Source: Squalus acanthias | Taxonomy: Eukaryota | Assembly (NCBI GenBank): GCA_030390025.1 | Contig: CM059432.1 | Location: 32,986,001-33,050,000 of the forward strand | Length of the DNA stretch: 64,000 nt | Direction: 5' to 3' | In this document: positions 1 through 64,000 of the stretch, in pieces | Layout: the number at the start of each line of letters is the position of its first letter | Position numbering within the stretch: position 1 is the first letter of the stretch | Translations under genes and position numbers: made by a program | Notes under the pieces: generated by a model | Database searches by the model: none | What the model was told of the DNA's origin: nothing | What the model saw: only the letters and a program-made list of their open reading frames with translations

Positions 1-469
1 CAAATACAACTATGGTCCCACTTTTCACAGAATTACATGTACCACATAACAAAAACACCGGCTTTTTTCTTTTAAATGAACTACAAATCCTCCCAAATGA
101 ACTACAAATTCAATTTAATAACTGGTTTGCGGAGCCTTCCTGATCTCGTTGCAAAAGGTTTTGCTGTTGTACCAATTTTCGGGCTGTTTTGTTTCCAAAC
201 TCAAAGAAGTAGGTCCCATCACTCTGTTTCCCCACTTGATGCAACTTTGTTCACAAGACAATTCAGTACAATGGTTATGGAATGGATTCAACTCTGTGTC
301 CAGACACTGATCAGTCCATCCATTCAAGGTGTTTTCATACACTTTTCAGTACAGAGTCCTTTTTGAGTCTCATTTGCAATCTCTGTTGCATTCACAGGAA
401 AGCCTTTGTCAACTGCACCTAGTGTGAAAATCTCACCTTTACTCCCAACACGGGTTCTCATGTGGCAAC

Positions 470-1145
470 TTTTTTTATTTGCTTATGGGCTCTGGGTGTC
501 GCTGGCAAGGCCAGCATTTATTGCCCATCCCTAGTTGCCCTTGAGAAGGTGGTGGTGAGCCGCCGCCTTGAACTGCTGCAGTCTGTGTGGTGAAGGTACT
601 CCCACAGTGCTGTTAAGTAGCGAGTTCCAAGATTTTGACCCAGCAACTATGAAGGATCGTCAATATACTTCTAAGTCAGGATGGTGTGTGACTTGGAGGG
701 GAACTTGGAGGTGGTGGTGTTCCCATGCGCCTGCTGCCCTTGTCCGTCTAGCTGGTAGAGGTCGCAGGTTTGGGAGGTGCTGCCGAAGAAGCCTTGGCGA
801 ATTGCTGCAGTGCATCTTGTAGATGGTACACACTAGCCGCGGTATGCCGGTGGTGGAGGGAGTGAATGTTTAAGGTGGTGGATGGGGTGCCAATCAAGCG
901 GGCTGCATTGTTCTGGATGGTGTCAAGCTTCTTGAGTGTTGTTGCAGCTGCACTCATCCAGGCAAGTGGAGAGTATTCCATCACACTCCTTACTTGTGCC
1001 TTGTAGATGGTGGAAAGGCTTTGGGGAGTCAGGAGGTTAGACACTCGCCGCAGAATACCCAGCCTCTGACCTGCTCTTGCTGGTACAGTTAAGTTTCAGG
1101 TCAATGGTGACCCCCAGAATGCTGATGGTGGGGAATTCAGCGATG
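470..1145 (-). mobile_element. 5'-truncated L2/CR1-group LINE (RT C-terminus plus 3' UTR)
   Basis: ORF 748-1044 IYKAQVRSVMEYSPLAW...LDTIQNNAARLI; A-rich tail at ~470-480. Confidence 0.8.
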
Positions 1146-2385
1146 GTAATGGTAACCTGGACAAGGCATCTGCGATTGAGTATCGCACTTCAAAGCAAAA
1201 CTCAATCATGTAGTTATATTGTGACAACACTGCCCAACGTTGCATTCTTGATGCGGCCATTGCAGGGATGGCAGATTTGGACCCCAATATTGCTTGGAGT
1301 GGTTTGCGATCGGTTATCAGGGTAAACTTTTTGCCGATCAGGGACTGTTGGAATTTCTTGATTCCAAACACTGGCGAGCGCTTCCTTTTCAATTTGTGCG
1401 TAGTTTCTTTTGCGCTTTGTGAGGGTTCGTGATGTGAACGCGATTGATTTCTCTTGGCTGTCATCCATTACGTGGGTTATGACAGCTCCCACACCGTAAC
1501 TGGAAGCATCGCACGCTAATTTAAGCTCACGCTCTGTGTTGTAGTGCACAAGTAGAGCATCGCAAGAGAGACTTCTCTTACAAGCGTCGTAAGCTTCCTG
1601 TTGTGCTTTTGTCCACTTCCACTGGACATCCTTGAGCTCATGCAATGGAGCTAACGTGATCGCTAACTCGGAAGAAACGTGCGTAGTACGGGACCATTCC
1701 AAGGAAAGATCTTGACTCAGACACGTTCTGTGGCTTTGGAGCATTGATGACAGCATCAACCGTTTCCTTAACTGGTTGCAATCCATTTACATCAACTTTC
1801 AGACCAAGGTACACAACCCCGGGCTGCACAAAAGCACATTTGCTCCTTTTCAATTTGACATTGTGGAAATTCAACCTTTTGAAGCACTAAATCTAACACT
1901 TCTAGATTTTCTTCCTCGCTGCTTGTTGCGATCAGCACATTGTCTTGATTGCATAAGCAATTTGGAACTCCTTGCAAAATCTTATCCATCGTAGCCTGGA
2001 AGATTTTTGGGGAGGCCTTTTATACCATGTGGCAGCTTGGTGTATGAGTACAGTCCCTTGTGTGTGTTGATGGTGAGATACTGTTGACTCTTTAACGTTC
2101 AGCTGAGCGTAAGCATGTGACAGGTCAAGCTTGGAGAAAACCTTTGACCCAGAGAGTGCTGCATACAAATATTGCGATGTAGGTAACGGGTACTGCTCAT
2201 CGTAACTTTGTAGTCACCGCACAAGCATGCAGTTTTTGTCTGCTTTGGGCATTACCACGATCAACGTAGCCCATTCACGTTTCAGTTTTTACTAGCACTC
2301 TGTTCTCTCTGAGCTTCGCTAGCTCTTCCTCCACCTGACTTTTCAACGCATAGGGGACCGGCCTTGCCTTACAATAGACAGGCTT

Positions 2386-4419
2386 CATAGAATCATAGAA
2401 GATAGGAGCAGGAGTAGGCCATTCGGCCCCTCTAGCCTGCTCCGCCATTCAATGTGATCATGGCTGATCATCCAAATTCAGTACCCTGTCCCTGCTTTCT
2501 CCCCATATCCCTTGATCCCTTTAGCCTTAAGAAATATATCCAACTCCTTCTTGAATCTATTTAATGAATTGGCCTCTACTGCCTTCTGTGGTAGAGAATT
2601 CCACAGGTTCACCTACTCCTCCTGGGTGAAGAAATTCCTCCTCATTTCTGTCCTAAATGGCTTACCCCTTATCCTTAGACTGTGACCCCTGGTTCTGGAC
2701 TCCCCGACCATCGGGAATATCCTGTCCTGTCAGAATTTCATAAGTTTTCAATGAGATCCCCTCTCATTCTTCTAAACTCCAGCGAGTATAAGCCCAATCG
2801 ACCCAATCTCTCTTCATACGTCATTCCTGCCATCCCAGGTATCAGCCTGGTGAATCTTCGCTGAACTCCTTCCATGGCAAGAACATCCTTCCTCAGATAA
2901 GGCGACCAAAACTGCACACAATATTCAAGGTGTGGTCTCACCAAGGCCATGTACAACTGCAGCAAGACATCCTTGTTCCTGTACGCAAACCCTCTCGCTG
3001 TGAAGGCCAACATACCATTTGCCTTCTTAACCGCCTGCTGCACCTGCATGCTTACCTTCAGCGACTGGTGCACAAGGGCACCCAGGTCTCGTTGCACTTC
3101 CCCTTCTCCCAATCTATTGCCATTCAGATAATCTGCCTTTCTGTTTTTGACACCAAAGTGGATAACCTCGCATTTATCCACGTTATATTGCATCTGCCAC
3201 GCTTCTGCCCACTCACCCAACCTGTCCAAATCATCCTGGAGTTTCTCTGCATCCTCCTCGCAGCACACACGCCCACCCAGTTTTGTCATCTGCAAACCTG
3301 GAGATATTACATCTAGTTCCCTTGTCTAGATCATTAATATATATTGTGAATAGCTGGGGTCCAAGGACCGATCCCTGCGGTACCCCACTAGTCACTGCCT
3401 GCCACTCGGAAAAAGACCCGTTTATTCCAACTCTTTGCTTTCTGTCTGCCAACCAGTTCTCTATCCAAGTCAATACCTTGCCCCCAATCCCATGTGCATT
3501 AACTTTACACACTAATCTCTTATGCGGGACCTTATCAAAAGCCTTTTGGAAGTCCAAATACACCACATTCACTGGTTCTCCCTTATCTATTTTACCAGTT
3601 ACATCCTCAAAAAATTCCAGTAGATTAGTCAAGCATGATTTACCTTTTGTAAATCCATGTTGACTTTGTCCAATCCTGTCACTGTTTTCCAAGTGCTCAG
3701 CTATTACATCTTTTATAATGGACTCCAGCATTTTCCCCACTACTGATGTCAGGCTTACCGGTCTGTAATTCCCTGTTTTCTCTCTACCACCCTTTTTGAA
3801 TAGTGGGGTAACATTAGCTACCCTCCAATCCATGGGTACTGTTCCAGATTCCATCGAATGTTGGAAGATGATCAGCAATGCATCTACTATTTCTAGGGCC
3901 ACTTTCCTTAAGTACCCTGGGGATTTATCGGCCTTCAATCCCTTCAATTTCCCTAACACCATTTCCCTACAAATACTGATTTCTTTCAGTTCCTCCCTTT
4001 CATCAGACCCTATGTTCTCCAACATCTCTGGGAGGTTATTTGTGTCCTCCTTTGTGAAGACAGAACCAAAATATGTATTTAATTGGTCTGACATTTCTTT
4101 GTTCCCCATTATAAGTTCCCCTGATTTTGACTGCAAGGGACCTATGCTTGATTTCACTAATCTTTTTCTCTTCACATATATCTATAAAAGCTTTTACAGT
4201 CAGTTTTTATGTTCCCTGCAAGCTTACTCTTCTATTTTCCCCTTCTTAATTAATCCTTGTCCTCCTTTGTTGAATCCTAAACTGCTCCCAGGGTTACTGC
4301 TTTTTCTGGCCAATTTATATGCCCTCTCCTTGGATCTTATGCTATCCCTAATTTCCCTTGTTAACCACGGTTGAATCACCCTTTTTGTTTTATTCTTATG
4401 CCAAACTGGGATGAACAAA
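2386..4419 (-). mobile_element. 5'-truncated CR1 LINE (ORF2 RT, frameshifted)
   Basis: [34 protein letters not shown] and LVRPHLEY motifs; (TTCTATGA)-type 3' tail at 2386-2400; near-identical to the copy at 24325-27397. Confidence 0.95.
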
Positions 4420-5094
4420 TTCGTGTTGGACTTGATGCGGATATGCGCGTTATACCCAGTGATGCCCTCATAACTGTCAGAACATGCTTTTGTACTTGTT
4501 CAGCATTGTCGAGTCGCTTCTTTGAAGCATCTACATATTCCAGGCTTTGCCCATGAGGGCTCGCTACAATAATAGGCAGCTTTACTGACTGGCCATTGTG
4601 TTGAACTGTACATTCCATTTGTCCACATGTCTAGGATTTCTCCAGAGTAGGTTTTAACTCTACAATACTTTGTAAATGGTACTTGATGAAACTTACTCGT
4701 GTCCTTAATCATGATAGAGCAGGCCGCCGTGTCGATACACATCAATATATTGGTTGCTGATCAAAAGTTTTGTACGGCAGTCTCTCTCACGACTGCTAGC
4801 GTTGCCACTAGTGGCATAGATACTGTAGATGCCTAGTTCTTCAACATCAGGTATGTTCACTTTTTAAGATTGTGAACTCCTCCCTTTTGTTGTCGCTGCT
4901 TTGCATTGCCATTAGAATGGTTCTTCCTGCTTTAGATCTAGCAGTGAAAACACTTCGCATTTCTGTATCGGCAGAACTGGAGTGATTTCCATTGCAGCGA
5001 TAACAATTCACTGAACTGCTCTCACCGACATGCTTTTGACCGAGTCTCTCCGCTTTAGATTTGGCAGTGGCTTTGTGACTGTAGACCTCAGCTT

Positions 5095-6375
5095 TGTAGG
5101 TGGTTTGCTTTGGTGGTTCGAATCACCTCTCCTTTTGCTTTGGTGGTTCGAATCACCTCTCCTACTTGGTTCTAGATGACTAGGAATTACGGTGAACAGG
5201 ATTGGAACACAGACAAGCTTTTCGGACGCAACCGTACGGTGTTTAATAAGGTTACCACACACCCGCCTCCAGTACGTAAAATGCCTGGTGGCGTAAAACA
5301 AACAGTACAACAATACAACTTGGCCCGTCGAACAGGCCCCTGTCTCGTATTAAGATGCCTAAAATCACTGTTGCAATACAGAATATAACATGGACTTGTC
5401 CCACAAACCCTGGAACATACACTATATAATACACACAACCTCCCCACTAAGCCCCTCTGGATTGGTTGGGACACACAACACCCCCTCACACAGTACCGGT
5501 GGTCTTAAGAATGCGTGGGCTTTGACAATGCTCACCCCGATTGTCTGTCTGTTTCTTGCTCGCTGCTCCCCTGTGTAGAACGTGTCTCCTGATTCCGTAT
5601 CGCCGATGCAGTATCCAGGTCCCAGGTTCGAGGTTTGTTCCTACAGTCGAAGAGCAAGGCAAGGCTCTTGTCGCTCGTGGTGGTTTCTTCTCTCCGTCTC
5701 GGATGGAGTGCTCGGTTCTAGGTTCAGAAATGAGGGCACGCGAGAGAGAGAGAGAGCGAGAATGGCCAAAGCTGCCTTCTCTTTTATACCCTAAAAGTTC
5801 ATTAAGGTCTGTGTACTGCAGTGATGTCTTTTTAATCACCCTTTTTTGTCTGGTTTCCCACCTTTTTGGGGCTATCCCATCTAGGTGCTAGTGTTAATGG
5901 CAGATGACTGGCTGCACTTCTTACCCGATCCCGGGTTAAGTGGTTTCCCATTAATTTACAATGGCCCGTCACCGTATGAGTCACCTACCCGGGCCCATTG
6001 TTTCCCAGAGAACTCCTGTCTGCTCAGACATTCTCCTGTAATCAGTTTGTAGGCCTGGCTGGAATCTCCTGTCCATCACAACACCTGGGCCCCTCCCATC
6101 TTCTCCAAACAGGCTGCTGGTCAATCAGCAGTAACAATCATACAAAATGTCCGATACAAAAAATCCTTGGTTTTCAGTTGCACTGGTCACTGAAGTTGGA
6201 CGGAGCTCCCGAGCATTCTTAGACACATCTCCATAGGGCAATTTTGCACGGTCAAAGGTTAGGTTCGGAGTGTTCAGTAACTTGGACTGTGCTCTCATCC
6301 ATCAGTCCACACGGTCAACGTACGATCCAAAAATGTGTCAAGTTGCAATGCAAAGACCAGTTTTTAAGAGCTACA
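5095..6375 (-). repeat. Long (~1.3 kb) solo-LTR-like insertion
   Basis: TGTAG...CTACA ends; non-coding; minus-strand TATA at ~5783; homologous blocks shared with 22561-23735; 30-bp tandem duplication near 5104-5163. No TSD, and flanking gag sequence appears deleted. Confidence 0.6.
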
Positions 6376-6869
6376 ATGCACTAACTGATGTTTCCACTTT
6401 ATTTTTGGTTTCTGGTACAAAACTTCTAGCTCTCTAATGGCTTTGGATAGAAATGGTCCTCGACTGTCTTCAAATGACGCATCCATTGCTTTCCCTGGCG
6501 TGAGTAGGTTTGTGTATGTTCCGTAGACATCTGGCCCGATCTTAGTTTTAAAAACAAAAATTGCTTTCTTCCGTTCATGGATTACTTTATTTTGAGCTTT
6601 GAACATTCTCATCTGCACCTTTTTGGTCTCAATGTTGTTCACCTTAAAAACATCCCATAGGCCATGATTGTCCCGATTCCATCGAACAGTGACTCAGCAC
6701 ACTACCTGTGAGAATCAATGCTGCTGTTGCTGTGTATACGTACACACAAAGTCGAAGCACAGACGATTCTGCATCAGCATTAACAGTAAAACATTGCAAA
6801 AATTCAGTTTAGGTGTCATAAATTCACCTTAAACTTTTCCACTTGAAGGTTGAACACTGTCCTTCCATG

Positions 6870-6887
6870 ATCCCATCCTCGTCGCCA
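6870..6887 (-). promoter_or_regulatory. Primer-binding site, tRNA-Ser(GCU)-type
   Basis: Minus strand TGGCGACGAGGATGGGAT, 3 nt after the LTR; complementary to a tRNA-Ser 3' end ATCCCATCCTCGTCGCCA (recalled sequence). Confidence 0.8.
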
Positions 6888-6890
6888 AAA

Positions 6891-7015
6891 TGTAAGGTGG
6901 GTAGAATGAATAAATGAATGACAGCGACACGATGAGTTGCTAGTGCATGTGCTTGCTTTACTAGGCTCGAGCAAACTGAGCATGCTTATACGAAACCATG
7001 TGATAATACATTACA
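6891..7015 (-). repeat. Short (~125 bp) 5' LTR of the old Gypsy element
   Basis: Begins TGTAA and ends TTACA; adjacent to the PBS. Confidence 0.75.
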
Positions 7016-7064
7016 TATAGGTTTACCTTAACTTCCTGGCTTTTTTATTCTATGCCTCTATTTG

Positions 7065-8150
7065 TAGACAAAAATGAGAAGTCGCACAACACCAGGTTAT
7101 AGTCCAACAGTTTTATTTGAAATCACAAGCTTTCGGAGCTATCGATCGCCCCTTCCTCAGGTGAAGTAAAGAGATACAGAATCGCCAAAGCATATATAGA
7201 TAGAAAACAATGCATGTGTTACTTACAAAAGCAGACGACTACATTTAAATCACCCTGACTGTTTATCTGCCGAGGTGTGAGAAAAGTCAATCGGGTCACA
7301 TCAAAGACATAGCAAGATACAACTGAGACAATGAGGTGGAGCCACAGGGGGTCCAATGTGTCAAAAGCCATAGTATGGGAAACGATAAACTTAAAATGTT
7401 TTACTTTTTTACTGGGAATCACATCTGTTAACAAGCCAACGATGACTCGAGTCTGGATCACGTCATGTATCGTGACATAAACCCAAGATCCCGGTTGAGG
7501 CCGTCCTCATGAGTGCGGAACTTGGCTATCAGTTTCTGCTCGATGATTTTGCGTTGTCGTGTGTTCCTAAGGCCGCCTTGGAGAACGCTTACCCGCAGAT
7601 CCGAGGCTGAATGTCCTTGACTGCTGAAGTGTTCCCCGACTGGGAGGGAACACTCCTGCCTGGTGATTGTTGCGCGGTGTCCGTTCATACGTTGTCTCAG
7701 TGTCTGCATGGTCTCGCCGATGTACCATGCCGCGGTGCATTCTTTCCTGCAACGTATGAGGTAGACAATGTTGGCCGAGTCACATGAGTATGTACCATGT
7801 ACCTGGTGGGTAGTGTCCTCACGTGTGATGATGGTATCTGTGTTGATGATCTGGCATGTCTTGCAGAGGTTGCCGTGGCAGGGTTGTGTGGTGTCGTGGT
7901 CGCTGTTATCCTGAAAGCTGGGTAATTTGCTGCGAACGATGGTACTTCTGAGGTTAGGCGGCTGTTTGAAAGCAAGTAGTGGAGGCGTGGGGATGGCCTT
8001 AGCGAGGTGTTCGTCATCAATGACATGTTGGAGGCTGCGAAGAACATGACGTAGTTTCTCCGCTCCGGGGAAGTACTGGACGACGTAGGGTACCCTGTTG
8101 GTTGTGTCCCGTGTTTGCCTTCTGAGGAGGTCTATGCGATTTTTTTCGCT
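7065..8150 (-). mobile_element. 5'-truncated Penelope-like element (GIY-YIG end plus terminal repeat)
   Basis: TLRQRMNGHR...PVGEHF...EQKLIAKFRTHEDGLNRD; the terminal region matches 10160-10260. Confidence 0.9.
7123..7164 (-). ncRNA. Minimal type I hammerhead ribozyme in the Penelope terminal repeat
   Basis: Minus strand: TCAC-CTGAGGA-A-GGGGC(gatcgata)GCTCC-GAAA-GCTT-GTGA. Confidence 0.75.
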
Positions 8151-8401
8151 GTGAGTGTAGAGCTCAGGCTCTCATGCTTTTTAAGTGCTTGGCTGACCTA
8201 TTCTGCTACCTTCCAAGATTTGTCCACAAACCCCTCCCAGGTCTCTGTTATTGCACCCTCTTTAAAACTACCGTTTAGCTTGGCTTGGTGCTCTTGATTT
8301 TCCCCAAATTCTGCAAAGAATTCAATAAGGTTTGTCGGTCAAGCATTCAGTTTCTAAATGATTCTCTGTTACATCTTTAAGGATTCCATTATCTTTACTA
8401 C

Positions 8402-8960
8402 TGTAAGATTTTTATTTCGACTGGCATTAAATTGACAGCAACACCAATTCTTTTGAAACAATTTGGAATAAGTTTATTAAACACACACATGCACATAGCC
8501 TATTGGACAAAACAACAGTCTACTGGTATCCTATGGACTCTACTTGATTACAACAGGTAAGGTAATGGGTTATAGATTTAAACAGACTTATCCTTCCCTC
8601 TGTCAGGCAACGCATGTGGTGGTCTTCCTTGCTTCTTGGCCTGGTCTGCAGAGGGGGGCTTCCTGCTTTGCCGCGTGGTCATCGAGACAGCGAGCGAACT
8701 CCTCCAGCTTTTGGGTTGCTTTTTATGTCTTTTAAAGTCCATTGTCTCTAGTGTAAATGCTAAAAACCCCAGGATTGGGTCTTGGTTTCATGGCAGTTCT
8801 TAATTGGCTTTCCTTACTCATGTATCTGTCTGCAGAGGCTGGTGCCATTTCTTGATTAAGTTAATTGTTTTGTTAACACCTTTTTAATGGCTGAGTTTTG
8901 ATGGGTTTGTTTACCCTGAAAGTCATGCTGTCTCTGTGGGGGTTACCTTGTTCAAGTTTA
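8402..8960 (-). repeat. Possible LTR remnant
   Basis: Starts TGTAA, minus-strand AATAAA at ~8475, non-coding, adjacent to a retroviral integrase fragment. Boundaries uncertain. Confidence 0.35.
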
Positions 8961-8964
8961 TTTA

Positions 8965-9690
8965 TGTTTCGTGCTGTGCCTCGTGTGGTGAATAGCCAGT
9001 CATCCGCGACGGGGTTGCCCGAACAGCCATGAGTACCAACGGGAGTCTAATATCCCATTGTTTAGGAATAATCTCCTTGCGGAGCTTCTCCTTCCAAGTC
9101 CTATTCATTCGCTCCACAATCCCTGAAGACTGGGGATTGTATGCCACATGCCATTTATCCTGTATGCCCAGAAGTTTAAGTGTGTTCGCTGTTACTTACC
9201 CCGTAAAATGGCTCCCTTGGTCCGATTCCACTATCCTTGGAATTCCTCACAGTGAGAACCTCCTTCACTAGAATTTTGGCCGTGCCGTGGGCTGTCTCCG
9301 CTTTGCACGGGAAGGTCTCCACCCATTTAGAGAAATTGTCGACAATGAGGCAGTACTTATCCCCACTGGATGTGGTGCGGAGGGGCCCAATATAATCAAT
9401 TTGTATAGCTTGCCTTGGCCTTTCCACTCTGTGACCGAGGGGTGCCTTTCTCTTCTGGGGGTCAGGGTTATTTGCTGCACACGCCAAGCATCTCTCAGAA
9501 ATTCCGGACATCATCTTGGAGGTTAGGCCACCACGCTACGGCCTCTATTTGTTTGGTGGTCATGACCGGGCTCTGGTGGCCTGTTCCTGGTCCCCTCCCC
9601 CCATGGACTAATTGTATAAATTCTTCCCTGTGATGGTGCGGGACAACCTATGGTCATTATGGAAGAGCATTCCCTGTCTTAACACTGTTG
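8965..9690 (-). pseudogene. pol: Lokiretrovirus-like integrase fragment
   Basis: CLACAANNPDPQKRKAPLGH...IQIDYIGP...NPQSSGIVERMNRT closely matches the integrase at 49376-51016; frameshifted. Confidence 0.85.
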
Positions 9691-10219
9691 ACCTCATCAT
9701 TTCGTTTAGCCCGGATCATTTCGTTTAGCCCGGATAACATTTTTGAGAACTGGATCCGCAAGTTGTATGCCTTTGTTTTCAATTTGATACCATCCTTAAC
9801 TTCCTTAGTTAGCCACGGATGGTTCATTCTTCTCCTTAGTCTTTCCTTCTCACTGGAATATATCTTTGCTGAGAGTTATGAAATATCTCCTTACATGCCT
9901 GCCACTGTCTTACCCTTTACTCTATTTTCCCAGTCCACTTTAGCCAACTCTGTCTTCATACCTTTGTAATTGCCTTTATTTAAGTTGAGGACACTAGTTT
10001 GAGACCCAAGTTTCTCACCCTCAAACTGAATTTGAAATTCTAACATACTATGATCACTCTTCCCTAGAGGATCCTTCACTATGAGATCATTAATTAATCC
10101 TATCTCATTACACAATACCAGATCTAAAATATGACGTGGAGATGCCGGTGTTGGACTGGGGTGGACAAATGTGAGAAGTCGCACAACACCAGGTTATAGT
10201 CCAACAGCTTTATTTGAAA

Positions 10220-10256
10220 TCACAAGCTTTCGGAGCGCTGCTCCTTCGTCAGCTGA
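10220..10256 (-). ncRNA. Minimal type I hammerhead ribozyme in the Penelope terminal repeat
   Basis: Minus strand: TCAG-CTGACGA-A-GGAGC(agc)GCTCC-GAAA-GCTT-GTGA; one mismatch in stem I. Confidence 0.7.
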
Positions 10257-11178
10257 AGTGAAGAGATGCATATAGGCACAGCATATATAGTCAGAACACT
10301 GCCAGATGATTACAGTTAATCTTTCTAACTGCCCTTTATCACACCTCGGCAGAGAGATAATCACGGCAATCAAAGGTGTGGATGGTGTCCAAACAGGTCA
10401 GTCAGGAAAACATTACATCAAAGACAATGAGGTGGGGTCACAAGGGGTCAAATGTGTCAGATGCTGGGGTCTGTATGGAAAACAAAAGACTTTTTTTGCT
10501 GGAAATCACAGCAGGTCCGGCCGCATCTGTGTAGAGAGAACAAGCCAAGGACGACTCGAGTCTGGATGACTCTACGTCAGGTGGGGTTACATGTAGCGTG
10601 ACATGAACCCAAGATCCCGGTTGAGGCCGTCCTCATGGGTGCGGAACTTGGTTATCCGTTTCTGCTCGACGATTTTCCATTGTCGTGTGTCTCGAAGGCC
10701 GCCTTGGAGAAAGCTTACCCGAAGATCGGAGGCTGAACGTCCTTGACTGCTGAAGTGTTCCCCGACTGGGAGGGAACACTCCTGCCTGGCGATTGTTGCG
10801 CAGTGTCCGTTGATACGTTGTCGCAGTGTCTGCATGGTCTTGCCGATGTACCATGCTCCAGGGCATCCTTTCCTGCAACGTATGAGGTAGACAACGTTGG
10901 CCGAGTCACATGAGTATTTACCATGTGACGTAATAAAGACTCACTACGCACTTGAACATAAAGCAAGGCTTCAATCAACTTGTAACGAAACATGGAGGTC
11001 TAGTTAGCAGTCACTAGCTTCCTGTTTCCAGATTGTCTCTGCCCAAGGTGGGCCCATGCCAGAGTATTTATACTCCCTGGATGGCGCCCCAGCTGGCCGC
11101 CCAGTAGTACTTCCTGAGTTGTTACTTGCGATTTATGACATTCTTCCTCCCTAAAAGGTTTGGAAGTCCAGTCTTCCT

Positions 11179-13458
11179 TTAACGGACTAGGCGGACCAGA
11201 AATAGCCGCAGACGTTTAGCTCTCTGCTTGTGACTGGAAGGCACGTCTCCCGGGACCGTGTCCTGGTCCCTGGGTCGCTTGGCCCGTACCGGTAAGTCAG
11301 TAGAGTCCGCGTCATCTTGATCATCCTGTGGAGGACTGGGAATATCATGACTCCGGGTGCGGGTCCCCACAGGTGCTGAGCTGGCCTCATCCCGGGTCGT
11401 GGCTGGAGATTGTCCGGCGTCCTGGTTTCGGGTGGCCATCCTATGGGGAGCGTCCAGCTCCCTGAGTTGATCCGGTAGCGTTGCCGGCAGATCCCCCGAT
11501 GTCCCAGGCGGGGCGTCATTTTCATAGGGGTGCGGAGTGTTGATATCATTGTCGGGGGATCCTTCATCATTCGGGCCCGTGTGACCGGTTGGGCAGGGAG
11601 CCAGATCTCGGAGCGAGATGGTGGTCTCCCGGCCATCAGGGTACCGTACGTGCGCATACGTGGGGTTTATCTCCGTTAACTCCACCTCGTCAACGAGAGG
11701 GTCGTTTTTGGCAGACCGGACGAACCTCCGGAGTAGCACCGGGCCTGGAGCCACCAACCATGACGGTAGAGACGTCCCATGTGTAGAGCGATGCCGGAAT
11801 TTGAAGAATCGCTCATGAGGCGTGACATTGGTAGATGTGGAGAGAAGAGACCTGATAGAGTGTAACGCGTCGGGGAGCACCGTTTCCCACTGCTGGTCCG
11901 GCAGGTTGCGTGACCTTAGTGCCAGACGGACAGCGTTCCAGATGATGGCATTGTATCGTTCAACCTGTCCGTTACCGATTGGGTGATATGGTGTCGTCTT
12001 ACTTGAGGCGATTCCCCGTTGGGAGAGAGAACTTTTAAGTTCACTCGACATAAAGGAGGGACCCCGATCAGTGTGGATAAAATTGGCCGTCCCGCAAAGG
12101 GAAAAGACCTGATCGAGGCATTTAATTACCGTAGAGGTAAGCATATTAGGGCAGGGGAAGGCGAAGGGAAAGCGTGAATACTCGTCCACCATCGTAAGTA
12201 GGTAGGTGTTCCTTGTCGATGAAGGCAATGGCCCTTTAAAGTCTATGCTGAGCCTCTGCATAGGCTGCATTGCATGTATGAGTAAGCCATCTGATGGGCG
12301 AAAGAATTGTGGTTTCAATTCTGCACAAATCCTACAGGAGGAGCATGTTTTCTTTACGTCCTCGGTTGAAAATGGTAGATTTTTGGAGCGCACAAAGTGC
12401 AACATGCGGGTCACACCAGGATGGCATAAGTCCATATGCAAATCCGCCAGAGTCGACGTTGACATTGAGGAGCAAAATGCCCGCGTGAAGGTATCTGGGG
12501 CCACGTTCTGTTTGCCGGGTCGGTAACAGATAGTATATCCAAAGGCAGCCAGCTCCATCCTCCAGAGTTGAATTTTATTATTTTTGATTTTCGTGCGCCT
12601 CCGGTTATCCAACATGAAGGCCACAGAGCGCTGGTCAGTTATAAGCGTAAAATGACGCCGAGCAAGAAAATGACCCCATTGGCGTACAGCCTCGATGATG
12701 GCCGTAGCCTCCTTCTCGACGGGGGGGTAATGGAGCTCGCTACCCTGCAAGGTTCTGGATAGGAATGCCACGGGTCGGCCACCTTGATTCAAGGTAGCGG
12801 AGATCGCCACCTCCGATGCATCGCATTCGACCACAAAAGGAAGATTTTCGTCAATGGAGCGAAGCGTGGCTTTCTCCAGCTGTCGTTTGAGGAGGTTGAA
12901 GGCAGAAATAGCCGTAGCTTCCAATGGAAAAGACTTCGCATGGAGCAGGGGCTGTATTTTATCGGAGAAGTGTGGTATCCATTTTGCGTAATAAGCAAAC
13001 ATGCCAAGTGCCCGACGAAGAGAGCCGAGGTTCGTCGGGGGAGGGAGCTCCTGAAGTGGACGAAGTCGCTCTGGGTCCGGTTTAATAACACCGTTGCCCA
13101 CCCAGTAGCCAAGAATGTTCACCGATGGCACCGACTTCACCGATTTGGATTCGTTTAACGTTAAGTGGCGATGGCGGAGTACGTCAAAAAATCTCTGAAG
13201 ATTGGCGTCATGCTCCTTTTGATCATGGCCGGCAATAGTGATATTGTCTAAATACGGAAAGGTATCCGTCAAGTTCTCTTGCCGGACTAGGCCATCCATG
13301 GCCCGTTGGAAGACGGCCACCCCATTGGTGACCCCGAATGGAAGGCGGCGAAACTGGAAAAGCCGACCATTGGCCTCAAAGGCCGTATACTTCTTGTCGG
13401 AGTCTTGCAGTGGCACCTGATGGTATGCACTTTTTAAATCGAAGGTCGAGAATACCTT
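11179..13458 (-). CDS. pol: Gypsy-A RT-RNase H-integrase part
   Basis: Resumes KVFSTFDLKSAY; YLDN; ECDASE; HHCC; IDFKGP..TDRG..QVERYN. Removing the insertion and one TSD copy gives a single open 1313-aa ORF. Confidence 0.93.
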   Translation of the reverse strand, partial: KVFSTFDLKSAYHQVPLQDSDKKYTAFEANGRLFQFRRLPFGVTNGVAVFQRAMDGLVRQENLTDTFPYLDNITIAGHDQKEHDANLQRFFDVLRHRHLTLNESKSVKSVPSVNILGYWVGNGVIKPDPERLRPLQELPPPTNLGSLRRALGMFAYYAKWIPHFSDKIQPLLHAKSFPLEATAISAFNLLKRQLEKATLRSIDENLPFVVECDASEVAISATLNQGGRPVAFLSRTLQGSELHYPPVEKEATAIIEAVRQWGHFLARRHFTLITDQRSVAFMLDNRRRTKIKNNKIQLWRMELAAFGYTICYRPGKQNVAPDTFTRAFCSSMSTSTLADLHMDLCHPGVTRMLHFVRSKNLPFSTEDVKKTCSSCRICAELKPQFFRPSDGLLIHAMQPMQRLSIDFKGPLPSSTRNTYLLTMVDEYSRFPFAFPCPNMLTSTVIKCLDQVFSLCGTANFIHTDRGPSFMSSELKSSLSQRGIASSKTTPYHPIGNGQVERYNAIIWNAVRLALRSRNLPDQQWETVLPDALHSIRSLLSTSTNVTPHERFFKFRHRSTHGTSLPSWLVAPGPVLLRRFVRSAKNDPLVDEVELTEINPTYAHVRYPDGRETTISLRDLAPCPTGHTGPNDEGSPDNDINTPHPYENDAPPGTSGDLPATLPDQLRELDAPHRMATRNQDAGQSPATTRDEASSAPVGTRTRSHDIPSPPQDDQDDADSTDLPVRAKRPRDQDTVPGDVPSSHKQRAKRLRLFLVRLVR

Positions 13459-13813
13459 GGGGTAGAAATTAGGTCGCGCCCCATTTGGGGCGCAAATATC
13501 GTCCGAGCGCAAATATTAGCGCCTGGTGCTAATTATCGGCACTGACAGGAAACTTCTTTTACCGCCCCGGGAGGTGAGTGGAGCGCTAAATTAGGCGCTG
13601 CACACCTCTCTTAAGGCGCAAAGGCCTAGGAGTGAGGCGCTACCTCAGCGCACGAGCGCAGCGCAGCTGCTGCCAGTTAGCAAGGGAACACGACACACTG
13701 GCGCCGGACACTTCTTAAAGCGGGGGGGGGCCACTTGCTCCCCAGCCACACCCTGCTCATTGCAGCCTTGAATCTCAGCCTGGAGAGACCTGTAATCCAT
13801 TTTGCTGCCAAGC

Positions 13814-15634
13814 ATGGAGAGGGTGAGAACGCGCTCATCGCTTCACCGAGCGGGCCTTGGATGCTCTGGTTGGCGCAGTGGAGCGCAGACGATGCATGCT
13901 GTTCCCGGAGAGTGGCAGGAGGCCTTTGCCACGCGAGTTCAGAAGAGTGTGGAGGGAGGTGGCTCAGAGCGTCTCCTCCAGGAGCATGGTGCCCAGGACC
14001 CATGTTCAGTGCCGCAAAAAGTTCAACGACCTCACTCGGGTCGTCAGGGTGAGTGGCTTTTTCTCAATACCTCTCCATCCCTCCATCTCAACCTCACTAT
14101 ATGGCCAGAGGGTCTTAAAACCCCAATGCACAACACTCATGCAACACCTATGGCCCTTTTATCAAACACACACACACATTCCACACTTTGCATACAGTAA
14201 GGGCTATTCACCTATGGGAGGCACATCAGGCAAGACCATGGCTGCATATTGTAAGGGCTATTCACCTATGGGAGGCACATCAGGCAAGACCATGGCTGTA
14301 TATTTACTCAGATGCTGTCCTTTTTCTTGCAAGCTAAGCTGGCTCATAATCGGAGACAGCAGCAACGGACGGGTGGAGGGCGGCTTCAGCTGCAACCCCT
14401 CAGCGATCTGGAGGAGCGCGTCCACAGGATTGTGGCAAGCCGGGTGATCGGTCCCGTCGCCACTGGGGACGCCGACCCCGTTGTGGACAGCAATGGTAAG
14501 GTCATCACCTTTTTGTCCTCTGTCCTTCCACTTGTCCCTCACAATACCAGCCTTTGACACTTTCAATCCAACTTGCTAACTCGCTGCACTTATTCCTCCC
14601 TTACTGCCACCCTGTCCTCACGCTAAAGCCACTCTTGTACCTCCCTGCTTTCAGATGGTGATTCACCAGCTGAGGAGACGGTCCCTGAAGCTGCCACTGG
14701 GAGTGATGCTGCAGCTGAGGAGGAAGAGGAAGCCGGAGCATCAGTGCCACCCTCTCCCGAGGAAGCCCATGGCCACACTGGGAACACGCCTTCCCCGGAG
14801 GGGAGCAGGGGGGAAGGGGCTGATGATGGTGAAGCTCCAGGACCCAGCGGGCTGCAGCAACGCCATGGGGGGGGGAGGGAAGAACGGGAGCCTTCTCCCC
14901 AGAGGGAGAGTATGCCAGACACTCCTACTGCAATGGACGCAGAGGAGGAGCGGCTGATTGCAGAAATGAACAGCCAGGCGGTGGGCATGCACACTGAGCT
15001 CATGGGTGCAGTGGGAAGGGTGCCCGAATGCATTGAGGCACTGGCAAGGAGTGTGGAGCACTTCGCTGTAGCACAGGCGGATGCCACACTAAAGCTTAGT
15101 GCTGCAATTCAGTCACTGGCTGCCAAGAACCCATCTTAGACTGCTCTCATGCAGACTCAGATTGAGGCCACGCGAGCACTGACTGCTGCCATCCTCGATG
15201 GTTCATGCACATGTCCCCGGGGCTGTCACCGCGCCGCAGCAGGCCAGCAATGTGTTCTCCGGCAAATTGCTCCGGATGCTGAAGTGCTGCCCCGTGGGAG
15301 TGCCAGTGTGTCGGGCGAGCAGGGAGTTGCTGGCCTCTCTCACGATGACAGCATTCCTGCTGCCAACACTGTCACTTCTCCACTGCACTTGCCACCGCCT
15401 GTAGGACAGACTGCTGCCGCCCATGCAGAGTTGGTGCAGTCTGCAGCCGGGCCCTCCAGGCCCAGAAGTGGTCGAGGCCGTCCTTCAGGGGCATCTGCAG
15501 TGTCAGGGTCTGACGAGCAGCAGCCTTCCACCAGCCTTGCTGCAGCCACTGAGGTCCCATTACGGAGGAGCAGTAGGGTTAGAAGGGGGGAAGTGCGCAA
15601 GGGAAGGAGATCACCCTCGAAGGGCAAAATGTAG
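13814..15634 (+). pseudogene. Harbinger-A1 Myb/SANT-like DNA-binding gene (3 exons, disrupted)
   Basis: WREVAQSV...QCRKKFNDL; donors GTGAGT at 14049 and GTAAG at ~14495. Relative to copy A2 it has a 2-nt deletion in exon 1, an altered exon-2 acceptor and a stop at 15137. Confidence 0.8.
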
Positions 15635-15928
15635 GAGGTGTGCCAAAATGCTGGTCATTTTTTTATTAAAGGCCGAGGTTCATGGCCCAACTTTTGTTTA
15701 GTGTTTTGGACATTATCTCCAGGTTGTGAGAACCAGTTATGTTATTGACTGTTTTTTTGTGTTTATTTCTATGAGTTTGTCATGAGGAATTGACACACAC
15801 AGAGTTTGTACAATAAATAAGTTTCTGTATTCAAAATATACATGGCTGGTGGTTGGAATTATTGGTGCCTTGGCCGGCTTAGGGGTTGCGTGCTGGGTTG
15901 ATTCGTGTTTGTAGCAATGGCAGGGGCC

Positions 15929-17087
15929 CTAGAAGCGGCTTGCTATTAGTCGTTGACGGACGGCCCTTGCAGTTTGACCATTGTGGGCCGCCCTCCTGCC
16001 TTGGTGCTGCTGCTGATCATCGTCCTCGTCCTGTTCCTCCTCTTCCTCCTCCTCCTCTTGTGGTGCTGCAAGGCCTGGTGGCATTGGCTGCGTCCTGAGG
16101 ATTGCCATGTTGTGCAACATGCAGCACACGACTACGAATTTCGAAACTTGCTCAGGCGAGTACTGCAGGGCTCCTCCGGAATGGTCCAGACAGCGGAATC
16201 GTTGTTTCAGCACGCCGATTGTGCGCTCAATAATGTTCCTGGTTGCTTGTTGGCTTTCCTGGTACCGCAGCTCAGCAGGGGTGTTTGGCGCACGGAGCGG
16301 TGTCATCAGCCAGGTGCTCAATGCGTACCCCTTGTCCCCCAGAAGCCAACCAACTGGCTGATGCGGTGCCTCAAAGTTCTGCCACAGTAGTCTGGCGCAG
16401 GATGAAAGCATCGTGGCAGCTGCCCGGATAGTGGGCATTGACAGCGAGAATCACCTGTCTGTGGTCACAGACCAACTGCACATTCAAGGAATGGAACCCC
16501 TTTCTGTTCCGGAACTCCTCTGCATTCTCTCGCGGAGCACGCAAAGCCACATGCGTGCAGTCAATGGCGCCCTGCACCATGGGGAAGCCCGCTACCCTCG
16601 CAAAGCCCATAGCACGGTTATGCTGCTTGTCTGGGGTCATAGGGAAAGAGATGAAGTCTCGTCTCCTTCTGAAGAGGGCATTGGTGACCTGCCGGATGCA
16701 GCGATGCACCGCAAACTGGGAGATATTGGCGAGGTCCCCAACAGCAGCTTGGAATGAGCCAGTGGCGTAGAAGTTCAAAGCCACTGTGACCTTCACTGCC
16801 ACCGACAGAGACGTCCTGGACCTCAGCTGAGGCTGCAGATCTGGCTGCAGCAGGTGGCAGAGCTCAGTGACCACCTCCTTGCTGAATCGCAGCCTTCGCA
16901 AACACAGCTCCTCGGACATATGGATGTAGGAGAGCTGTTCACGATATACCCTGGGAGGGTAAGCTCTCCTGTACATGCGCCTGATGGCCCTCCTCCGTCT
17001 GGCCATCATTGCCACTCTCTGTCTGCGTCTCACTATCCTCCGATTGAGCTGGAGCAGGACGACGCCCCCAATCAGTGCAGCCCCCAT
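15929..17087 (-). CDS. Harbinger-A1 DDE transposase (HARBI1-like), split by a frameshift at ~16371
   Basis: [57 protein letters not shown]. Confidence 0.9.
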
Positions 17088-17186
17088 ATTCTCTTTGCCA
17101 GAAAAGTAATGAGGTACAGCAACTAAAGTAGCAGCAAAGTTAGGATGAACTAGACCAAACTACCTCACAAAGCGTTGTCAATGTAG

Positions 17187-17189
<3 letters not shown>

Positions 17190-17232
<43 letters not shown>

Positions 17233-17460
17233 ATCTCAATCTCAATCTCAATCTCAATCTCAATCTCAATCTCTCTCTCAATCTCTCTCTCTCCGAATCT
17301 CTCTCTCCGAATCTCTCTCTCCGAATCTCTCTCCGAATCTCTCTCTCTCTCTCTCTCAATCTCTCAATCTCTCTCTCTCTCAATCTCTCTCTCTCTCAAT
17401 CTCTCTCTCTCTCAATCTCTCTCTCTCTCAATCTCTCTCTCTCTCAATCTCTCTCTCTCT

Positions 17461-17514
<54 letters not shown>
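17190..17514. repeat. Compound (CT)n/(CAATCT)n microsatellite
   Basis: Directly visible. Confidence 0.98.
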
Positions 17515-17517
<3 letters not shown>

Positions 17518-17888
17518 AACGAGTGGTGCATAAATGTCGACCACAGAAAAAGACAGGAAGAGGCCCCCTTTAAATAGCGCCCCCCCCAGCCCCACACCGA
17601 TTGATAACGTTCCAGTCTTCCGGTCGTTGGAAGCGCCAGGCGGTAAGGCAGGGGGCGCCACTCAATTTCCGCTCCGGGGCACCCCAAGGGCGTTGCACCA
17701 TGGAATGACGTCACAATCTGCGCGCGCAGGTGTTCGCAGCGGTAAGTTTTAGCGCCGCCGCACAATCTCAAGTTAAGTTCTCGAGCGGCGCAAACAGCGC
17801 TGCGCCCGGGCGTTAGCGCCTTAACGCCCCATTAGCGCCCTCTTAAGGCGCTAACGGGAGGCGCAACCAACTGAATTTTTCCCCCCTT

Positions 17889-19550
17889 GTATTTGGCAAG
17901 GTTGTTGACCATGTCATCTATGCGTGGCAGCGGGTAGGCATCCAGATTGGTATATAGATTAATAGTCTGCGAATAATCGATACACAGACGTTTTTTATGT
18001 TGTTTTAAGGGATTATTCACGATGACGACCTGAGCCCGCCAGGGAGATGAACATGGCTCGATAATACCGTCGACTAAAAGGCGAGAGATTTCCGCCTCAA
18101 TAAACGCTCGATCATCTTGGCTAAAGCGCCGCGATTTGGTGGCTATGGGTTTACAGCGGGGGGGAAGATTGGCAAACAGGGAGGGTTCACCGAGTAAGGC
18201 CGCCGAGAGTGCACAAAACGGCACCTTAGAAATAGTAAGCTCCGGCCTTGACCCTCCAAACTCAAAAGTGATCTTCTTGTGCTGCTTCTGGAAGTCCTGT
18301 CCCAGAAGCACATCGCTGCATAAGTTTGCGAGTACTCCGAGCCGGGTGGAGAGATACGTGCAGCCGTTGAGGATGAGGTTGACCAGACAGAAGCCAGAAG
18401 AATTGGTGGTCAGAGTCGTCAGAGCCATTGCAATCTCCCTGTCCGAGGGATAAATGTGCAGTTTTAACCTGTTGACAGCCCGCTTACTAATGAAGCTGTC
18501 AGAGCTGCAGGAGTCGATTAGTGCGCTTAGAGTGTGCCCATTTACTGAAACCTTCGTGGCTGCATGGGACAAACTTTGGGGAAAAACAGCCGTGATGGGA
18601 GGAGGGGCAATTTTCCCTTCGGCAACTGTAGCCTTGACAGTAGTTCTTGGGGGAGGAGCAGCTCCATAGATAGCAGCTGTGAAGCTAACAGGAGCTCTCG
18701 ACCGGTATACTTTAGAGGAGCGGCCTTTCTTGTTAGCAAAGGCCCGTGACTGGCATACCTTGGAAAAGTGTCCTTTCTTGCTGCAATTATTGCAGGTCAC
18801 ATTACGAGCCGGGCAAAATTTTCTGTGATGGCACGCCCCTCCACAAAAGAAACACTTTCTTCCTGATTGCCAGGATGCTGCTAGGGCGGGGTAGTCATCA
18901 GCGAAGGCCTCTAGGGTAGGGTCGTCATCTGTTAGAGTAGAGTCAACATCAGTGGGGGCATCCGCCCGAGACCTACCGAAAGACTCATTAAAGGAGATAG
19001 CCGCCGCCCGTGCACGTGGTGGGAGATAAGTGTCTGCATTTTTCTTGGCCAAGTCCAAGGAACACGCCTGGTCATAAGCAGCCCGTAAATTGAGGGTTTT
19101 ATTTTCCAGCAGGCGCTGACGTATAAAAGGGGACGCGATTCCATTGATAAAGGAATCGCGGATTAGTTCCTCTTGATACTGTTCAGCTGAAACTGCTTTA
19201 AGGTTACAATCCTTGCCGAGCCTGCGAAGTTTCTGGAGAAATTCATCGAGTGATTCCCCAGGCTGCTGCCGAGTTGTGGCCAGTAGGTGTCGAGCAAAGA
19301 TTTCATTTGGGGACTTGACATATAGCTGCTGTAAGATTTCGATAGCAGCGTCATAGTCTATACAGTCCTCAATATAATCATACACATGAGGAGACACGTA
19401 GTTGATAAGCATTCGTAACTTATTAGGGACATCCGCCCCACATTCTTCAAGAAAGTTGCTAAAGGTACGAAACCAATGCTTCCATACCTTTGCTGCCGCA
19501 GGTGCATTCGGGTCCAGGTCGAGACGAGCGGGTCTAAGGAGTTTTTCCAT
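17889..19550 (-). CDS. gag-pol: Gypsy-A gag-protease-RT N-terminal part
   Basis: Two Cys/His knuckles (CFFCGGACHHRKFC, CNNCSKKGHFSKVC); LIDSCS protease; RLCIDYSQ...YPLPRIDD; cut at NLAKYK by the Harbinger. Confidence 0.93.
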
Positions 19551-22500
19551 GATGGATCAGTTTCTTGCCCAAGTTCCCTTCTGTGGTTCGAGTTGCAGCT
19601 GGTTGTTCCGAATCACCCAAAGCGTGGAGACGATATCAAGTTGATTAAATTGACGTAATAAAGACTCACTACGCACTTGAACATAAAGCAAGGCTTCAAT
19701 CAACTTGTAACGAAACATGGAGGTCTAGTTAGCAGTCACTAGCTTCCTGTTTCCAGATTGTCTCTGCCCAAGGTGGGCCCATGCCAGAGTATTTATACTC
19801 CCTGGATGGCGCCCCAGCTGGCCGCCCAGTAGTACTTCCTGAGTTGTTACTTGCGATTTATGACACCATGTACCTGGTGGGTGGTGTCCTCGTGTGATGA
19901 TGGTATCTGTGTTGATGATCTGGCATGTCTTGCAGAGGTTGCCGTGGCAGGATTGTGTGGTGTCATGGTCGCTGTTCTCCTGAAAGCTGGGTAATTTGCT
20001 GCGAACGATGGTCTGTTTGAGGTTAGGCGGCTGTTTGAAGGCGAGTAGTGGAGGCGTGGGGATGGCCTTAGCGAGGTGTTTGTCGTCATCGATGACATGT
20101 TGAAGGCTGCGACGAACATGGCGTAGTTTCTCTGCTCCGGGGAAGTACTGGACGACGTAGGGTACTCTGTTGGTTGTGTCCTGTGTTTGTCTTCTGAGGA
20201 GGTCTATGCTATTTTTCGCTGTGGCCCGTCGGAACTGTCGATCGACGAGTCGAGCGTCATATCCCGTTCTTACGAGGGCATCTTTCAGCGTCTGTAGGTG
20301 TCCATCGCGTTCCTCCTCGTCTGAGCAGATCCTGTGTATTCGCAGGGCTTGTCCATAAGGGATGGCTTCTTTAACGTGGTTAGGGTGGAAGCTGGAGAAG
20401 TGGAGCATCGTGAGGTTGTCCGTGGGCTTGCGGTAGAGTGAAGTGTTGAGGTGTCAGTCTTTGATGGAGGTTCGTGTCTCCAAGAATAAAACCAATTCTG
20501 AGGAGTAGTCCATGGTGAGTTTGATGGTGGGATGGAACTTGTTGATGTTATCGTGTAGTCTTTTCAGTGATTCTTCGCCGTGGGTCTATAGGAAGAAAAT
20601 GTCGTCGATGTATCTGGTTTATAGCGTTGGTTGGAGGTCCTGTGCAGCGAAGAAGTCTTGCTCGAACTTGTGCATGAAGATGTTGGCGTATTGGGGTGCG
20701 AATTTGGTCCCCATGGCTGTTCCGTGTATTTGGGTAAAAAACTGGTTGCCGAAGGTGAAGACATTGTGGTCAAGGATGAAGCGGATGAGTTGTAGGATGG
20801 TGTCTGGAGATTGGCTGTTGTTGGTGTTGAGTACTGAGGCTGTCGCAGCGATGCCGTCATCGTGGGGGATACTGGTGTAGAGTGCCGAGACGTCCATCGT
20901 GGCAAGGAGTGTTCCTGGTTCAACTGGTCCGTGGGTGCTGAGTTTCTGTAAGAAGTCTGTAGTGTTGCGACAGAAGCTAGGGGTTCCCTGTACGATGGGT
21001 TTCAGGATGCCCTCGACGTATCCAGAGAGGTTCTCACACAGGGTTCCATTGCCTGATACAATAGGATGTCCGGGTGTGTTGGCTTTGTGTATCTTTGGGA
21101 GGCAGTAGAAGTCTCCCACGCGGGGAGTACGTGAGATGAGAGCGCGTAGGATGCTTTGAAGGTCTGGATCGAAGGTCTTGATCAGTCTATTGAGTTGGCG
21201 GGTGTGTTCTTTGGTCGGATCTGCGGGTAACTGTCTGTAGTGTTCCTGGTTGTCCAGTTGTCGGTATGCTTCTTTGCAATAGTCCATTCTGTTCTGTATG
21301 ACGGTGGCTCATCCTTTGTCCACTGGTTTGATGACTGTTGCGGTTGGTCTTGAGAGCGTGGATGGCGTTGCGTTGTGCTCGGGTGACATTCTGGACTGTC
21401 TTGTGAGTGCGGCTGATGAATCTGGCGTTGATGCATCTCCTGACAGCTTGAACATACATGTCAAGCTTAGGGCAGCGACCCTCCGGAGGGATCCAATTTG
21501 ACTCTTCTTCGGTTGCTGCACTGCGGGTCCCTCTGTCTGCTGTTCCGGATCATTGATTGTCTCATTGGGTTCGCTGCTGACATGTTGGGATTCATGGAAG
21601 AATTCCCGGAGCCTCATTCTCCTGATGAATTCCTCTGTCTGCCGCGAGACCGATGGGATCCATTTTGGTGGTGGGGCAGAAATTGAGCCCTCAGCTGAGA
21701 ACTTCGATTTCGTCTGGTTGAAGGGTGTGGTCGGACAAGTTGACGATGGACTTCCCTGTGGTTGCAACCGTGGTACCGGTGGAGGCTTGGTTGCTGCTGG
21801 TGGTGATGCCGAGTTTCTCAAGCTTCCTGTTCTTGGTGTGCATGTAGGCAGCGTAGTTCTGTTGCCTCGTCTATTTGGCGGTGTCTCATAGCTGGTCTGT
21901 GTCCTGAGCATAGGCTGAGAACATCGACTCTATCTTGGTTTCGAGGTTGCGGCGTCTGCTGTAGAGCTGGTGTACGAGATGGTTGAGGAGTGTGCGAGAG
22001 GTACGACAGCAGAGTCTCTCAGCGTCGTCTGTGTTGTATGTCGACTTGACTGGGTTCGTGATCTGTAGTCCTTTTGGGATCTTGTCTGCTTTCTTGCATC
22101 TCTGTAGAAACTTGATGTCTGTGTCGATATGCGCAATCTAAAATAGCCTGCTCCCTGGTTGGTTCCACAACGTATTGTTCTAAGAAACCATCCTGAATAC
22201 ACTATGAACTCTTCCTCAAGGCTACCTTTGCCAATTTGATTTGTCCAATCTATATAAAGATTAAAATCGCCCATGATTATTGCAGTACCTTTCTTATAAG
22301 CCTCCATTATTTCTTGATTTATACTCTGTCCTACAGTGTAGCCACTGGCCCCCTACCATTGACTTCTTTCCTTTTATTATTTCTTACCTCCACCCAGACT
22401 GATTCTACATCTTGATCTTCTGAGCCAATTTCATTTCTCACGACTGCACTGATCTCATCCTTTATTAACAGAGCTACCCCACCTCTTTCCTTTCTGCCTA

Positions 22501-22560
22501 TTCTTCCGAAATGTCAATTACACCTGAATATTCAGTTTTCAGCCTTGGTCACCTTGCAAC

Positions 22561-23735
22561 TGTAAGTCGTTTTCTCAGGCGCACCGAAAACACACCTCTT
22601 ACTACAAGTTCTGGACGATAGGGATTATATGGACAGATCAGACTCGGACACCTGTTTGAGCTCAACCGTGTTGTGTTTAATAGGATTAACTAACACTCTA
22701 ACAGTAAAAAAAACAATACAACCCTGGCTTGTCCAACAAGCCATACCATGCTAAATTACCACGGTCTAATAAAAGAAACCCCCGTGAAATAAACGAACAC
22801 AGGACCCCAGCACTAAACCCCTTTAAGGTTTGGTTGGGACTTACAATCACCCCCTCACACAGCGAAGTGGTCTTGCGGATGTGTAAGCGCAGGCAATATG
22901 CTCACCCTGATTGCCCGTTGTTGTCTTGCTTGCAGCTTGTTCCTGTACGTCTCGCTCCTGGTTCCGTACCGCCGACGCAGTATCCAAGTTCCAGTTTGTC
23001 GAGGTCCGTTGATGAGGGATGAAGAGCAGCGCTCAGTTTCTGGCGGTGTTCTGTCGAGCCGAGCCCCACTCGGGAGACTTGCTGTAGACTGATGCCGAGG
23101 ATAAGAGAGAACGAGAGCAGCCCCCGAACGGCTCCTGATATACCCAAAACCATCACCTTTTTCTCCTGCCAATACTGATTGATGTATTGACTCAGGTGAT
23201 CTGTCTGGACCCCCCTGTGGCCTAGAGTGGCTCTTGACCTTTGAAATCTTTGTGAAAAATTATATTCCGTTGCCCCGCTCCCAGGCCTGGCACCTGGAGA
23301 GACAATGAGTGCTGATTACTGGATGTCTGACGATTCCTGAGTTGATGGCCCCCATTAGCAGGTAACTGGCTTCAATCTCAAACCGAACTGGCTTATCTCC
23401 TGGAAGACAATGGCCTGGCCATCTCCTGCCTTCCACCAGTTTCAATTGGGACTGTGCTTTATTGATGAGGGCATAGTGTCTGAGTTACCTCACGGGGTAT
23501 TGTTCCCAGTAATCATGTTAGATGGTGATGACTGTCAAACGGCGTGGGTTCCCTTCCACCCAGCCTGTCGGTGTGAGATAGCCGTTTGCATATGAATGCA
23601 CCTTAGTCAGGTTAGCCTGACTTGCAATCCTATTCCCTAAGCCACTCCCACAAGCTTGCCCAACAGTACAGTTCTTTCTTGAGGTTTTGGATATAAAATA
23701 TGATTCATAAAAATGGTCAGAAACCTGGTGCTATA
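22561..23735 (-). repeat. Long (~1.18 kb) solo LTR
   Basis: Starts TGTAAG; interrupts contiguous CR1 sequence with a 4-bp duplication CAAC; homologous to 5095-6375. Confidence 0.75.
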
Positions 23736-24324
23736 CAACCACGTCTCTGTAATGGCTACCAGATCATACCCATTTATTTCTATTTGTGCCGTCAACTCCT
23801 CCATCTTAGGAATGCTGCGTGCATTCAGATAGAGCTTTTAATTTTGTCTTTATACCATTTTTCCCTACTCTGACTACTTTCTTGGTGCACTCTTACATTT
23901 ATACGCTCTGTCCCTTCTTGTCACACTCTGGTTATCATTACCCCTATCGCTACCCTGCACTATTGCCTTCTCCTTTCTGACTTTTTTAATTTCCCCTCTA
24001 CTGAACCCTACCCTACCCCCCCCTCCCCTCCCCTCCCCCAATCCACTATTTAGTTTAAAGCCCTATCTGCAGCCCTAGTTATTCGATTCGCCAGGACACT
24101 GGTCCCAGCATGGTTCAAGTGAAGCTCCCTCTTTCCCCAGTACTGATGCCAGTGCCCCATTTCTCCCACACCAATCTTTGAGCCACACATTTATCTTTGA
24201 TCTTATTTAGCCTATGCCAATTTGCTCATGGCTCAGGTCGTATTCCAGAGATTATTACCTCTGTGGTTATACTTTTAAATTTAGCCCCTAGCTGCTCATA
24301 CTCCCTCAGCAGAACCTCTTTCTT

Positions 24325-27300
24325 TAGAAACATAGAAGATAGGAGCAGGAGTAGGCCATTCGGCCCCTCGAGCCTGCTCCGCCATTCGATGAGATCATGG
24401 CTGATCATCCAAACTCAGTACCCTGTACCTGCCTTCTCCCCATATCCCTTGATACCTTTAGCTTTAAGAAATATATCTAACTCATTCTTGAATATATTTA
24501 ATGACTTGGCCTCAACTACCTTCTGTGGTCGAGAATTCCATAGGTTCACCACTCTCTGGGTGAAGAAATTCTTCCTCATTTCTGTCCTAAATGGCTTACC
24601 CCTTATCCTTAGATTATAACCCCTGGTTCTGGACTCTCTGACCATCGGGAACATTCTTCCTGCATCTAGTTTGTCCAGACCTGTCAGAATCTTATGTTTC
24701 GATGAGATCCCCTCTCATTCTTCTATACTCCAGCGAGTATAAGCCCAATCGACCCAATCTCTCCTCATGTCATTCCTGCCATCCCAGGTATCAGCCTTGT
24801 GAATCTTCACTGAACTCCTTCCATGGCAAGAACATCCTTCCTCAGATAAGGCGACCAAAACTGCACACTGTACTCAAGGTGTGGTCTCACCAAGGCCCTG
24901 TACAACTGCAGCAGAACATCCCTGTTCCTATACTCAAACCCTTTCGCTATGAAGGCCAACATACCATTTGCCTTCTTCACCGCCTGCTGCACCTGCATGC
25001 TTACCTTCAGCAACTGGTGCACAAGGACACCCAGGTCTCGTTGCACTTCCCCTTCTCCCAATCTATTGCCATTCAGATAATAATCTGCCTTCCTGGTTTT
25101 GACACCAAAGTGGATAACCTCGCATTTATCCACATTATATTGCATCTGCCACGCTTCTGCCCACTCACCCAACCTGTCCAAATCATCCTGGAGTTTCTCG
25201 GTATCCTCCTTGCAGCACACACGCCCACCCAGCTTTGTGTCATCTGCAAACTTGGAGATATTACATTTAGTTCCCTTATCTAGATCATTAATGTATATTG
25301 TGAATAGCTGGGGTCCAAGGACCGATCCCTGCGGTACCCCACTAGTCACTGCCTGCCACTCGGAAAAAGACCCATTAATTCCTACTCTCTGCTTTCTGTC
25401 CGCCAACCAGTTCTCTATCCAAGTCAATACCTTGCCCCCAATCCCATGTGCCTTAACTTTACACGCTAATCTCTTATGCTGGACCTTATCGAAAGCCTTT
25501 TGAAAGTCCAAATACACCACATCTACTGGTTCTCCCTTATCTATTTTCCCAGTTACATCCTCAAAAAATTCCAGTAGATTAGTCAAGCACGATTTACCTT
25601 TTGTAAATCCATATTGACTTTGTCCGATCCTGTCACTGTTTATTTTTCAAGTGCTCAGCTATTACATCCTTTACAATGGACTCCAGCATTTTCCCCACTA
25701 CCGATGTCAGGCTTACTGGTCTGTTATTCCCCGCTTTCTCTCTACCACCCTTTTTGAATAGTGGGGTAACATATTAGCTACCCTCCAATCCATGGGTACA
25801 GTTCCAGATTCCATCGAATGTTGGAAGATGATCAGCAATGCATCTACTATTTCTAGGTCCACTTCCTTAAGTACCCTAGGATGTAGATTATCAGGCCCTG
25901 GGGATTTATCGGCCTTCAATCCCTTCAATTTCCCTAACACCATTTCCCTGCAAATACTGATTTCTTTCAGTTCCTCCCTTTCATCAGACCCTATGTTCTC
26001 CAACATCTCTGGGAGGTTATTTGTGTCCTCCTTTTGTGAAGACAGAACCAAAATATGCATTTAATTGGTCTGCCATTTCTTTGTTCCCCATTATAACTTC
26101 CCCCGCTTCTGACTGCAAGGGACCAATGCTTGATTTCACTAATCTTTTTCTCTTCACATATCTATAAAAGCTCTGGCAGTCAGTTTTTATGTTCCCTGCA
26201 AGCTTACTTTCATATTCTATTTTCCCCTTCTTAATTAATCCCTTTGTCCTCCTTTGTTGAATCCTAAACTGCTCCCAATCCTCAGGGTTACTGCTTTTTC
26301 TGGCCAATTTATATGCCCTCTCCTTGGATCTTATGCTATCCCTAATTTTCCTTGTTAGCCTTGGTTGAGTCACCCTTTTTGTTTTATTCTTATGCCACAC
26401 TGGGATGAACAAATTCTGTAGTTCATCCATGCAGTCTTTGAATGTTTGCCATTGCCTATCCACCGTCAACCCCTTGAGTGGCATTCCCCAATCAATCCTA
26501 CCCAATTCGTGCCTCATACCATCGTAGTTTCCTTTATTTAAATTCAGGACCCTAGTCTCTGATTCAACTACTTCACTCTCCATCCTAATGAAGAATTTGA
26601 TCATATTATTATAACTCTGACCCAAGGGGCCTCGTACAACAAGATTGCTAATTAATCCTTTCTCGTTATATAATACCCATTCTAAGATGGCCTGATCTCT
26701 GGTTGGTTCCTCGACATATTGTTCCAGAAAACCGTCCCATAAACATTCTAGGAATTCCTCCTCCCCAGTATTTTTACTAATTTGGTTAGCCCAATCTATA
26801 TGTAAATTAAAGTCTCCCATGATGACTGCTGTGCCCTTACTGCATGCTTCTCTAATTTTCCTTTTTAATGCCGTCCCCAACCTCTATTACTGTTTGGAGG
26901 TCTATATACCACTCTAACGTTTTCTGCCCCTTGTTATTTCTCAGTTCTACCCATATAGGTTCTGCATCATCAGAGCTAATATCCTTCCTCTCCATTGTGT
27001 TAATACCCTCTTTAACCAGCAATGCTACCCCACCTCCCTTTCTTTTTTGCCTATCTTTCCTAAATATTGAATAACCCTGGATGTTGAGTTCCCAGCCTTG
27101 GCCACCCTGGAGCCATGTTTCTGTAATCCCAATCAAATCATATTCATTTACCTCTATTTGCGCAGCTAATTCATCCACCTTGTTCCGAATGCTCCTTGCA
27201 TTAAGACACAAAGCTTTCAGGCTTGTTTTTTAATGCTCTCAGACCTATATGAATTATTATTTACTGTGACCATGTTTGATTTAAACCATTGAGTTCTTTG

Positions 27301-27397
27301 CCTTCTACTTTTGTTTTTCTCCTTCCTGTCTTTTTTGCTTTTATCCTTGTTTCCCTTTCCTCTGTCTCCCTGCTCAGGTTCCCAACCCCCTGCCACT
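24325..27397 (-). mobile_element. CR1 LINE, near-complete ORF2 (APE plus RT), frameshifted
   Basis: LNARSIRNK..GITETWL, MGDFN, SPGPD, FADDTKL; 3' tail at 24325; 5' truncated at the end of ORF1. Confidence 0.95.
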
Positions 27398-28715
27398 GTA
27401 GCAGCTTGCGAGACTTGGGTTCTGGTGCTCGGTCGGTATGGAGCAGGGTGAGTCTCCGTAGGACCTCTGCCGCGGTGTTACCCTCATTGTCTGGGTCAAA
27501 CCAATGAAGTGCCTTGACTAGGATCGAGGGCAGGCACTGACTGACCGGTGTCCGGAGCCAGTGGTTTAGAGGGCCATCCTGTAGTTGGAGGCGGGCCGCC
27601 ACCACTCCCTGGGCACAAATAGGAAGGCCAAAGTCGATCGGCGGTGAAAGCTTATGGGTGTTCCCCTGGCTTTTGTCCGGTATGGGAACATTCCAGGAAG
27701 GGGTTCCCTACTGACATGCCGAGAGCTTTCAAGATTGCCGCCTTCAAGCCGGCGGTAGTCCCCTGACCTGTCCCAGCCCCCCATATATCCCCGGATCGAG
27801 AGTAAATAACAATTTCCGATTTTCTTCCTCATCTAGGCCATGAATGCTGACAAATTGCGCAGCCATTAAGAAGGTGGTTTCGGACGATTGGCTGTATCTG
27901 GTAGATGGCAATTTCGTAGCAAGTTCCTGCAGTTGGCCCGTAGTGTGGGGACTCAAAGGTGCTTGCAAGTACTGGTTCGTCACCCTCATTCTGACCGGGG
28001 GTATAGTTTTGTTGCACAATCGATAGCATCGGGCTCGTCTGAGGGCCACCGGTTAAATGGAGGAGGGCGACTCTCGGTACATTGGATCCAGTCATCGGGT
28101 CCTTGTACCTCTCTCGTCCCGGATCTCGTTGGGCACTCGGCGCCGTTTTCAGCCTATTAATTTCTTGTTGACACTGAGGGCTGGATTTTGAATGACCCGT
28201 GGAGTCGGGTTTGGAGGCGTGTGGGGAGTTAAAGTAACAGATTCGGGGGTCCCGACCCCATCCCGACTCCATCCCGACTCCAACACGCCTCCACGCAATT
28301 TTGACAATCGGTCGCGGGGTTCCCGACTCCGTCCCGCCTCCAAGAGGCAGGAGAGGCTATTAAAGCCCTTAACAATCCCTAAAGTGGCTCAGTAATGCCA
28401 TTTTGAAGCATTTTATGTAGTTTAACCCTTTTCCCACGTGAAGCACGCCTGATGGGAAACACTCCAGTGAAACCTGGCGGGAGCACAAGTGGATTGCTGA
28501 CTCTCAGCTGCAGCTCAACCTTTAAATAGGAGATTTGATCAGCCACAATTGCAGGTGGCAGGACTTTGTTGTCACAGGTCTGGGGGAACTTTTAGAAGGC
28601 ATAACCACAGCTCTGGAAGTTTGGAGCCTGACACCCATCTGCAGTGTGACCTCCTGGGAACCCCCTCTCGCCACCCTCATTGACGGCTTCCTCAATTGAG
28701 ACAATTACCAGAGGC

Positions 28716-29936
28716 ATGGGAGCCATTTATTTCTTTCCCTCCTGGGCATCCGATGAGGACGAACAACAGCCGCGGCACCAGCAGAAGCATGAACAACAGC
28801 AGCACCAACAGCAGCAGCGCCAAGCTGCTGCTCACCCACCTGAAGCTGCACAGGACAGAAGGGGCCAGCGCATGGAAGGCCGTCAGCACAGGAGATACCC
28901 CCCAAACAGGGTCTACAGACAGAGGGTCAGCTACCTCAATATGTCTGAGTAGCAGTGCCAAAGGCGGCTCCGACTTTCGCGAGAGGTAGTGGGTGACATC
29001 TGCGCAATGCTGCAACAAGACCTGGAGCCCAGTGGACCAGGTGGACACCCCTTACCAGTGGCCGTCAAAGTCACCACCGCACTCAACTTTTTTGCCTCAG
29101 GCTCATTCCAGGGATCAGCAGCAGACATCAGCGGCATCTCTCAGGCGGCCGCACACACCTGCATCACGCAGGTAACCGATGCCCTCTTTGCCATCGCGCA
29201 CAATCACATCCATTTCACCAAGGATCGAGCAAGTGTCACGGCGCGTGCGGTTGGCTTAGCTAATCTGGCAGGCTTTCCAAGGGTGCAGGGCGTCGTTGAC
29301 TGCACACATGTGGCCCTTAAGGCACCCCATCGCAATCCAGGTATTTTTCTCAACCACAAGGGCTTCCACTCCCTCAACGTTCAGCTGGTGTGTGACCACA
29401 ACAAGGAAGTTCTGCATGTTTGTACCAAGTACCCTGGCAGTTGCCATGACTCCTTCATACTGCGCCAGTCTAGTGTGCCTCCGCTATTCAGTCCACCAGA
29501 CCAACTTCACGGATGGCTACTTGGAGACAAGGGCTATCCCCTGAAGATGTGGCTAATGACGCCGTTGAGGAGCCCATCCAACGCAGCTGAGGAGAGCTAC
29601 AACTCCAGCCACATTTCCACCAGATCCATAATCGAGCAAATCATCAGTATGCTGAAGATGCGCTTCAGATGCCTGGATAGATCAGGTGGAGCCCTGCAAC
29701 ACTCAGCAGCCAGGGTCTCCAGAATCGTCGTGGTTTGCTGTGCACTTCACAACATGGCACAGCGTCGTGGCTTACAGATGCCAGAGGACCAAGTGGCTCC
29801 TCACATAGCCTCCTCAGATGAGGAGGAGAGAGAGAACGAACAACTTGCAGAGGCCCCTCAACCAGCGGCAGCATTACGCGAGACCATAGCTGCCCGGAAT
29901 GCAAGGAACGCACTCATCTTGGCCAGATTTGCTTAG
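28716..29936 (+). pseudogene. Harbinger-B1 transposase with one in-frame TAG (28950-28952)
   Basis: [27 protein letters not shown]-rich N-terminus. Confidence 0.9.
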
Positions 29937-30181
29937 CCTAGACAAGAAAGCACTTTTGCCTCGCAGCTTCTAACCAGAGCTACGACAATGGCCCAGACCC
30001 AGCGGATCCCTAACAATGTGACCACCATACTGACAATTACAAGTTATCCTAAGGCCTCATTGTGGAAGTCCCATTAGCGAAATGACAGACGCCACAACTG
30101 CAGCTGTAGCCATCAGAGTTTTTATTTAAACTTTAGACCTGATGGCTTTTTAACATTACACATCAAAATTCACCCAAGTGA

Positions 30182-32085
30182 CTATTTGTGCAGTTTCTTT
30201 CTCTTACGCGTGCTCCTATGTGGTGCTTCCCCTGTGGCTTCAGCAGAAGTGGAGACCCCCTGCTCACTTTGTTGCTGCTGCTGTCTCGACTCCTTTGGCG
30301 GGCGTCCTCTGGGGTTGCGAACCTGCGAGGGCTCGGCAACAGTCTGCTGCTCCTGCGGCTGGGCAGGGGTTGAGACGCCGATCTCAGTTGGGTGCGGACT
30401 CTGGTGGGGCTCTGAGCGAGGACCTGTCAGTGGCATGAAAGTGTGAATGCTTGGAGAGGAGCCCCCACCTCCTTGTTGTATGCCACCAACATCCCTCTCA
30501 TGGGTCAGGTCCACCTCAGCGCTTGCAAGGGGCTTGAGAGCACCTTGCTGCACATCTGGGGGGCCATGGGGACCCGTATCTGCACTGGAAGTCCTACTCA
30601 GAAGGACTTCCATGAAGGTCTGGTTTCTCTGTTCAATAGATGACCATTGCTCCTCCAGAGATGTCATTCTATTCCGAACACTCACCATGTTTTCTGCACT
30701 CTGGCAACTTATCACCTCCATGGAGGTTGCCATCCTTTCCATGGTGATGCATTCATGCGCCAATGACTCCACAAAGGCTCTGCTCATGTTCGCTATGGAC
30801 TCCTCCATTCGCTCCACACTCTCAGCGACCCTGGAGACAAAACCTGTCAGACTCCTGCATCTGTTCCTGGAGTCCCAGCACCACTGATCTTATGGATGGA
30901 CCCAGCGGCAGAGGTTTGACATGCAGCTGAGCAGAGATAGAGTCCTGCGCCCTCCGACTAGGACTCTCCACTGCTGTCCCTGTCTCCACCATCTGCTGAT
31001 GCTCACTTGTGAGCTGTGATACACCAGGTGACGACACTACTCTGTCCCGAGGGTCCCACCGAGGTGTGAGTGTCTGAGCTGGTGCTGGGTGCGCTGAGAT
31101 CTGCTGACGCTGCGCCCTCAGAGGTTGCAGCTTCCTCTGAGGAGTCTGGATGCTCAGGCTGTTCCTCCTGGCTAGTGGGGACGGGTGCTTGCGATGGTCC
31201 TGTGGGGGAGTAAAGGAAAGAGTCAGATGTGATGCCAAGGTTACATGCACATTGCATATTGCAGATGATCATAAATCCATCTGTTAGAGCTTCAGATTCA
31301 TTATCAGCGACTCATGCAATGTCAATGAGAGAGATGGAACACTATTCAGTCACCAGTTTGCTTTGATGCACCCGTCTGTCCGCCCCACTTGCGTTTCCTC
31401 CTCGACGCCCACGATCTCCAGGACCGCATCCTCCCAGGGGTGTGCTGGGCTAATGAGGGTGGCCCTCCTTCTGTCCTGGCTCTTTCCCTTTTATTGTGAG
31501 CGCTCTTCCTGCAATGAGGGAGACAAGTGGAGTTTGAGTGAGATTGAAGGAGTGAGTGCAGAGAATCCATAGCATAGATGCTTAGGAGACAAAGATGGAT
31601 TGAGCTGGCGAGACTAAGAGCCCTCCCTGTGTGTTGTAAGTTGTTTTCAAAGCATAAGTGACAGGGAGTGTGAGGGCTGCATAGTCGAATAGTAAGGTGA
31701 ATGTGACCATAGAGGGAGAGGGAATGGGTAAGGGTGCATGGATGTCCGTGTCAAGTGGGATATGGAGGAAGAGGTTGCTAAAGCTGAGTGCTGGTGAGGA
31801 GAGGCAATGGGATTAGATTGAGGGTGAAGGGAAAGTCATACTCACTTTAGCAGTACGTAGAAGGTCATGAAACCTCTTCCTGCACTGGATCCAGGTTTTG
31901 CTTGTCAAAGATAAAGAGGTGACCTCCTGGGCGATCTGGACCCACACAGCCTTTGTCTGCTGGGGAGGCTTCTTCCTCCCTGAGGAGGGGAAGAGCACCT
32001 CCCTGTTGGCTCTTGCTCCATCCACCAAAGCCTGAAGGTCAACGTCATGGAATCTGGGAGCAACCCATGGCCGTTGGCTGGCCAT
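30182..32085 (-). pseudogene. Harbinger-B1 Myb/SANT-like gene (spliced, disrupted)
   Basis: APRFHD...WVQIAQEV..QCRKRFHDL followed by a GTGAGT donor; basic C-terminus RSTRKRKK. Confidence 0.8.
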
Positions 32086-32537
32086 TCCTGCTGCAGGTGC
32101 CTTTAGATCAGAGGTCCAAAAGCTTGGCAGCCTCCAGAGGGAGCAAGGCTTGTTGCAGACCTTAAATGCAGCAGCAATGATGACGTCATCGGAGGCAACT
32201 TTCAGACTGGAATAACTCATTGGCCATGGGTTCCCACATGTTGGAACTCAATTGGCCAATTAAGTTAAAATCGCATCATTCATCCACATTAATCTGGAGT
32301 CGGGGCGGGGGGGGGGCAAGACGAAATGCGGGTAACATGACCCCAACCCGACCCCAAGACAAAATCTAGCCCTGACTGTGAAAAGCAGTCACAATTTGCT
32401 GCCGTTTTAAAACTCTAAGCTGCTTTAATATCCTCACATCCCTGTTCTGCCGTGTCTCATTTCTTTTCTGTGTTCGTTTCTGCAATTTATCATTCGCATT
32501 AGTCAGAACACTGTAGAAACTGCGTTTCACACTTAAA

Positions 32538-35500
32538 GGGCTCGATTTTAATAGCCCTTTGGAGGCCGGTCTGTTGGGAAAATCAGGGGGGAAAAAAGGC
32601 TTCAGACACCCATCCTGCCCCCACCCGATTTTTGAGAGTTTCTGTTCAGCTGCTCCCAAACTGGCCCGACTGGAATCGGTGGGACAGGTAGTTAAGGCAG
32701 TTAACAGCCTGTTAACTGCCTTGCAAATCCTATTTTCATGCTTCTGGCTCCTGTTGCCTGACCTTGTCAGAAACAGGCCAGGTTCAAGGAGACGAGTTGC
32801 TGGAGGACATGATTTGTATTCATTGGTGGAGCGCTTTGAAAGCGCCCCTGAAACATGGCTGACATTCTGTTGCAACAACTATGCTGTTGTGTGTATGGGA
32901 TAAGATTTTGCATATCTACTGACCTTGTGACTGTTCAAGCTGACACCCATCTGCAGTGTGACCGGAATGGAATAATTTCAGGCCACTTCGACTGTGCGCT
33001 TGCAAGATTGCTGCCTCAAATGAAATCTATAGCAAGGAGGTGGGAAATATTTATGCCCTCTCATCCTGGTCCTCATAATCCGAGGAGCAGCAGCCGCGTG
33101 GCTCAGTGCAGATCTTCCTGGGAAGAGGAGCAGGAGGAGGACGAGAGGCGCCTTGCATACCCTGTTGTGACCAATGCAGCATTTCTTCAGTTCACTGCTG
33201 CCTGTCAAGCAGGGTATGCACACTGCCATGCCACATTAGCATAAGCTTACTCTTCAACCATAGGTGGCCACCATATGGTTCTGTAATTGCAGCCAACATC
33301 TATCCAATGTCATACTTCATCTCTGATATACCCGGTTATTTCCTGTCACTTTCACCATCAGTACAAAAGCAAGTCGCCCTGAGTCCTCAATGCGCTTTTG
33401 CCATTTCCCAGAACACACAGGCCACACAATCAAATGTTTGCCATTATTTTTCTTTTACACGTGACAAAAGGATAGTAAACCACCAGTCAGAAAAAAAGAC
33501 AAAACACCCAAATGAGTCCCCTTGTGAGTGTAGGTGCTTAATCTTTCTCTTGCGCGTGCTTCTACGTGGTGCTTCCCTGTGGCTTCAGCAGATGTAGAGG
33601 CACCTTGCTGACTAGGATGCTGTGCCCTTTGGCGGGTGTCCTCTGGGTTTGGGAGCCTGGGAGGGCTCTTCAACAGTCTGCTGTTCCTGTGCAGGGGCTG
33701 AAATGGCCATCTCAGTTGTCTCCGCAAAGTGGGTCTCTGACCGAGGGCTCTTCAGTGGCATGGTCATGTGAGCGTTTTGAGAGGAGCCCACACTTCCTTC
33801 AATCCTGCCAACAACATCCCTCTTCTGGGTCAGCCCACCTCAGTGCTGGCAAGTGGCTGGAGAGCACCTTGCTGCACATCAGGGGGACCATGAGGCCCCG
33901 TATCTGCACTGGCAGTCCTCATCACAAGGATGTCCATGAAGCTCTGGTCTCTCTGCTCTATAGCTGCCCATCGTTCCTCCTGAGATGACATTCTATTTTG
34001 AACAGTCACCATGTGTTCCTGACTCTGGCGACTTATTTCCTCCATGGCGGTAGCCATCCTATCCATGGAGGTGCGTTCATGCGCCATTTCCTCCACCACA
34101 GCAGTGCTGATGTTAGAGGTGGACTCCTCCATTCTATCCACACTCTCTCTAACCCTGGAGGCAAACCCTTCCAGAGACTCCTGCACTTGTTCCTGTATTT
34201 CCCGAACCGCTCTCTTTCTGGCTGGCCCCAGAGGCACAGTGACGTAAGAAAATTACTAGGCACTTGGTCTAAGCGTTAAACAAAGCTTTAATCAACTGTT
34301 TTTCAACATGGCGATCTAGTTGTGTCCTTCACTAGTTCCTGTTGAGGAATGTCCTAAGCAAGCTGGGCCCATGCCCGAGTATTTATACTCTCCCTGGACA
34401 GCGTCACCAGCAGGCCGCCCAGTATTACTTCATACATGAATGACGAGATTCATGTCACACAGCGTCTGCATGCAGCTCAGCAGAGGTAGTAGGAGAGTCC
34501 TGCGACTTCTGCCGAGGACTCCACTGCTGTCGCTGTCTCCACCATCTGCTGATGCTCACTTGTGCGCTGTGATAGACCAGATGGCAACACTAATCTAACT
34601 CGCGAGGGCCCCACTGAGGTGTGCGTTGGTGCGCTGAGTCCTGGTGACGCTACTCCCACAGAGGCTTCAGGTTCTTCTGAGGAGTTGTCTGGGTCAGGGA
34701 TGGGGGTGGGGGGACACTCGATGGTCCTGTGGGAGAGTAAAGGCATAATTTAGACTTCTGATATTGATATAGCAGACACATCCTTTTGAGCAGATGATGC
34801 AATGCGATTATCTATGAACATCATATGCCATTGCAGTCTGAGGCATGAAACTCTGTCACCAACTTCCTCTAGTGTGCCCATCTCTCCATCGCCCACTTCC
34901 AGGTCCTCACCACCTCCAACAATCTCGTTTGCTGCCTCCTCAGCACTCAGCACTGGTCAATGTTGCTAGGGTAGGTGTTCCTCCTCCAGTCATTGCTCTT
35001 TCCCTCTTATTGTGAGCTATCTTTTCCTGCAAGGAGGGACACAAGCGGTGTTTCAGCCCCAGTGATGGAGTGAGTGTGAATAATCCCTACCATAGAAGCT
35101 TTGAGGGAGACGAAGATGGGGGTAAGGTGCCAAGAGGAAGCTCGCTCCCTGTGTTGTTAATTGTTGTCACTGCATGACAGAGTCTCTAAGGGGTGCATAA
35201 GCAGGATGCTGAAGTCATTCAGTGCAGAGACAGAGATGGATAGGTAAGGGTGCAAGGTAAAAAGGTGAGGTGGGATGTGGAGGAGCAGGCTTACAACGCA
35301 GTGTGCTGGTGATAAGAGAAGGGAAGCAGATTGAAGGCAAGTGTGATGGGATACTCACTTTTGGTGTTCACACAAGATCATTGAACCTTCGGCACCGGAT
35401 CCATGAGCATGTACATATGGACCTTGCGCTCACCTCCTGAGCAATGCGCAGCCAGGCTGCCTTGGTCTGCTGAGGAGGTTTCCTCCGGCCATCAGGAGGT

Positions 35501-35867
35501 AAGAGAAATCTCCCTGTGCCCTCTAACCGCATCCACAAGAGCATGGAGGGGGGAGTCATTAAATCGAGGCGCTGCCTTGCCTCTGGAAGAAGTCATTGTG
35601 TATAGATCAATTTCAGTGAGTCCAGGAATCCACAAGAGAAAGGCTTCGGCTGAATTGTAGCTTTAAAAGCAGCTGCTATTTGACTGTCATCAGAGGCGGC
35701 CAGCCGACTCAATCGCACTCATTGGACTGGCCAGCGCGCCTCATTGAAATCAACAAGCTCATTCAATCAAAATTGGACATCAGCAGCTGATCCCGCCGGA
35801 AGCGGCTCCGGAACCCGCCCACCACTCAACCCGACTCCAACCCACCTCCGGAATTAAAATCGAGCCC
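32538..35867. mobile_element. Harbinger-C, internally deleted and decayed
   Basis: Perfect 15-bp TIR GGGCTCGATTTTAAT; TSD AAA; Myb remnant WLRIAQEV..CRRFNDL (35368-35559, minus); no recognisable intact transposase. Confidence 0.88.
34240..34457 (-). repeat. Solo LTR (218 bp) related to the Gypsy-A LTR
   Basis: TGAC...GTCA ends; TSD CACAG; shares GGGCCCATGCC, GAGTATTTATACTC and GGCCGCCCAGTA blocks with the Gypsy-A LTR. Confidence 0.92.
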
Positions 35868-35895
35868 AAAGTCTTCCTGCATTTGTAATTTCTCC

Positions 35896-35928
<33 letters not shown>

Positions 35929-36742
35929 ACCTTTTGTAGATCTTTCATCAACCTTTCTACCACTGCTTCCTGATGACTCAACTGTTCCTTCAACCGTGTG
36001 ATCTCCCCATCTTGTTGGGTATTCACCCCTTGTTTGTTCGCAATTTTGCAATCCATGGCCAAAAGCCAGACCGCCCGTTTGGATTTTTCTTTTTGGGCCA
36101 AACTTTCCGACCATTCAAACGCTCGGTCCTTTGGACTGGGCACTACCAAAATAGATTTCATCCATTCTTCATTAGGATTTGCCTTTCCCAGACAATACTG
36201 ATCCATTTGCTCATGGCCCGGTGTGGGCCCCTTACTCTTTCTCTTACCGCTTATGCCCGACATTTTGGATAATAGTTTTACCTCAGAGTCCTGCCACGGT
36301 CGCCAAATCTGCAGGCAAAAAGGATTGTGCCTTTACCCTATGTTACAATGTTCGTGACTCCGGGAATTAGACACACACACACAATGTCGGATTAATCATT
36401 GACGCTTTTATTTGTCTAACTCAAGTTAGGTAAACACAATTATAGCACAACAAACACAGAGTAAATACCTTAAGGGTTCCCGTTTATGCTACCCAGACTC
36501 GAGTGCTGGTCAGGCTTCCCTTGCCCTGGGTGTCTCAACTTGGTGACCAAACCAAGGACTCATTCTTCACTGAAGTGCCGAGATCTCTCTCTACCCTCAT
36601 TTATGTTTAGAATTATTGTGGCTGCAATCAGATGGTCAATTGTGTGCTAATCTCACTTGATTGCTTTAGTCTAGCAAGTTTCCCAATTTAATATAGTGGC
36701 CATCTTACACAGCCAGAGCTCGAGCGGCTGTAGCTGGCGACA

Positions 36743-36960
36743 CTTCCCGCACACGAGAAGCATCCAGGATTTCCCACATGGCACAGGCTGTGCAATTCAC
36801 GGGACTGAGCTGCCCTGCCTTGTCTCTATATAAAATACTATGAACTACCTTGACAGAAATAAACTTAAAAACTTAACAAAAAACACTCACCAGCTACTCA
36901 CCAAGCAGCTCCCTTGTCACTTCTGAATTCTGACGTCGCTCCTGTGTTGAATTTCTCTTG
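36743..36960 (-). mobile_element. CR1 5' end / ORF1 N-terminal zinc-finger remnant
   Basis: Minus-strand AGQLSPVNCTACAMWEIL; possibly the 5' end of the older CR1 at 9740-24324. Confidence 0.6.
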
Positions 36961-37029
36961 CTGACTCTGCCTCTTGCAGGTCTGCCACTCCGCTTCGGTC
37001 CCAAGTGTCCTCTCTGCGCTCCTATTATC

Positions 37030-37355
37030 CTCCTCTCGCAGGTCTGCCCCTCAGCTCCGGCCCTTGAGCTTTGTTGGAACCGTGTAAGAGGTTGAGGATA
37101 GAGGTCAGAGAGAGTGGAGTGGAAAATTGAAGTGACAGGCGCCCAGAAGGTTGGGGTCACGCTTACGGACTGAAGGAAGGTGCTTACGCAAAGCGATCGC
37201 CCAATCTGCCTTTGGTCTCCCCAATGTAGAGGAGACCGCATAGTGAGCAGCGAATACAGTATACTGAATTGCAACAAGTACAAGTAAATCGCTGTTTCAC
37301 CTGGAGGGAGTGTTTGGGACCCTGGATAGTGGGAAGGGAGGAGGTAAAAGGGCAG
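37030..37355 (-). mobile_element. Penelope-like GIY-YIG fragment (second family)
   Basis: FTC...VYCIRCSLCGLLYIGETKGRLGDRF. Confidence 0.85.
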
Positions 37356-37714
37356 GGGGGAAAAATTAGGTCGCGCCCCATTTGGGGCGCAAATATCGTC
37401 TGGACGCAAATATTAGCGCCTGGCGCTAATTATCGCCACTGACTGGAAACTTCACTTTTACCGCCCCGGGAGGTGAGTGGAGCGCTAAATCAGGCACTGC
37501 ACACCTGTCTTAAGGCGCAAAGGCCGAGCAGTGAGGCGCTAACTCAGCGCGCGAGCGCAGCGCAACTGCTGCCAGTTAGCGAGGGAACACAGACACACTG
37601 GCGCCGGCCACTTCTTAAAGCGGGGGGGGCCAACTTGCTCCCCAGCCACACCCTGCTCATTGCAGCCTTGAATCTCGGCCTGGAGAGACCTGTGAATCCA
37701 TTTTGCTGCCAAGG

Positions 37715-39514
37715 ATGGAGAGGGTGAGAGAACGAGCTCATCGCTTCACCGAGCGGGCCTCGGATGCTCTGGTTGGCGCGGTGGAGCGCAGAAGATGTAT
37801 GCTGTTCCCTGAGAGTGGCAGGAGGCCTTTGCCACGCGAGTTCAGAAGAGTGTGGAGGGAGCTGGCTCAGAGCGTCTCCTCCAGGAGCATGGTGCCCAGG
37901 ACCCATGTTCAATGCAGCAAAAAGTTCAACGACCTCACTCGGGTCGTCAGGGTGAGTGGCTTTTTCTCAATACCTCTCCATCCCTCCATCTCAACCTCAC
38001 TCTATGGCCAGAGGGTCTTAAAACCCCAATGCACAACACTCATCCAACACCTATGGCCCTTTCATCAAACACACACACACATTCCAGACTTTGCATACAG
38101 TAAGGGCTATTCACCTATGGGAGGCACATCAGGCAAGACCATGGCTGCATACAGTAAGGGCTATTCACCTATGGGAGGCACATCAGGCAAGACCATGGCT
38201 GTATATTTACTCAGATGCTGTCCTTTTTCTTACAGGCCAAGCTGGCGCATAATCGGAGACAGCAGCAACGGACAGGTGGAGGGCGGCCTCAGCTGCAACC
38301 CCTCAGCGATCTTGAGCGCATCCACAGGATTGTGGCAAGCCGGGTGATCGGTCCCGTCGCCACTGGAGACGCCGACCCCGTTGTGGACAGCAATGGTAAG
38401 GTCATCACCTTTTTGTCCTCTGTCCTTCCACTTGTCCCTCACAACACCAGCCTTTGACACTTTCAATCCAACTTGCTAACTCGCTGCACTTATTCCTCCC
38501 TTACTGCCACCCTGTCCTCACGCTAAAGCCACTCTTGTACCTCCCTGCTTTCAGATGGTGATTCACCAGCTGAGGAGACGGGCCCTGAAGCTGCCACTGG
38601 GAGTGAAGCTGCAGCCGAGGAGGAAGAGGAAGCCGGAGCATCAGTGCCACCCTCTCCCGAGGAAGCCCATGCCCACACTGGGAACACGCCTTCCCTGGAG
38701 GGGAGCAGGGGGGAAGGGTCTGATGAGGGTGAAGCTCCAGGACCCAGCGGGCTGCAGCAACGCCATGGGGGTAGGGAAGAACGGGGGCCTTCTCCCCAGA
38801 GGGAGAGTATGCCAGACACTCCTACTGCAATGGACGCAGAGGAGGAGCGGCTGATTGCAGAAATGAACACCCAGGCGGTGGGCATGCACACTGAGCTCAT
38901 GGGTGCAGTGGGAAGGGTGCCCGAATGCATTGAGTCACTGGCAAGGAGTGTGGAGCACTTCGCTGTAGCACAGGTGGATGCCACACTAACGCTTAGTGCT
39001 GCAATTCAGTCACTGGCTGCCGTGATCCCATCTCTGACTGCTCTCATGCAGACTCAGATTGAGGCCACGCGAGCACAGACTGCTGTCAACCTCGATGGTT
39101 CGTGCACATGTCCCCGGGGCTGTCACCGCGCCGCAGCAGGCCAGCAATCTGTTCTCCGGCAGATTGCTCCGGATGCTGAAGTGCTGCCCCGTGGGAGTGC
39201 CAGTGTGTCGGGCGAGCAGGGAGTTGCTGTCCTCTCTCACGATGACAGAATTCCTGCTGCCAACACTGTCACTTCTCCACTGCACTTGCCACCGCCTGTA
39301 GGACAGACTGCTGCCGCCCATGCAGAGTTGGTGCAGTCTGCAGCCGGGCCCTCCAGGCCCAGAACTGGTCGAGGCCGTCCTTCAGGGGCATCTGCAGTGT
39401 CAGGGTCTGACGAGCAGCAGCCTTCCACCAGCCTTGCTGCAGCCACTGAGGTCCCATTACGGAGGAGCAGTAGGGTTAGAAGGGGGGAAGTGCGCAAGGG
39501 AAGGAGATCACCCT
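37715..39514 (+). CDS. Harbinger-A2 Myb/SANT-like gene (3 exons; extreme C-terminus interrupted by Gypsy-B)
   Basis: MERVRERAHRF...WRELAQSV..QCSKKFNDL; GT-AG introns; long open last exon. Confidence 0.75.
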
Positions 39515-42500
39515 TGTCGTAAGAATGAGCCTTACGCGTGGTGAACTTAAAGTAAGCTTTAATCAACTAAAAAGGTGCTCCATACAAAAGAGGTCTTACT
39601 CTATGCCTCTCCAGGATCCAACTGATCAGCCCAGTATTTATCCTGGACTAATCACAGGAAGTGATGTAATAAAGTTCGAGTCACAGGAAGCTGTATTGTG
39701 TTACCACATTCTCCCTCCATTTCGTAGCCGCTGGACGAGGGAGAGTCGCACCCGTTTGGGTTCTCGTAGCGGTAGAGGGCCCCTAGCCCGTTTACCCGCC
39801 GCGGGCCGTGGACCAGAGTCCGAGTGATCCAGCCCGCTCTGTGAGGGGTCAGGACGATCCTGACTGTGTACTGGTGCCCGAACGGGTGTCGGGCAGGGCT
39901 GTGGCAGATCCGTTTCCGAGCGTATGGTACGGGGTGGATCGTGGCTGCGCGTGCGAGTCCCGATGGGCTCATCGTCAGTCTGCCCCAGGTCGGCACGCTG
40001 GAGTGAGGTACCAGCCGGCGTCAGATCCAGATCGTGATGAGAGGCACCTGGCGAGCCCAGAGATGTGCCTGGTACAATATCATCCCCTGGTGTCCCTCTA
40101 TGTTTCGGCGGGCAGGGAGCCAGATCCCGCAATGACACGGTAGATTCCCGACCGTCAGGATACCGAATATAGGCGTAGGTAGGGTTGACGTCAGTGAGCT
40201 CAACCTCATCTACCAGGGGGTCATTCTTAGACGCCCGAACATATCTTCGGAGTAGCACTGGTCCCGGTGCAGTCAGCCATGACGGGAGAGATATCCCATA
40301 GGATGAGCGACGCTGAAAACGGAAGAACCGTTCATGAGGCGTCGTATTTGTGGCGGTCGAAAGGAGGGACCGTGTGGAGTGTAATGCGTCTGGAAGTACT
40401 GCTTCCCATTGCTGGTTGGGTAGGCCCCGAGATCTCAAAGCCAGACGTAACGCATTCCAGATGATAGCGTTAAAACGCTCGACTTGCCCATTCCCGACCG
40501 GATGATAAGGCGTCGTTCTGCTGGCAGCAATACCCCGTTCCGAGAGATAGGCCTTGAGTTCTCCTGACATAAAAGAAGGGCCCCGATCCGAATGAACATA
40601 GGATGCCATGCCACAGAAAGCAAATACCTGCTCAAGGCAGCTGATAACCGTGGTCGTCAGCATATTGGGGCAGGGAAAGGCAAATGGAAAATGGGAATAC
40701 TCATCGACCATGGTCAATAGATAAGTGTTGCGAGTTGAAGAGGGCAACGGCCCCTTAAAATCGATGCTAAGCCGTTGCATTGGCTGGGTCGCATGTATGA
40801 GTATACCACCCGAGGGGCGGAAAAACTGAGGTTTCAATTCCGCACAGACTCTGCAGTCCGAGCACATCTTCTTTACATCCCCGGTAGAGAATGGGAGATT
40901 TCGGGACCGCACGAAGTGTAGCATGCGAGTAACGCCCGGATGACACAACCCATCATGGATGTCTACGAGCGTAGAGGGTGCCATGGCGGAGCAGAATGCT
41001 CGTGTGAGGGTATCCGGAGCCACATTCTCCTTGCCAGGTCGATAGTGGATGGTGTAACCAAAAGAGGCCAATTCCAGCCGCCAAAGCTGGATTTTATTAT
41101 TTTTAATTTTGGTCCGTTTTCGATTATCGAGCATGAAGGCGACCGATCGCTGGTCCGTGATTAAGGTAAAGTGCTGGCGAGCTAGGAGATGACTCCACTT
41201 CCGTACTGCCTCTATGATGGCTGTAGCTTCTTTCTCGACTGGAGGATAATGTAGCTCAGCCCCTTGAAAAGTCCTGGACAAAAATGCCACCGGACGACCT
41301 TCCTGATTCAGAGTGGCCGAGATCGCCACCTCCGAGGCATCACACTCAACAACAAAAGGAAGACTCTCATCGATGGAGTGAAGAGCCGCTTTCTCCAACT
41401 GTTTTTTCAGGAGGTTAAAGGCTGCAACAGCCGCTGTGTCTAGTGGGAATGTGCTGGCCTTCAGTAGAGGTTGGATTCGGTCCGAGAAGTTAGGAATCCA
41501 TTTAGCATAGTATGCAAACAGGCCGAGGGCCCGGCGCAAGGAGGCCGGATTCTTAGGTGGCGGGAGTTCTTGGAGTGGGCGAAGCCTTTCAGGGTCAGGT
41601 TTAATGATGCCATTGCCCACACAATAGCCAAGGATGTTGATGGTTGGTTGTGACTCAATGGATTTAGCCGCATTTAATGTCAAATTACGGTGCTGGAGTG
41701 CATCCCAAAATCGTTGGAGATTGGCGTCATGTTCCCGCTGATTGCGACCTGCGACAGTAATATTGTCCAGATAAGGAAACGTATCCTTCAAGTCTTCCTG
41801 TTTGACCAGGTCATCCATTGCTCGCTGGAAGACAGCCACTCCATTAGTGACCCCAAAGGGGAGGCGACGAAATTGATACAGCCGTCCATTGGCTTCAAAG
41901 GCCGTATACTGCTTGTCTGAGACCTTCAAGGGTACCTGATGATAGGCACTTTTCAGATCATATGTTGAGAACACCGTGTACTCAGCCAGTTTATTAACCA
42001 TATCATCGATGCGCGGCAATGGGTATGCGTCCAAGTCCGTATATTGATTGATGGTCTGTGAATAGTCAATGCACAGCCGTTTCTTGTGAGGTTGTAGAGG
42101 GTTCTTAACAATAATGACCTGGGCGCGCCATGGCGACGAACAAGGCTCGATGATATCCTCTGCTAGAAGCCGAGAAATCTCAGCCGCAATAAAAGACTGG
42201 TCTTCCTGACTGAAACGTCGTGACTGTGTTATAATCGGTTTGCATCGAGGAGGGATACTGGTAAACAGTGAGGGTTCATCCAGTGAAGCTGCTGACAATG
42301 CACAGAACGGTAATCGAGGTCGTATATTAGAAATAGTGAGTTCAGGTTTGGATCCGCCGAACTCAATGGTGAGCTTCTTATGCTGCTTTTGAAAATCCAG
42401 CCCTCAGATAAGATCACTACATAAGTCCTTGAGCACCGAAAGCCGGGTGAAGGGATACCTGTGACCATTAAGTGTTATTTCAACCATACAAAAGCCAGAA

Positions 42501-43922
42501 ATTCTGGTATTAAGTGATGACTGAGCCATCGCAATTGCCTGGTCCGATGGGAAAACATGTAGCTTTAACTCTGCAACAATCTGTTCCCTAATGAAACTAT
42601 CAGTGCTACCTGAGTCAATTAAGGCATCTAAAGTATGTCCATTAATTGATGCTTTTGTAGCTGCATGGAATAGGTTCTGAGGACAAGCAGCTGTAATTGG
42701 TGGTGGTGCACAAAGAGTGGCTGAAACTCTAGGTGTGTTTCTTCGAGAGAAAACCCGAGAGGAAGCACGATAGATTTTAGCCGGAACATCTTGATAGGCC
42801 CGTACCGGGGCAGTTCGGTAGGACTTAGCTTGATAAGCCCTCGTAGAGGCTCTTGATAGGCAAACTTTTGCAAAATGACCCTTTTTGTTGCAATGACTGC
42901 AAAACGCATTGTGAGCAGGGCAGAATTTCCGAGGGTGAAACTCATCACCACAAAAGAAGCATTTCTTAGATTGCCAAGAGGCTGCCACAGTGGGGTCATC
43001 ATCCTCTTCATCAGTGAAGTCATTAGATTGATCGTCGGGGATAAAGTCCTCCTAATAGAGTTCACCTGTGGCCTCTTAAATTGCCTGACTGTAGTTAAGG
43101 CAGCAGACCGAGGTCTGGGCACTGTATAAAGGTCTGCATTTCTTTTTGCCAGATCTAGAGAGCAAGCCATGTCATAAGCTCTCTGAAGCTCAAGTGTCTT
43201 ACTTTCCAGTAGACGCTGGCGTATAAATGGGGAGGCAAGCCCGCAGATGAAAGCATCATGGATCATTTCTTCACGGTACAGCTCAGCTGAGGCCGCCTGA
43301 AAGTTACAGTCCATACTAAGTCTGCGAAGCTCTTGGAGGAATTTATCAATGGATTCCTCCGGCCCTTGTTGGGCTGCAGCTAGTAGATGTCTGGCATAGA
43401 CCTCATTCGGTGTCTTAGTATATAGTCTTTTAAGCGTCCGAATTGCCTTCTCGTAACTGCCCCATTCCTCGACATACTGAAATACATTCGGGGTGACACA
43501 GTTGATGAGTATCCGCAATTTTGAGTCATCATCAGCCTTGCAATATTCGAGAAAATTGTCAAACGTGCGATACCAGTGTTTCCACACCTTACCGGCTGCT
43601 GGGGTGTTTGGGTCCAAGTCAAGACGCGATGGTTTAAGGATGTTTTCCATGATGGGTGATTCCCTGGATCCTTAGTTCCGAGTTCGTCCAAAAAGTTTGA
43701 GTGCGAAGTTTTTCAAAGTTGATTAAATTGTCGTAAGAATGAGCCTTACGCGTGGTGAACTTAAAGTAAGCTTTAATCAACTAAAAAGGTGCTACATACA
43801 AAAGAGGTCTTACTCTATGCCTCTCCAGGATCCAACTGATCAGCCCAGTATTTATCCTGGACTAATCACAGGAAGTGATGTAATAAAGTTTGAGTCACAG
43901 GAAGCTGTATTGTGTTACCACA
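39515..43922 (-). mobile_element. Gypsy-B: full-length Ty3/Gypsy element, same lineage as Gypsy-A
   Basis: 194-bp LTRs (39515-39708, 43729-43922) differing at 2 positions; TSD ACCCT. Confidence 0.97.
39701..43650 (-). pseudogene. gag-pol: Gypsy-B gag-pol (frameshift near 43050, stop at 42404; RT-RNase H-IN open for 865 aa)
   Basis: MENILKPSRLDLDPN, CSHCNKKGHFAKVC, LIDSGS, YLDN, IDFKGP. Confidence 0.92.
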
Positions 43923-44236
43923 ACCCTCGAAGGGCAAAAAGTAGGAGGTGTGACCAAATGCTGGTCATTTTTTTATTAAAGGTCGAGATTCATGGTCCAA
44001 CTTTTGTTTAGTGTTTTGGACATTATCTACAGGTTGTGAGAACCAGTTATGTTATTGACTTTTTTTGTGTTTATTTCTATGAGTTTGTCATGAGGAATTG
44101 ACACACACACAGTTTGAAAAATAAATAAGTTTCTGTATTCAAAATATACATGGCTGGTGGTTGGAATTATTGGTGCCTTGGCCGGCTTAGGGGTTGCGTG
44201 CTGGGTTGATTAATGTTGGTAGCAATGGCAGGGGCC

Positions 44237-45398
44237 CTAGAAGCGGCTTGCTATTAGCCGTTGACGGACGGCCCTTGCAGTTTGACCATTGTGGGCCGCC
44301 CTCCCGCCTTGGTGCTGCTGATGATCATCGTCCTCGTCCTCTTCCTCCTCTTCTTCCTCCTCCTCCTCTGGTGGTGCTACAAGGCCTGGTGGCATTGGCT
44401 TGGTCCTGAGGATTGCCATGTTGTGCAACATGCAGCACACGACTACAAAGTTCGATACTTGCTCAGGCGAGTACTGCAGGGCTCCTCCGGAATGGTCCAG
44501 ACAGCGGAACCGTTGTTTCAGCACGCCGATTGTGCGCTCAATAATGTTCCTGGTTGCTTGATGGCTTTCATTGTACCGCAGCTCAGCAGGGGTGTTTGGC
44601 GTACGGAGCGGTGTCATCAGCCAGGTGCTCAATGCGTACCCCTTGTCCCCCAGAAGCCAACCAACTGGCTGATGCGGTGCCTCAAAGTTCTGCCACAGTA
44701 GTCTGGCGCAGGATAAAAGCAGCGTGGCAGCTGCCAGGATAGTGGGCATTGACGGCGAGTATCAGCTGTCTGTGGTCACAGACCAACTGGACATTCAAGG
44801 AATGGAACCCCTTTCTGTTCCTGAATTCCTCTGCATTCTCACGCAGAGCACGCAAAGCCACATGCGTGCAGTCAATGGCGCCCTGCACCATGGGGAAGCC
44901 CGCTACCCTCGCAAAGCCCAGAGCGCGGTCACGCTGCTCGTCTGGGGTCATAGGGAAAGAGATGAACTCTCGTCTCCTTCTGAAGAGGGCATTTGTGACC
45001 TGCCGGATGCAGCGATGCACCGCGAACTGGGAGATATTGGCGAGGTCCCCAACAGCAGCTTGGAATGAGCCAGTGGCGTAGAAGTTCAAAGCCACTGTGA
45101 CCTTCACTGCCACCGACAGAGACGTCCTGGACCTCAGTTGAGGCTGCAGATCTGGCTGCAGCAGGTGGCAGAGCTCAGTGACCACCTCCTTGCTGAATCG
45201 CAGCCTTCGCAAACACAGCTCCTCGGACATATGGATGTCGGAGAGCTGTTCACGATATACCCTGGGAGGGTAAGCTCTCCTGTACATGCGCCTGATGGCC
45301 CTCCTCCGTCTGGCCATCATTGCCACTCTCTCTCTGCGTCTCTGTATCCTCCGATTCAGCTGGAGCAGGACGACGCCCCCAATCAGTGCAGCCCCCAT
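44237..45398 (-). CDS. Harbinger-A2 transposase, same frameshift as A1 (~44682)
   Basis: Same motifs as A1; PGSCHD changed to PGSCHA. Confidence 0.88.
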
Positions 45399-45498
45399 AT
45401 TCTCTTTGCAAGAAAAGTAATGAGGGACAGCAACTAAAGTAGCAACAAAGTTAGGATGAATAGGCAAAACTACCTCACAAAGCGTTGAGTCAATGTAG

Positions 45499-45559
<61 letters not shown>

Positions 45560-46028
45560 AACGAGTGGTGCATAAATGTCGACCACAGAAAAAGACAGGA
45601 AGAGGCCCCCTTTAAATAGCGCCCCCCCCAGCCCCACAGCGATTGATAGCGTTCCAGTCTTCCGGTCGTTGGAAGCGCCAGACGGTAAGGCAGGGGGCGC
45701 CACTCAATTTCCGCTCCGGGGCGCCCCAAGGGCGTTGCACCATGGAATGACGTCATAATCTGCGCGCGCAGGTGGTCGCAGCGGTAAGTTTTAGCGCCGC
45801 CGCACAATCTCTAGTTAAGTTCTCGAGCGGCGCAAACATCGCTGCGCCCGGGCGTTAGCGGCTTTGCGCCCCATTAGCGCCCTCTTAAGGCGCTAACGGG
45901 AGGCGCAACCAACTGAATTTTTACCCCGTAGAGTTCCAAACTTAATTACAGTTTCTAAGAAAAATCACGATCGATTACAACACTTCCGAGGCGCACGTGG
46001 AAAACGGGAGTGACGCCATTTTGTCTGT

Positions 46029-48380
46029 TTACGCGGTGCTTTCATCGTGCACGCGCACGTAACGTTCTCGCCACTCTCCCGTGTTTTCGTTCTTGGTGAG
46101 GCGTTTGCCTCTCTTACAATGCACGACCAATAAGTATATCACAATAAACACTTGGCATACAACTAAAATGTGGGAGGCTATTCTAATCCAGGAAGGCACT
46201 TCAATGTTGGTGAACAGATTCCACCACGGTGGAATTACTATGTCCAGAATTTCTGTCCCTATCTCGACAGTCTTTTGTTCTAGGGTGTAAAAATGTTTTT
46301 GCGATACCGCGACGGCTTTCAAAAGCTTGGTGAGGTGTTCAGGGAGAGGGGGAATGAGGTATCCGAAATGCGCGACGAATCGCTGCAGGTCGGTGAAGTT
46401 CTCTTTTACGGTAAGATGAACCGTGGATGGTTCAGGGATTGGGACAATTCGCTGTTGTGCTACTTGAACTTCCGTCCTGGGTTTGAAACAGAAACTGCTG
46501 TCACTCACCGGACACCGGCTACGGTTTCCATGTTGGTAGTGTTGCGCTGCAGTGGTAACACAATATGTTCCACCCCCGATGTATGCTACCTGCGGAGGCA
46601 CATGATCTTGTGCCATTGCCTCCATGGTGCAATTCATGGGCTTGGCGCCAGCCGTTCTGAACCCGCACTGTGGTGTTAAAAAGGCATTCAAGTGCTGGGG
46701 ACACAGTATTATGTGTGCTCCCCGGCCACGACAACCAGAGAGATCTGTACCTGTCATCGTTTGCTCCCAGCGGATGACGTAAGGTGGAACCGCTGCACAG
46801 CGAATGTGGGCTCCCCCCTGAATGACACCAATGTTCTCTACCCGATACACCGGGGCGGGCTTTGTTGTGTCGCCCAAAACCGGCATACGTAATACTATAC
46901 CCATGATGGTATGGTTTGATCGTCCGCAGTCCACGGGGACTGGGTATGCTTCTGAAGCTAGTCTGAGCTGGCACGGGTTTAATGCGTTCTGAAAAGGGTG
47001 GAGCGCCTGCAGGTGTTTGTTACTTATCCAGGACGGGACCAAACCTTGTTTTAAATCCTCCAAATTACTGCGGCCCTCGCCCAGTAACCACGCCCCGTAA
47101 AGCACGCACACCTCATTCTGCGCAGCCTGATCGGACGCATTCCGATCTTCCCTAATCAGGGCATTGACCGTACGCGCATGTTTCTCTAGTTCGGCTATTA
47201 TTTCTTTTAAATGGAGAGTCATGGCCTGGTCCTCGTGTAACCCAGACCCAACCACCTTATTTTCATCTGTGAGAATGCTTTTTAATTGCGTTTTTAAGCC
47301 ATTAATCTGGGTCTGCAGCTCCACGCTGTCTAGAGCGTTGACCACAGATGTACCTGTATTGAAAGCAGTGAACACGTCGTTCACAACACCCCTTCTTTGC
47401 CTCCCCACCTGACCCAAAACTTCATGTGGTGCGGTGTACAAACTTGTTTTATCAATTTCCGCGAAATCGAACTCATAAAATTGTCTAAACATCTTGGTCA
47501 ACAGGACCTGATATAACTGTTCCGTCTTTTTGGGGCACCACTCTGGTAACCGCACCTCGGTGAGATTTAAAATCACCGAGGCCACCGCGTAATGTACCCC
47601 CTGAAATAGTATCTGGTCTGTGGGGACCAGTATCAAACCATTCCCGGGTCCCTTACTGGTTTTAGGGCACCCTTCTTCCTTCGCTAGAACCACCGGAATC
47701 GTGGGCGGGGCTTTGCGTGGGCGCGTAATGAGTTCAGTGGCATTTACCGGGATCAGAGAGTATGGGGCTCCGCACCCACTGGTGCTCGCATCCCACCTCA
47801 TCCCCTGTCCGTTATCCTGCCATTGATTGATGAAAAATATGGAGATGCCTTTGGGGCAAACGTGCTTTGACCCCCACATACATACATAAATTCCCTCATC
47901 CGGTTCCCACCATTTGTCCCAACAGACTCTCACTTGTCCGTTTGTCCCCGTAATTGTCCGATGGGTATTATTACCCAGTCGCTCCCACTCGACCGAAGAG
48001 TTCCTCATGTTTTTGCTCAGCTTTCGTAGCCACCACCATCGGCTCAATGGGACATTCCCAGTACAAGTCAAACAAATTCGTTTGCCGACGGTGACGCTGA
48101 CTCTGGGTGCGATGATCCTTACTTTGGGGCACATTAAAGAAGTCTCTTTGTAGGCAAAACCCGATGTACTGGAATACTCAGTTGAATTTGTTCCCAGCCA
48201 TCCTGGCCACCTTCCCTTGTGGAAATAGGTGGTGGTCTCCTCAGCCTCTCGCCTTCCGGTCCCATCCACCGCGATGGGGGCCGTGTCCCCGGAGCATCCA
48301 AACACCACGACATCCTTGGTGCGGCCTCGATAGGCCAATCCACATCCGATTGCCGCGAGCAATACTAGAATTCGTTCCAT
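46029..48380 (-). CDS. env: Envelope glycoprotein, 783 aa from Met 48380, class I fusion protein
   Basis: Signal peptide MERILVLLAAIGCGLA; furin site RQRR (47391-47402) followed by a fusion-peptide/heptad region; Cys-rich ectodomain; TM ~46125-46190; candidate splice acceptor CAG at 48394-48396. Confidence 0.9.
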   Translation of the reverse strand: MERILVLLAAIGCGLAYRGRTKDVVVFGCSGDTAPIAVDGTGRREAEETTTYFHKGRWPGWLGTNSTEYSSTSGFAYKETSLMCPKVRIIAPRVSVTVGKRICLTCTGNVPLSRWWWLRKLSKNMRNSSVEWERLGNNTHRTITGTNGQVRVCWDKWWEPDEGIYVCMWGSKHVCPKGISIFFINQWQDNGQGMRWDASTSGCGAPYSLIPVNATELITRPRKAPPTIPVVLAKEEGCPKTSKGPGNGLILVPTDQILFQGVHYAVASVILNLTEVRLPEWCPKKTEQLYQVLLTKMFRQFYEFDFAEIDKTSLYTAPHEVLGQVGRQRRGVVNDVFTAFNTGTSVVNALDSVELQTQINGLKTQLKSILTDENKVVGSGLHEDQAMTLHLKEIIAELEKHARTVNALIREDRNASDQAAQNEVCVLYGAWLLGEGRSNLEDLKQGLVPSWISNKHLQALHPFQNALNPCQLRLASEAYPVPVDCGRSNHTIMGIVLRMPVLGDTTKPAPVYRVENIGVIQGGAHIRCAAVPPYVIRWEQTMTGTDLSGCRGRGAHIILCPQHLNAFLTPQCGFRTAGAKPMNCTMEAMAQDHVPPQVAYIGGGTYCVTTAAQHYQHGNRSRCPVSDSSFCFKPRTEVQVAQQRIVPIPEPSTVHLTVKENFTDLQRFVAHFGYLIPPLPEHLTKLLKAVAVSQKHFYTLEQKTVEIGTEILDIVIPPWWNLFTNIEVPSWIRIASHILVVCQVFIVIYLLVVHCKRGKRLTKNENTGEWRERYVRVHDESTA

Positions 48381-48687
48381 CCTTCCTTGGTTCCTGTGAT
48401 CAGATAGAATGAGGTAGCCAGCCTCCCAAGAGTCTCTGGCTTTTGTGAAGGGTGAGCGGGTCCCCTGACCTCGCCTCACGTAAGAAGACATGTGCGCTGG
48501 ATAGACTTTAACTATTCCTATCTCTAAAAACTCCCATCATTTTACCTCTTTCTGTTAAACAAAATTAAACTACCGACTTAGCCCGATTTAAAACTATAAA
48601 CTTATAAACCTGATTTAAAACTATAATCTTATAAACTCATCCTACACTTATCACTGTACAGCGCCGCCCGTTCCCAGGGCGGCCTAC

Positions 48688-49370
48688 TCAAATTCTGCGG
48701 TCGCTGCCGCAGGCTTCTCCCAACGGTGGGAGGGCATTGACCCCTCCCTTTGATCTGCCGCAGCCTGTTGCTGCTGCGCTGCGACTGGACTCTCCCTGGG
48801 CTGCCTTAGCCTTGAACCTACGCCTTGGGACACTCTGGGGACTTGACCATATCTTCCTGGGCTGGGGTATCCGACTTGACCTACGGAGAGCTACCGGGGG
48901 CAGGAACTCCAGGACCGACGGACCGGGTTCCGAGACTTCCACCGTTGCGACCTGTGGTCCTACCACAGCCGCTGGCTCCGCCTCCCCTGACTCCGCCTCC
49001 CTGAACTCGGGATCTGCAGCTTGTGTCACCGCCCTACTTGGCCCAGTAGGCGGCCCTTCACTCGCAGTCCCTACCTCCCTCGAGGGCAAGACGTTCAAGG
49101 CGGGCGGCTCGGGCTCTGAGGCTTCCATCGCCACGCCCTGTGGTCCCACCACAGCGGCTGGCTCCACCTCCCCTAGCTCCGCCCCCCTGCGTTCGGGACC
49201 TGCAGCTTCGGCCTCCACCCTGTGGATCTCTATCTGCAGCCCCTGTCTCCCCTATACCTGAATCGGGGGCGACCCTTTCGTCCTCCGATTCCAGCTCCTC
49301 CTCGCTTGTGTCACTATCTTCGTCGAGCTCCTCGAACTCTTCCTCATCTGACTCCCAACCCCAATAAAAT
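48688..49370 (-). other. Acidic, low-complexity coding stretch between integrase and env
   Basis: ESDEEEFEELDEDSD..., duplicated EPAAVVGPQ unit, LRRSSRIPQPR; frames broken. Confidence 0.5.
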
Positions 49371-49375
49371 ATCTC

Positions 49376-52300
49376 TCATTTTTCTAGGATGTCCTCTCCC
49401 CTGATGCAAGCTACTTTGCCCGCCTGTGGCCCTATCTGGGGCTGCGAGTCCCCACTCGCAGGTTTGGCCCCTGTGGTAGGCCCTTGTGCGCCCGGCTTAT
49501 ACAGTTTGCACTGATTTACATGGAACCACTTAGTGCGCCGAGGTACCTTTACGGCGTATACCATGGGGCTCGCCTTATCTACAATGCTGTAGGGTCCCAT
49601 ATACAGTGGTTCCAGACTCCCTACTCTGGCGTAGTTTCTGACCATGACCTGGTCTCCTACTTCCCACTCCCGCTTTTTGCGGGGTTCCAGCAACAGGCGA
49701 TTGCCCTGATGCTGCCTTCCCATGTTCCCAGCCGCCTGCTCATAAACCTGCTTCAGGCGCTCCAAGAGGGTCTGGACGAACTTGTCCCTGCTTACCTCTT
49801 GGAGCTGACCTTCAGTGAGCACCGGCGCCAGCACATGGGTGGGGGTTCGCATGATCCTCCCAGTCATCACCTCGTGCGGGGAATACCCCGTACTTTTCGA
49901 CTGACTGGCCCGGACCCCCATGAGGACTAGAGGCAGAACCTCCGCCCATTTTTGGGGCGAGTTCATAGTCTCTTTCCTCAATTTCTCCTTCAGGGTCCGG
50001 TTCATGCGTTCAACAATCCCGGATGACTGGGGATTGTGCGCTACGTGCCATTTCCCTTCAGTGCCCAAAAGCATGAGGGTGTTCTGCATCACCTGGCCGG
50101 TGAAATGACTCCCTTGGTCTGACTCCACAAAACGGGGAAGTCCCCACCGCGAGAACACTTCCCAGACCAAGATTTTTGCAGTACCCAGTGCCGTAGCTGT
50201 TCTGCAGGGGAAGGCTTCCACCCATTTGGAAAACACATCCACCAAGACGAGGCAGTATTTATAGCCTCCCTGGGTGGTGGGCAGGGGCCCTATATAGTCG
50301 ACCTGTATCGACTGCCATGGTCCCTCTTCCCTCCTGATGTGCCCCATGGGCACTTTCCTTTTCTGGGGGTCTGGGTTGTTTGCAGCGCACACGAGACAGC
50401 TTGCACAGAACTCGCGGACCTGCTCCCTGAGCCCCGGCCACCATCCCGCTTGCTCTACCCGTTGCCAGGTAACCTCGGGCCCGGGGTGCCCTGCCCCCGG
50501 TCCCTCGTGAGCCAACTGGATGAATTCCCTCCTGTGCTGCTGCGGCACAACCCACTGCTCCTCGCGGAACAGCATGCCTTCCTTAACGGAGAGGGTTGCC
50601 GTACTGTACGGACCCTCTACCTGCTTCCCCTCAGCAAGGGTTCTGAGGACTGCTTTTAGGGCGGGATCCTGGTTCTGGACGGTCTTAAGGTCTAGGGGCA
50701 ATGCTACCCTGGTGTTCCCGGGATTCCCGTCCCTGCCTTGGATCGCTGCCACGGGTCTGGGCCCATAGGGGTCCCAGAAAATGCCGTTACGGGCACCCTC
50801 CCTGGCTAGCGCATCCGCCTGCTGGTTGCCCTCCCCACGGGGCTCTGTGGAGGAGTGAGCCTTCACCTTATGGATGAAAATCTCCCCTTCCTCCCCTACT
50901 GCTGCTAGGATCTTTTCCAGCAAGGGCTTCACCGTTAAAGGTCGTCCGTCCGCGGAGGTGTATCCACGGCGGGACCAAATGGCCAGGTATTCCGTACACG
51001 AATTGCATGTGAGCAAATAGTGTATGGGGTTGGGAAAGTTTCTGGGTGGGTAACGACGTACACCACTGCAGACAGCTCAGCCTGCTGCGCGCTCATGGTG
51101 CTGGGGAGCCTAATCGCCAGGGCAAGGTTTGCCGCAGGGTCATAAACTCCACGCCCTGTGAGTCGTTCGCCAGCGGACACTGTGCTGGAACCATCAACAT
51201 AAATCTCGCGCCCAGTGGGATGTATCCCGGCTCGCAAACCTATGTTGACTTCCCACACCCCTTCCACCGAACACTGGTGGGCTGTACCGGGGTATACCAA
51301 ATTGGCCGCAAGCCTGGGCTCGCAAAGACCTTTAACTCTAAGATCCATCTGGGAAAGAAGAAGGGTCCAGCGCGCAATACGCACGCTGCTTACGGTCCCA
51401 TCTTTAATCCTCCCATCTAGAAGCATTTTAGTTGGTGTGTGATGGGTGAGGAGAGTGATGGGGGAGAGCCCTGTGAAGATCGCTGATCTTTTCACAGCCC
51501 AATGCTAAAAGGTGCCTTTCGCAATTGGAGAAACTTCTCTCCACATCCGTTAACACCCTGGCCGAATAGACAACCGGTCTCAGCTTGCCGTGACGCTCTT
51601 GGAGCAGCACAGCGCTCAAGCTGTCCCCACTGGCAGCTACCTCCAGGAAAAACTCCTTCCCCCCATCTATGGCCCCTAAAGCTGGCGCGGTCTGCAAATC
51701 CCTTTTTAACTTCTCGAAGGCTGCCTGGCATCCCTCGTCCCAAGACCACTCCACTCCCTTATGGAGGAGTCGGAGCAGCGGCGCCGCTGTGGCTGCATAG
51801 TCTTCGATAAAATCCCTGCAGTAACCGGTCAGTCCCAAAAAGGACCTCACACCCCTTATGGTGTTGGGAATCGGTAGCTCTTGCACCGACTCCCTCCTAG
51901 CCTTATCTATGGCTCTTTCCCCAGCGCGAATGGTCAGCCCCAGGAATTTTACTTCCTGCTGACCGATACGTGCTTTCTTAGGGTTCACTTTAAAACCCTT
52001 TCTCGCTAGCAGCTCCAATAACTCGGCCAGCAGTGGTCCATGCTCCTCCCTTGAATCCGTAAATAGGAGCAAATCATCCACGTACTGCACTATCTGATTG
52101 GGCTGACTAAACTCCTTTAAACTTCCTGCCATACACTGATGGAAAATACTGGGGCTGTTGTGGAAACCCTGTGGCAGACAGTTCCATGTGTACTGTTGTC
52201 CTTTGAAAGTAAAGGCAAACTTGTACTGGTCCTCTCGCCGCAGCGGGATGGACCAAAAAACGTTCGAGATATCCAGCACCGTGAACGTGGTCGCGGACGC

Positions 52301-53149
52301 TGGGATACTCCCTATTAGGTCAGCGACTGCTGCTACCGTGGGCGCGCAGGCGGGAATGTTACCGTTAAGGACTCTGTAGTCCACCGTGGCCCTCCACGAT
52401 TTATCCGGCTTCCTAACCGGCCATAATGGGGAGTTCACGTGTGTGGCTATCGGCCTCAACACGCCCTGCTGCACCAAGGAGGACATTGCTGTCTCCATGT
52501 CGGGTTCTGCTTCTTTGGGGAAGTTATACTGCTTTTGGGGCCGGGTCATGGGGTCCCCATCTATGCTGACCTCAAACCCGGTAACCCTCCCACAATCGTG
52601 CTTGTGGGTTACAAACGCGTGCATATTATCTGACACGTACGTTTGCATGTCCGTTGGGACATCCGCGACCATAAGCCCGAGGTCGTAGCCTCCGGATGGC
52701 TTCATGGTACACAGGGCCCCTTCACCTTCCTCCCCCGGAATTACCACTACCTCGCCTTCTTCACCCTTAGCCCCCCAGAGGCAGTGATTCCTGAGGTCCA
52801 CGAGGATCCCGTGCCCCGATAGGAGGTCTGATCCGAGGATGCCTCTCCCACCCCCCTCTTGCCATTTCATCAGTATGCACTTCCACGTGGTGCGGGGTGT
52901 TCCTAAATGAATGGATAGCGGAATGGAGAACGCGCCAGCCTGCTCTTTTCCCGTGAACCCCGCTAATGTGAATGGGACCTTGGTAGATAGCGGTGAGTCA
53001 AAAGGGCTATCCGTATGAATCACGGTGCATGAAGCTCCCGTGTCCAACAAATAACTACCCTTCTGTTCTTCTACCTCCATCTCCACCAGGGGTCGCTTCC
53101 ACGCATCATAGCTGAGCGGACACAGGTAGACGGGCTGTGCGGGCTCTAG
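49376..53149 (-). pseudogene. pol: pol: protease-RT-tether RNase H-RNase H-integrase, two frameshifts (~51500, ~51016)
   Basis: LLDTGAS; YVDD; LEVAAS..RPVVYS..ERHLLA; IYVDGS..AQQAEL..KVKAH..GNQQADALA; HHCC; VDYIGP, SDQG, GIVER; GPY. Confidence 0.92.
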
Positions 53150-54947
53150 TCATTGGGTACTATTGGACGGGGCTGCGGCATCTGCGGGGCCGGTAGCAAC
53201 CGCCACCCTTCCATGCGAACTCATGAGGGTGCGCATGGCTCCCAACACTGATTCGATCGCATCGGGATGGATAGGTGCACTAGCTCCCCTATCGGAGACA
53301 GGCGCCTGGGCTCGGACTGCGGGATTTTTATCCCTGGACTCCTTCCAAGGGTTCCTGCAGTTCTTGCGCCAATGCCCTGTCTTCCCACACCCGTAACAAG
53401 CATTACTGGCCTGCGGGGCGCGGTTACCCTCCTGATGCCACTCCTTTTGAGCCGGGGCTGCGGGTCGTGCCTCATGCACCTTTCCCTTAAGGGGACGTGC
53501 TCCCGTACTCCTGGTATTACGGTACCCTACCGTGAGTCGATTTAGGACCGACTCCTCTGTAGTGGCGGGGTTAGTGGGATCAAACCACGCTTTTGCCTGC
53601 TCCCTGACGGCTGGCAAACTGTTGGTTACTATACACTTGAGCCAATGAGTTAAACTGGCATCGTCTATGCGCTGGCGCGCCTGGGCAGCTACGCTGGTAT
53701 ACTGGCCACAGCCTGTCGGCGAAAACCTTCGGGGGTTCTCCCTCCATCTGCACTGTTCGTCCCAATCTAATGAACGGACCTTCATCGTCCATTCCCAACA
53801 CTTCTAGGACCTCATCTCTTAGCTCCCCATAGGTATTAATTCCCCTCTTGCTCTCGTCTGAGAGACACTGAAGGATCGAGCTGTCTAATGAGAATAACAG
53901 CATTTTTGCTTTTTCCCCATCGTCGCAGCCGTTAATGGCTGCGGTTTGCTCTACTTCCCTGAAATGTACGGAAGGGTCGTCTGACTCGGCCAGCTTCCGT
54001 ACGTGACTGATCATAACCCTCAGCTGGTGTGAGCTGTGAGGCAACACAAGCTGGTTGAGGAGATCCCCCTCTTCCCCACCTGCTCCGTTCGGGCCCCTCT
54101 TGATACCCGTGACCGGACACAACGGTCCCGGCTTCACTTCTACCTCAGTGGGCTCTTTCTCTACTTCTACCACTTCCTCCCTCACCCAGGTTGCCGAATA
54201 GCTGGGTGGCGCGGAGGGCACAGTGGCTAATACCTCCTCTGCTTTGTTCGGTGGGGATTTCTGAAATCCCTCATCCACTAGCGGCTGGTGTGCTGACGGG
54301 CTGATAAGGCACACCATGCCGTGCGCTTTGTTCAAGGCCCTTTTAAGGTTCCCTATCTCTTTTTGGCAGACACTGTGATCGGCCCCCTGAAGTTTATCCT
54401 CGAGGGCCATCTTATATGCCGCCCTAACCCCCGTTAAGCTCTCTTCCTGGGCTTTTATTTGGGCAGCTAGGCGGGCACATCGTTCCTTTAATCTGCCCTC
54501 ATTTAACTTTGCCTCAGTGACCTGGCACTCGAGGTAATCTATTTTCGCCTCATGGTGGTTGGCGACTAACTGCCGTTCTTGATGCAACGCATTTAAAGTC
54601 GCGATGAGCTGCTGCCCCCCCCGCGACCTTCTCGTCCATTTCCACCTCTAAACTCTTGATCTGAGCTGCCTGCGCTAAGATGACCTGGTCCGAAATTTGG
54701 ACTTGTCTTTTATAGCACATCAGCCAGACCGCTTTCTCCACTTTTTTTATGTTCCTTGCTTATCTGTCCACCTCTCGGCTGCCTCTAGTGGACGCTTATC
54801 CACCAGCAGGTCACTTATCCATTTCTTGGTCAAATTCACTTTTCCAAACACATAATCTGCTATTCTCTCTTCCATGACATTTCGCCCATTCATACCAGGG
54901 TCTAACACATTATTTTCTCGCTGCCAGTGTCCTGCCGCGGTCGCCAT
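53150..54947 (-). pseudogene. gag: gag with coiled-coil N-terminus and one CCHC knuckle, about three frameshifts
   Basis: CYGCGKTGHWRKNC; consecutive ORFs 54747-54947, 54550-54741, 53580-54587 and 53150-53785 change frame. Confidence 0.85.
54929..54946 (-). promoter_or_regulatory. Primer-binding site, tRNA-Arg(UCG)-type
   Basis: TGGCGACCGCGGCAGGAC, complementary to GTCCTGCCGCGGTCGCCA (recalled vertebrate tRNA-Arg-TCG 3' end). Confidence 0.8.
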
Positions 54948-54951
54948 TTTC

Positions 54952-56645
54952 TGTTAGGGGTGAGACCTGTGGCTCTGTGCTTAGCCTGGGTGCTAGTGCG
55001 AGGTTAGGCCTTGTTGCCTGTTCTGGTCTCCAGCCAGCCTGGTAACACTAGACACCTGTGAGTGGTTCGACCCACTCGCCCTTACGGTTCTGACACTGGA
55101 CTTAGGTGCGAGAGCAATAATGCAGAGAAAACTCAGGTAGACCCGGTTGAATAGTGCAAAATGGAAAATCTTTATTGCATATTATTCAAGATTACGAAAT
55201 ACATGTCATAAGCACAGATTAATGACAGTACAATCTTACACGCAGTTATGTAACTAATTTTTGGGAAACGAGGAGCGCACGACACATCGAAAAAGGGGGC
55301 ACACATTACAATTATCCTTAAAACTTAAACCCTCCCCTATCAATACCTGTCCTAAACTAGATTTGTAGGATCGAGACTCATGCTCACCACTCGTGATAAC
55401 TCGGAGAATTCCGAAACTCTGCTCGGATGTTTTTCCTGCAGCACCTGACCACCCACGTGTTGATCAGGGGTCTCTGTACCCCACTTGTTTACTCGTCTCT
55501 GCTCCGGCTAGCAGGCTGGACCGTCTGCTGTCATGAAGATCTGTGTTGTCCTCGGAGTTCCGACACTACTCAAAAAAGAGTCTTCCTGTGCCCTCACACC
55601 GATGCGATAAAATTCGAAGAATGGTCTTCCTGGGCAAGAAAAAGGTGTTTATTCGACTTGCAGGCGCGGTCGGAGCTTACTGACCGTGGCGATACGTATT
55701 GTCGTCGTCGTCTTCTTCTCTCATCTCTATCTCTCCCTCTCCCTCTCCCTCTCCCTCTCCCTCTCCCTCATCCCTCATCCCTCATCCCTCATCCCTCATC
55801 CCTCATCCCTCTCCCTCATCCCTCGTTCCAACACCGTTTACCGACTTCTCGGGATGGTGTGCCCGTTTCAAGGCCTCACAGCCCAGTTCTTCACAGATCT
55901 TCGCGGCAAGCCACGAGGTTGATCCTGGTGGATCAGAAAGTTCAATAGTCTTCCAGCAAGTCAAACAGCAAGAGCTGCAAGAGGCAGAGGCACGAGGCAA
56001 GAGGCAAGAGCAAGAGACAGATGGACGGTTGTACCTTAGTTATAGTGCTGTAATTCCTCTTTTCCCGCCCAATCTTAATGTCTTTCTTTTGTCAGGGTTT
56101 TGGCGCTCAAACTTCTTGTATAGGGTGATCTCCGTTTAATGGGTTTCGGTGATACTTGTAACTGTCTGAGTACCCGTTAATACTTCTCCCATTGTGGAAC
56201 CGGTCAGTATTCTCCCTGGAGGGGTTTTGGGGCTGCCAAATGCTTTCTGTAACTACCCGCAAACGGCTCTCTCATCGTAGAGTCGTGGGGATTTTGCATA
56301 TTAATGTCTTTGGATGGGTTCTTGATCGCTCGGTACAATAGCCCTTATTCGCACCTGGGAGACCGACTCCAGTATTTATGCATAAAATGCAAACCCATTA
56401 TGTCTTGTCAATTATCTCAAATGTGCTGAGTCTTGTCCGATCTCGCACAAATGTTTATTGGAACGCCATCTTGTCTGCTCATTGAAAAGTCTAGAACGTT
56501 CTGCCACGAGGCGTGGCGGCCATTTTACAGGCTGTTTGTGTCCACTTTGAAAACCTGACAGCATTCTGCTGAAATAAAGCTGTTTGTACGAAACTTTATG
56601 TCTCCTCTTATTTTATAAAATCGTGATAATTTTGCGAATTCTACA
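54952..56645 (-). repeat. Long (~1.7 kb) 5' LTR of the provirus
   Basis: TGTTA...CTACA ends; abuts the PBS on one side and Penelope RT on the other; minus-strand AATAAA ~55172; internal (CCCTCT)/(CCCTCAT) repeats 55730-55825. No second LTR to confirm boundaries. Confidence 0.65.
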
Positions 56646-56900
56646 ACCGTCAATTTGGAGGAAGTGAGTGGAGTCAAAGGAGAAGTTGTTCAATGTGAGA
56701 ACAAGTTCAGCCAGGCAGAGGAGGGTGGTGGTGGATGGGGACTGGTTGGGCCTCTGTTCAAGGAAGAAGAGGAGCGCCCTCAGGCCATCCTGGTGGGGGA
56801 TGGAGGTGTAGAGTGATTGGACGTCCATTGTGAAAAGGAGATGGTTGGGGCCAGGAAACTGGAAACTGTTAGTGGCGGAGGGTGTCGGAAGCATCGCTGT
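56646..56900 (-). mobile_element. Penelope-like RT fragment
   Basis: FTMDVQSLYTSIPH..LVLTLNNFSF..FLQ. Confidence 0.85.
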
Positions 56901-57291
56901 TGTACAGACAAACATACAGATTAGGAGCAGGAGTAGGCCACTCGGCCCTTCGAGCCTGCTCCACCATTCAATAAGATCATGGCTGATCCGATTACTCCGT
57001 CTACCCCTGATAACTTTTCACCCCTCTTGCTTACCAAGAATCTATCTACCTCTGCCTTAAAAATATTCAAAGACCCTGCTTCCACCGCCCTCTGAGGAAG
57101 AGAGTTCCAAAGACTCACGACCCTCTGTGGAAAAAATTTCTCCTCATCTCTGTCTTAAATGGGCGACCCCTTATTTTTAAACAGTGACCCCCTAGTTCTA
57201 GATTCTCCCACAAGAGGAAACATCCTCTCCACATCCACCCTGTAAAGACCCCTCAGGATCTTATGTTTCAATCAAGTCACCTCAAGTCAAC

Positions 57292-57650
57292 GGCAACACG
57301 GTGCCATAGTGGTTAGCACTGGTGCCTCACAGCGCCAGAGACCCGGGTTCGAATCTGGCCTCGGGTGACTGTCTGTGTGGAGTTTGCACATTCTCCCCGT
57401 GTCTGCGTGGGTTTCCTCCGGGTGCTCCGGTTTCCTCCCACAGTCCAAAAATGTGCGGGTTAGGTTGATTTGGCTATGATAAATTGACCCTTAGTGTTAG
57501 GGGGGGATTAAATATGTGGGGTTACGGGGATAGGATGGGATATGTTAGGGGGAATTAAATACGTAGGGTTACGGGGATAGGGTGGGATATGTGTCGGTGC
57601 AGGCTCGATGGGCCGAGATGGCCTCTATCTGTACTGTGGGGATTCTGTGT
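57292..57650 (+). mobile_element. HE1-like tRNA-derived V-SINE
   Basis: A/B boxes (AGTGGTTAG, GGTTCGAATC); V-domain GGAGTTTGCACATTCTCCCCGTGTCTGCGTGGGTTTCCTCCGGGTGCTCCGGTTTCC; CR1-like tail. Confidence 0.9.
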
Positions 57651-57760
57651 GAGGGAGCAGGGACGGGGTACTGGATTTGGATGATCAGCCATGATCGTAT
57701 TGAATGGTGGAGCAGGCTCAACGGGCCGAATGGCCTACTCCTGCTCCTAGTTTCTATGTT
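57651..57760 (+). mobile_element. CR1 3'-end fragment
   Basis: GATCAGCCATGATC..GAATGGCCTACTCCTGCTCCT..TTCTATG. Confidence 0.85.
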
Positions 57761-58576
57761 TACTCTTAACTCCAGCGGATACAAGCCTAGCCTGTCCAAC
57801 CTTTCCTCATAAGATAACCCGCCCATTCCAGGTATTAGTCTAGTAAACCTTCTCTGAACTGCTTCCAATGCATTTACATCCTTAAATAAGGAGACCAATA
57901 CTGTACACAGTACTCCAGATGTGGTCTCACCAATGCCCTGTATAACTGAAGCATAAGCTCCCTACTTTTGTATTCAATTTCCCTCGCAATAAACGATAAC
58001 ATTCTATTAGCTCTCCTAATTACTTGCTGTACCTGCATAGTAACCTTTTGCGATTCATGCACTAGGACACCCAGATCCCTCTGCAATCTCTCACCATTTA
58101 AATAATTTTTTTTATTCTTCCTGCCAAAATGGACAACTTCACATTTTCCCACATTATACTCCATTTGCCAGATCTTTGCCCACTCACTTAGCCTATCTAT
58201 ATCCCTTTGTAGCCTCCTTATGTCCTCTTCACAATTTACTATCTTTGTGTCATCAGCAAATTTAGCAACCATACCTTCGGTCCCTTCATCCAAGTCATTT
58301 GTATAAATGGTAAAAAGTTGAGGCCCCAGCACTGATCCCTGTGGCACACCACTCATTACATCTTGCCAATCAGAAAATGACCCATTCATGCCTACTCTGT
58401 TTCCTATTAGCTAGCCAATCTTCTATCCATGCCAATATGTTACCCCCTACACCATGGGCTTTTATTTTCTGCAATAACCTTTTGATGTGGCACCTTATCA
58501 AATGCCTCTGGAAATCTAAGTAAAGTACATCCACAGCACATGTTACTTCCTCAAAGAACTCCAATAAATTGGTTAA

Positions 58577-61500
58577 ACATCCATTTCACCAAGGATCGAG
58601 CAAGTGTCACGGCGCATGCGGTTGGATTAGCTAATATGGCAGGCTTTCTAAGGGTGCAGGGCGTCGTTGACTGCACACATGTGGCCCTTCAGGCACCCCA
58701 TCGCAATCCAGGTATTTTTCTCAACTGCAAGGGCTTCCACTCCCTCAATGTTCAGCTGGTGTGTGACCACAACAAGGAAGTTCTGCATGTTTGTGCCAAG
58801 TACCCTGGCAGTTGCCATGACTCCTTCATACTGCGCCAGTCTAGTGTGCCTCCGCTATTCAGTCCACCAGACCAACTTCACGGATGGCTACTTGGAGACA
58901 AGGGCTATCTCCTGAGGACGTGGCTAATGACGCCGTTGAGGAGCCCATCCAACGCAGCTGAGGAGAGCTACAACTCCAGCCACATTTCCACCAGAGCCAT
59001 AATCGAGCAAACCATCAGTATGCTGAAGATGCGCTTCAGATGCCTGGATAGATCAGGTGGAGCCCTGCAATACTCAGCAGCCAGGGTCTCCAGAATCGTC
59101 GTGGTTTGCTGTGCACTTCACAACATGGCACAGTGTCGTGGCTTACAGATGCCGGAGGACCAAGTGGCTCCTCACATAGCCTCCTCAGATGAGGAGGAGG
59201 AGGAGGAGAGAGAGAACGAACAACTTGCAGAGGCCCCTCAACCAGCGGCAGCATTACGCGAGACCATAGCTGCCCGGAATGCAAGGAACGCACTCCTCTT
59301 GGCCAGATTTGCTTAGCCTAGACAAGAAAGCACTTTTGCCTCGCAGCTTCTTACCAGAGCTACGACAATGGCCCAGACCCAGTGGATCCCTAACAATTTG
59401 ACCACCATACTGACAATTGCAAGTTATCCTAAGGCCTCATTTGTGGAAGTCCCATTAGCGAAATGACAGATCCCACAACTGCAGCTGTAGCCATCAGAGT
59501 TTTTATTTAAACTTTAGACCTGATGGCTTTTTAACAATACACATTAAAATTCACCCAAGTGACTATTTGTGCAGTTTCTTTCTCTTACGCGTGCTCCTAC
59601 GTGGTGCTTCCCCTGTGGCTTCAGCAGAAGTGGAGGCCCCCTGCTCACTTTGTTGCTGCTCCTGTCTCGACTCCTTTGGCGGGCGTCCTCTGGGGATGTG
59701 AACCTGAGAGGGCTCGGCAACAGTCTGCTGCTCCTGCGGCTGGGCAGGGGTTGAGACGCGATCTCACTTGGGTGCGGACCTGAGCAAGGACCTGTCAGTG
59801 GCATGGAAGTGTGAGCGCATGGAGAGGAGCCCCCACCTCCTTGTGTGCCACCAACATCCCTCTCATGGGTCAGGTCCACCTCAGCGCTTGCAAGTGGCTT
59901 GAGAGCACCTTGCTGCACATCAGGGGGGCCATGGGGACCCGCATCTGCACTGGAAGTCCTACTCAGAAGGACTTCCATGAAGGTCTGGTTTCCCTGTTCA
60001 ATAGATGACCATCGCCCCTCCAGAGATGTCATTCTATTCCGAACACTCACCATGTTTTCAGCACTCTGGCGACTTATCACCTCCATGGAGGTTGCCATCC
60101 TTTCCATGGTGATGCGTTCATGCGCCAATGACTCCACAAAGGCTCTGCTCATGTTCGCTATGGACTCCTCCATTCGCTCCACACTCGCAGAGACTCCTGC
60201 ATCTGTTCCTGGAGTCCCAGCAACGCTGGTCTTATGGATGGACCCAGAGGGAGAGGGTCGACATGCAGCTGAGCCGAGCTAGGAGAGTCCTGCGCCCTCC
60301 GACTAGGACTCTCCACTGCTGTCCCTGTCTCCACCATCTGCTGATGCTCATTTGTGAGCTGTGATGCACCAGGTGACAACACTATATGTCCCGAGGGTCC
60401 CACCGAGATGTGAGTGTCTGCGCTGGTGCTGGGTGCGCTTAGTTCTGCTGACGCTGCGCCCTCAGAGGTTGCAGCTTCCTCTGAGGAGTCTGTCTGCTCA
60501 GGCTCTTCCTCCTAGGTAGTGTGGACGGGTGCTTGCGATGGTCCTGTGGGGGAGTAAAGGAAAGAGTCAGAGATGTGATGCCAAGGTTACATGCACATTG
60601 CATATTGCAGATGATCATAAATCCATCTGTTGGAGCTTCAGATTCATTATCAGCGACTCATGCAATGTCAATGAGAGAGATGGAACACTATTCAGTCACC
60701 AGCTTGCTCTGATGCATTTGTCTGTCGGTCCCCCACTTGCGTTTCCTCCTCGACGCCCACGATCTCCAGGACCGTATCCTCCCAGGGGGTGAGCTGGGCT
60801 AATGAGGGTGGCCCTCCTCCTGTCCTGGCTCTTTCCCTTTTATTGTGAGCTCTCTTCCTGCAATGAGGGAGACAAGTGGAGTTTGAGTGAGATTGAAGAA
60901 GTGAGTGTAGAGAATCCATAGCATAGATGCTTAGAAGGAGACAAAGATGGATTGAGCTGGCGAGACTAAGGGCCCTCCCTGTGTGTTGTAAGTTGTTTTC
61001 AAAGCATAACAGTGATGGGGAGTGTGAGGGCTGCATAGTCGAATAGTAAGGTGAATGTGACCATAGAGGGAGAGGGAATGGGTAAGGGTGCATGGACGTC
61101 AGTGTCAAGTGGGATATGGAGGAAGAGGTTGCTAAAGCGGAGTGCTGGTGAGGAGAGGCAATGGGGATCAGATTGAGGGTGAAGGGAAAGTCATACTCAC
61201 TTTAGTAGTACGTAGAAGGTCATGAAACCTCTTCCTGCACTGGATCCAGGTTCTGCATGTGAATGATAGAGGTGACCTCCTGGGCTATCTGGACCCACAC
61301 AGCCTTTGTCTGCTGGGGAGGCTTCTTCCTCCCTGAGGAGGGGAAGAGCACCTCCCTGTTGGCTTTTGCTCCATCCACCAAAGCCTGAAGGGCAACGTCA
61401 TGGAACCTGGGAGCAGCCCTGGGCTGTTGGCTGGCCATTCCTGCTGCAGGTTTTCAGATTAGAGGTCCAAAAGCTTGGCAGCCTGTAGAGGAAGCAAGGC

Positions 61501-61715
61501 TTGTTGCAGACCTTAAATGCAGCAGCAATGATGACGTCATCGGAGGCGACTTTCAGACTGGAATAACTCATTGGCCATGGGTTCCCACATGTTGGAACTC
61601 AATTGGCCAATTAAGTTAAAATCGCATCATTCATCCACATTAATCTGGAGTCGGGGGGGCAACACGAAATGCGGGTAACACGACCCCAACCTGACCCCAA
61701 GACAAAATCCAGCCC
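58577..61715. mobile_element. Harbinger-B2, left end missing
   Basis: Colinear with 29205-32372; transposase C-terminal part open to 59316 (+); right TIR CAAAATCCAGCCC. Confidence 0.93.
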
Positions 61716-62269
61716 AATGTCTTTTCCATAGTTAAATTGAAACTCACCGGTGTGTCTGTGCTTCTAGGTCCAACTGCACCACGCCCCTACCACTGGGCCA
61801 AACAGGATCAGCAGTAACAATCATACAAAATGTCCGATACAAAAAAAAATCCTTGGGGCCTGCGTCGATGCTTACAGAAGTAATCTGTTGCAACGTGGGA
61901 AAATGGCTGAACTTGTTTTCTAATCTGACGGGAGAAAAGTAACTGTCATAAATGACTTCACACTGAAATGCAAATCATGAGCAAAAAGCCCCTTCCCTTG
62001 CAGTCTTAAATTCAGTTTGTTCATGTGGCCCATGGTATCAACAGCGAGTCCGTTTTGTTCAACTGTGGGGGGGGAAAATGCCAAATTTTTTCTTTTTTAA
62101 AAACAAACCAATCTCTGTTCACAGTTCCCACACTCTTTTTTTCAAAGCTTTACCCAAACTAAACCACTTACGTTGCTATGATATAGAACAACCATCAGCT
62201 CGGATTCCGATTCCTCAAGCAGAGTTACAAATTGCCTGTAGTTTAATCCTTTTGCTCAAATGCAGTTGA

Positions 62270-63100
62270 CCACTTTTGTAACTGTGTCCATGTCATTTCT
62301 TAGTTTTAGAATGCTTTTACAGAGGACCTCCTTGATGGTTAATGCAATGTAGAAAAGTAATTTTCTGTTCTGGATTTGTTGCTGTGACTTGGTTTTGAAT
62401 TCTTTTCAGTAATCCAACACGTTTGCCTGTCGGATTTGGGCTTCCATTGGTGGTCACATTTGCCAATATTTTCCATTCCACTCCTAATTTTGACATGCAA
62501 TGATTTACAGCCTCCCAATAAATCTTTTTCGATTGTCATATCTTCCATTGACTGCATTGATGCCAATTCTTAATCTCAATTTTCAGTGATAGCACGAATG
62601 AAAATCAATAACTGGCTGTCGTTGATATCAACTCCCATCGAGTGCCAATTTCGAAATAGGCCAAATGGTTTACCTCACTTTAACTACAGATCCAGGTTCT
62701 TTCAGCCTCGACACGCCTCAATCGTTCGACTTCGCGGCAGATTCAATCATACATTCCTTAATAAATTCTCCTTCAGAGAACGGTTTGCTGTTCGTGGGTG
62801 ATTCTTGTCTGCAATCATGCAGCTCATTCTCGTAATTTCATCCTGTGCCGTTGATGGTCCTGTGGGGGGAAAAAAGTTTGTTCTTTATATGCGCAGCCAT
62901 GTCATCAGCTTTTTTGCAGCAGACAAGTTTTTATATTTGGATGCTTGCTTACACTCAAAAAGCCGATTCACATTGTATTCTTTGAGCATTGCCACACTTG
63001 GCAAATTAAGCACACAGCTTTACCACTTGCATCGATAAAATATTTAGAAGTCTATTCTTGAACATTGGCATTCAGCGTCTTTATTTCTTTTGAGCTGATT
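62270..63100 (-). pseudogene. Decayed hAT transposase (SPIN/GTF2IRD2-like) N-terminal half
   Basis: Frame-broken peptides resembling KAVCLIC..LKEYNVNR and LASMQSM..KDL..ASVTT.G.PNLTGKHVGL. Confidence 0.7.
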
Positions 63101-63205
63101 TCCGAATATCGGTTAGGGTTCAAGCGTATTTTTCTGGTCGGATCTGGTAACGTAGTCACATAAAAATCAATGAACCCCAGTGAGACCCAAATCGCTAAAC
63201 ACTTA

Positions 63206-63617
63206 GGGGGAGAAATTCAGTATCACCCCATTTGGGGCGCAATTATCGGCCGGGCGCAAAGATTAGCGCCTGGCGCTAATTATCGCCTCTGACTGCAAAC
63301 TTGACTTTTATCGCCCCCTGGAGGTGATTGGAGCGCTAAATCAGGCGCTACACATCTGTCTTAAGGCGCAAAGGCCGAGGAGCGAGGCGTTAACTCAGAG
63401 CGCGGGCGCAGCGCAGGTGCAGTCAGTTAGCGATGGAACACAGACACACTGGCGCTGGACAGTTCTTAAAGGGGAGGGTCGATCTTGCACTCCAGCCACA
63501 CCCTGCTCATTGGAGCCTTGAATCTCGGCCTGGAGAGACCTGTGCCTAAATCTTCCAGCCAAGGACTATGGAGAGGGTGAGAGAACGAGCTCAGCGCTTC
63601 AGCGAGTGGGCCTTGGA
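63206..63617. mobile_element. Left end of a Harbinger-A-related element
   Basis: GGGGGAGAAATT after TTA; similar to 13459-13860 up to MERVRERAQRF; cut by a CR1. Confidence 0.88.
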
Positions 63618-64000
63618 TAGAACATAAAAACATAAGAAATAGGAGCAGGAGTAGGCCAATTGGCCCCTCGAGCCTGCTCCGCCATTCAATAAGATCATGG
63701 CTGATCTGATCCTAACCGCCAATCTACTATCACAGAACCATCTCCTGAACCTAACAGAATTGGACACACAAAATAGCAGCAGGATCAGGCTACACGGCCC
63801 CTGGGCCCGCTACGCTACCCACAGGGCCATGACTGATCCGAACCGAGACTCATGTCCAAATTCCTGCCTGCTCCCCGTAACCCTTAATTCCCTTTACTTC
63901 GAGGAAATTGTCTATTTCTGTTTTAAATTTATGTAATGATATAGCTTCTACAGCTTTTTGGGGCAGCATATTCCATGGACCTACCACCCTGAGTGAAGTA
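63618..64000 (-). mobile_element. CR1 3'-end fragments
   Basis: ACATAAGAAATAGGAGCAGGAGTAGGCC tail; a second, diverged 3' end from ~63760. Confidence 0.75.

Follow-up and report, generated by a model that had tools for sequence, protein, structure and literature searches.

Introduction

The closest described counterparts of the locus reported here are the flamenco (flam) and flam-like piRNA clusters of Drosophila, which span 227–1,085 kb and whose orientation bias is, in the account of PMC10643416, carried by Gypsy-type elements only. Among vertebrates, uni-strand clusters defined from small-RNA data are the majority type in the axolotl, with a median length of 10 kb and with Harbinger, ERV and LINE families as major sources of piRNAs, and the elephant shark shows that the genes of the cytoplasmic piRNA pathway are present in cartilaginous fish (PMC7618676). 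A second relevant system is the antisense bias of transposons in mammalian introns, which is attributed to selection against sense-strand termination and splice signals and which leaves 23–28% of insertions in sense in the most constrained zones near exons (PMC3088655).

A literature search for piRNA clusters of sharks and cartilaginous fish returned gene-inventory statements only and no mapped cluster. The mammalian pachytene piRNA cluster is a transposon-poor intergenic unit, often divergent from an A-MYB-bound promoter. In this work we describe a 64-kb stretch of Squalus acanthias DNA (the window), which forms the first part of a domain of at least 284 kb where transposons of unrelated classes lie almost exclusively on the minus strand.

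Results and Discussion

The preliminary description had placed nearly all insertions of the window on the minus strand, and this was confirmed and extended. The Pfam scan of 317 ORFs gave 18 with retroelement domains (RVT_1, RT_RNaseH, RNase_H, rve, aspartyl protease, zf-CCHC, GIY-YIG and Exo_endo_phos), all 18 on the minus strand and none on the plus strand. In tblastn the merged intervals numbered 14 on minus (27,202 bp) and none on plus, and a count of elements gave 14 minus retroelement insertions versus one plus (two-sided binomial p of 1e-3 for 1/15 plus and 1.2e-4 for 0/14). The single plus exception, also expected from the earlier reading, is a SINE-like sequence whose end is an inverted LINE tail (57284..57761, plus, recognised by the LINE-tail alignment); its positions 57656–57761 are the reverse complement of the LINE tails at 2391–2496 and 24328–24432, and no tRNA-like head was found in it.

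The leftmost element of the window is a LINE 3′ tail fragment (471..1151, minus), which corresponds, in reverse complement, to the 3′ end of a LINE on the plus strand with coding matches at −3678..−2154; the copies in the domain are co-oriented with the fragment. It is followed on the minus strand by an old Gypsy-like pol remnant (1099..2213; RT_RNaseH_2, E 7.5e-26, with RT_RNaseH and a weak RVT_1), by a 5′-truncated LINE with its 3′ end at 2386 (2386..4422; RVT_1, E 1.4e-29), formerly called CR1, which is 91% identical to 24325–26416 and has genomic copies at 90–96%, by a Penelope-like fragment (7064..8153; tblastn match to Penelope-like elements on minus) homologous to 10161–10926 plus 19865–20223, and by an old integrase-bearing LTR/ERV remnant (8965..9763; weak rve, tblastn minus) that is 70% identical to the ERV integrase DNA at 49965–50390. 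The LINEs of the window gave only reverse transcriptase and AP-endonuclease domains in Pfam.

A minus-strand LINE at 9763..24325 is split into pieces 9763–10131 and 22134–24325, which abut in the copies L013:3385–4195 and L019:1689–2331, by a nested stack made up of a Penelope-like element (10131–10926 plus 19865–22139), then Gypsy1, then a Harbinger-A copy. An AAAAT duplication flanks the nested block; the Penelope-like element carries GIY-YIG at 10590–10940 and a weak RVT_1 at 20619–21308. Gypsy1 (10926..19865, minus) is a complete LTR retrotransposon: its two 215-bp LTRs show 100% identity, and it has TG..CA ends, a CCATG duplication, pol at 11179–13515 and gag/protease at 17832–19556. The Harbinger-A copy inside it (13459..17885) has terminal inverted repeats, a CTT duplication, a plus-strand Myb gene and a minus-strand transposase (DDE_Tnp_4), and contigs of two sequencing runs join 13454 to 17885, representing its empty site in Gypsy1.

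To the right lie a long minus-strand LINE copy with reverse transcriptase and AP-endonuclease (24325..28176; RVT_1, E 2.4e-26; Exo_endo_phos at 26855–27229; tblastn matches at 24810–27870, minus), a Harbinger-B copy with terminal repeats (28177..32372; transposase plus, DDE_Tnp_4 E 9e-37, Myb minus), and an old Harbinger-B-like fragment in the same orientation (33503..35563), with 66–78% alignments to the B copies. A further Harbinger-A copy (37356..45927), with unmatched flanks CAG and GTA, is split into 37356–39514 and 43923–45927 by Gypsy2 (39515..43922, minus), a likewise complete LTR retrotransposon whose 195-bp LTRs share 98.97% identity and which has an ACCCT duplication and a 900-aa pol ORF containing RVT_1, RNase H and rve. 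The right end of this Harbinger-A copy is joined to an endogenous retrovirus-like element (45928..56645, minus; RVP, RVT_1, RNase_H, rve, zf-CCHC), as in a mobile ERV+Harbinger composite. The ERV comprises an env-like ORF, a pol distributed over three frames, gag, and an LTR of about 1.7 kb at 54951–56645, a unit which recurs at three other places of the domain; no LTR was found on the env side, and the 835-aa ORF at 46029–48536 had no Pfam match.

The remainder of the window consists of a minus-strand Penelope-like fragment (56646..56904; tblastn match to Penelope-like elements on minus, 91% identical to L021:1147–1404), a minus-strand LINE fragment with its 3′ end at 56904 (56904..58580; RVT_1, E 8.3e-12 at 57874–58410, and alignments), a left-truncated Harbinger-B copy (58577..61716; 94% identical to 29206–32372, DDE_Tnp_4 E 4.3e-37), a left-end piece of Harbinger-A in the orientation of the remaining A copies (63206..63618), and a minus-strand LINE 3′ tail at the window edge (63771..63998), which matches L004:2549–2780 in the same relative orientation as 2397–2645. 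The Harbingers carry convergent genes, as claimed, and by the direction of their transposases they occur in both orientations; within each of the two families the copies are co-oriented (A, 9 to 0; B, 9 to 2).

The check for strand bias beyond the window, suggested in the preliminary description, showed that the polarity extends rightwards over at least 284 kb from the left edge. The window plus 100 kb downstream contained 35 minus intervals (48,857 bp) and one plus (75 bp), and the samples at +164, +214 and +274 kb contained 6 minus intervals and one 57-bp plus match, which makes 41 minus versus 2 tiny plus coding-homology intervals in the 194 kb sampled. The 100 kb upstream were mixed (18 plus and 10 minus intervals; Fisher p 5.5e-8 for 35:1 versus 10:18, minus:plus), and in the neighbouring 43 kb of intergenic DNA the polarity was gone (9 plus, 5 minus). 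The left border is sharp and falls between −1704 and +471, within about 2 kb of the window left edge; no promoter was identified there, and the nearby CpG-rich patch (−7.4 to −6.4 kb) is itself a repeat. Annotation-free repeat alignments gave 228,354 bp in the same orientation versus 9,090 bp in the opposite one inside the domain, 49,104 versus 17,386 bp within the upstream DNA, and 19,806 bp same versus 67,710 bp opposite for the upstream repeats relative to the domain. The biased classes are LINE, Penelope-like, Gypsy, ERV and a pogo-like DDE_1 remnant, with ages from about 65% identity up to identical LTRs. Repeat or retroelement homology covers 85% of the window, 77% of the next 100 kb and 54% of the upstream DNA.

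That such a count could come from chance, or from non-independent copies spread by segmental duplication of a composite block, is very improbable and largely refuted by the junctions, the target-site duplications and the merging of hits. The observation behind it is that the ERV with its adjoining Harbinger-A occurs twice in the domain with the same junction, but the right junction recurs at 28 further sites in the genome and the left one at 27, scattered over many contigs, so that the junction belongs to a mobile composite; since the two local copies are only 88–92% alike, they are taken as separate integrations. No other alignment exceeded one element family. The nested insertions are separate events, because each has its own target-site duplication (the 5-bp CCATG of Gypsy1, ACCCT of Gypsy2 and AAAAT of the nested Penelope-like element), and the Harbinger-A copies have differing duplications and flanks (CTT, TAG, ACA, TAA), without a common target motif. 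When hits within 3 kb were merged, the domain still showed 14 minus versus 1 plus.

Two host genes adjoin or enter the domain. A PKR-like kinase gene lies upstream of the window on the minus strand, and for this reason the window is not in one of its introns. ALS2CL, on the plus strand, lies inside the biased domain at +236 to +308 kb, with exons beginning at +235.8 kb; of its 33 matches, 22 fall in collinear order on C8:33,221,845–33,293,564 and cover aa 20–962 of 977, making it a compact gene of about 72 kb for about 960 codons. The 184 kb sampled from 0 to +224 kb (0–174 and 214–224 kb) yielded no host coding exon, and none of ALS2CL in particular, in a weak detection that relied on ORFs of at least 50 aa with a Pfam match and to which non-coding 5′ exons are invisible; likewise, the 293 ORFs of at least 50 aa from the non-repeat gaps of the domain contained no host domain. 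The shark ALS2CL models retrieved start with a short coding N-terminus, which here can be no more than about 12 kb away from the first mapped exon, since it is absent at +214–224 kb. Retroelement pieces were antisense 3 to 0 in the PKR-like gene and 3 to 0, plus one doubtful 57-bp plus match, in a 10-kb ALS2CL sample; as both inspected genes gave this ratio, genes of this genome may ordinarily be under strong antisense selection.

The domain has the layout expected of a one-strand piRNA defence locus. In the mechanism that we propose, the window would be the first 64 kb of the domain, the plus strand of which would be read as one long RNA, and this reading would decide which insertions survive. 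Plus-sense insertions would be lost, since their polyadenylation and splice signals would truncate the long RNA, and minus-strand insertions would survive and accumulate, nested up to four deep. The long RNA would then be a unistrand piRNA precursor whose antisense transposon content is turned into silencing small RNAs, as in a flamenco-type transposon trap. Such a precursor is its most likely identity, because the first 230 kb or so show no coding exon in the sampled DNA, are the most repeat-dense of the neighbourhood and go on catching very young elements of every class. The structural features predicted for a unistrand cluster, namely extent, border, density and missing coding exons in the sample, are all found.

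We tentatively put first, on the arrangement of the DNA, the reading of a giant flamenco-style unistrand piRNA cluster of at least 230 kb between the PKR-like gene and ALS2CL, and hold it with somewhat under even confidence. It is with the same reserve that we suggest that the putative cluster might trap, in antisense, active transposons of every class, an ERV carrying a Harbinger among them. Both the presence of ALS2CL inside the domain and the substitutions of the Harbingers count against a piRNA role. Steady germline transcription might, as expected from mammals, leave a mutational strand asymmetry, but none was seen in the private substitutions of the 11 Harbinger copies of the domain (A>G 58 versus T>C 63; C>T 146 versus G>A 131). 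Bias in all classes also fits a general requirement that the transcript stay uninterrupted better than it fits selection for individual piRNAs. A mammalian-type pachytene cluster was considered and rejected, the domain, at about 80% repeats, not being transposon-poor.

Close behind in our estimate, and a serious possibility, comes an ordinary host transcription unit in which the polarity reflects the usual purging of sense transposons with no piRNA role, either as a giant first intron of ALS2CL, with a distal promoter near the window left edge, or as an unannotated plus-strand gene or lncRNA. The plus-strand ALS2CL within the domain, the antisense pieces in both inspected genes, the symmetric Harbinger substitutions and the bias of every class, expected if cis signals matter, all speak for it, as does the divergent arrangement that a plus unit would form with the minus-strand PKR-like gene, which is a common one. 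That LINEs and LTR elements within genes tend to lie antisense is, moreover, well established (PMC3088655). Such a unit would, however, have to be reconciled with the lack of exons in the 184 kb sampled, with a first intron of about 230 kb, an outlier for so compact a gene, when the coding N-terminus of ALS2CL must be so near its first mapped exon, and with a repeat density and a number of full-length young LTR elements that are high for a functional intron. The proportion of 2/43 sense also exceeds the strongest mammalian intron bias given in PMC3088655, with p 5e-4 even against 25% sense.

A polar process other than transcription, such as fork direction from an origin near the left edge or a self-reinforcing, orientation-coupled insertion into oriented elements, is unlikely to have set the orientation. 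The flip of polarity between the divergent genes, with the upstream repeats mostly inverted, does resemble a replication-origin switch, and the Harbingers, which have no single sense strand, are nevertheless co-oriented within each family. But integrase-mediated (Gypsy, ERV), target-primed (LINE, Penelope-like) and cut-and-paste (pogo, Harbinger) elements are all biased, so no single insertion mechanism suffices; the Harbinger-A sites have no motif in common, and known effects of fork direction on LINE orientation are small.

The domain resembles the flam and flam-like loci in its length of hundreds of kb, its very high transposon density mostly in one orientation, its captured young nested insertions and its defined border beside host genes (PMC10643416). 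It differs in that the bias is common to LINEs, Penelope-like elements, ERVs, Gypsy and the pogo remnant, all equally biased, whereas the fly bias, which PMC10643416 treats as specific to Gypsy/ERV elements, is of the Gypsy type only; in that a protein-coding gene lies inside it; and in that it is known from DNA alone, in a vertebrate host, for which somatic follicle-cell expression is not implied. With the axolotl clusters it shares a large transposon-rich vertebrate genome and the involvement of Harbinger, ERV and LINE families, but its length is over 20 times greater, and DNA polarity alone defines it; according to PMC7618676, the known vertebrate uni-strand clusters are mostly much shorter. 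The genic antisense bias of mammals has the same pattern as that of the PKR-like gene and ALS2CL, but an intron-sized bias leaves most, not nearly all, insertions antisense, and the 2/43 sense of the domain is far stronger than 23–28%, values which are for mammals only (PMC3088655). The domain is also distinguished from intronic bias by a first 224 kb or so without exons in the sampled DNA and by a repeat density above that of the flanking genic DNA.

Experimental Section

The window corresponds to C8:32,986,001–33,050,000, and offsets in kb are counted from its left edge. RefSeq models of sharks gave the best protein matches, in support of a shark origin. The Pfam scan was performed with 317 of the 319 stop-to-stop ORFs of at least 70 aa in the window, the nested ORFs 11187–11666 and 46519–47019 being omitted. 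Strand intervals were obtained by tblastn using 40 Pfam-labelled retroelement ORFs as queries. The DNA sampled rightwards amounted to 194 kb up to +284 kb, made up of the window, the next 100 kb and three 10-kb samples at +164, +214 and +274 kb; the 90 kb at 174–214 and 224–274 kb lay outside the sample.

Conclusions

If the cluster reading is true, this would be the first flamenco-style unistrand cluster described in sharks, and very large one-strand transposon traps would be an old vertebrate feature rather than an insect speciality. Should piRNAs be made from it, the domain would offer a concrete locus for the organisation of transposon defence in large transposon-rich vertebrate genomes, and would let one ask whether traps of the flamenco type are older than the divergence of cartilaginous from bony vertebrates. 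An ordinary transcription unit would instead mean that selection on orientation can come close to absolute in shark genes, and the domain would then be a useful measure of the harm done by sense-strand insertions in the shark lineage. On either reading, the domain is a natural archive of some forty independent insertions that have passed an orientation filter.

Orientation of Elements in the Window

The window occupies C8:32,986,001–33,050,000 on the plus strand of an assembly of 3.71 Gb. All its stop-to-stop ORFs were extracted, and 317 of the 319 with at least 70 aa were compared with Pfam (two nested ORFs were omitted). Retroelement domains were found in 18 ORFs, every one of them on the minus strand. 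These represented an old Gypsy-like pol remnant (1099–2213), three LINE copies with RT, one of which also had an AP-endonuclease (2386–4422, 24325–28176 and 56904–58580), a weak integrase remnant (8965–9763), a Penelope-like element (GIY-YIG at 10590–10940, weak RT at 20619–21308), two full-length Gypsy elements (Gypsy1, 10926–19865; Gypsy2, 39515–43922) and an ERV-like element (45928–56645) that carries a retroviral protease, RT, RNase H, integrase and zinc knuckle, together with an env-like ORF of 835 aa. Further, non-coding pieces on the minus strand emerged when the window was aligned to itself and to its flanks: LINE tails at 471–1151 and 63771–63998, Penelope-like fragments at 7064–8153 and 56646–56904, and a split LINE (9763–10131 and 22134–24325). 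The sole opposite-strand piece, at 57284–57761, had an inverted LINE tail at its end and matches the plus-strand SINE with a CR1 tail noted in the preliminary description.

Counted as elements, 14 lay on the minus and one on the plus strand (two-sided p 1e-3); merged coding-homology intervals numbered 14 and 0, respectively (p 1.2e-4). The one-way orientation that the preliminary description had claimed for the insertions was thus borne out, and its 20:2 split is of the same order as 14:1, although the exact count differs. No tRNA-like genes were found in the window with ARAGORN and no Rfam family matched across 264 kb at the gathering threshold, so that hammerhead and tRNA-head markers of orientation were absent; Tandem Repeats Finder gave nothing of relevance.

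Extent and Borders of the Polarity

For comparison, the window and 100 kb of DNA on each side were searched by tblastn with 40 retroelement ORFs, labelled through Pfam and drawn from both window and flanks; the Pfam scan of flank ORFs omitted nine of at least 140 aa in two downstream pieces (L021 and L022). The window and the downstream 100 kb contained 35 minus intervals (48,857 bp) and one plus interval (75 bp), and 14 minus versus 1 plus remained once hits within 3 kb were merged. The upstream 100 kb contained 18 plus and 10 minus intervals (Fisher p 5.5e-8 against window plus downstream). Annotation-free repeat alignments gave 228,354 bp in the same and 9,090 bp in the opposite orientation for the window and downstream block, 49,104 and 17,386 bp for the upstream block, and 19,806 and 67,710 bp between both blocks.

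The border is sharp and coincides with the window's left edge, since the final plus-strand LINE ends at −1704 (upstream) and the initial minus-strand piece begins at 471. Downstream, 10-kb samples at +164, +214 and +274 kb (counted from that edge) yielded six minus intervals and one 57-bp plus hit. The bias therefore reaches further than the preliminary description, confined to the window, had covered: sampling covered 194 kb within a span of 284 kb, and the bias was present in all of it. This span, a minimum extent, is referred to here as the domain. The exceptions were a short Harbinger-B-like piece (74001–74797), a 250-bp piece (78711–78962), a short LINE piece (85176–85569) and two further short pieces with no family assignment. 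A pogo/Tigger-like transposase remnant (L014:5783–6957, window 79783–80957; DDE_1 E 6e-30, HTH_Tnp_Tc5) was also on the minus strand, the strand of the retroelements. A CpG-rich patch at −7.4 to −6.4 kb was considered as a promoter and rejected, being a dispersed repeat; no other such patch was found near the border outside obvious young elements.

Nesting and Independence of the Insertions

A four-level nest was resolved in the window. A Penelope-like element splits a LINE (duplication AAAAT) and is itself split by Gypsy1, with TG..CA ends, the duplication CCATG and 215-bp LTRs that are 100% identical; Gypsy1 is in turn split by a Harbinger with the duplication CTT. The latter is missing from other Gypsy1 copies, as position 13454 is joined to 17885 in contigs from two public runs. 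Gypsy2 lies inside a further Harbinger copy (duplication ACCCT, LTRs 98.97% identical). In Gypsy1 pol (window 11252–13172), seven of the 12 listed differences from contigs of other copies were T in the window and C in the contig on the plus strand, that is, A here and G elsewhere on the element's sense strand; numbers are small, and either editing of the cytidine-deaminase type or a difference between lineages may have left this pattern.

The ERV-like element and its adjoining Harbinger (window 37356–56645) recur 59 kb downstream with an identical junction (L016:6673–L017:9995). Mutual identity of the two local copies was only 88–92%, which indicates separate integrations. Harbinger-A, one of two DNA-transposon families with convergent Myb and transposase genes, occupies a fixed site in this ERV-like family, between the env-like ORF and the LTR. 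Of 39 non-self genome matches to the composite's right junction, 28 were nearly full-length, on many contigs; the left junction was found in 27 of 39. Both occurred on one contig at 25 places, with a gap of about 4.1–4.5 kb (full Harbinger) in 15 and of about 0.7–0.9 kb (deleted form) in 10. From this genome-wide recurrence, the DNA transposon, or its deleted derivative, seems to have spread via retrotransposition of its ERV host.

In the window composite the flanks of Harbinger-A are unmatched (CAG on the left, 37356; GTA on the right, 45927). No ERV LTR lies to its left, where the junction is unique genome-wide save for one 87% match, which suggests that the LTR was lost by recombination between two Harbinger copies.

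Segmental duplication as the source of the bias was rejected because the shared junction is part of a mobile composite and the other alignments are single-family; in 264 kb no multi-family alignment was found besides this composite. That the bias is an artefact is accordingly very improbable.

Harbinger Families

Despite their convergent genes, the Harbinger copies of the domain were co-oriented, 9 to 0 for Harbinger-A and 9 to 2 for the second family, Harbinger-B. Two of the nine Harbinger-A copies are ERV passengers, leaving an independent count of 7 to 0. Harbinger-A was inverted upstream (two copies) and within the downstream gene ALS2CL (one copy). Site-specific insertion was rejected as the reason for the co-orientation, given that the four Harbinger-A copies that are complete and have matching duplications differ in their target sites.

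Harbinger-A was dense between −27 kb and +275 kb (12 loci per 294 kb sampled). Genome-wide, a 300-bp internal piece gave at least 761 first-look candidates, end and junction queries gave at least 1,523 to 2,204, and at least 39 copies had 99% identity. For a family this young, the region has the appearance of a hotspot.

Neighbouring Genes

An upstream 194-aa ORF matched the protein kinase family in Pfam, and its relatives were shark models named 'interferon-induced, double-stranded RNA-activated protein kinase-like'. A tblastn search with three of the shark models gave nine exon matches, collinear and all on the minus strand, which delimited a complete PKR-like gene (eIF2-alpha kinase type) at C8:32,907,669–32,942,590 (L005:1669–L008:6590; −78.3 to −43.4 kb). 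Among its shark relatives, the N-terminus is long and Ser-rich, and RefSeq names are diverse (PKR-like, Nek6-like, aurora kinase C-like); their precomputed Pfam list contained kinase domains only, with no dsRNA-binding domain. All nine exon matches end 43 kb short of the window, and a location of the window in the introns of this gene was thus rejected.

Of the 106 ORFs in the three far samples, a single one matched MORN repeats (E 1e-7, exceeding the curated cut-off). It had a clean acceptor and donor and 72–94% identity to ALS2 C-terminal-like proteins of sharks and rays. A genome search with one such protein located ALS2CL at C8:33,221,845–33,293,564, plus strand (+235.8 to +307.6 kb), with 22 collinear matches covering aa 20–962 of 977; pieces of it lie in a far sample (L025:4028–4123 and 6421–6597). 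No ALS2CL exons were found in 0–174 kb or 214–224 kb. Among 293 ORFs of at least 50 aa from domain stretches free of repeat or retroelement homology, no host family was found, only one pogo-like transposase remnant (minus) and one additional Harbinger transposase. A minus-strand Sec10_N match in non-repeat DNA at +167 kb (L023:3299–3589; E 2.2e-4, 21.7 bits versus a cut-off of 27.4) is probably due to chance.

From left to right, the locus thus comprises the PKR-like gene on the minus strand (−78 to −43 kb), an intergenic stretch of 43 kb with mixed orientation (9 plus, 5 minus), a polar block dense in repeats that begins at 0, reaches about +230 kb and is exon-free in the sampled DNA, and plus-strand ALS2CL, whose sampled elements are again minus. 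In six other sharks as well, both proteins are encoded on a single contig. With shark RefSeq models as the best protein matches of these two neighbours, the DNA is credibly of shark origin.

Origin of the Polarity

The bias is common to integrase-driven, target-primed and cut-and-paste elements, which makes a shared insertion mechanism unlikely. Its simplest cause is selection linked to reading of the plus strand, and plus-strand transcription throughout the domain is the most likely explanation; a polarity of non-transcriptional origin is considered unlikely. In the mammalian introns described in PMC3088655, LINEs and LTR elements are mostly antisense, with 23–28% sense even in the most constrained zones. 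In the domain two of 43 were sense (p 5e-4 against 25%, a mammalian reference value). Retroelement pieces of the PKR-like gene and of the 10-kb ALS2CL sample were antisense, three against none in each, so the domain cannot be called more polar than shark genes generally.

The putative plus-strand transcript may be a piRNA precursor, a tentative reading to which we give somewhat less than an even chance, or, at almost the same probability, an ordinary transcription unit, such as a transcript from a distal ALS2CL promoter, an unannotated gene or a lncRNA. The co-directional ALS2CL within the domain agrees with an ordinary unit, as does the bias of every element class, whereas in the flam-like clusters described in PMC10643416 the bias is confined to Gypsy-type elements. 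Private substitutions of 11 Harbinger copies of the domain point the same way, having no strand asymmetry (A>G 58 versus T>C 63; C>T 146 versus G>A 131), in a comparison of low power and with no control gene. The expectation of such asymmetry in transcribed DNA comes from mammals. None of the sequencing runs listed for window 1–10000 was registered as RNA. Contigs of four public runs over window 1–20000 represented high-copy families only, with almost no cover of old locus-specific stretches, and were uninformative on expression. The co-orientation of the Harbingers is puzzling whether a precursor or an ordinary unit is assumed.

A literature search found no paper mapping piRNA clusters of sharks or cartilaginous fish; in the elephant shark, according to PMC7618676, the cytoplasmic piRNA pathway genes are present except Pnldc1, and Piwil4 is present as well. 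In favour of the piRNA-precursor reading are about 230 kb in which no coding exon was found, the otherwise compact ALS2CL, a repeat cover of 77–85% versus 54% upstream, the very young elements still being captured, and the size of the domain, which falls in the range of 227–1,085 kb of the flam loci treated in PMC10643416.

Follow-up and report, generated by a model that had tools for sequence, protein, structure and literature searches.

How a Gypsy retrotransposon begins reverse transcription when the position of its primer-binding site (PBS) can base-pair with its own LTR is the question raised by a locus in Squalus acanthias (contig CM059432.1), analysed here in a window of 64,000 nucleotides whose own positions are used throughout. 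On the minus strand of this window, the 5' LTR of a Gypsy element, element A, closes in CA, followed by a single spacer base (A, 19650) and then by the PBS-position sequence TTTAATCAACTTG (19649-19637); inspection of the junction found no TGG after the LTR. This 13-mer pairs with 19707-19695 inside the LTR, the predicted self-primer arm, through 12 Watson-Crick pairs and one G-U, and 13 bp was reached by none of 2000 dinucleotide shuffles of the LTR, among which the maximum was 11. The reading of the junction made in an earlier note on this DNA, that a tRNA PBS is missing and that 19637-19649 pairs with 19695-19707 over 13 bp with one G-U, is thereby confirmed. The clade to which element A belongs probably primes reverse transcription in the manner of Tf1, using its own LTR arm once a cut, predicted to fall at the 3' edge of that arm (19695/19694 in element A), has been made.

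Element A is a minus-strand Ty3/Gypsy element in which LTRs with a target duplication (5 bp, CATGG), the order gag-PR-RT-RH-IN and a polypurine tract (PPT) are all present, and its closest match in the PDB is Ty3 Gag-Pol (E 2.6e-42). The 5' LTR (19651-19865, TG...CA, 215 bp) is 100% identical to the 3' LTR (10926-11140). Within the former lie a TATA box (19790-19797), with a predicted start site near 19765; the arm, whose 3' hexamer occupies the position of the poly(A) signal in relatives, a feature absent from the earlier note; and the 44 nt from arm to LTR end (19651-19694), which comprise the rest of R and U5 and open with a conserved RCC(T) motif. A single frame (17886-19550) encodes Gag with two CCHC fingers, protease and the start of RT, the remainder of RT with a YLDN motif, RNase H and an integrase lacking a chromodomain follow at 11179-13458, and the PPT, with a T run before it, lies at 11141-11152, all on the minus strand. 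A 4.4-kb Harbinger-type DNA transposon with DDE_Tnp_4 matches (13459-17885) splits RT, so that this copy of the element is broken. The transposon has a 96% identical copy elsewhere in the window (37356-45927), and the nesting is reciprocal, as the first transposon sits inside element A and a second Gypsy element, element B, sits inside the other copy. Element A itself interrupts an RT-bearing element, presumably Penelope-like. The window also holds a retrovirus-like element at about 46030-55100 on the minus strand, with a zinc knuckle, a retroviral-type protease, RT, an RNase H-like domain, a second RNase H, integrase and SH3, followed by an 835-aa ORF with no Pfam match.

The duplex of element A is present in both the MFE and the centroid folds, with a mean pair probability of 0.91, and the folding energy of the whole region is more favourable than that of shuffles by a modest margin only (z -1.84). 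Contigs from three related runs carry a Watson-Crick partner at the G-U position, and the wobble therefore looks private to this copy as far as these sequences go. The TATA region of element A (19769-19800) is common to a second, more deeply covered LTR family in related runs. Element B, 65-73% identical to element A over the coding region, has the same arrangement, with an arm at 43772-43782 and a PBS at 43717-43727 (span 43717-43782, minus strand) joined by 11 Watson-Crick pairs; its LTRs lie at 43729-43922 and 39515-39708 on the same strand, and its duplex was matched by none of 2000 shuffles when only Watson-Crick pairs were counted and by one of 2000 when one G-U was allowed. A solo LTR of a related family (34240-34457, minus strand, flanked by CTGTG) has kept both the TATA box and the arm (34287-34297). 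Its target duplication is intact, and in related runs a segment of this LTR matches a family that is covered far more deeply.

Relatives were gathered by way of Gag, with an alignment of 43 sequences (41 of the 120 matches listed, together with elements A and B) that retrieved the best 80 of 185 metagenome loci. Junctions were called from the motif CA-A-T-(T/C), pairing being used only to choose among several candidates, a rule that leaves out TGG starts by design and places the share of tRNA-type relatives outside the tally; in 19 loci the junction so called lies no more than 4 nt from where the 3' LTR match ends. A junction was readable in 69 of the 80 loci, and 52 of these 69 pair with their own LTR over at least 11 bp, while in 12 of the 17 that do not pass the arm at its expected place still forms 11 or more of the 13 pairs. 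Clustering at 80% identity yielded 36 families, elements A and B included, of which 28 have a passing member (at least 11 bp). The eight non-passing families, L006 and L008 among them, mostly have no readable 5' end (L058/L059, L072 and L073 lack a recognisable leader); pairing is imperfect in L066 and L076, and the failure of L002 is unexplained. A 14-bp self-pairing was read by eye in the tail of the L008 contig, where PPT and LTR run directly into PBS and leader, as in a collapsed assembly or a one-LTR circle. In a later set of seven further loci, one of which (L081) is close to L001 and hence not independent, all five with a 5' end pair over 13-17 bp, one of them with a T spacer. The complementarity between the PBS and the arm of the same LTR is real and clade-wide. 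One Gag relative (L006:1-122) has TGG directly after CA-A, its LTR being cut off, and may belong to this Gag group as a member primed by a tRNA. Source names among the matches listed include crustaceans, cnidarians, a gastropod and a sea cucumber. A further relative, P0077, is named from Penaeus majanivirus, a possible vehicle for horizontal transfer, and no relatives of the element were found in the viral sequence collection. The Gag relatives of the later set (L081-L087) lie on contigs filed in bacterial MAGs, probably as contamination by host DNA.

Covariation was assessed in 32 representatives drawn from the passing set, in which pairing at positions 1-11 is thus built in. They carry 27 different 11-mers, and the pairing run has a median of 14 against the own LTR and of 4 across families, where 28 of 992 cross pairs reach 11. 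Outside the 11-bp cut-off, position 12 pairs in 97% and position 13 in 88% (31% and 48% across families), positions 14-16 pair in 56-69%, and background is reached from position 17 on; duplex length in the clade is 12-16 bp and shows no correlation with GC content (rho -0.10, p 0.59). On a rough Gag tree, parsimony counts about 74 joint changes at positions 1-13. Pairing with the own LTR thus covaries across families, which is the check that had been proposed for the family alignment. Within families, the coding sequence of L041 is 98.5-99.2% identical to that of eight siblings, and one arm base is altered in both of its LTRs together with a complementary change in the PBS, as primer copying predicts. 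This is the single double-compensatory case, about a dozen other within-family differences being one-sided, and with some 12 one-sided changes, 1% divergence and one base in three, about 0.04 such cases would be expected by chance, as estimated by hand. In the leaders of L032 and L043, pairing runs on past a one-base bulge with a compensatory change, which suggests selection on RNA structure beyond simple copying. PBS position 14 of the L044 family has two alleles, one of which extends the duplex to 20 bp, and each occurs on both coding haplotypes; as support for re-templating these alleles were set aside, since recombination fits as well.

A different primer has to be weighed against these sites, namely a 5' tRNA fragment cut in the D-arm and held through G-U pairing, for which the LTR arm would be a mimic or a relic. 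The D-arm 11-mer that the earlier note had named as a potential refutation does pair fully with the PBS of element A (nine Watson-Crick pairs and two G-U), so that element A alone leaves this alternative standing. Full pairing extends to nine of the 32 representatives, with one or two mismatches in most others, and the common arm looks like a D-loop with GC after it, a likeness that is real and may stem from the AG step and the poly(A) hexamer or may be a relic of an ancestral tRNA fragment; half-tRNA priming is in addition described for Copia lineages (PMC6317226). However, the other 23 PBSs do not pair fully with the motif (up to five mismatches) and yet pair with their own LTR. If a tRNA primer were copied, its Gs should come to face a fixed C, whereas 31 of 32 PBSs have T at position 2, and pairing at positions 12-13 tracks the LTR with all four pair types. 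In a comparison that took in this one D-arm motif, a fixed tRNA primer does not explain the covarying sites, and a D-arm fragment is very unlikely to be the primer. ARAGORN found no tRNA genes in the 64-kb window. The interpretation in the earlier note is supported as regards tRNA-independent self-pairing, which is backed by covariation, by the later loci and by the double change in L041, and from which we infer priming.

The positions of arm and PBS follow a fixed geometry, in which the CA of the LTR is followed by one spacer base and the PBS, and the arm by RCC(T) and usually a hairpin. C stands at +2 after the arm in all 32 representatives, and a hairpin of at least 4 bp directly follows the arm in 24 (shuffle mean 7.3, maximum 14), element A scoring 2 bp and thus failing the strict version of this test. 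The loop from arm to LTR end ranges from 23 to 71 nt across the representatives, and the fixed points are therefore the 3' edge of the arm and the 5' edge of the PBS, where the 3' end of a primer must lie. Given the complementarity, this geometry and the covariation, a self-priming step is likely, and a model can be constructed for it. The model proposes a fold of the leader in which arm and PBS are paired, a duplex to which folding assigns a cis probability of 0.87-0.99 in all 32 leaders. The RNA would next be cut between arm and RC step, probably by the element's own RNase H as in Tf1, to free a 3'-OH, from which RT would copy the loop of 23-71 nt (in element A, the predicted template 19651-19694) into minus-strand strong-stop DNA, and this DNA would jump to the 3' end, onto the short piece of R that is left there between arm and poly(A) site. 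Plus-strand synthesis would then copy the primer back into the PBS and so keep both complementary; Tf1 is described as copying its primer into PBS DNA, with PBS sequence copied at the 3' end of about half of the cDNA (PMC11042837). As a poly(A) hexamer usually closes the arm, the arm-PBS duplex would also mask the signal of the 5' LTR, leaving that of the 3' LTR freer.

An alternate scenario would supply the primer in trans, either as the 3'-LTR arm on a co-packaged genome or as a short LTR transcript trimmed to the hexamer. The same covariation and re-templating would result, folding predicts a more open arm in the 3' copy, and the scenario fits the "processed LTR-derived 3' end" of the earlier note. 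However, the predicted cis duplex would occupy the PBS first, and a molecule cut in its 3' copy would be expected to lose the R on which its strand transfer depends; a primer in trans is rated very unlikely. Less credit still is given to a chance inverted repeat or a self-cleaving ribozyme. The region is AT-rich, and a multi-stem junction with few fixed bases is ribozyme-like; however, chance is excluded by the shuffles, the cross-family controls and the later loci, and no Rfam match was found up to E 5. Ribozyme cuts, moreover, leave a cyclic phosphate that RT cannot extend, which counts against the ribozyme reading, and both explanations are considered extremely improbable.

Self-priming from the arm in cis could proceed from either of two transcript starts, which appear about equally probable: at or just before the arm, the geometry of Tf1, or some 58 nt upstream, driven by the TATA box, with an internal or trimmed primer. 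In the three LTR families of the window, the TATA box lies upstream of the arm by 90 nt in element A, 88 nt in the solo LTR and 72-74 nt in element B; the distance of about 85 nt given previously for element A holds when counted from the end of the box, whereas from its start it is 90 nt. These TATA boxes, a pyrimidine-purine (YR) step about 31 nt past them in the LTRs of element A, the solo copy and element B, and the occurrence of that segment in more than one LTR family of related runs count for a long leader, and from the sequence it is plausible that in element A the arm does not form the first bases of the transcript, as had been suggested. Among the 32 representatives no fixed TATA-to-arm distance was found, the invertebrate relatives having no constant one; a TATA-like box occurs within 130 nt in ten (at -29 to -128, several upstream regions being incomplete), and about 30 nt upstream of the arm in only two. 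In 27 of 32, position 11 or 12 of the arm holds a YR step; positions 12-13 nevertheless covary, so that the RNA must reach at least that far, which argues against a start exactly at the A of the conserved T-T-N-A-G-Y pattern there. This pattern, which we take to resemble the arthropod initiator, favours a start at the arm, as do the inconstant TATA distance in relatives and the sharp boundary at 12-16 bp, which is what run-off copying of a short primer would produce. A long primer driven by the TATA box would require a stop or a trimming step ahead of plus-strand transfer, which counts against that version. A YY1-like CCATNTT motif is present in only three of 32. The contigs of L009 and L046 begin within one base of the arm start, a post hoc observation to which no weight is attached. 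The single raw RNA run (X16) gave no reads on the stretch, the other three runs being contigs. Alternative start sites of Tf2 are described as including or omitting the self-primer (PMC5341516), and both types of start could thus coexist here.

It is possible, though rather doubtful, that the lineage evolved self-priming independently of Tf1/sushi with an internal primer. The transcript would then start about 60 nt upstream, and an arm of 12-16 nt, flanked by a U run like a polypurine tract and containing the poly(A) signal, would be cut out of the leader, the duplex acting as a switch that prevents premature polyadenylation at the 5' LTR and also provides the primer. The likeness between arm and PPT (a T run, then 12-13 nt) is loose, as the AG varies in position among 26 PPT candidates, a few of them perhaps miscalled. 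The conserved AG was also considered as a splice acceptor, a reading abandoned because the pairing extends into the unspliced pyrimidine run.

The overlap with the poly(A) signal allows a further reading, in which masking of the signal in the 5' LTR is all that the duplex does and priming proceeds by other means. ATTAAA and AATAAA are poly(A) signals, and the arm ends in one of them in 20 of the 32 representatives (ATTAAA in 13, AATAAA in seven); in folding, the unpaired probability of the hexamer has a median of 0.04 in the 5' context and of 0.52 in the 3' context, as such occlusion would have it, with a value of only 0.19 in the 3' context for element A. However, the remaining 12 arms end in other hexamers, and in three families (L022, L033 and L064) with a non-canonical arm hexamer the canonical one lies downstream, outside the duplex, so that occlusion is not the whole reason for the pairing. 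Neither would it explain a partner site placed one base after the LTR, the missing tRNA site or the double change in L041. Hiding of the signal as the sole function is judged decidedly unlikely, and on these folding predictions poly(A) occlusion is a frequent by-product or second role of the duplex.

Should self-priming by the arm hold, tRNA-free priming would have arisen again in a separate and abundant clade of animal elements outside the chromoviruses, with a different RNA architecture that is tied to the poly(A) signal. To our knowledge, Tf1 is the only element for which self-priming is proven; elsewhere it is regarded as a mark of the Tf1/sushi chromoviruses and of one plant Copia lineage. 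In the openly accessible literature searched, no report of it in the present clade was found; an earlier one in Repbase, GyDB, subscription journals, bioRxiv supplements or two supplements of PMC6238403 is quite possible. Elements of this kind would be expected to escape control by 3' tRNA fragments, and annotation based on tRNAs would score them as having no PBS. The natural variants of arm and PBS would in turn be material at hand for studying which features of an RNA duplex are recognised by RNase H.

Among systems already described, Tcn1 (Gypsy) and TAR/Houba/Osr-1 (Copia) of plants are predicted self-primers under a rule by which an LTR segment of at least 10 nt is complementary to sequence 0-5 nt after the 5' LTR (PMC6317226). 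Element A falls under the same rule, with 13 bp beginning at +2; however, the plant elements belong to other lineages and hosts, and the part of PMC6317226 available for comparison does not mention an overlap with the poly(A) signal for them. With the Mag cluster (Mag, SPM, DRM, SURL and Steamer) the element has in common two CCHC fingers, integrase after RNase H, the lack of a chromodomain and of env, a GxV-type motif after the integrase core, short LTRs, a single gag-pol frame and aquatic-animal hosts, and its LTR-end motifs resemble those given for Mag A and Mag C (PMC3601003). The marker states fit a Mag-like element, although they are not exclusive to Mag, as Cigr-1 likewise has two CCHC fingers and no chromodomain (PMC2774666 supplement 3). 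Unlike Steamer, a member of the Mag C-clade for which a tRNA-Leu PBS beginning with TGG is reported (PMC8905726), the present clade lacks such a site. The resemblance in priming is to Tf1/Tf2 of S. pombe, Tj1, Tosmo and the Tf1/sushi chromoviruses, in which the PBS is likewise complementary to the own LTR with no tRNA site and the duplex, of about 11-13 bp, adjoins the LTR end; in Tf1 the first 11 bases are described as pairing and RNase H as cutting between bases 11 and 12 (PMC7175516). However, the present clade has two CCHC fingers (found in element A, and in strict form in 51 of 82 sequences) where Tf1 has none and sushi one (PMC2774666 supplement 3). It also lacks a chromodomain, the C-terminal 260 aa of element A and 266 aa of element B having matched no Pfam family at E up to 1, and most members carry a YLDN catalytic motif, of which no mention was found in the literature and supplements searched. 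The three-duplex pretzel described around the PBS in Tf1/sushi (bioRxiv 2022.12.06.519325) has its place taken here by the local hairpin after the arm: pretzel-type duplexes are not enriched (leader-U5 run 6.06 within elements and 5.95 across them), nor is a stem at the LTR end (8 of 32, shuffle mean 9.75). In further contrast to Tf1/sushi, the arm overlaps the poly(A) hexamer and pairing spans 12-16 bp, and the TATA box lies 72-90 nt upstream of the arm in the LTRs of this host, compared with about 30 nt in Tf1. Chromoviruses are reported to be absent in cnidarians, crustaceans, molluscs and echinoderms (PMC2774666), groups from which relatives of the present element are named. Because the pretzel, chromodomain and finger-count tests fail, the element is, by its sequence features, not a member of Tf1/sushi, and it would nonetheless work like Tf1.

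Follow-up and report, generated by a model that had tools for sequence, protein, structure and literature searches.

Lokiretroviruses are defined by the position of their reverse transcriptase (RT) (PMC7947760). Wang and Han proposed separate gains of env in lokiretroviruses and in canonical retroviruses, since no similarity was seen between their Env proteins (PMC9040795). The Env of foamy viruses has an F core (PMC11468914), and class III endogenous retroviruses (ERVs) related to snakehead retrovirus (SnRV) are known in cartilaginous fish, among them CmiERV lineage I of the elephant shark (Han 2015, PMC4422223). The 64-kb stretch of DNA analysed here (the window) holds a provirus that a preliminary description had taken for a near-complete chondrichthyan lokiretrovirus. 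We propose instead, with good though not full confidence, that it belongs to a recently amplified class III ERV family, likely of cartilaginous fish and likely near SnRV, with a likely F-like Env carrying an Ig-like domain, and that this copy is dead and 3'-truncated. The features are as follows, in the order of the element and ending with its neighbour:

45928-56645, minus strand: provirus remnant with 5' LTR, primer-binding site (PBS), gag, pol and env in order
54952-56645, minus strand: 5' LTR, about 1.69 kb, TG...CA, AATAAA at 55176; edges are the bounds of genome-wide matches; present at both ends in other copies
54929-54946, minus strand: PBS for tRNA-Arg(TCG), 5 nt past the LTR's CA, by complement match
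53150-54947, minus strand: gag; a likely coiled-coil region and a single CCHC zinc knuckle (53398-53357); frame interrupted near 54650 and 53670
53146-53152, minus strand: TGA stop of gag, then CTAG; pol continues in frame; likely readthrough site
51743-53149, minus strand: pol, protease (53101-52808) and RT (YVDD 52084-52073), by Pfam
51349-51742, minus strand: tether, a Ty3-type RNase H that has degenerated; frameshift near 51500 (Pfam RT_RNaseH_2 and RT_RNaseH)
50792-51207, minus strand: second RNase H, of retroviral type; a frameshift near 51000-51050 divides it (Pfam RNase_H in both frames)
49499-50548, minus strand: integrase with HHCC, core and SH3-like C-terminal domain (Pfam; PDB best match foamy integrase)
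48688-49498, minus strand: Pol C-terminal tail, long, low-complexity, with an internal repeat; stop near 49377, frame change near 49220
46029-48380, minus strand: env, open, 783 aa, putative F-like class I fusogen
48128-47880, minus strand: N-terminal Ig-like domain of env
47402-47391, minus strand: furin-type site RQRR of env
46181-46125, minus strand: transmembrane segment of env
45928-46028, minus strand: remnant of the 3' untranslated region; the provirus is cut here, polypurine tract and 3' LTR absent
43923-45927, minus strand: end of a Harbinger-type DNA transposon (DDE_Tnp_4), a neighbour outside the provirus that abuts the cut

The outer coordinates given earlier coincide with real boundaries: the first TG of the LTR lies at 56645, as genome-wide matches indicate, and 45928 is the truncation point. 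The element is not near-complete, as it lacks roughly 345 bp of its interior and the entire 3' LTR, neither of which was found elsewhere in the 64-kb window, in which a search for paired LTRs also returned none. At least two breaks interrupt gag and four interrupt pol, leaving env as the sole open gene; no ORF was found after env in the surviving stretch. This copy is dead, 3'-truncated and unable to replicate, and its 3' end was probably lost via deletion at the Harbinger transposon. GGGG at 45927 was considered as a polypurine tract and rejected, being the terminal repeat of that transposon. The purine tract, 3' LTR and a 4-bp target duplication are present in other copies. Because the copy is dead and SnRV-related ERVs of cartilaginous fish are known, the locus as such is unremarkable.

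The family is young and recently amplified, since it has at least 40 copies at 99% identity for env (98-99% for RT) and LTR pairs only 0.12-0.73% apart, a range that leaves out two copies (a neighbouring inverted copy and a nested insertion). Four of the nine copies viewed lack pol and keep env; the Pol tail is retained in pol-less copies and is open in some others. No RNA data set was listed as carrying the element; contigs in four sequencing runs cover it entirely, the RNA nature of these runs being a guess. The PBS complement occurs at 426 places in the genome against 0 for a control, and ARAGORN called tRNA-Arg(TCG) in both genomic loci scanned; the primer site of SnRV is likewise for tRNA-Arg. 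An ATG overlaps the start of the PBS in the gag frame, as read from the coordinates. The context of the gag stop is the same in eight of nine other copies, with one variant TGA CTG, and UGA-CUA is a type II readthrough context (PMC13517186). We suggest that the family replicated as an ordinary retrovirus: tRNA-Arg would prime reverse transcription, Pol would be made through readthrough of UGA-CUA-G, and furin cleavage of Env at RQRR would yield an outer subunit with the Ig-like domain and a fusion subunit resembling F1. Germ-line reinfection probably accounts for most of the spread, because env is still open in many copies, and the pol-less copies with gag and env may have been mobilised in trans.

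All pol and Env motifs named in the preliminary description are present on the minus strand. In pol these are LEVAAS (51646-51629), YVDGS (51201-51187), AEL (51087-51073) and GNQQAD (50830-50813); in Env, RQRR|GVVNDVF (47402-47370), VLRMPVL (46895), VYRVENIG (46850), VPPYV (46790), TDLSGC (46748) and ILCP (46709). Pfam recognises protease, RT (E 3e-35), RT_RNaseH_2 (E 4e-18), integrase and, in two fragments, a second RNase H, bearing out the reported degenerate Gypsy-type RNase H followed by a retroviral-type one. The best PDB matches of the RT are the retroviral RT/RNase H p80 and foamy Pr125Pol at 174-201 bits, against 131-135 for Ty3, and neither tree, Pfam nor PDB matches place it inside Metaviridae. 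By eye, its motifs LPQGF/QYVDD differ from the PFG[YL]/[IV]YVDD type of the published Loki rows and equal those of the retroviral rows of that alignment.

The RT lies inside canonical Retroviridae and outside the lokiretroviruses. In a tree of 37 rows the window falls inside Retroviridae (100/98) with the Loki rows separate (100/99), and the placement was the same with 40, 70 and 196 rows; these trees contained neither Odin nor class II nor exogenous foamy sequences, and their five Loki rows were chosen by the motifs of the published alignment, P0105 agreeing by eye nearly letter for letter with the Loki-Lca row. AU tests rejected grouping Loki with the window and P0004 (p=0.002) and with the window's clade (p=0.004). 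The element belongs to a class III lineage shared with frog and coelacanth elements, whose RTs are its nearest named ones at about 50%. Three genome loci pre-labelled 'gypsy' in the 40-row tree belong to the window's clade. A class I clade (100/98, including WDSV) excludes the window RT, which is also not sister to the genome's own foamy-like RT, a separate lineage at 35% RT identity. A placement near SnRV is likely: the AU test did not reject SnRV with the window clade (p=0.255), and SnRV joins that clade only in a FastTree run (196 rows, 0.95), two careful trees being without the grouping. The preliminary description had held that an RT within the Gypsy or epsilon/spuma clades would refute its label; the RT lies within another retroviral clade, class III and likely near SnRV, neither epsilon nor spuma, and in substance this refutes the label. 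Viral contigs and phage records searched with the window RT returned nothing, and a metagenome scan gave 18 loci with no related env among those tested.

The Env likely belongs with the F-like (paramyxovirus/foamy-type) fusion proteins and carries an Ig-like domain at its N terminus. Ahead of the cleavage site, 20 of 22 PDB matches of the Ig-like domain are Ig-superfamily by name (best E 5e-4), and Pfam Ig_3 is found in six of seven Env family members. The protein also has a predicted heptad region and a cysteine-rich region, and a motif search found neither CX6CC nor an LQNR/LDLL-type motif, in agreement with the earlier view of a non-gamma Env. An ectodomain of about 400 aa, rich in cysteines and lying past the cleavage site, fits F1 and not a gamma or beta TM. 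In hhalign, a profile of 16 natural Env fragments scored 45.2 with SnRV, 43.5 with WDSV (over about 190 columns) and 40.3 with one foamy-like Env, against a shuffle background of 18±3 (maximum 28.5 of 120); the probabilities were 31-57%, and three of four foamy-like env loci fell inside the shuffle range. Atlas language-model matches reached 0.92-0.94 to Baculo_F, Gypsy env and Fusion_gly clusters (0.93-0.95 for SnRV Env). Env of related type also adjoins two other RT lineages in the same genome. The F resemblance claimed earlier is thus likely on hhalign and Atlas evidence, without a significant F match in Pfam or PDB: Pfam F gave no match in the window Env at E<=1, PF03408 (foamy Env) none, and neither sequence search nor three profile searches of the PDB returned an F protein or foamy Env. 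Across the genome PF00523 has three weak matches, one of them in the window Env family (member E=0.086), and PF12259 has 15, none above cut-off and all of them within the model's C-terminal part, with two of the ten fetched being the window Env family (weak). Window and SnRV Env were not significantly similar pairwise (50 vs 44±5) or in local HMM scoring, and SnRV Env had no match in the genome that carries the element. AlphaFold models were of low confidence (pLDDT 33 for window Env from a 5-row alignment, 40 for SnRV Env from a single sequence), and a viral fold search with the low-confidence window model gave no match at E<=0.001.

SnRV shares an RT inside canonical Retroviridae (38% over RT and tether), tether plus RNase H, a coiled-coil CCHC gag, a gag stop with pol in frame, and a non-gamma Env with detectable profile similarity; it differs in an Env of 1134 aa versus 783 here (stop to stop) and in a UAG rather than UGA gag stop, while the window family has a 1.7-kb LTR, a long Pol tail and another integrase type. 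Lokiretroviruses (PMC7947760, PMC9040795) share dual RNase H, a long LTR, an integrase of probably similar type and a likely F-like Env with a basic cleavage site, but differ in RT clade, in a significant PF00523 match (2e-7 for published Loki), in the lack of the extra N-terminal Ig-like domain, and in the stop that separates gag and pol here. Loki integrase is further characterised as close to CGIN1/NYNRIN, and Loki RNase H as belonging to group I together with foamy viruses. Foamy viruses and fish foamy-like ERVs share the class III RT neighbourhood and the best PDB integrase match, and the class Ib F-like core of foamy Env (PMC11468914) is likely present in the window Env; the element differs in its CCHC gag, in-frame gag-pol and absence of a PF03408 match. 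WDSV, an epsilonretrovirus, shares Env profile similarity and, probably, gag-pol readthrough but has a class I RT. Odin retrotransposons, with an RT sister to Loki and dual RNase H, have no env, unlike the element here.

That the element is a true lokiretrovirus, the first from cartilaginous fish, appears very improbable. It would be new, since Wang and Han found none in six chondrichthyan genomes, and the tether plus RNase H, an Env that by eye lines up with the one published for Loki-Xtr, and an integrase 41-43% identical to Loki integrases (35% to SnRV) speak for it. However, the defining marker, RT, stands outside Loki in four trees, with both AU tests and the motifs against the grouping. 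Contrary to what had been stated, dual RNase H and an F core do not define lokiretroviruses, because the former occurs in SnRV and the latter in foamy Env (PMC11468914); dual RNase H is common to all retroviruses and not diagnostic. A Loki query in the same genome gave best matches of 33-36%, and all eight loci read carry the window-type RT motif. The probable cartilaginous-fish origin of the provirus stands, while the lokiretrovirus label does not. The same integrase and Env likenesses would also fit a recombinant with a class III RT whose env, and perhaps integrase, was exchanged with lokiretroviruses in an aquatic host, making the F-like Env a lateral gain and not ancestral. Env-Pol incongruence is frequent among fish and amphibian ERVs (10.1101/2021.11.23.469661), and in the integrase tree (CGIN1 left out) the window integrase groups weakly with Loki (61/80), which nests weakly among the window clade. 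Yet monophyly of canonical integrases was not rejected (p=0.187), the RNase H tree (no foamy row, P0004 standing in for the window) is without resolved branching, and several exchanges would be needed, given related Env in SnRV, WDSV, a foamy-like ERV and two other RT lineages; we regard this origin as unlikely, although it is the most serious competitor.

Another reading keeps the class III ERV and makes its Env a divergent class I fusogen unrelated to F, resembling it through basic cleavage site, heptads, cysteines and membrane anchor. The missing Pfam and PDB matches to F agree with it, as do weak GP41 matches in 4 of 16 members (best E 0.045) and Atlas first matches of at least 0.9 in 4-10% of shuffled proteins. 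Against it stand the F1-like ectodomain, the family's PF00523 match, which falls within the beta-rich core (positions 248-360), and the foamy-like Env link above shuffles, so that we rate it as rather improbable. A class III ERV with a likely F-like Env is the reading we retain.

The no-similarity premise of PMC9040795 is challenged by a canonical RT that is paired with an Env which is likely F-like and has profile links to SnRV, WDSV and foamy-like Env. An F-like Env is probably not a defining trait of lokiretroviruses, a point relevant to where retroviral env came from, and our results suggest a wider occurrence of this envelope type among retroviruses than has been supposed. Tentatively, and with more doubt than belief, we raise the possibility that retroviral Env was ancestrally F-like (class Ib). 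A single homologous fusogen would then survive in lokiretroviruses, foamy viruses, SnRV, walleye epsilonretroviruses and the shark-frog-coelacanth class III lineage, and gamma- and beta-type Env would be later replacements. If true, this would overturn the preferred scenario of independent origins (PMC9040795), and the window lineage would contribute an integrase of Loki type and an Ig domain captured as a module for receptor binding. The origin of env becomes testable by structures, and natural Env sequence is at hand for such work because this young, numerous family has open env genes.

The reverse transcriptase (RT) places the window element inside the canonical retroviruses in all four trees, and in none of them does it group with the lokiretroviruses (Loki), the lineage to which the preliminary description had assigned it and which is defined by RT (PMC7947760, available text). 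In the two careful trees, whose 37 and 40 rows were selected by hand, the canonical retrovirus clade with the window is supported at 100/98 and Loki at 100/99 and 100/100. Forcing the window RT to group with Loki is rejected by the AU test (p=0.002), as is forcing its whole clade to do so (p=0.004). Among the RT hits, 13 of 208 were dropped for short RT coverage; the trees carried no Odin, class II or exogenous foamy rows, and a foamy-like endogenous retrovirus (ERV) of the same genome stood in. Reference proteins were labelled by eye against the published alignment in the accessible part of PMC7947760: P0105 and five other proteins carry the Loki motifs and P0128 is the row of snakehead retrovirus (SnRV), while P0156 is WEHV-1 by record name. 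Accessible portions of that paper report lokiretroviruses in 0 of 6 chondrichthyan genomes, and of the 53 loci that a Loki query gave in the dogfish genome, the 8 read all belong to the clade of the window element, which is no proof of absence. The window integrase shares 41-43% identity with its Loki counterparts and 35% with that of SnRV, a possible mosaic signal. Support in the integrase tree is weak, and a monophyletic canonical group is not rejected (p=0.187); the RNase H tree gave no supported placement.

Frog and coelacanth elements are the nearest named RT relatives, sharing about 50% identity (grouping 96/85 in the 37-row tree, 82/82 in the 40-row tree), and sister families in the same genome share 58-88% with the window RT. 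Grouping of the window clade with SnRV is not rejected (p=0.255) and not firmly supported; SnRV is likely a near relative. Relatives of SnRV have been described among the ERVs of elephant shark (PMC4422223, in excerpt), and cartilaginous fish have abundant class III ERVs (PMC11089739, in excerpt).

The element is on the minus strand, where motif search recovered every motif named in the preliminary description. Pfam identifies the protease, the RT and the integrase, two RNase H domains (the first a degenerate Ty3-type one) and a zinc knuckle. The following features lie in and around it:

56645-54952, minus strand: LTR, edges set by genome-wide matches
37356-45927 and 13459-17885: Harbinger-type transposon present twice, the copies being 95-97% alike
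39514-39708 and 43728-43922: 195-bp LTRs of a Gypsy element contained in the Harbinger-type copy at 37356-45927
27444-27950, minus strand: distant gag-like remnant, 28% to the family Gag
8980-9650, minus strand: piece of an older integrase from the same clade, with about 70% identity

The provirus had been called near-complete, which overstates it: there is no second LTR anywhere in the 64-kb window, and gag (near 54650 and 53670) and pol (near 51500, 51000-51050, 49377 and 49220) are broken. The env gene is open and encodes 783 aa; a single strong hydrophobic segment lies at residue 734, and the protein has 24 cysteines and 10 sequons. The copy breaks off at one end of a Harbinger-type transposon, the two flanks of which mismatch; this suggests that its 3' end was lost by deletion there; the same transposon family lies in or beside two other provirus copies. 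The window element is a real provirus that had been given the wrong family, and this copy is dead.

Other copies were sought across the 3.7-Gb genome. The best 40 env matches are 99% identical and the best 40 RT matches 98-99%; first-look candidates numbered 3672 and 2363, figures that do not count copies. Ten copies were picked among the highest-ranking env matches, which favours young copies, and nine were viewed end to end. PR-RT-RH-IN is missing from four of the nine, the other five being full length; env is open in 5/9, and one of the five full-length copies is unbroken in every gene. In the seven copies with both LTRs, the pairs are 0.12-0.73% apart (uncorrected), and the 4-bp target duplication is exact in four, has one mismatch in two and is absent in one, which adjoins the end of another copy. 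These distances correspond to insertion 0.3-1.7 My ago with a rate of 2.2e-9 per site per year; PMC4422223 (part of the text) assumes a tenfold lower rate for sharks, with which the ages become 3-17 My. Across the element, all 30 bins are covered at 85% or more by contigs from four organisms.

The primer site corresponds to tRNA-Arg(TCG). Six of seven copies have a second version, which fits a different tRNA-Arg(TCG) gene; copying of the site anew from the primer tRNA would give this pattern. Long tandem arrays of a 1623-bp unit at C26:38.99-42.2 Mb include tRNA-Arg(TCG), and also tRNA-Ser(GCT) in the scanned locus, with 426 matches genome-wide. The usual spacing between LTR and primer site is 1-3 bases; here, five bases follow the LTR's CA (window 54951-54945, minus strand, and 7/7 copies), creating an ATG in the gag frame that overlaps the primer site. 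The gag gene ends in TGA CTAG with pol in the same frame in the window and 8/9 other copies, a type II readthrough context (PMC13517186, available portion). We propose an ordinary retrovirus cycle, in which LTR transcription, Gag-Pol synthesis by readthrough, tRNA-Arg priming and integration with a 4-bp duplication would follow one another. Entry would proceed via a furin-cleaved, F-like Env with an Ig domain as the likely binding module, and the open env of many copies points to probable spread by reinfection. Copies without pol would need Pol supplied in trans. Four copies (L026, L028, L030, L036) form a pol-less subfamily keeping both LTRs, gag and env. Their shared filler of about 240 bp (85-95% alike) is predicted to encode a coiled coil, read in the frame of Pol's C-terminal tail. 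This frame is open for 357-372 aa in three of the four and may give a Gag-readthrough product that has its own function.

The envelope had been described as resembling the fusion protein (F) of Mononegavirales. Indirect lines agree with this, namely the Atlas clusters, a family match to the F family PF00523, profile links and colinearity with Loki-Xtr; a direct F match is absent, as the window Env gave none in Pfam, and profile searches against the PDB found neither F nor foamy Env. Foamy Env itself shares the F core by cryo-EM (PMC11468914, in part); foamy-like ERVs with a distinct RT occur in this genome (11 PF03408 env matches above cut-off). Atlas matches of the window Env, at 0.92-0.94, are to Baculo_F, Gypsy env and Fusion_gly clusters; SnRV Env matches the same clusters at 0.93-0.95. 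Such matches are a lead, with a 4-10% chance rate. The genome holds three weak PF00523 matches, one being this Env family, in the beta-rich core (hmmscan E 0.086). A profile of 16 natural Env fragments scored 45.2 for SnRV, 43.5 for walleye dermal sarcoma virus (WDSV), as well as 40.3 for one of four foamy-like env loci, against 18±3 (maximum 28.5) for 120 shuffles and 16-24 for reversed sequences; pairwise and local-HMM tests of SnRV Env were without significance. Compared by eye, the published Loki-Xtr Env (from the portion of the PMC7947760 supplement available) and the window Env are colinear. Motif search found no CX6CC in the window Env; an Ig-like domain lies in its N-terminal part, below Pfam's cut-off. 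The same Env family occurs beside two other RT lineages in the genome. Its database homologues are limited to a skate and a sawshark, which makes a cartilaginous fish the likely host. Two sawshark gene models (P0002, P0003) fuse Env pieces to Niban-like and zinc-finger models, and would be either prediction artefacts or exonised env.

The alignment of WDSV Env (L070:5962-9648) with the family extends over about 190 columns, scores above shuffles and has matching cysteines; epsilonretrovirus Env may be F-like too. Independent origins of env in Loki and canonical retroviruses were preferred because no similarity between their Envs was seen (PMC9040795, sections available). Further F-like cases are expected in Retroviridae by Viro3D (PMC12583693), whose available text is silent on walleye and snakehead viruses, and an anamniote survey, in the part available, searched gamma and beta Env types only (10.1101/2021.11.23.469661). 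The accessible parts of PMC12440569, PMC10435555, PMC2717909, PMC11521997, PMC13709493 and 10.1101/2023.10.26.564294 held nothing decisive. We found no description of an F-like Env in SnRV-related ERVs or WDSV in the literature searched, which leaves most subscription journals outside, and a prior description is possible. The weight of the finding lies in this envelope question, not in the dead window locus.
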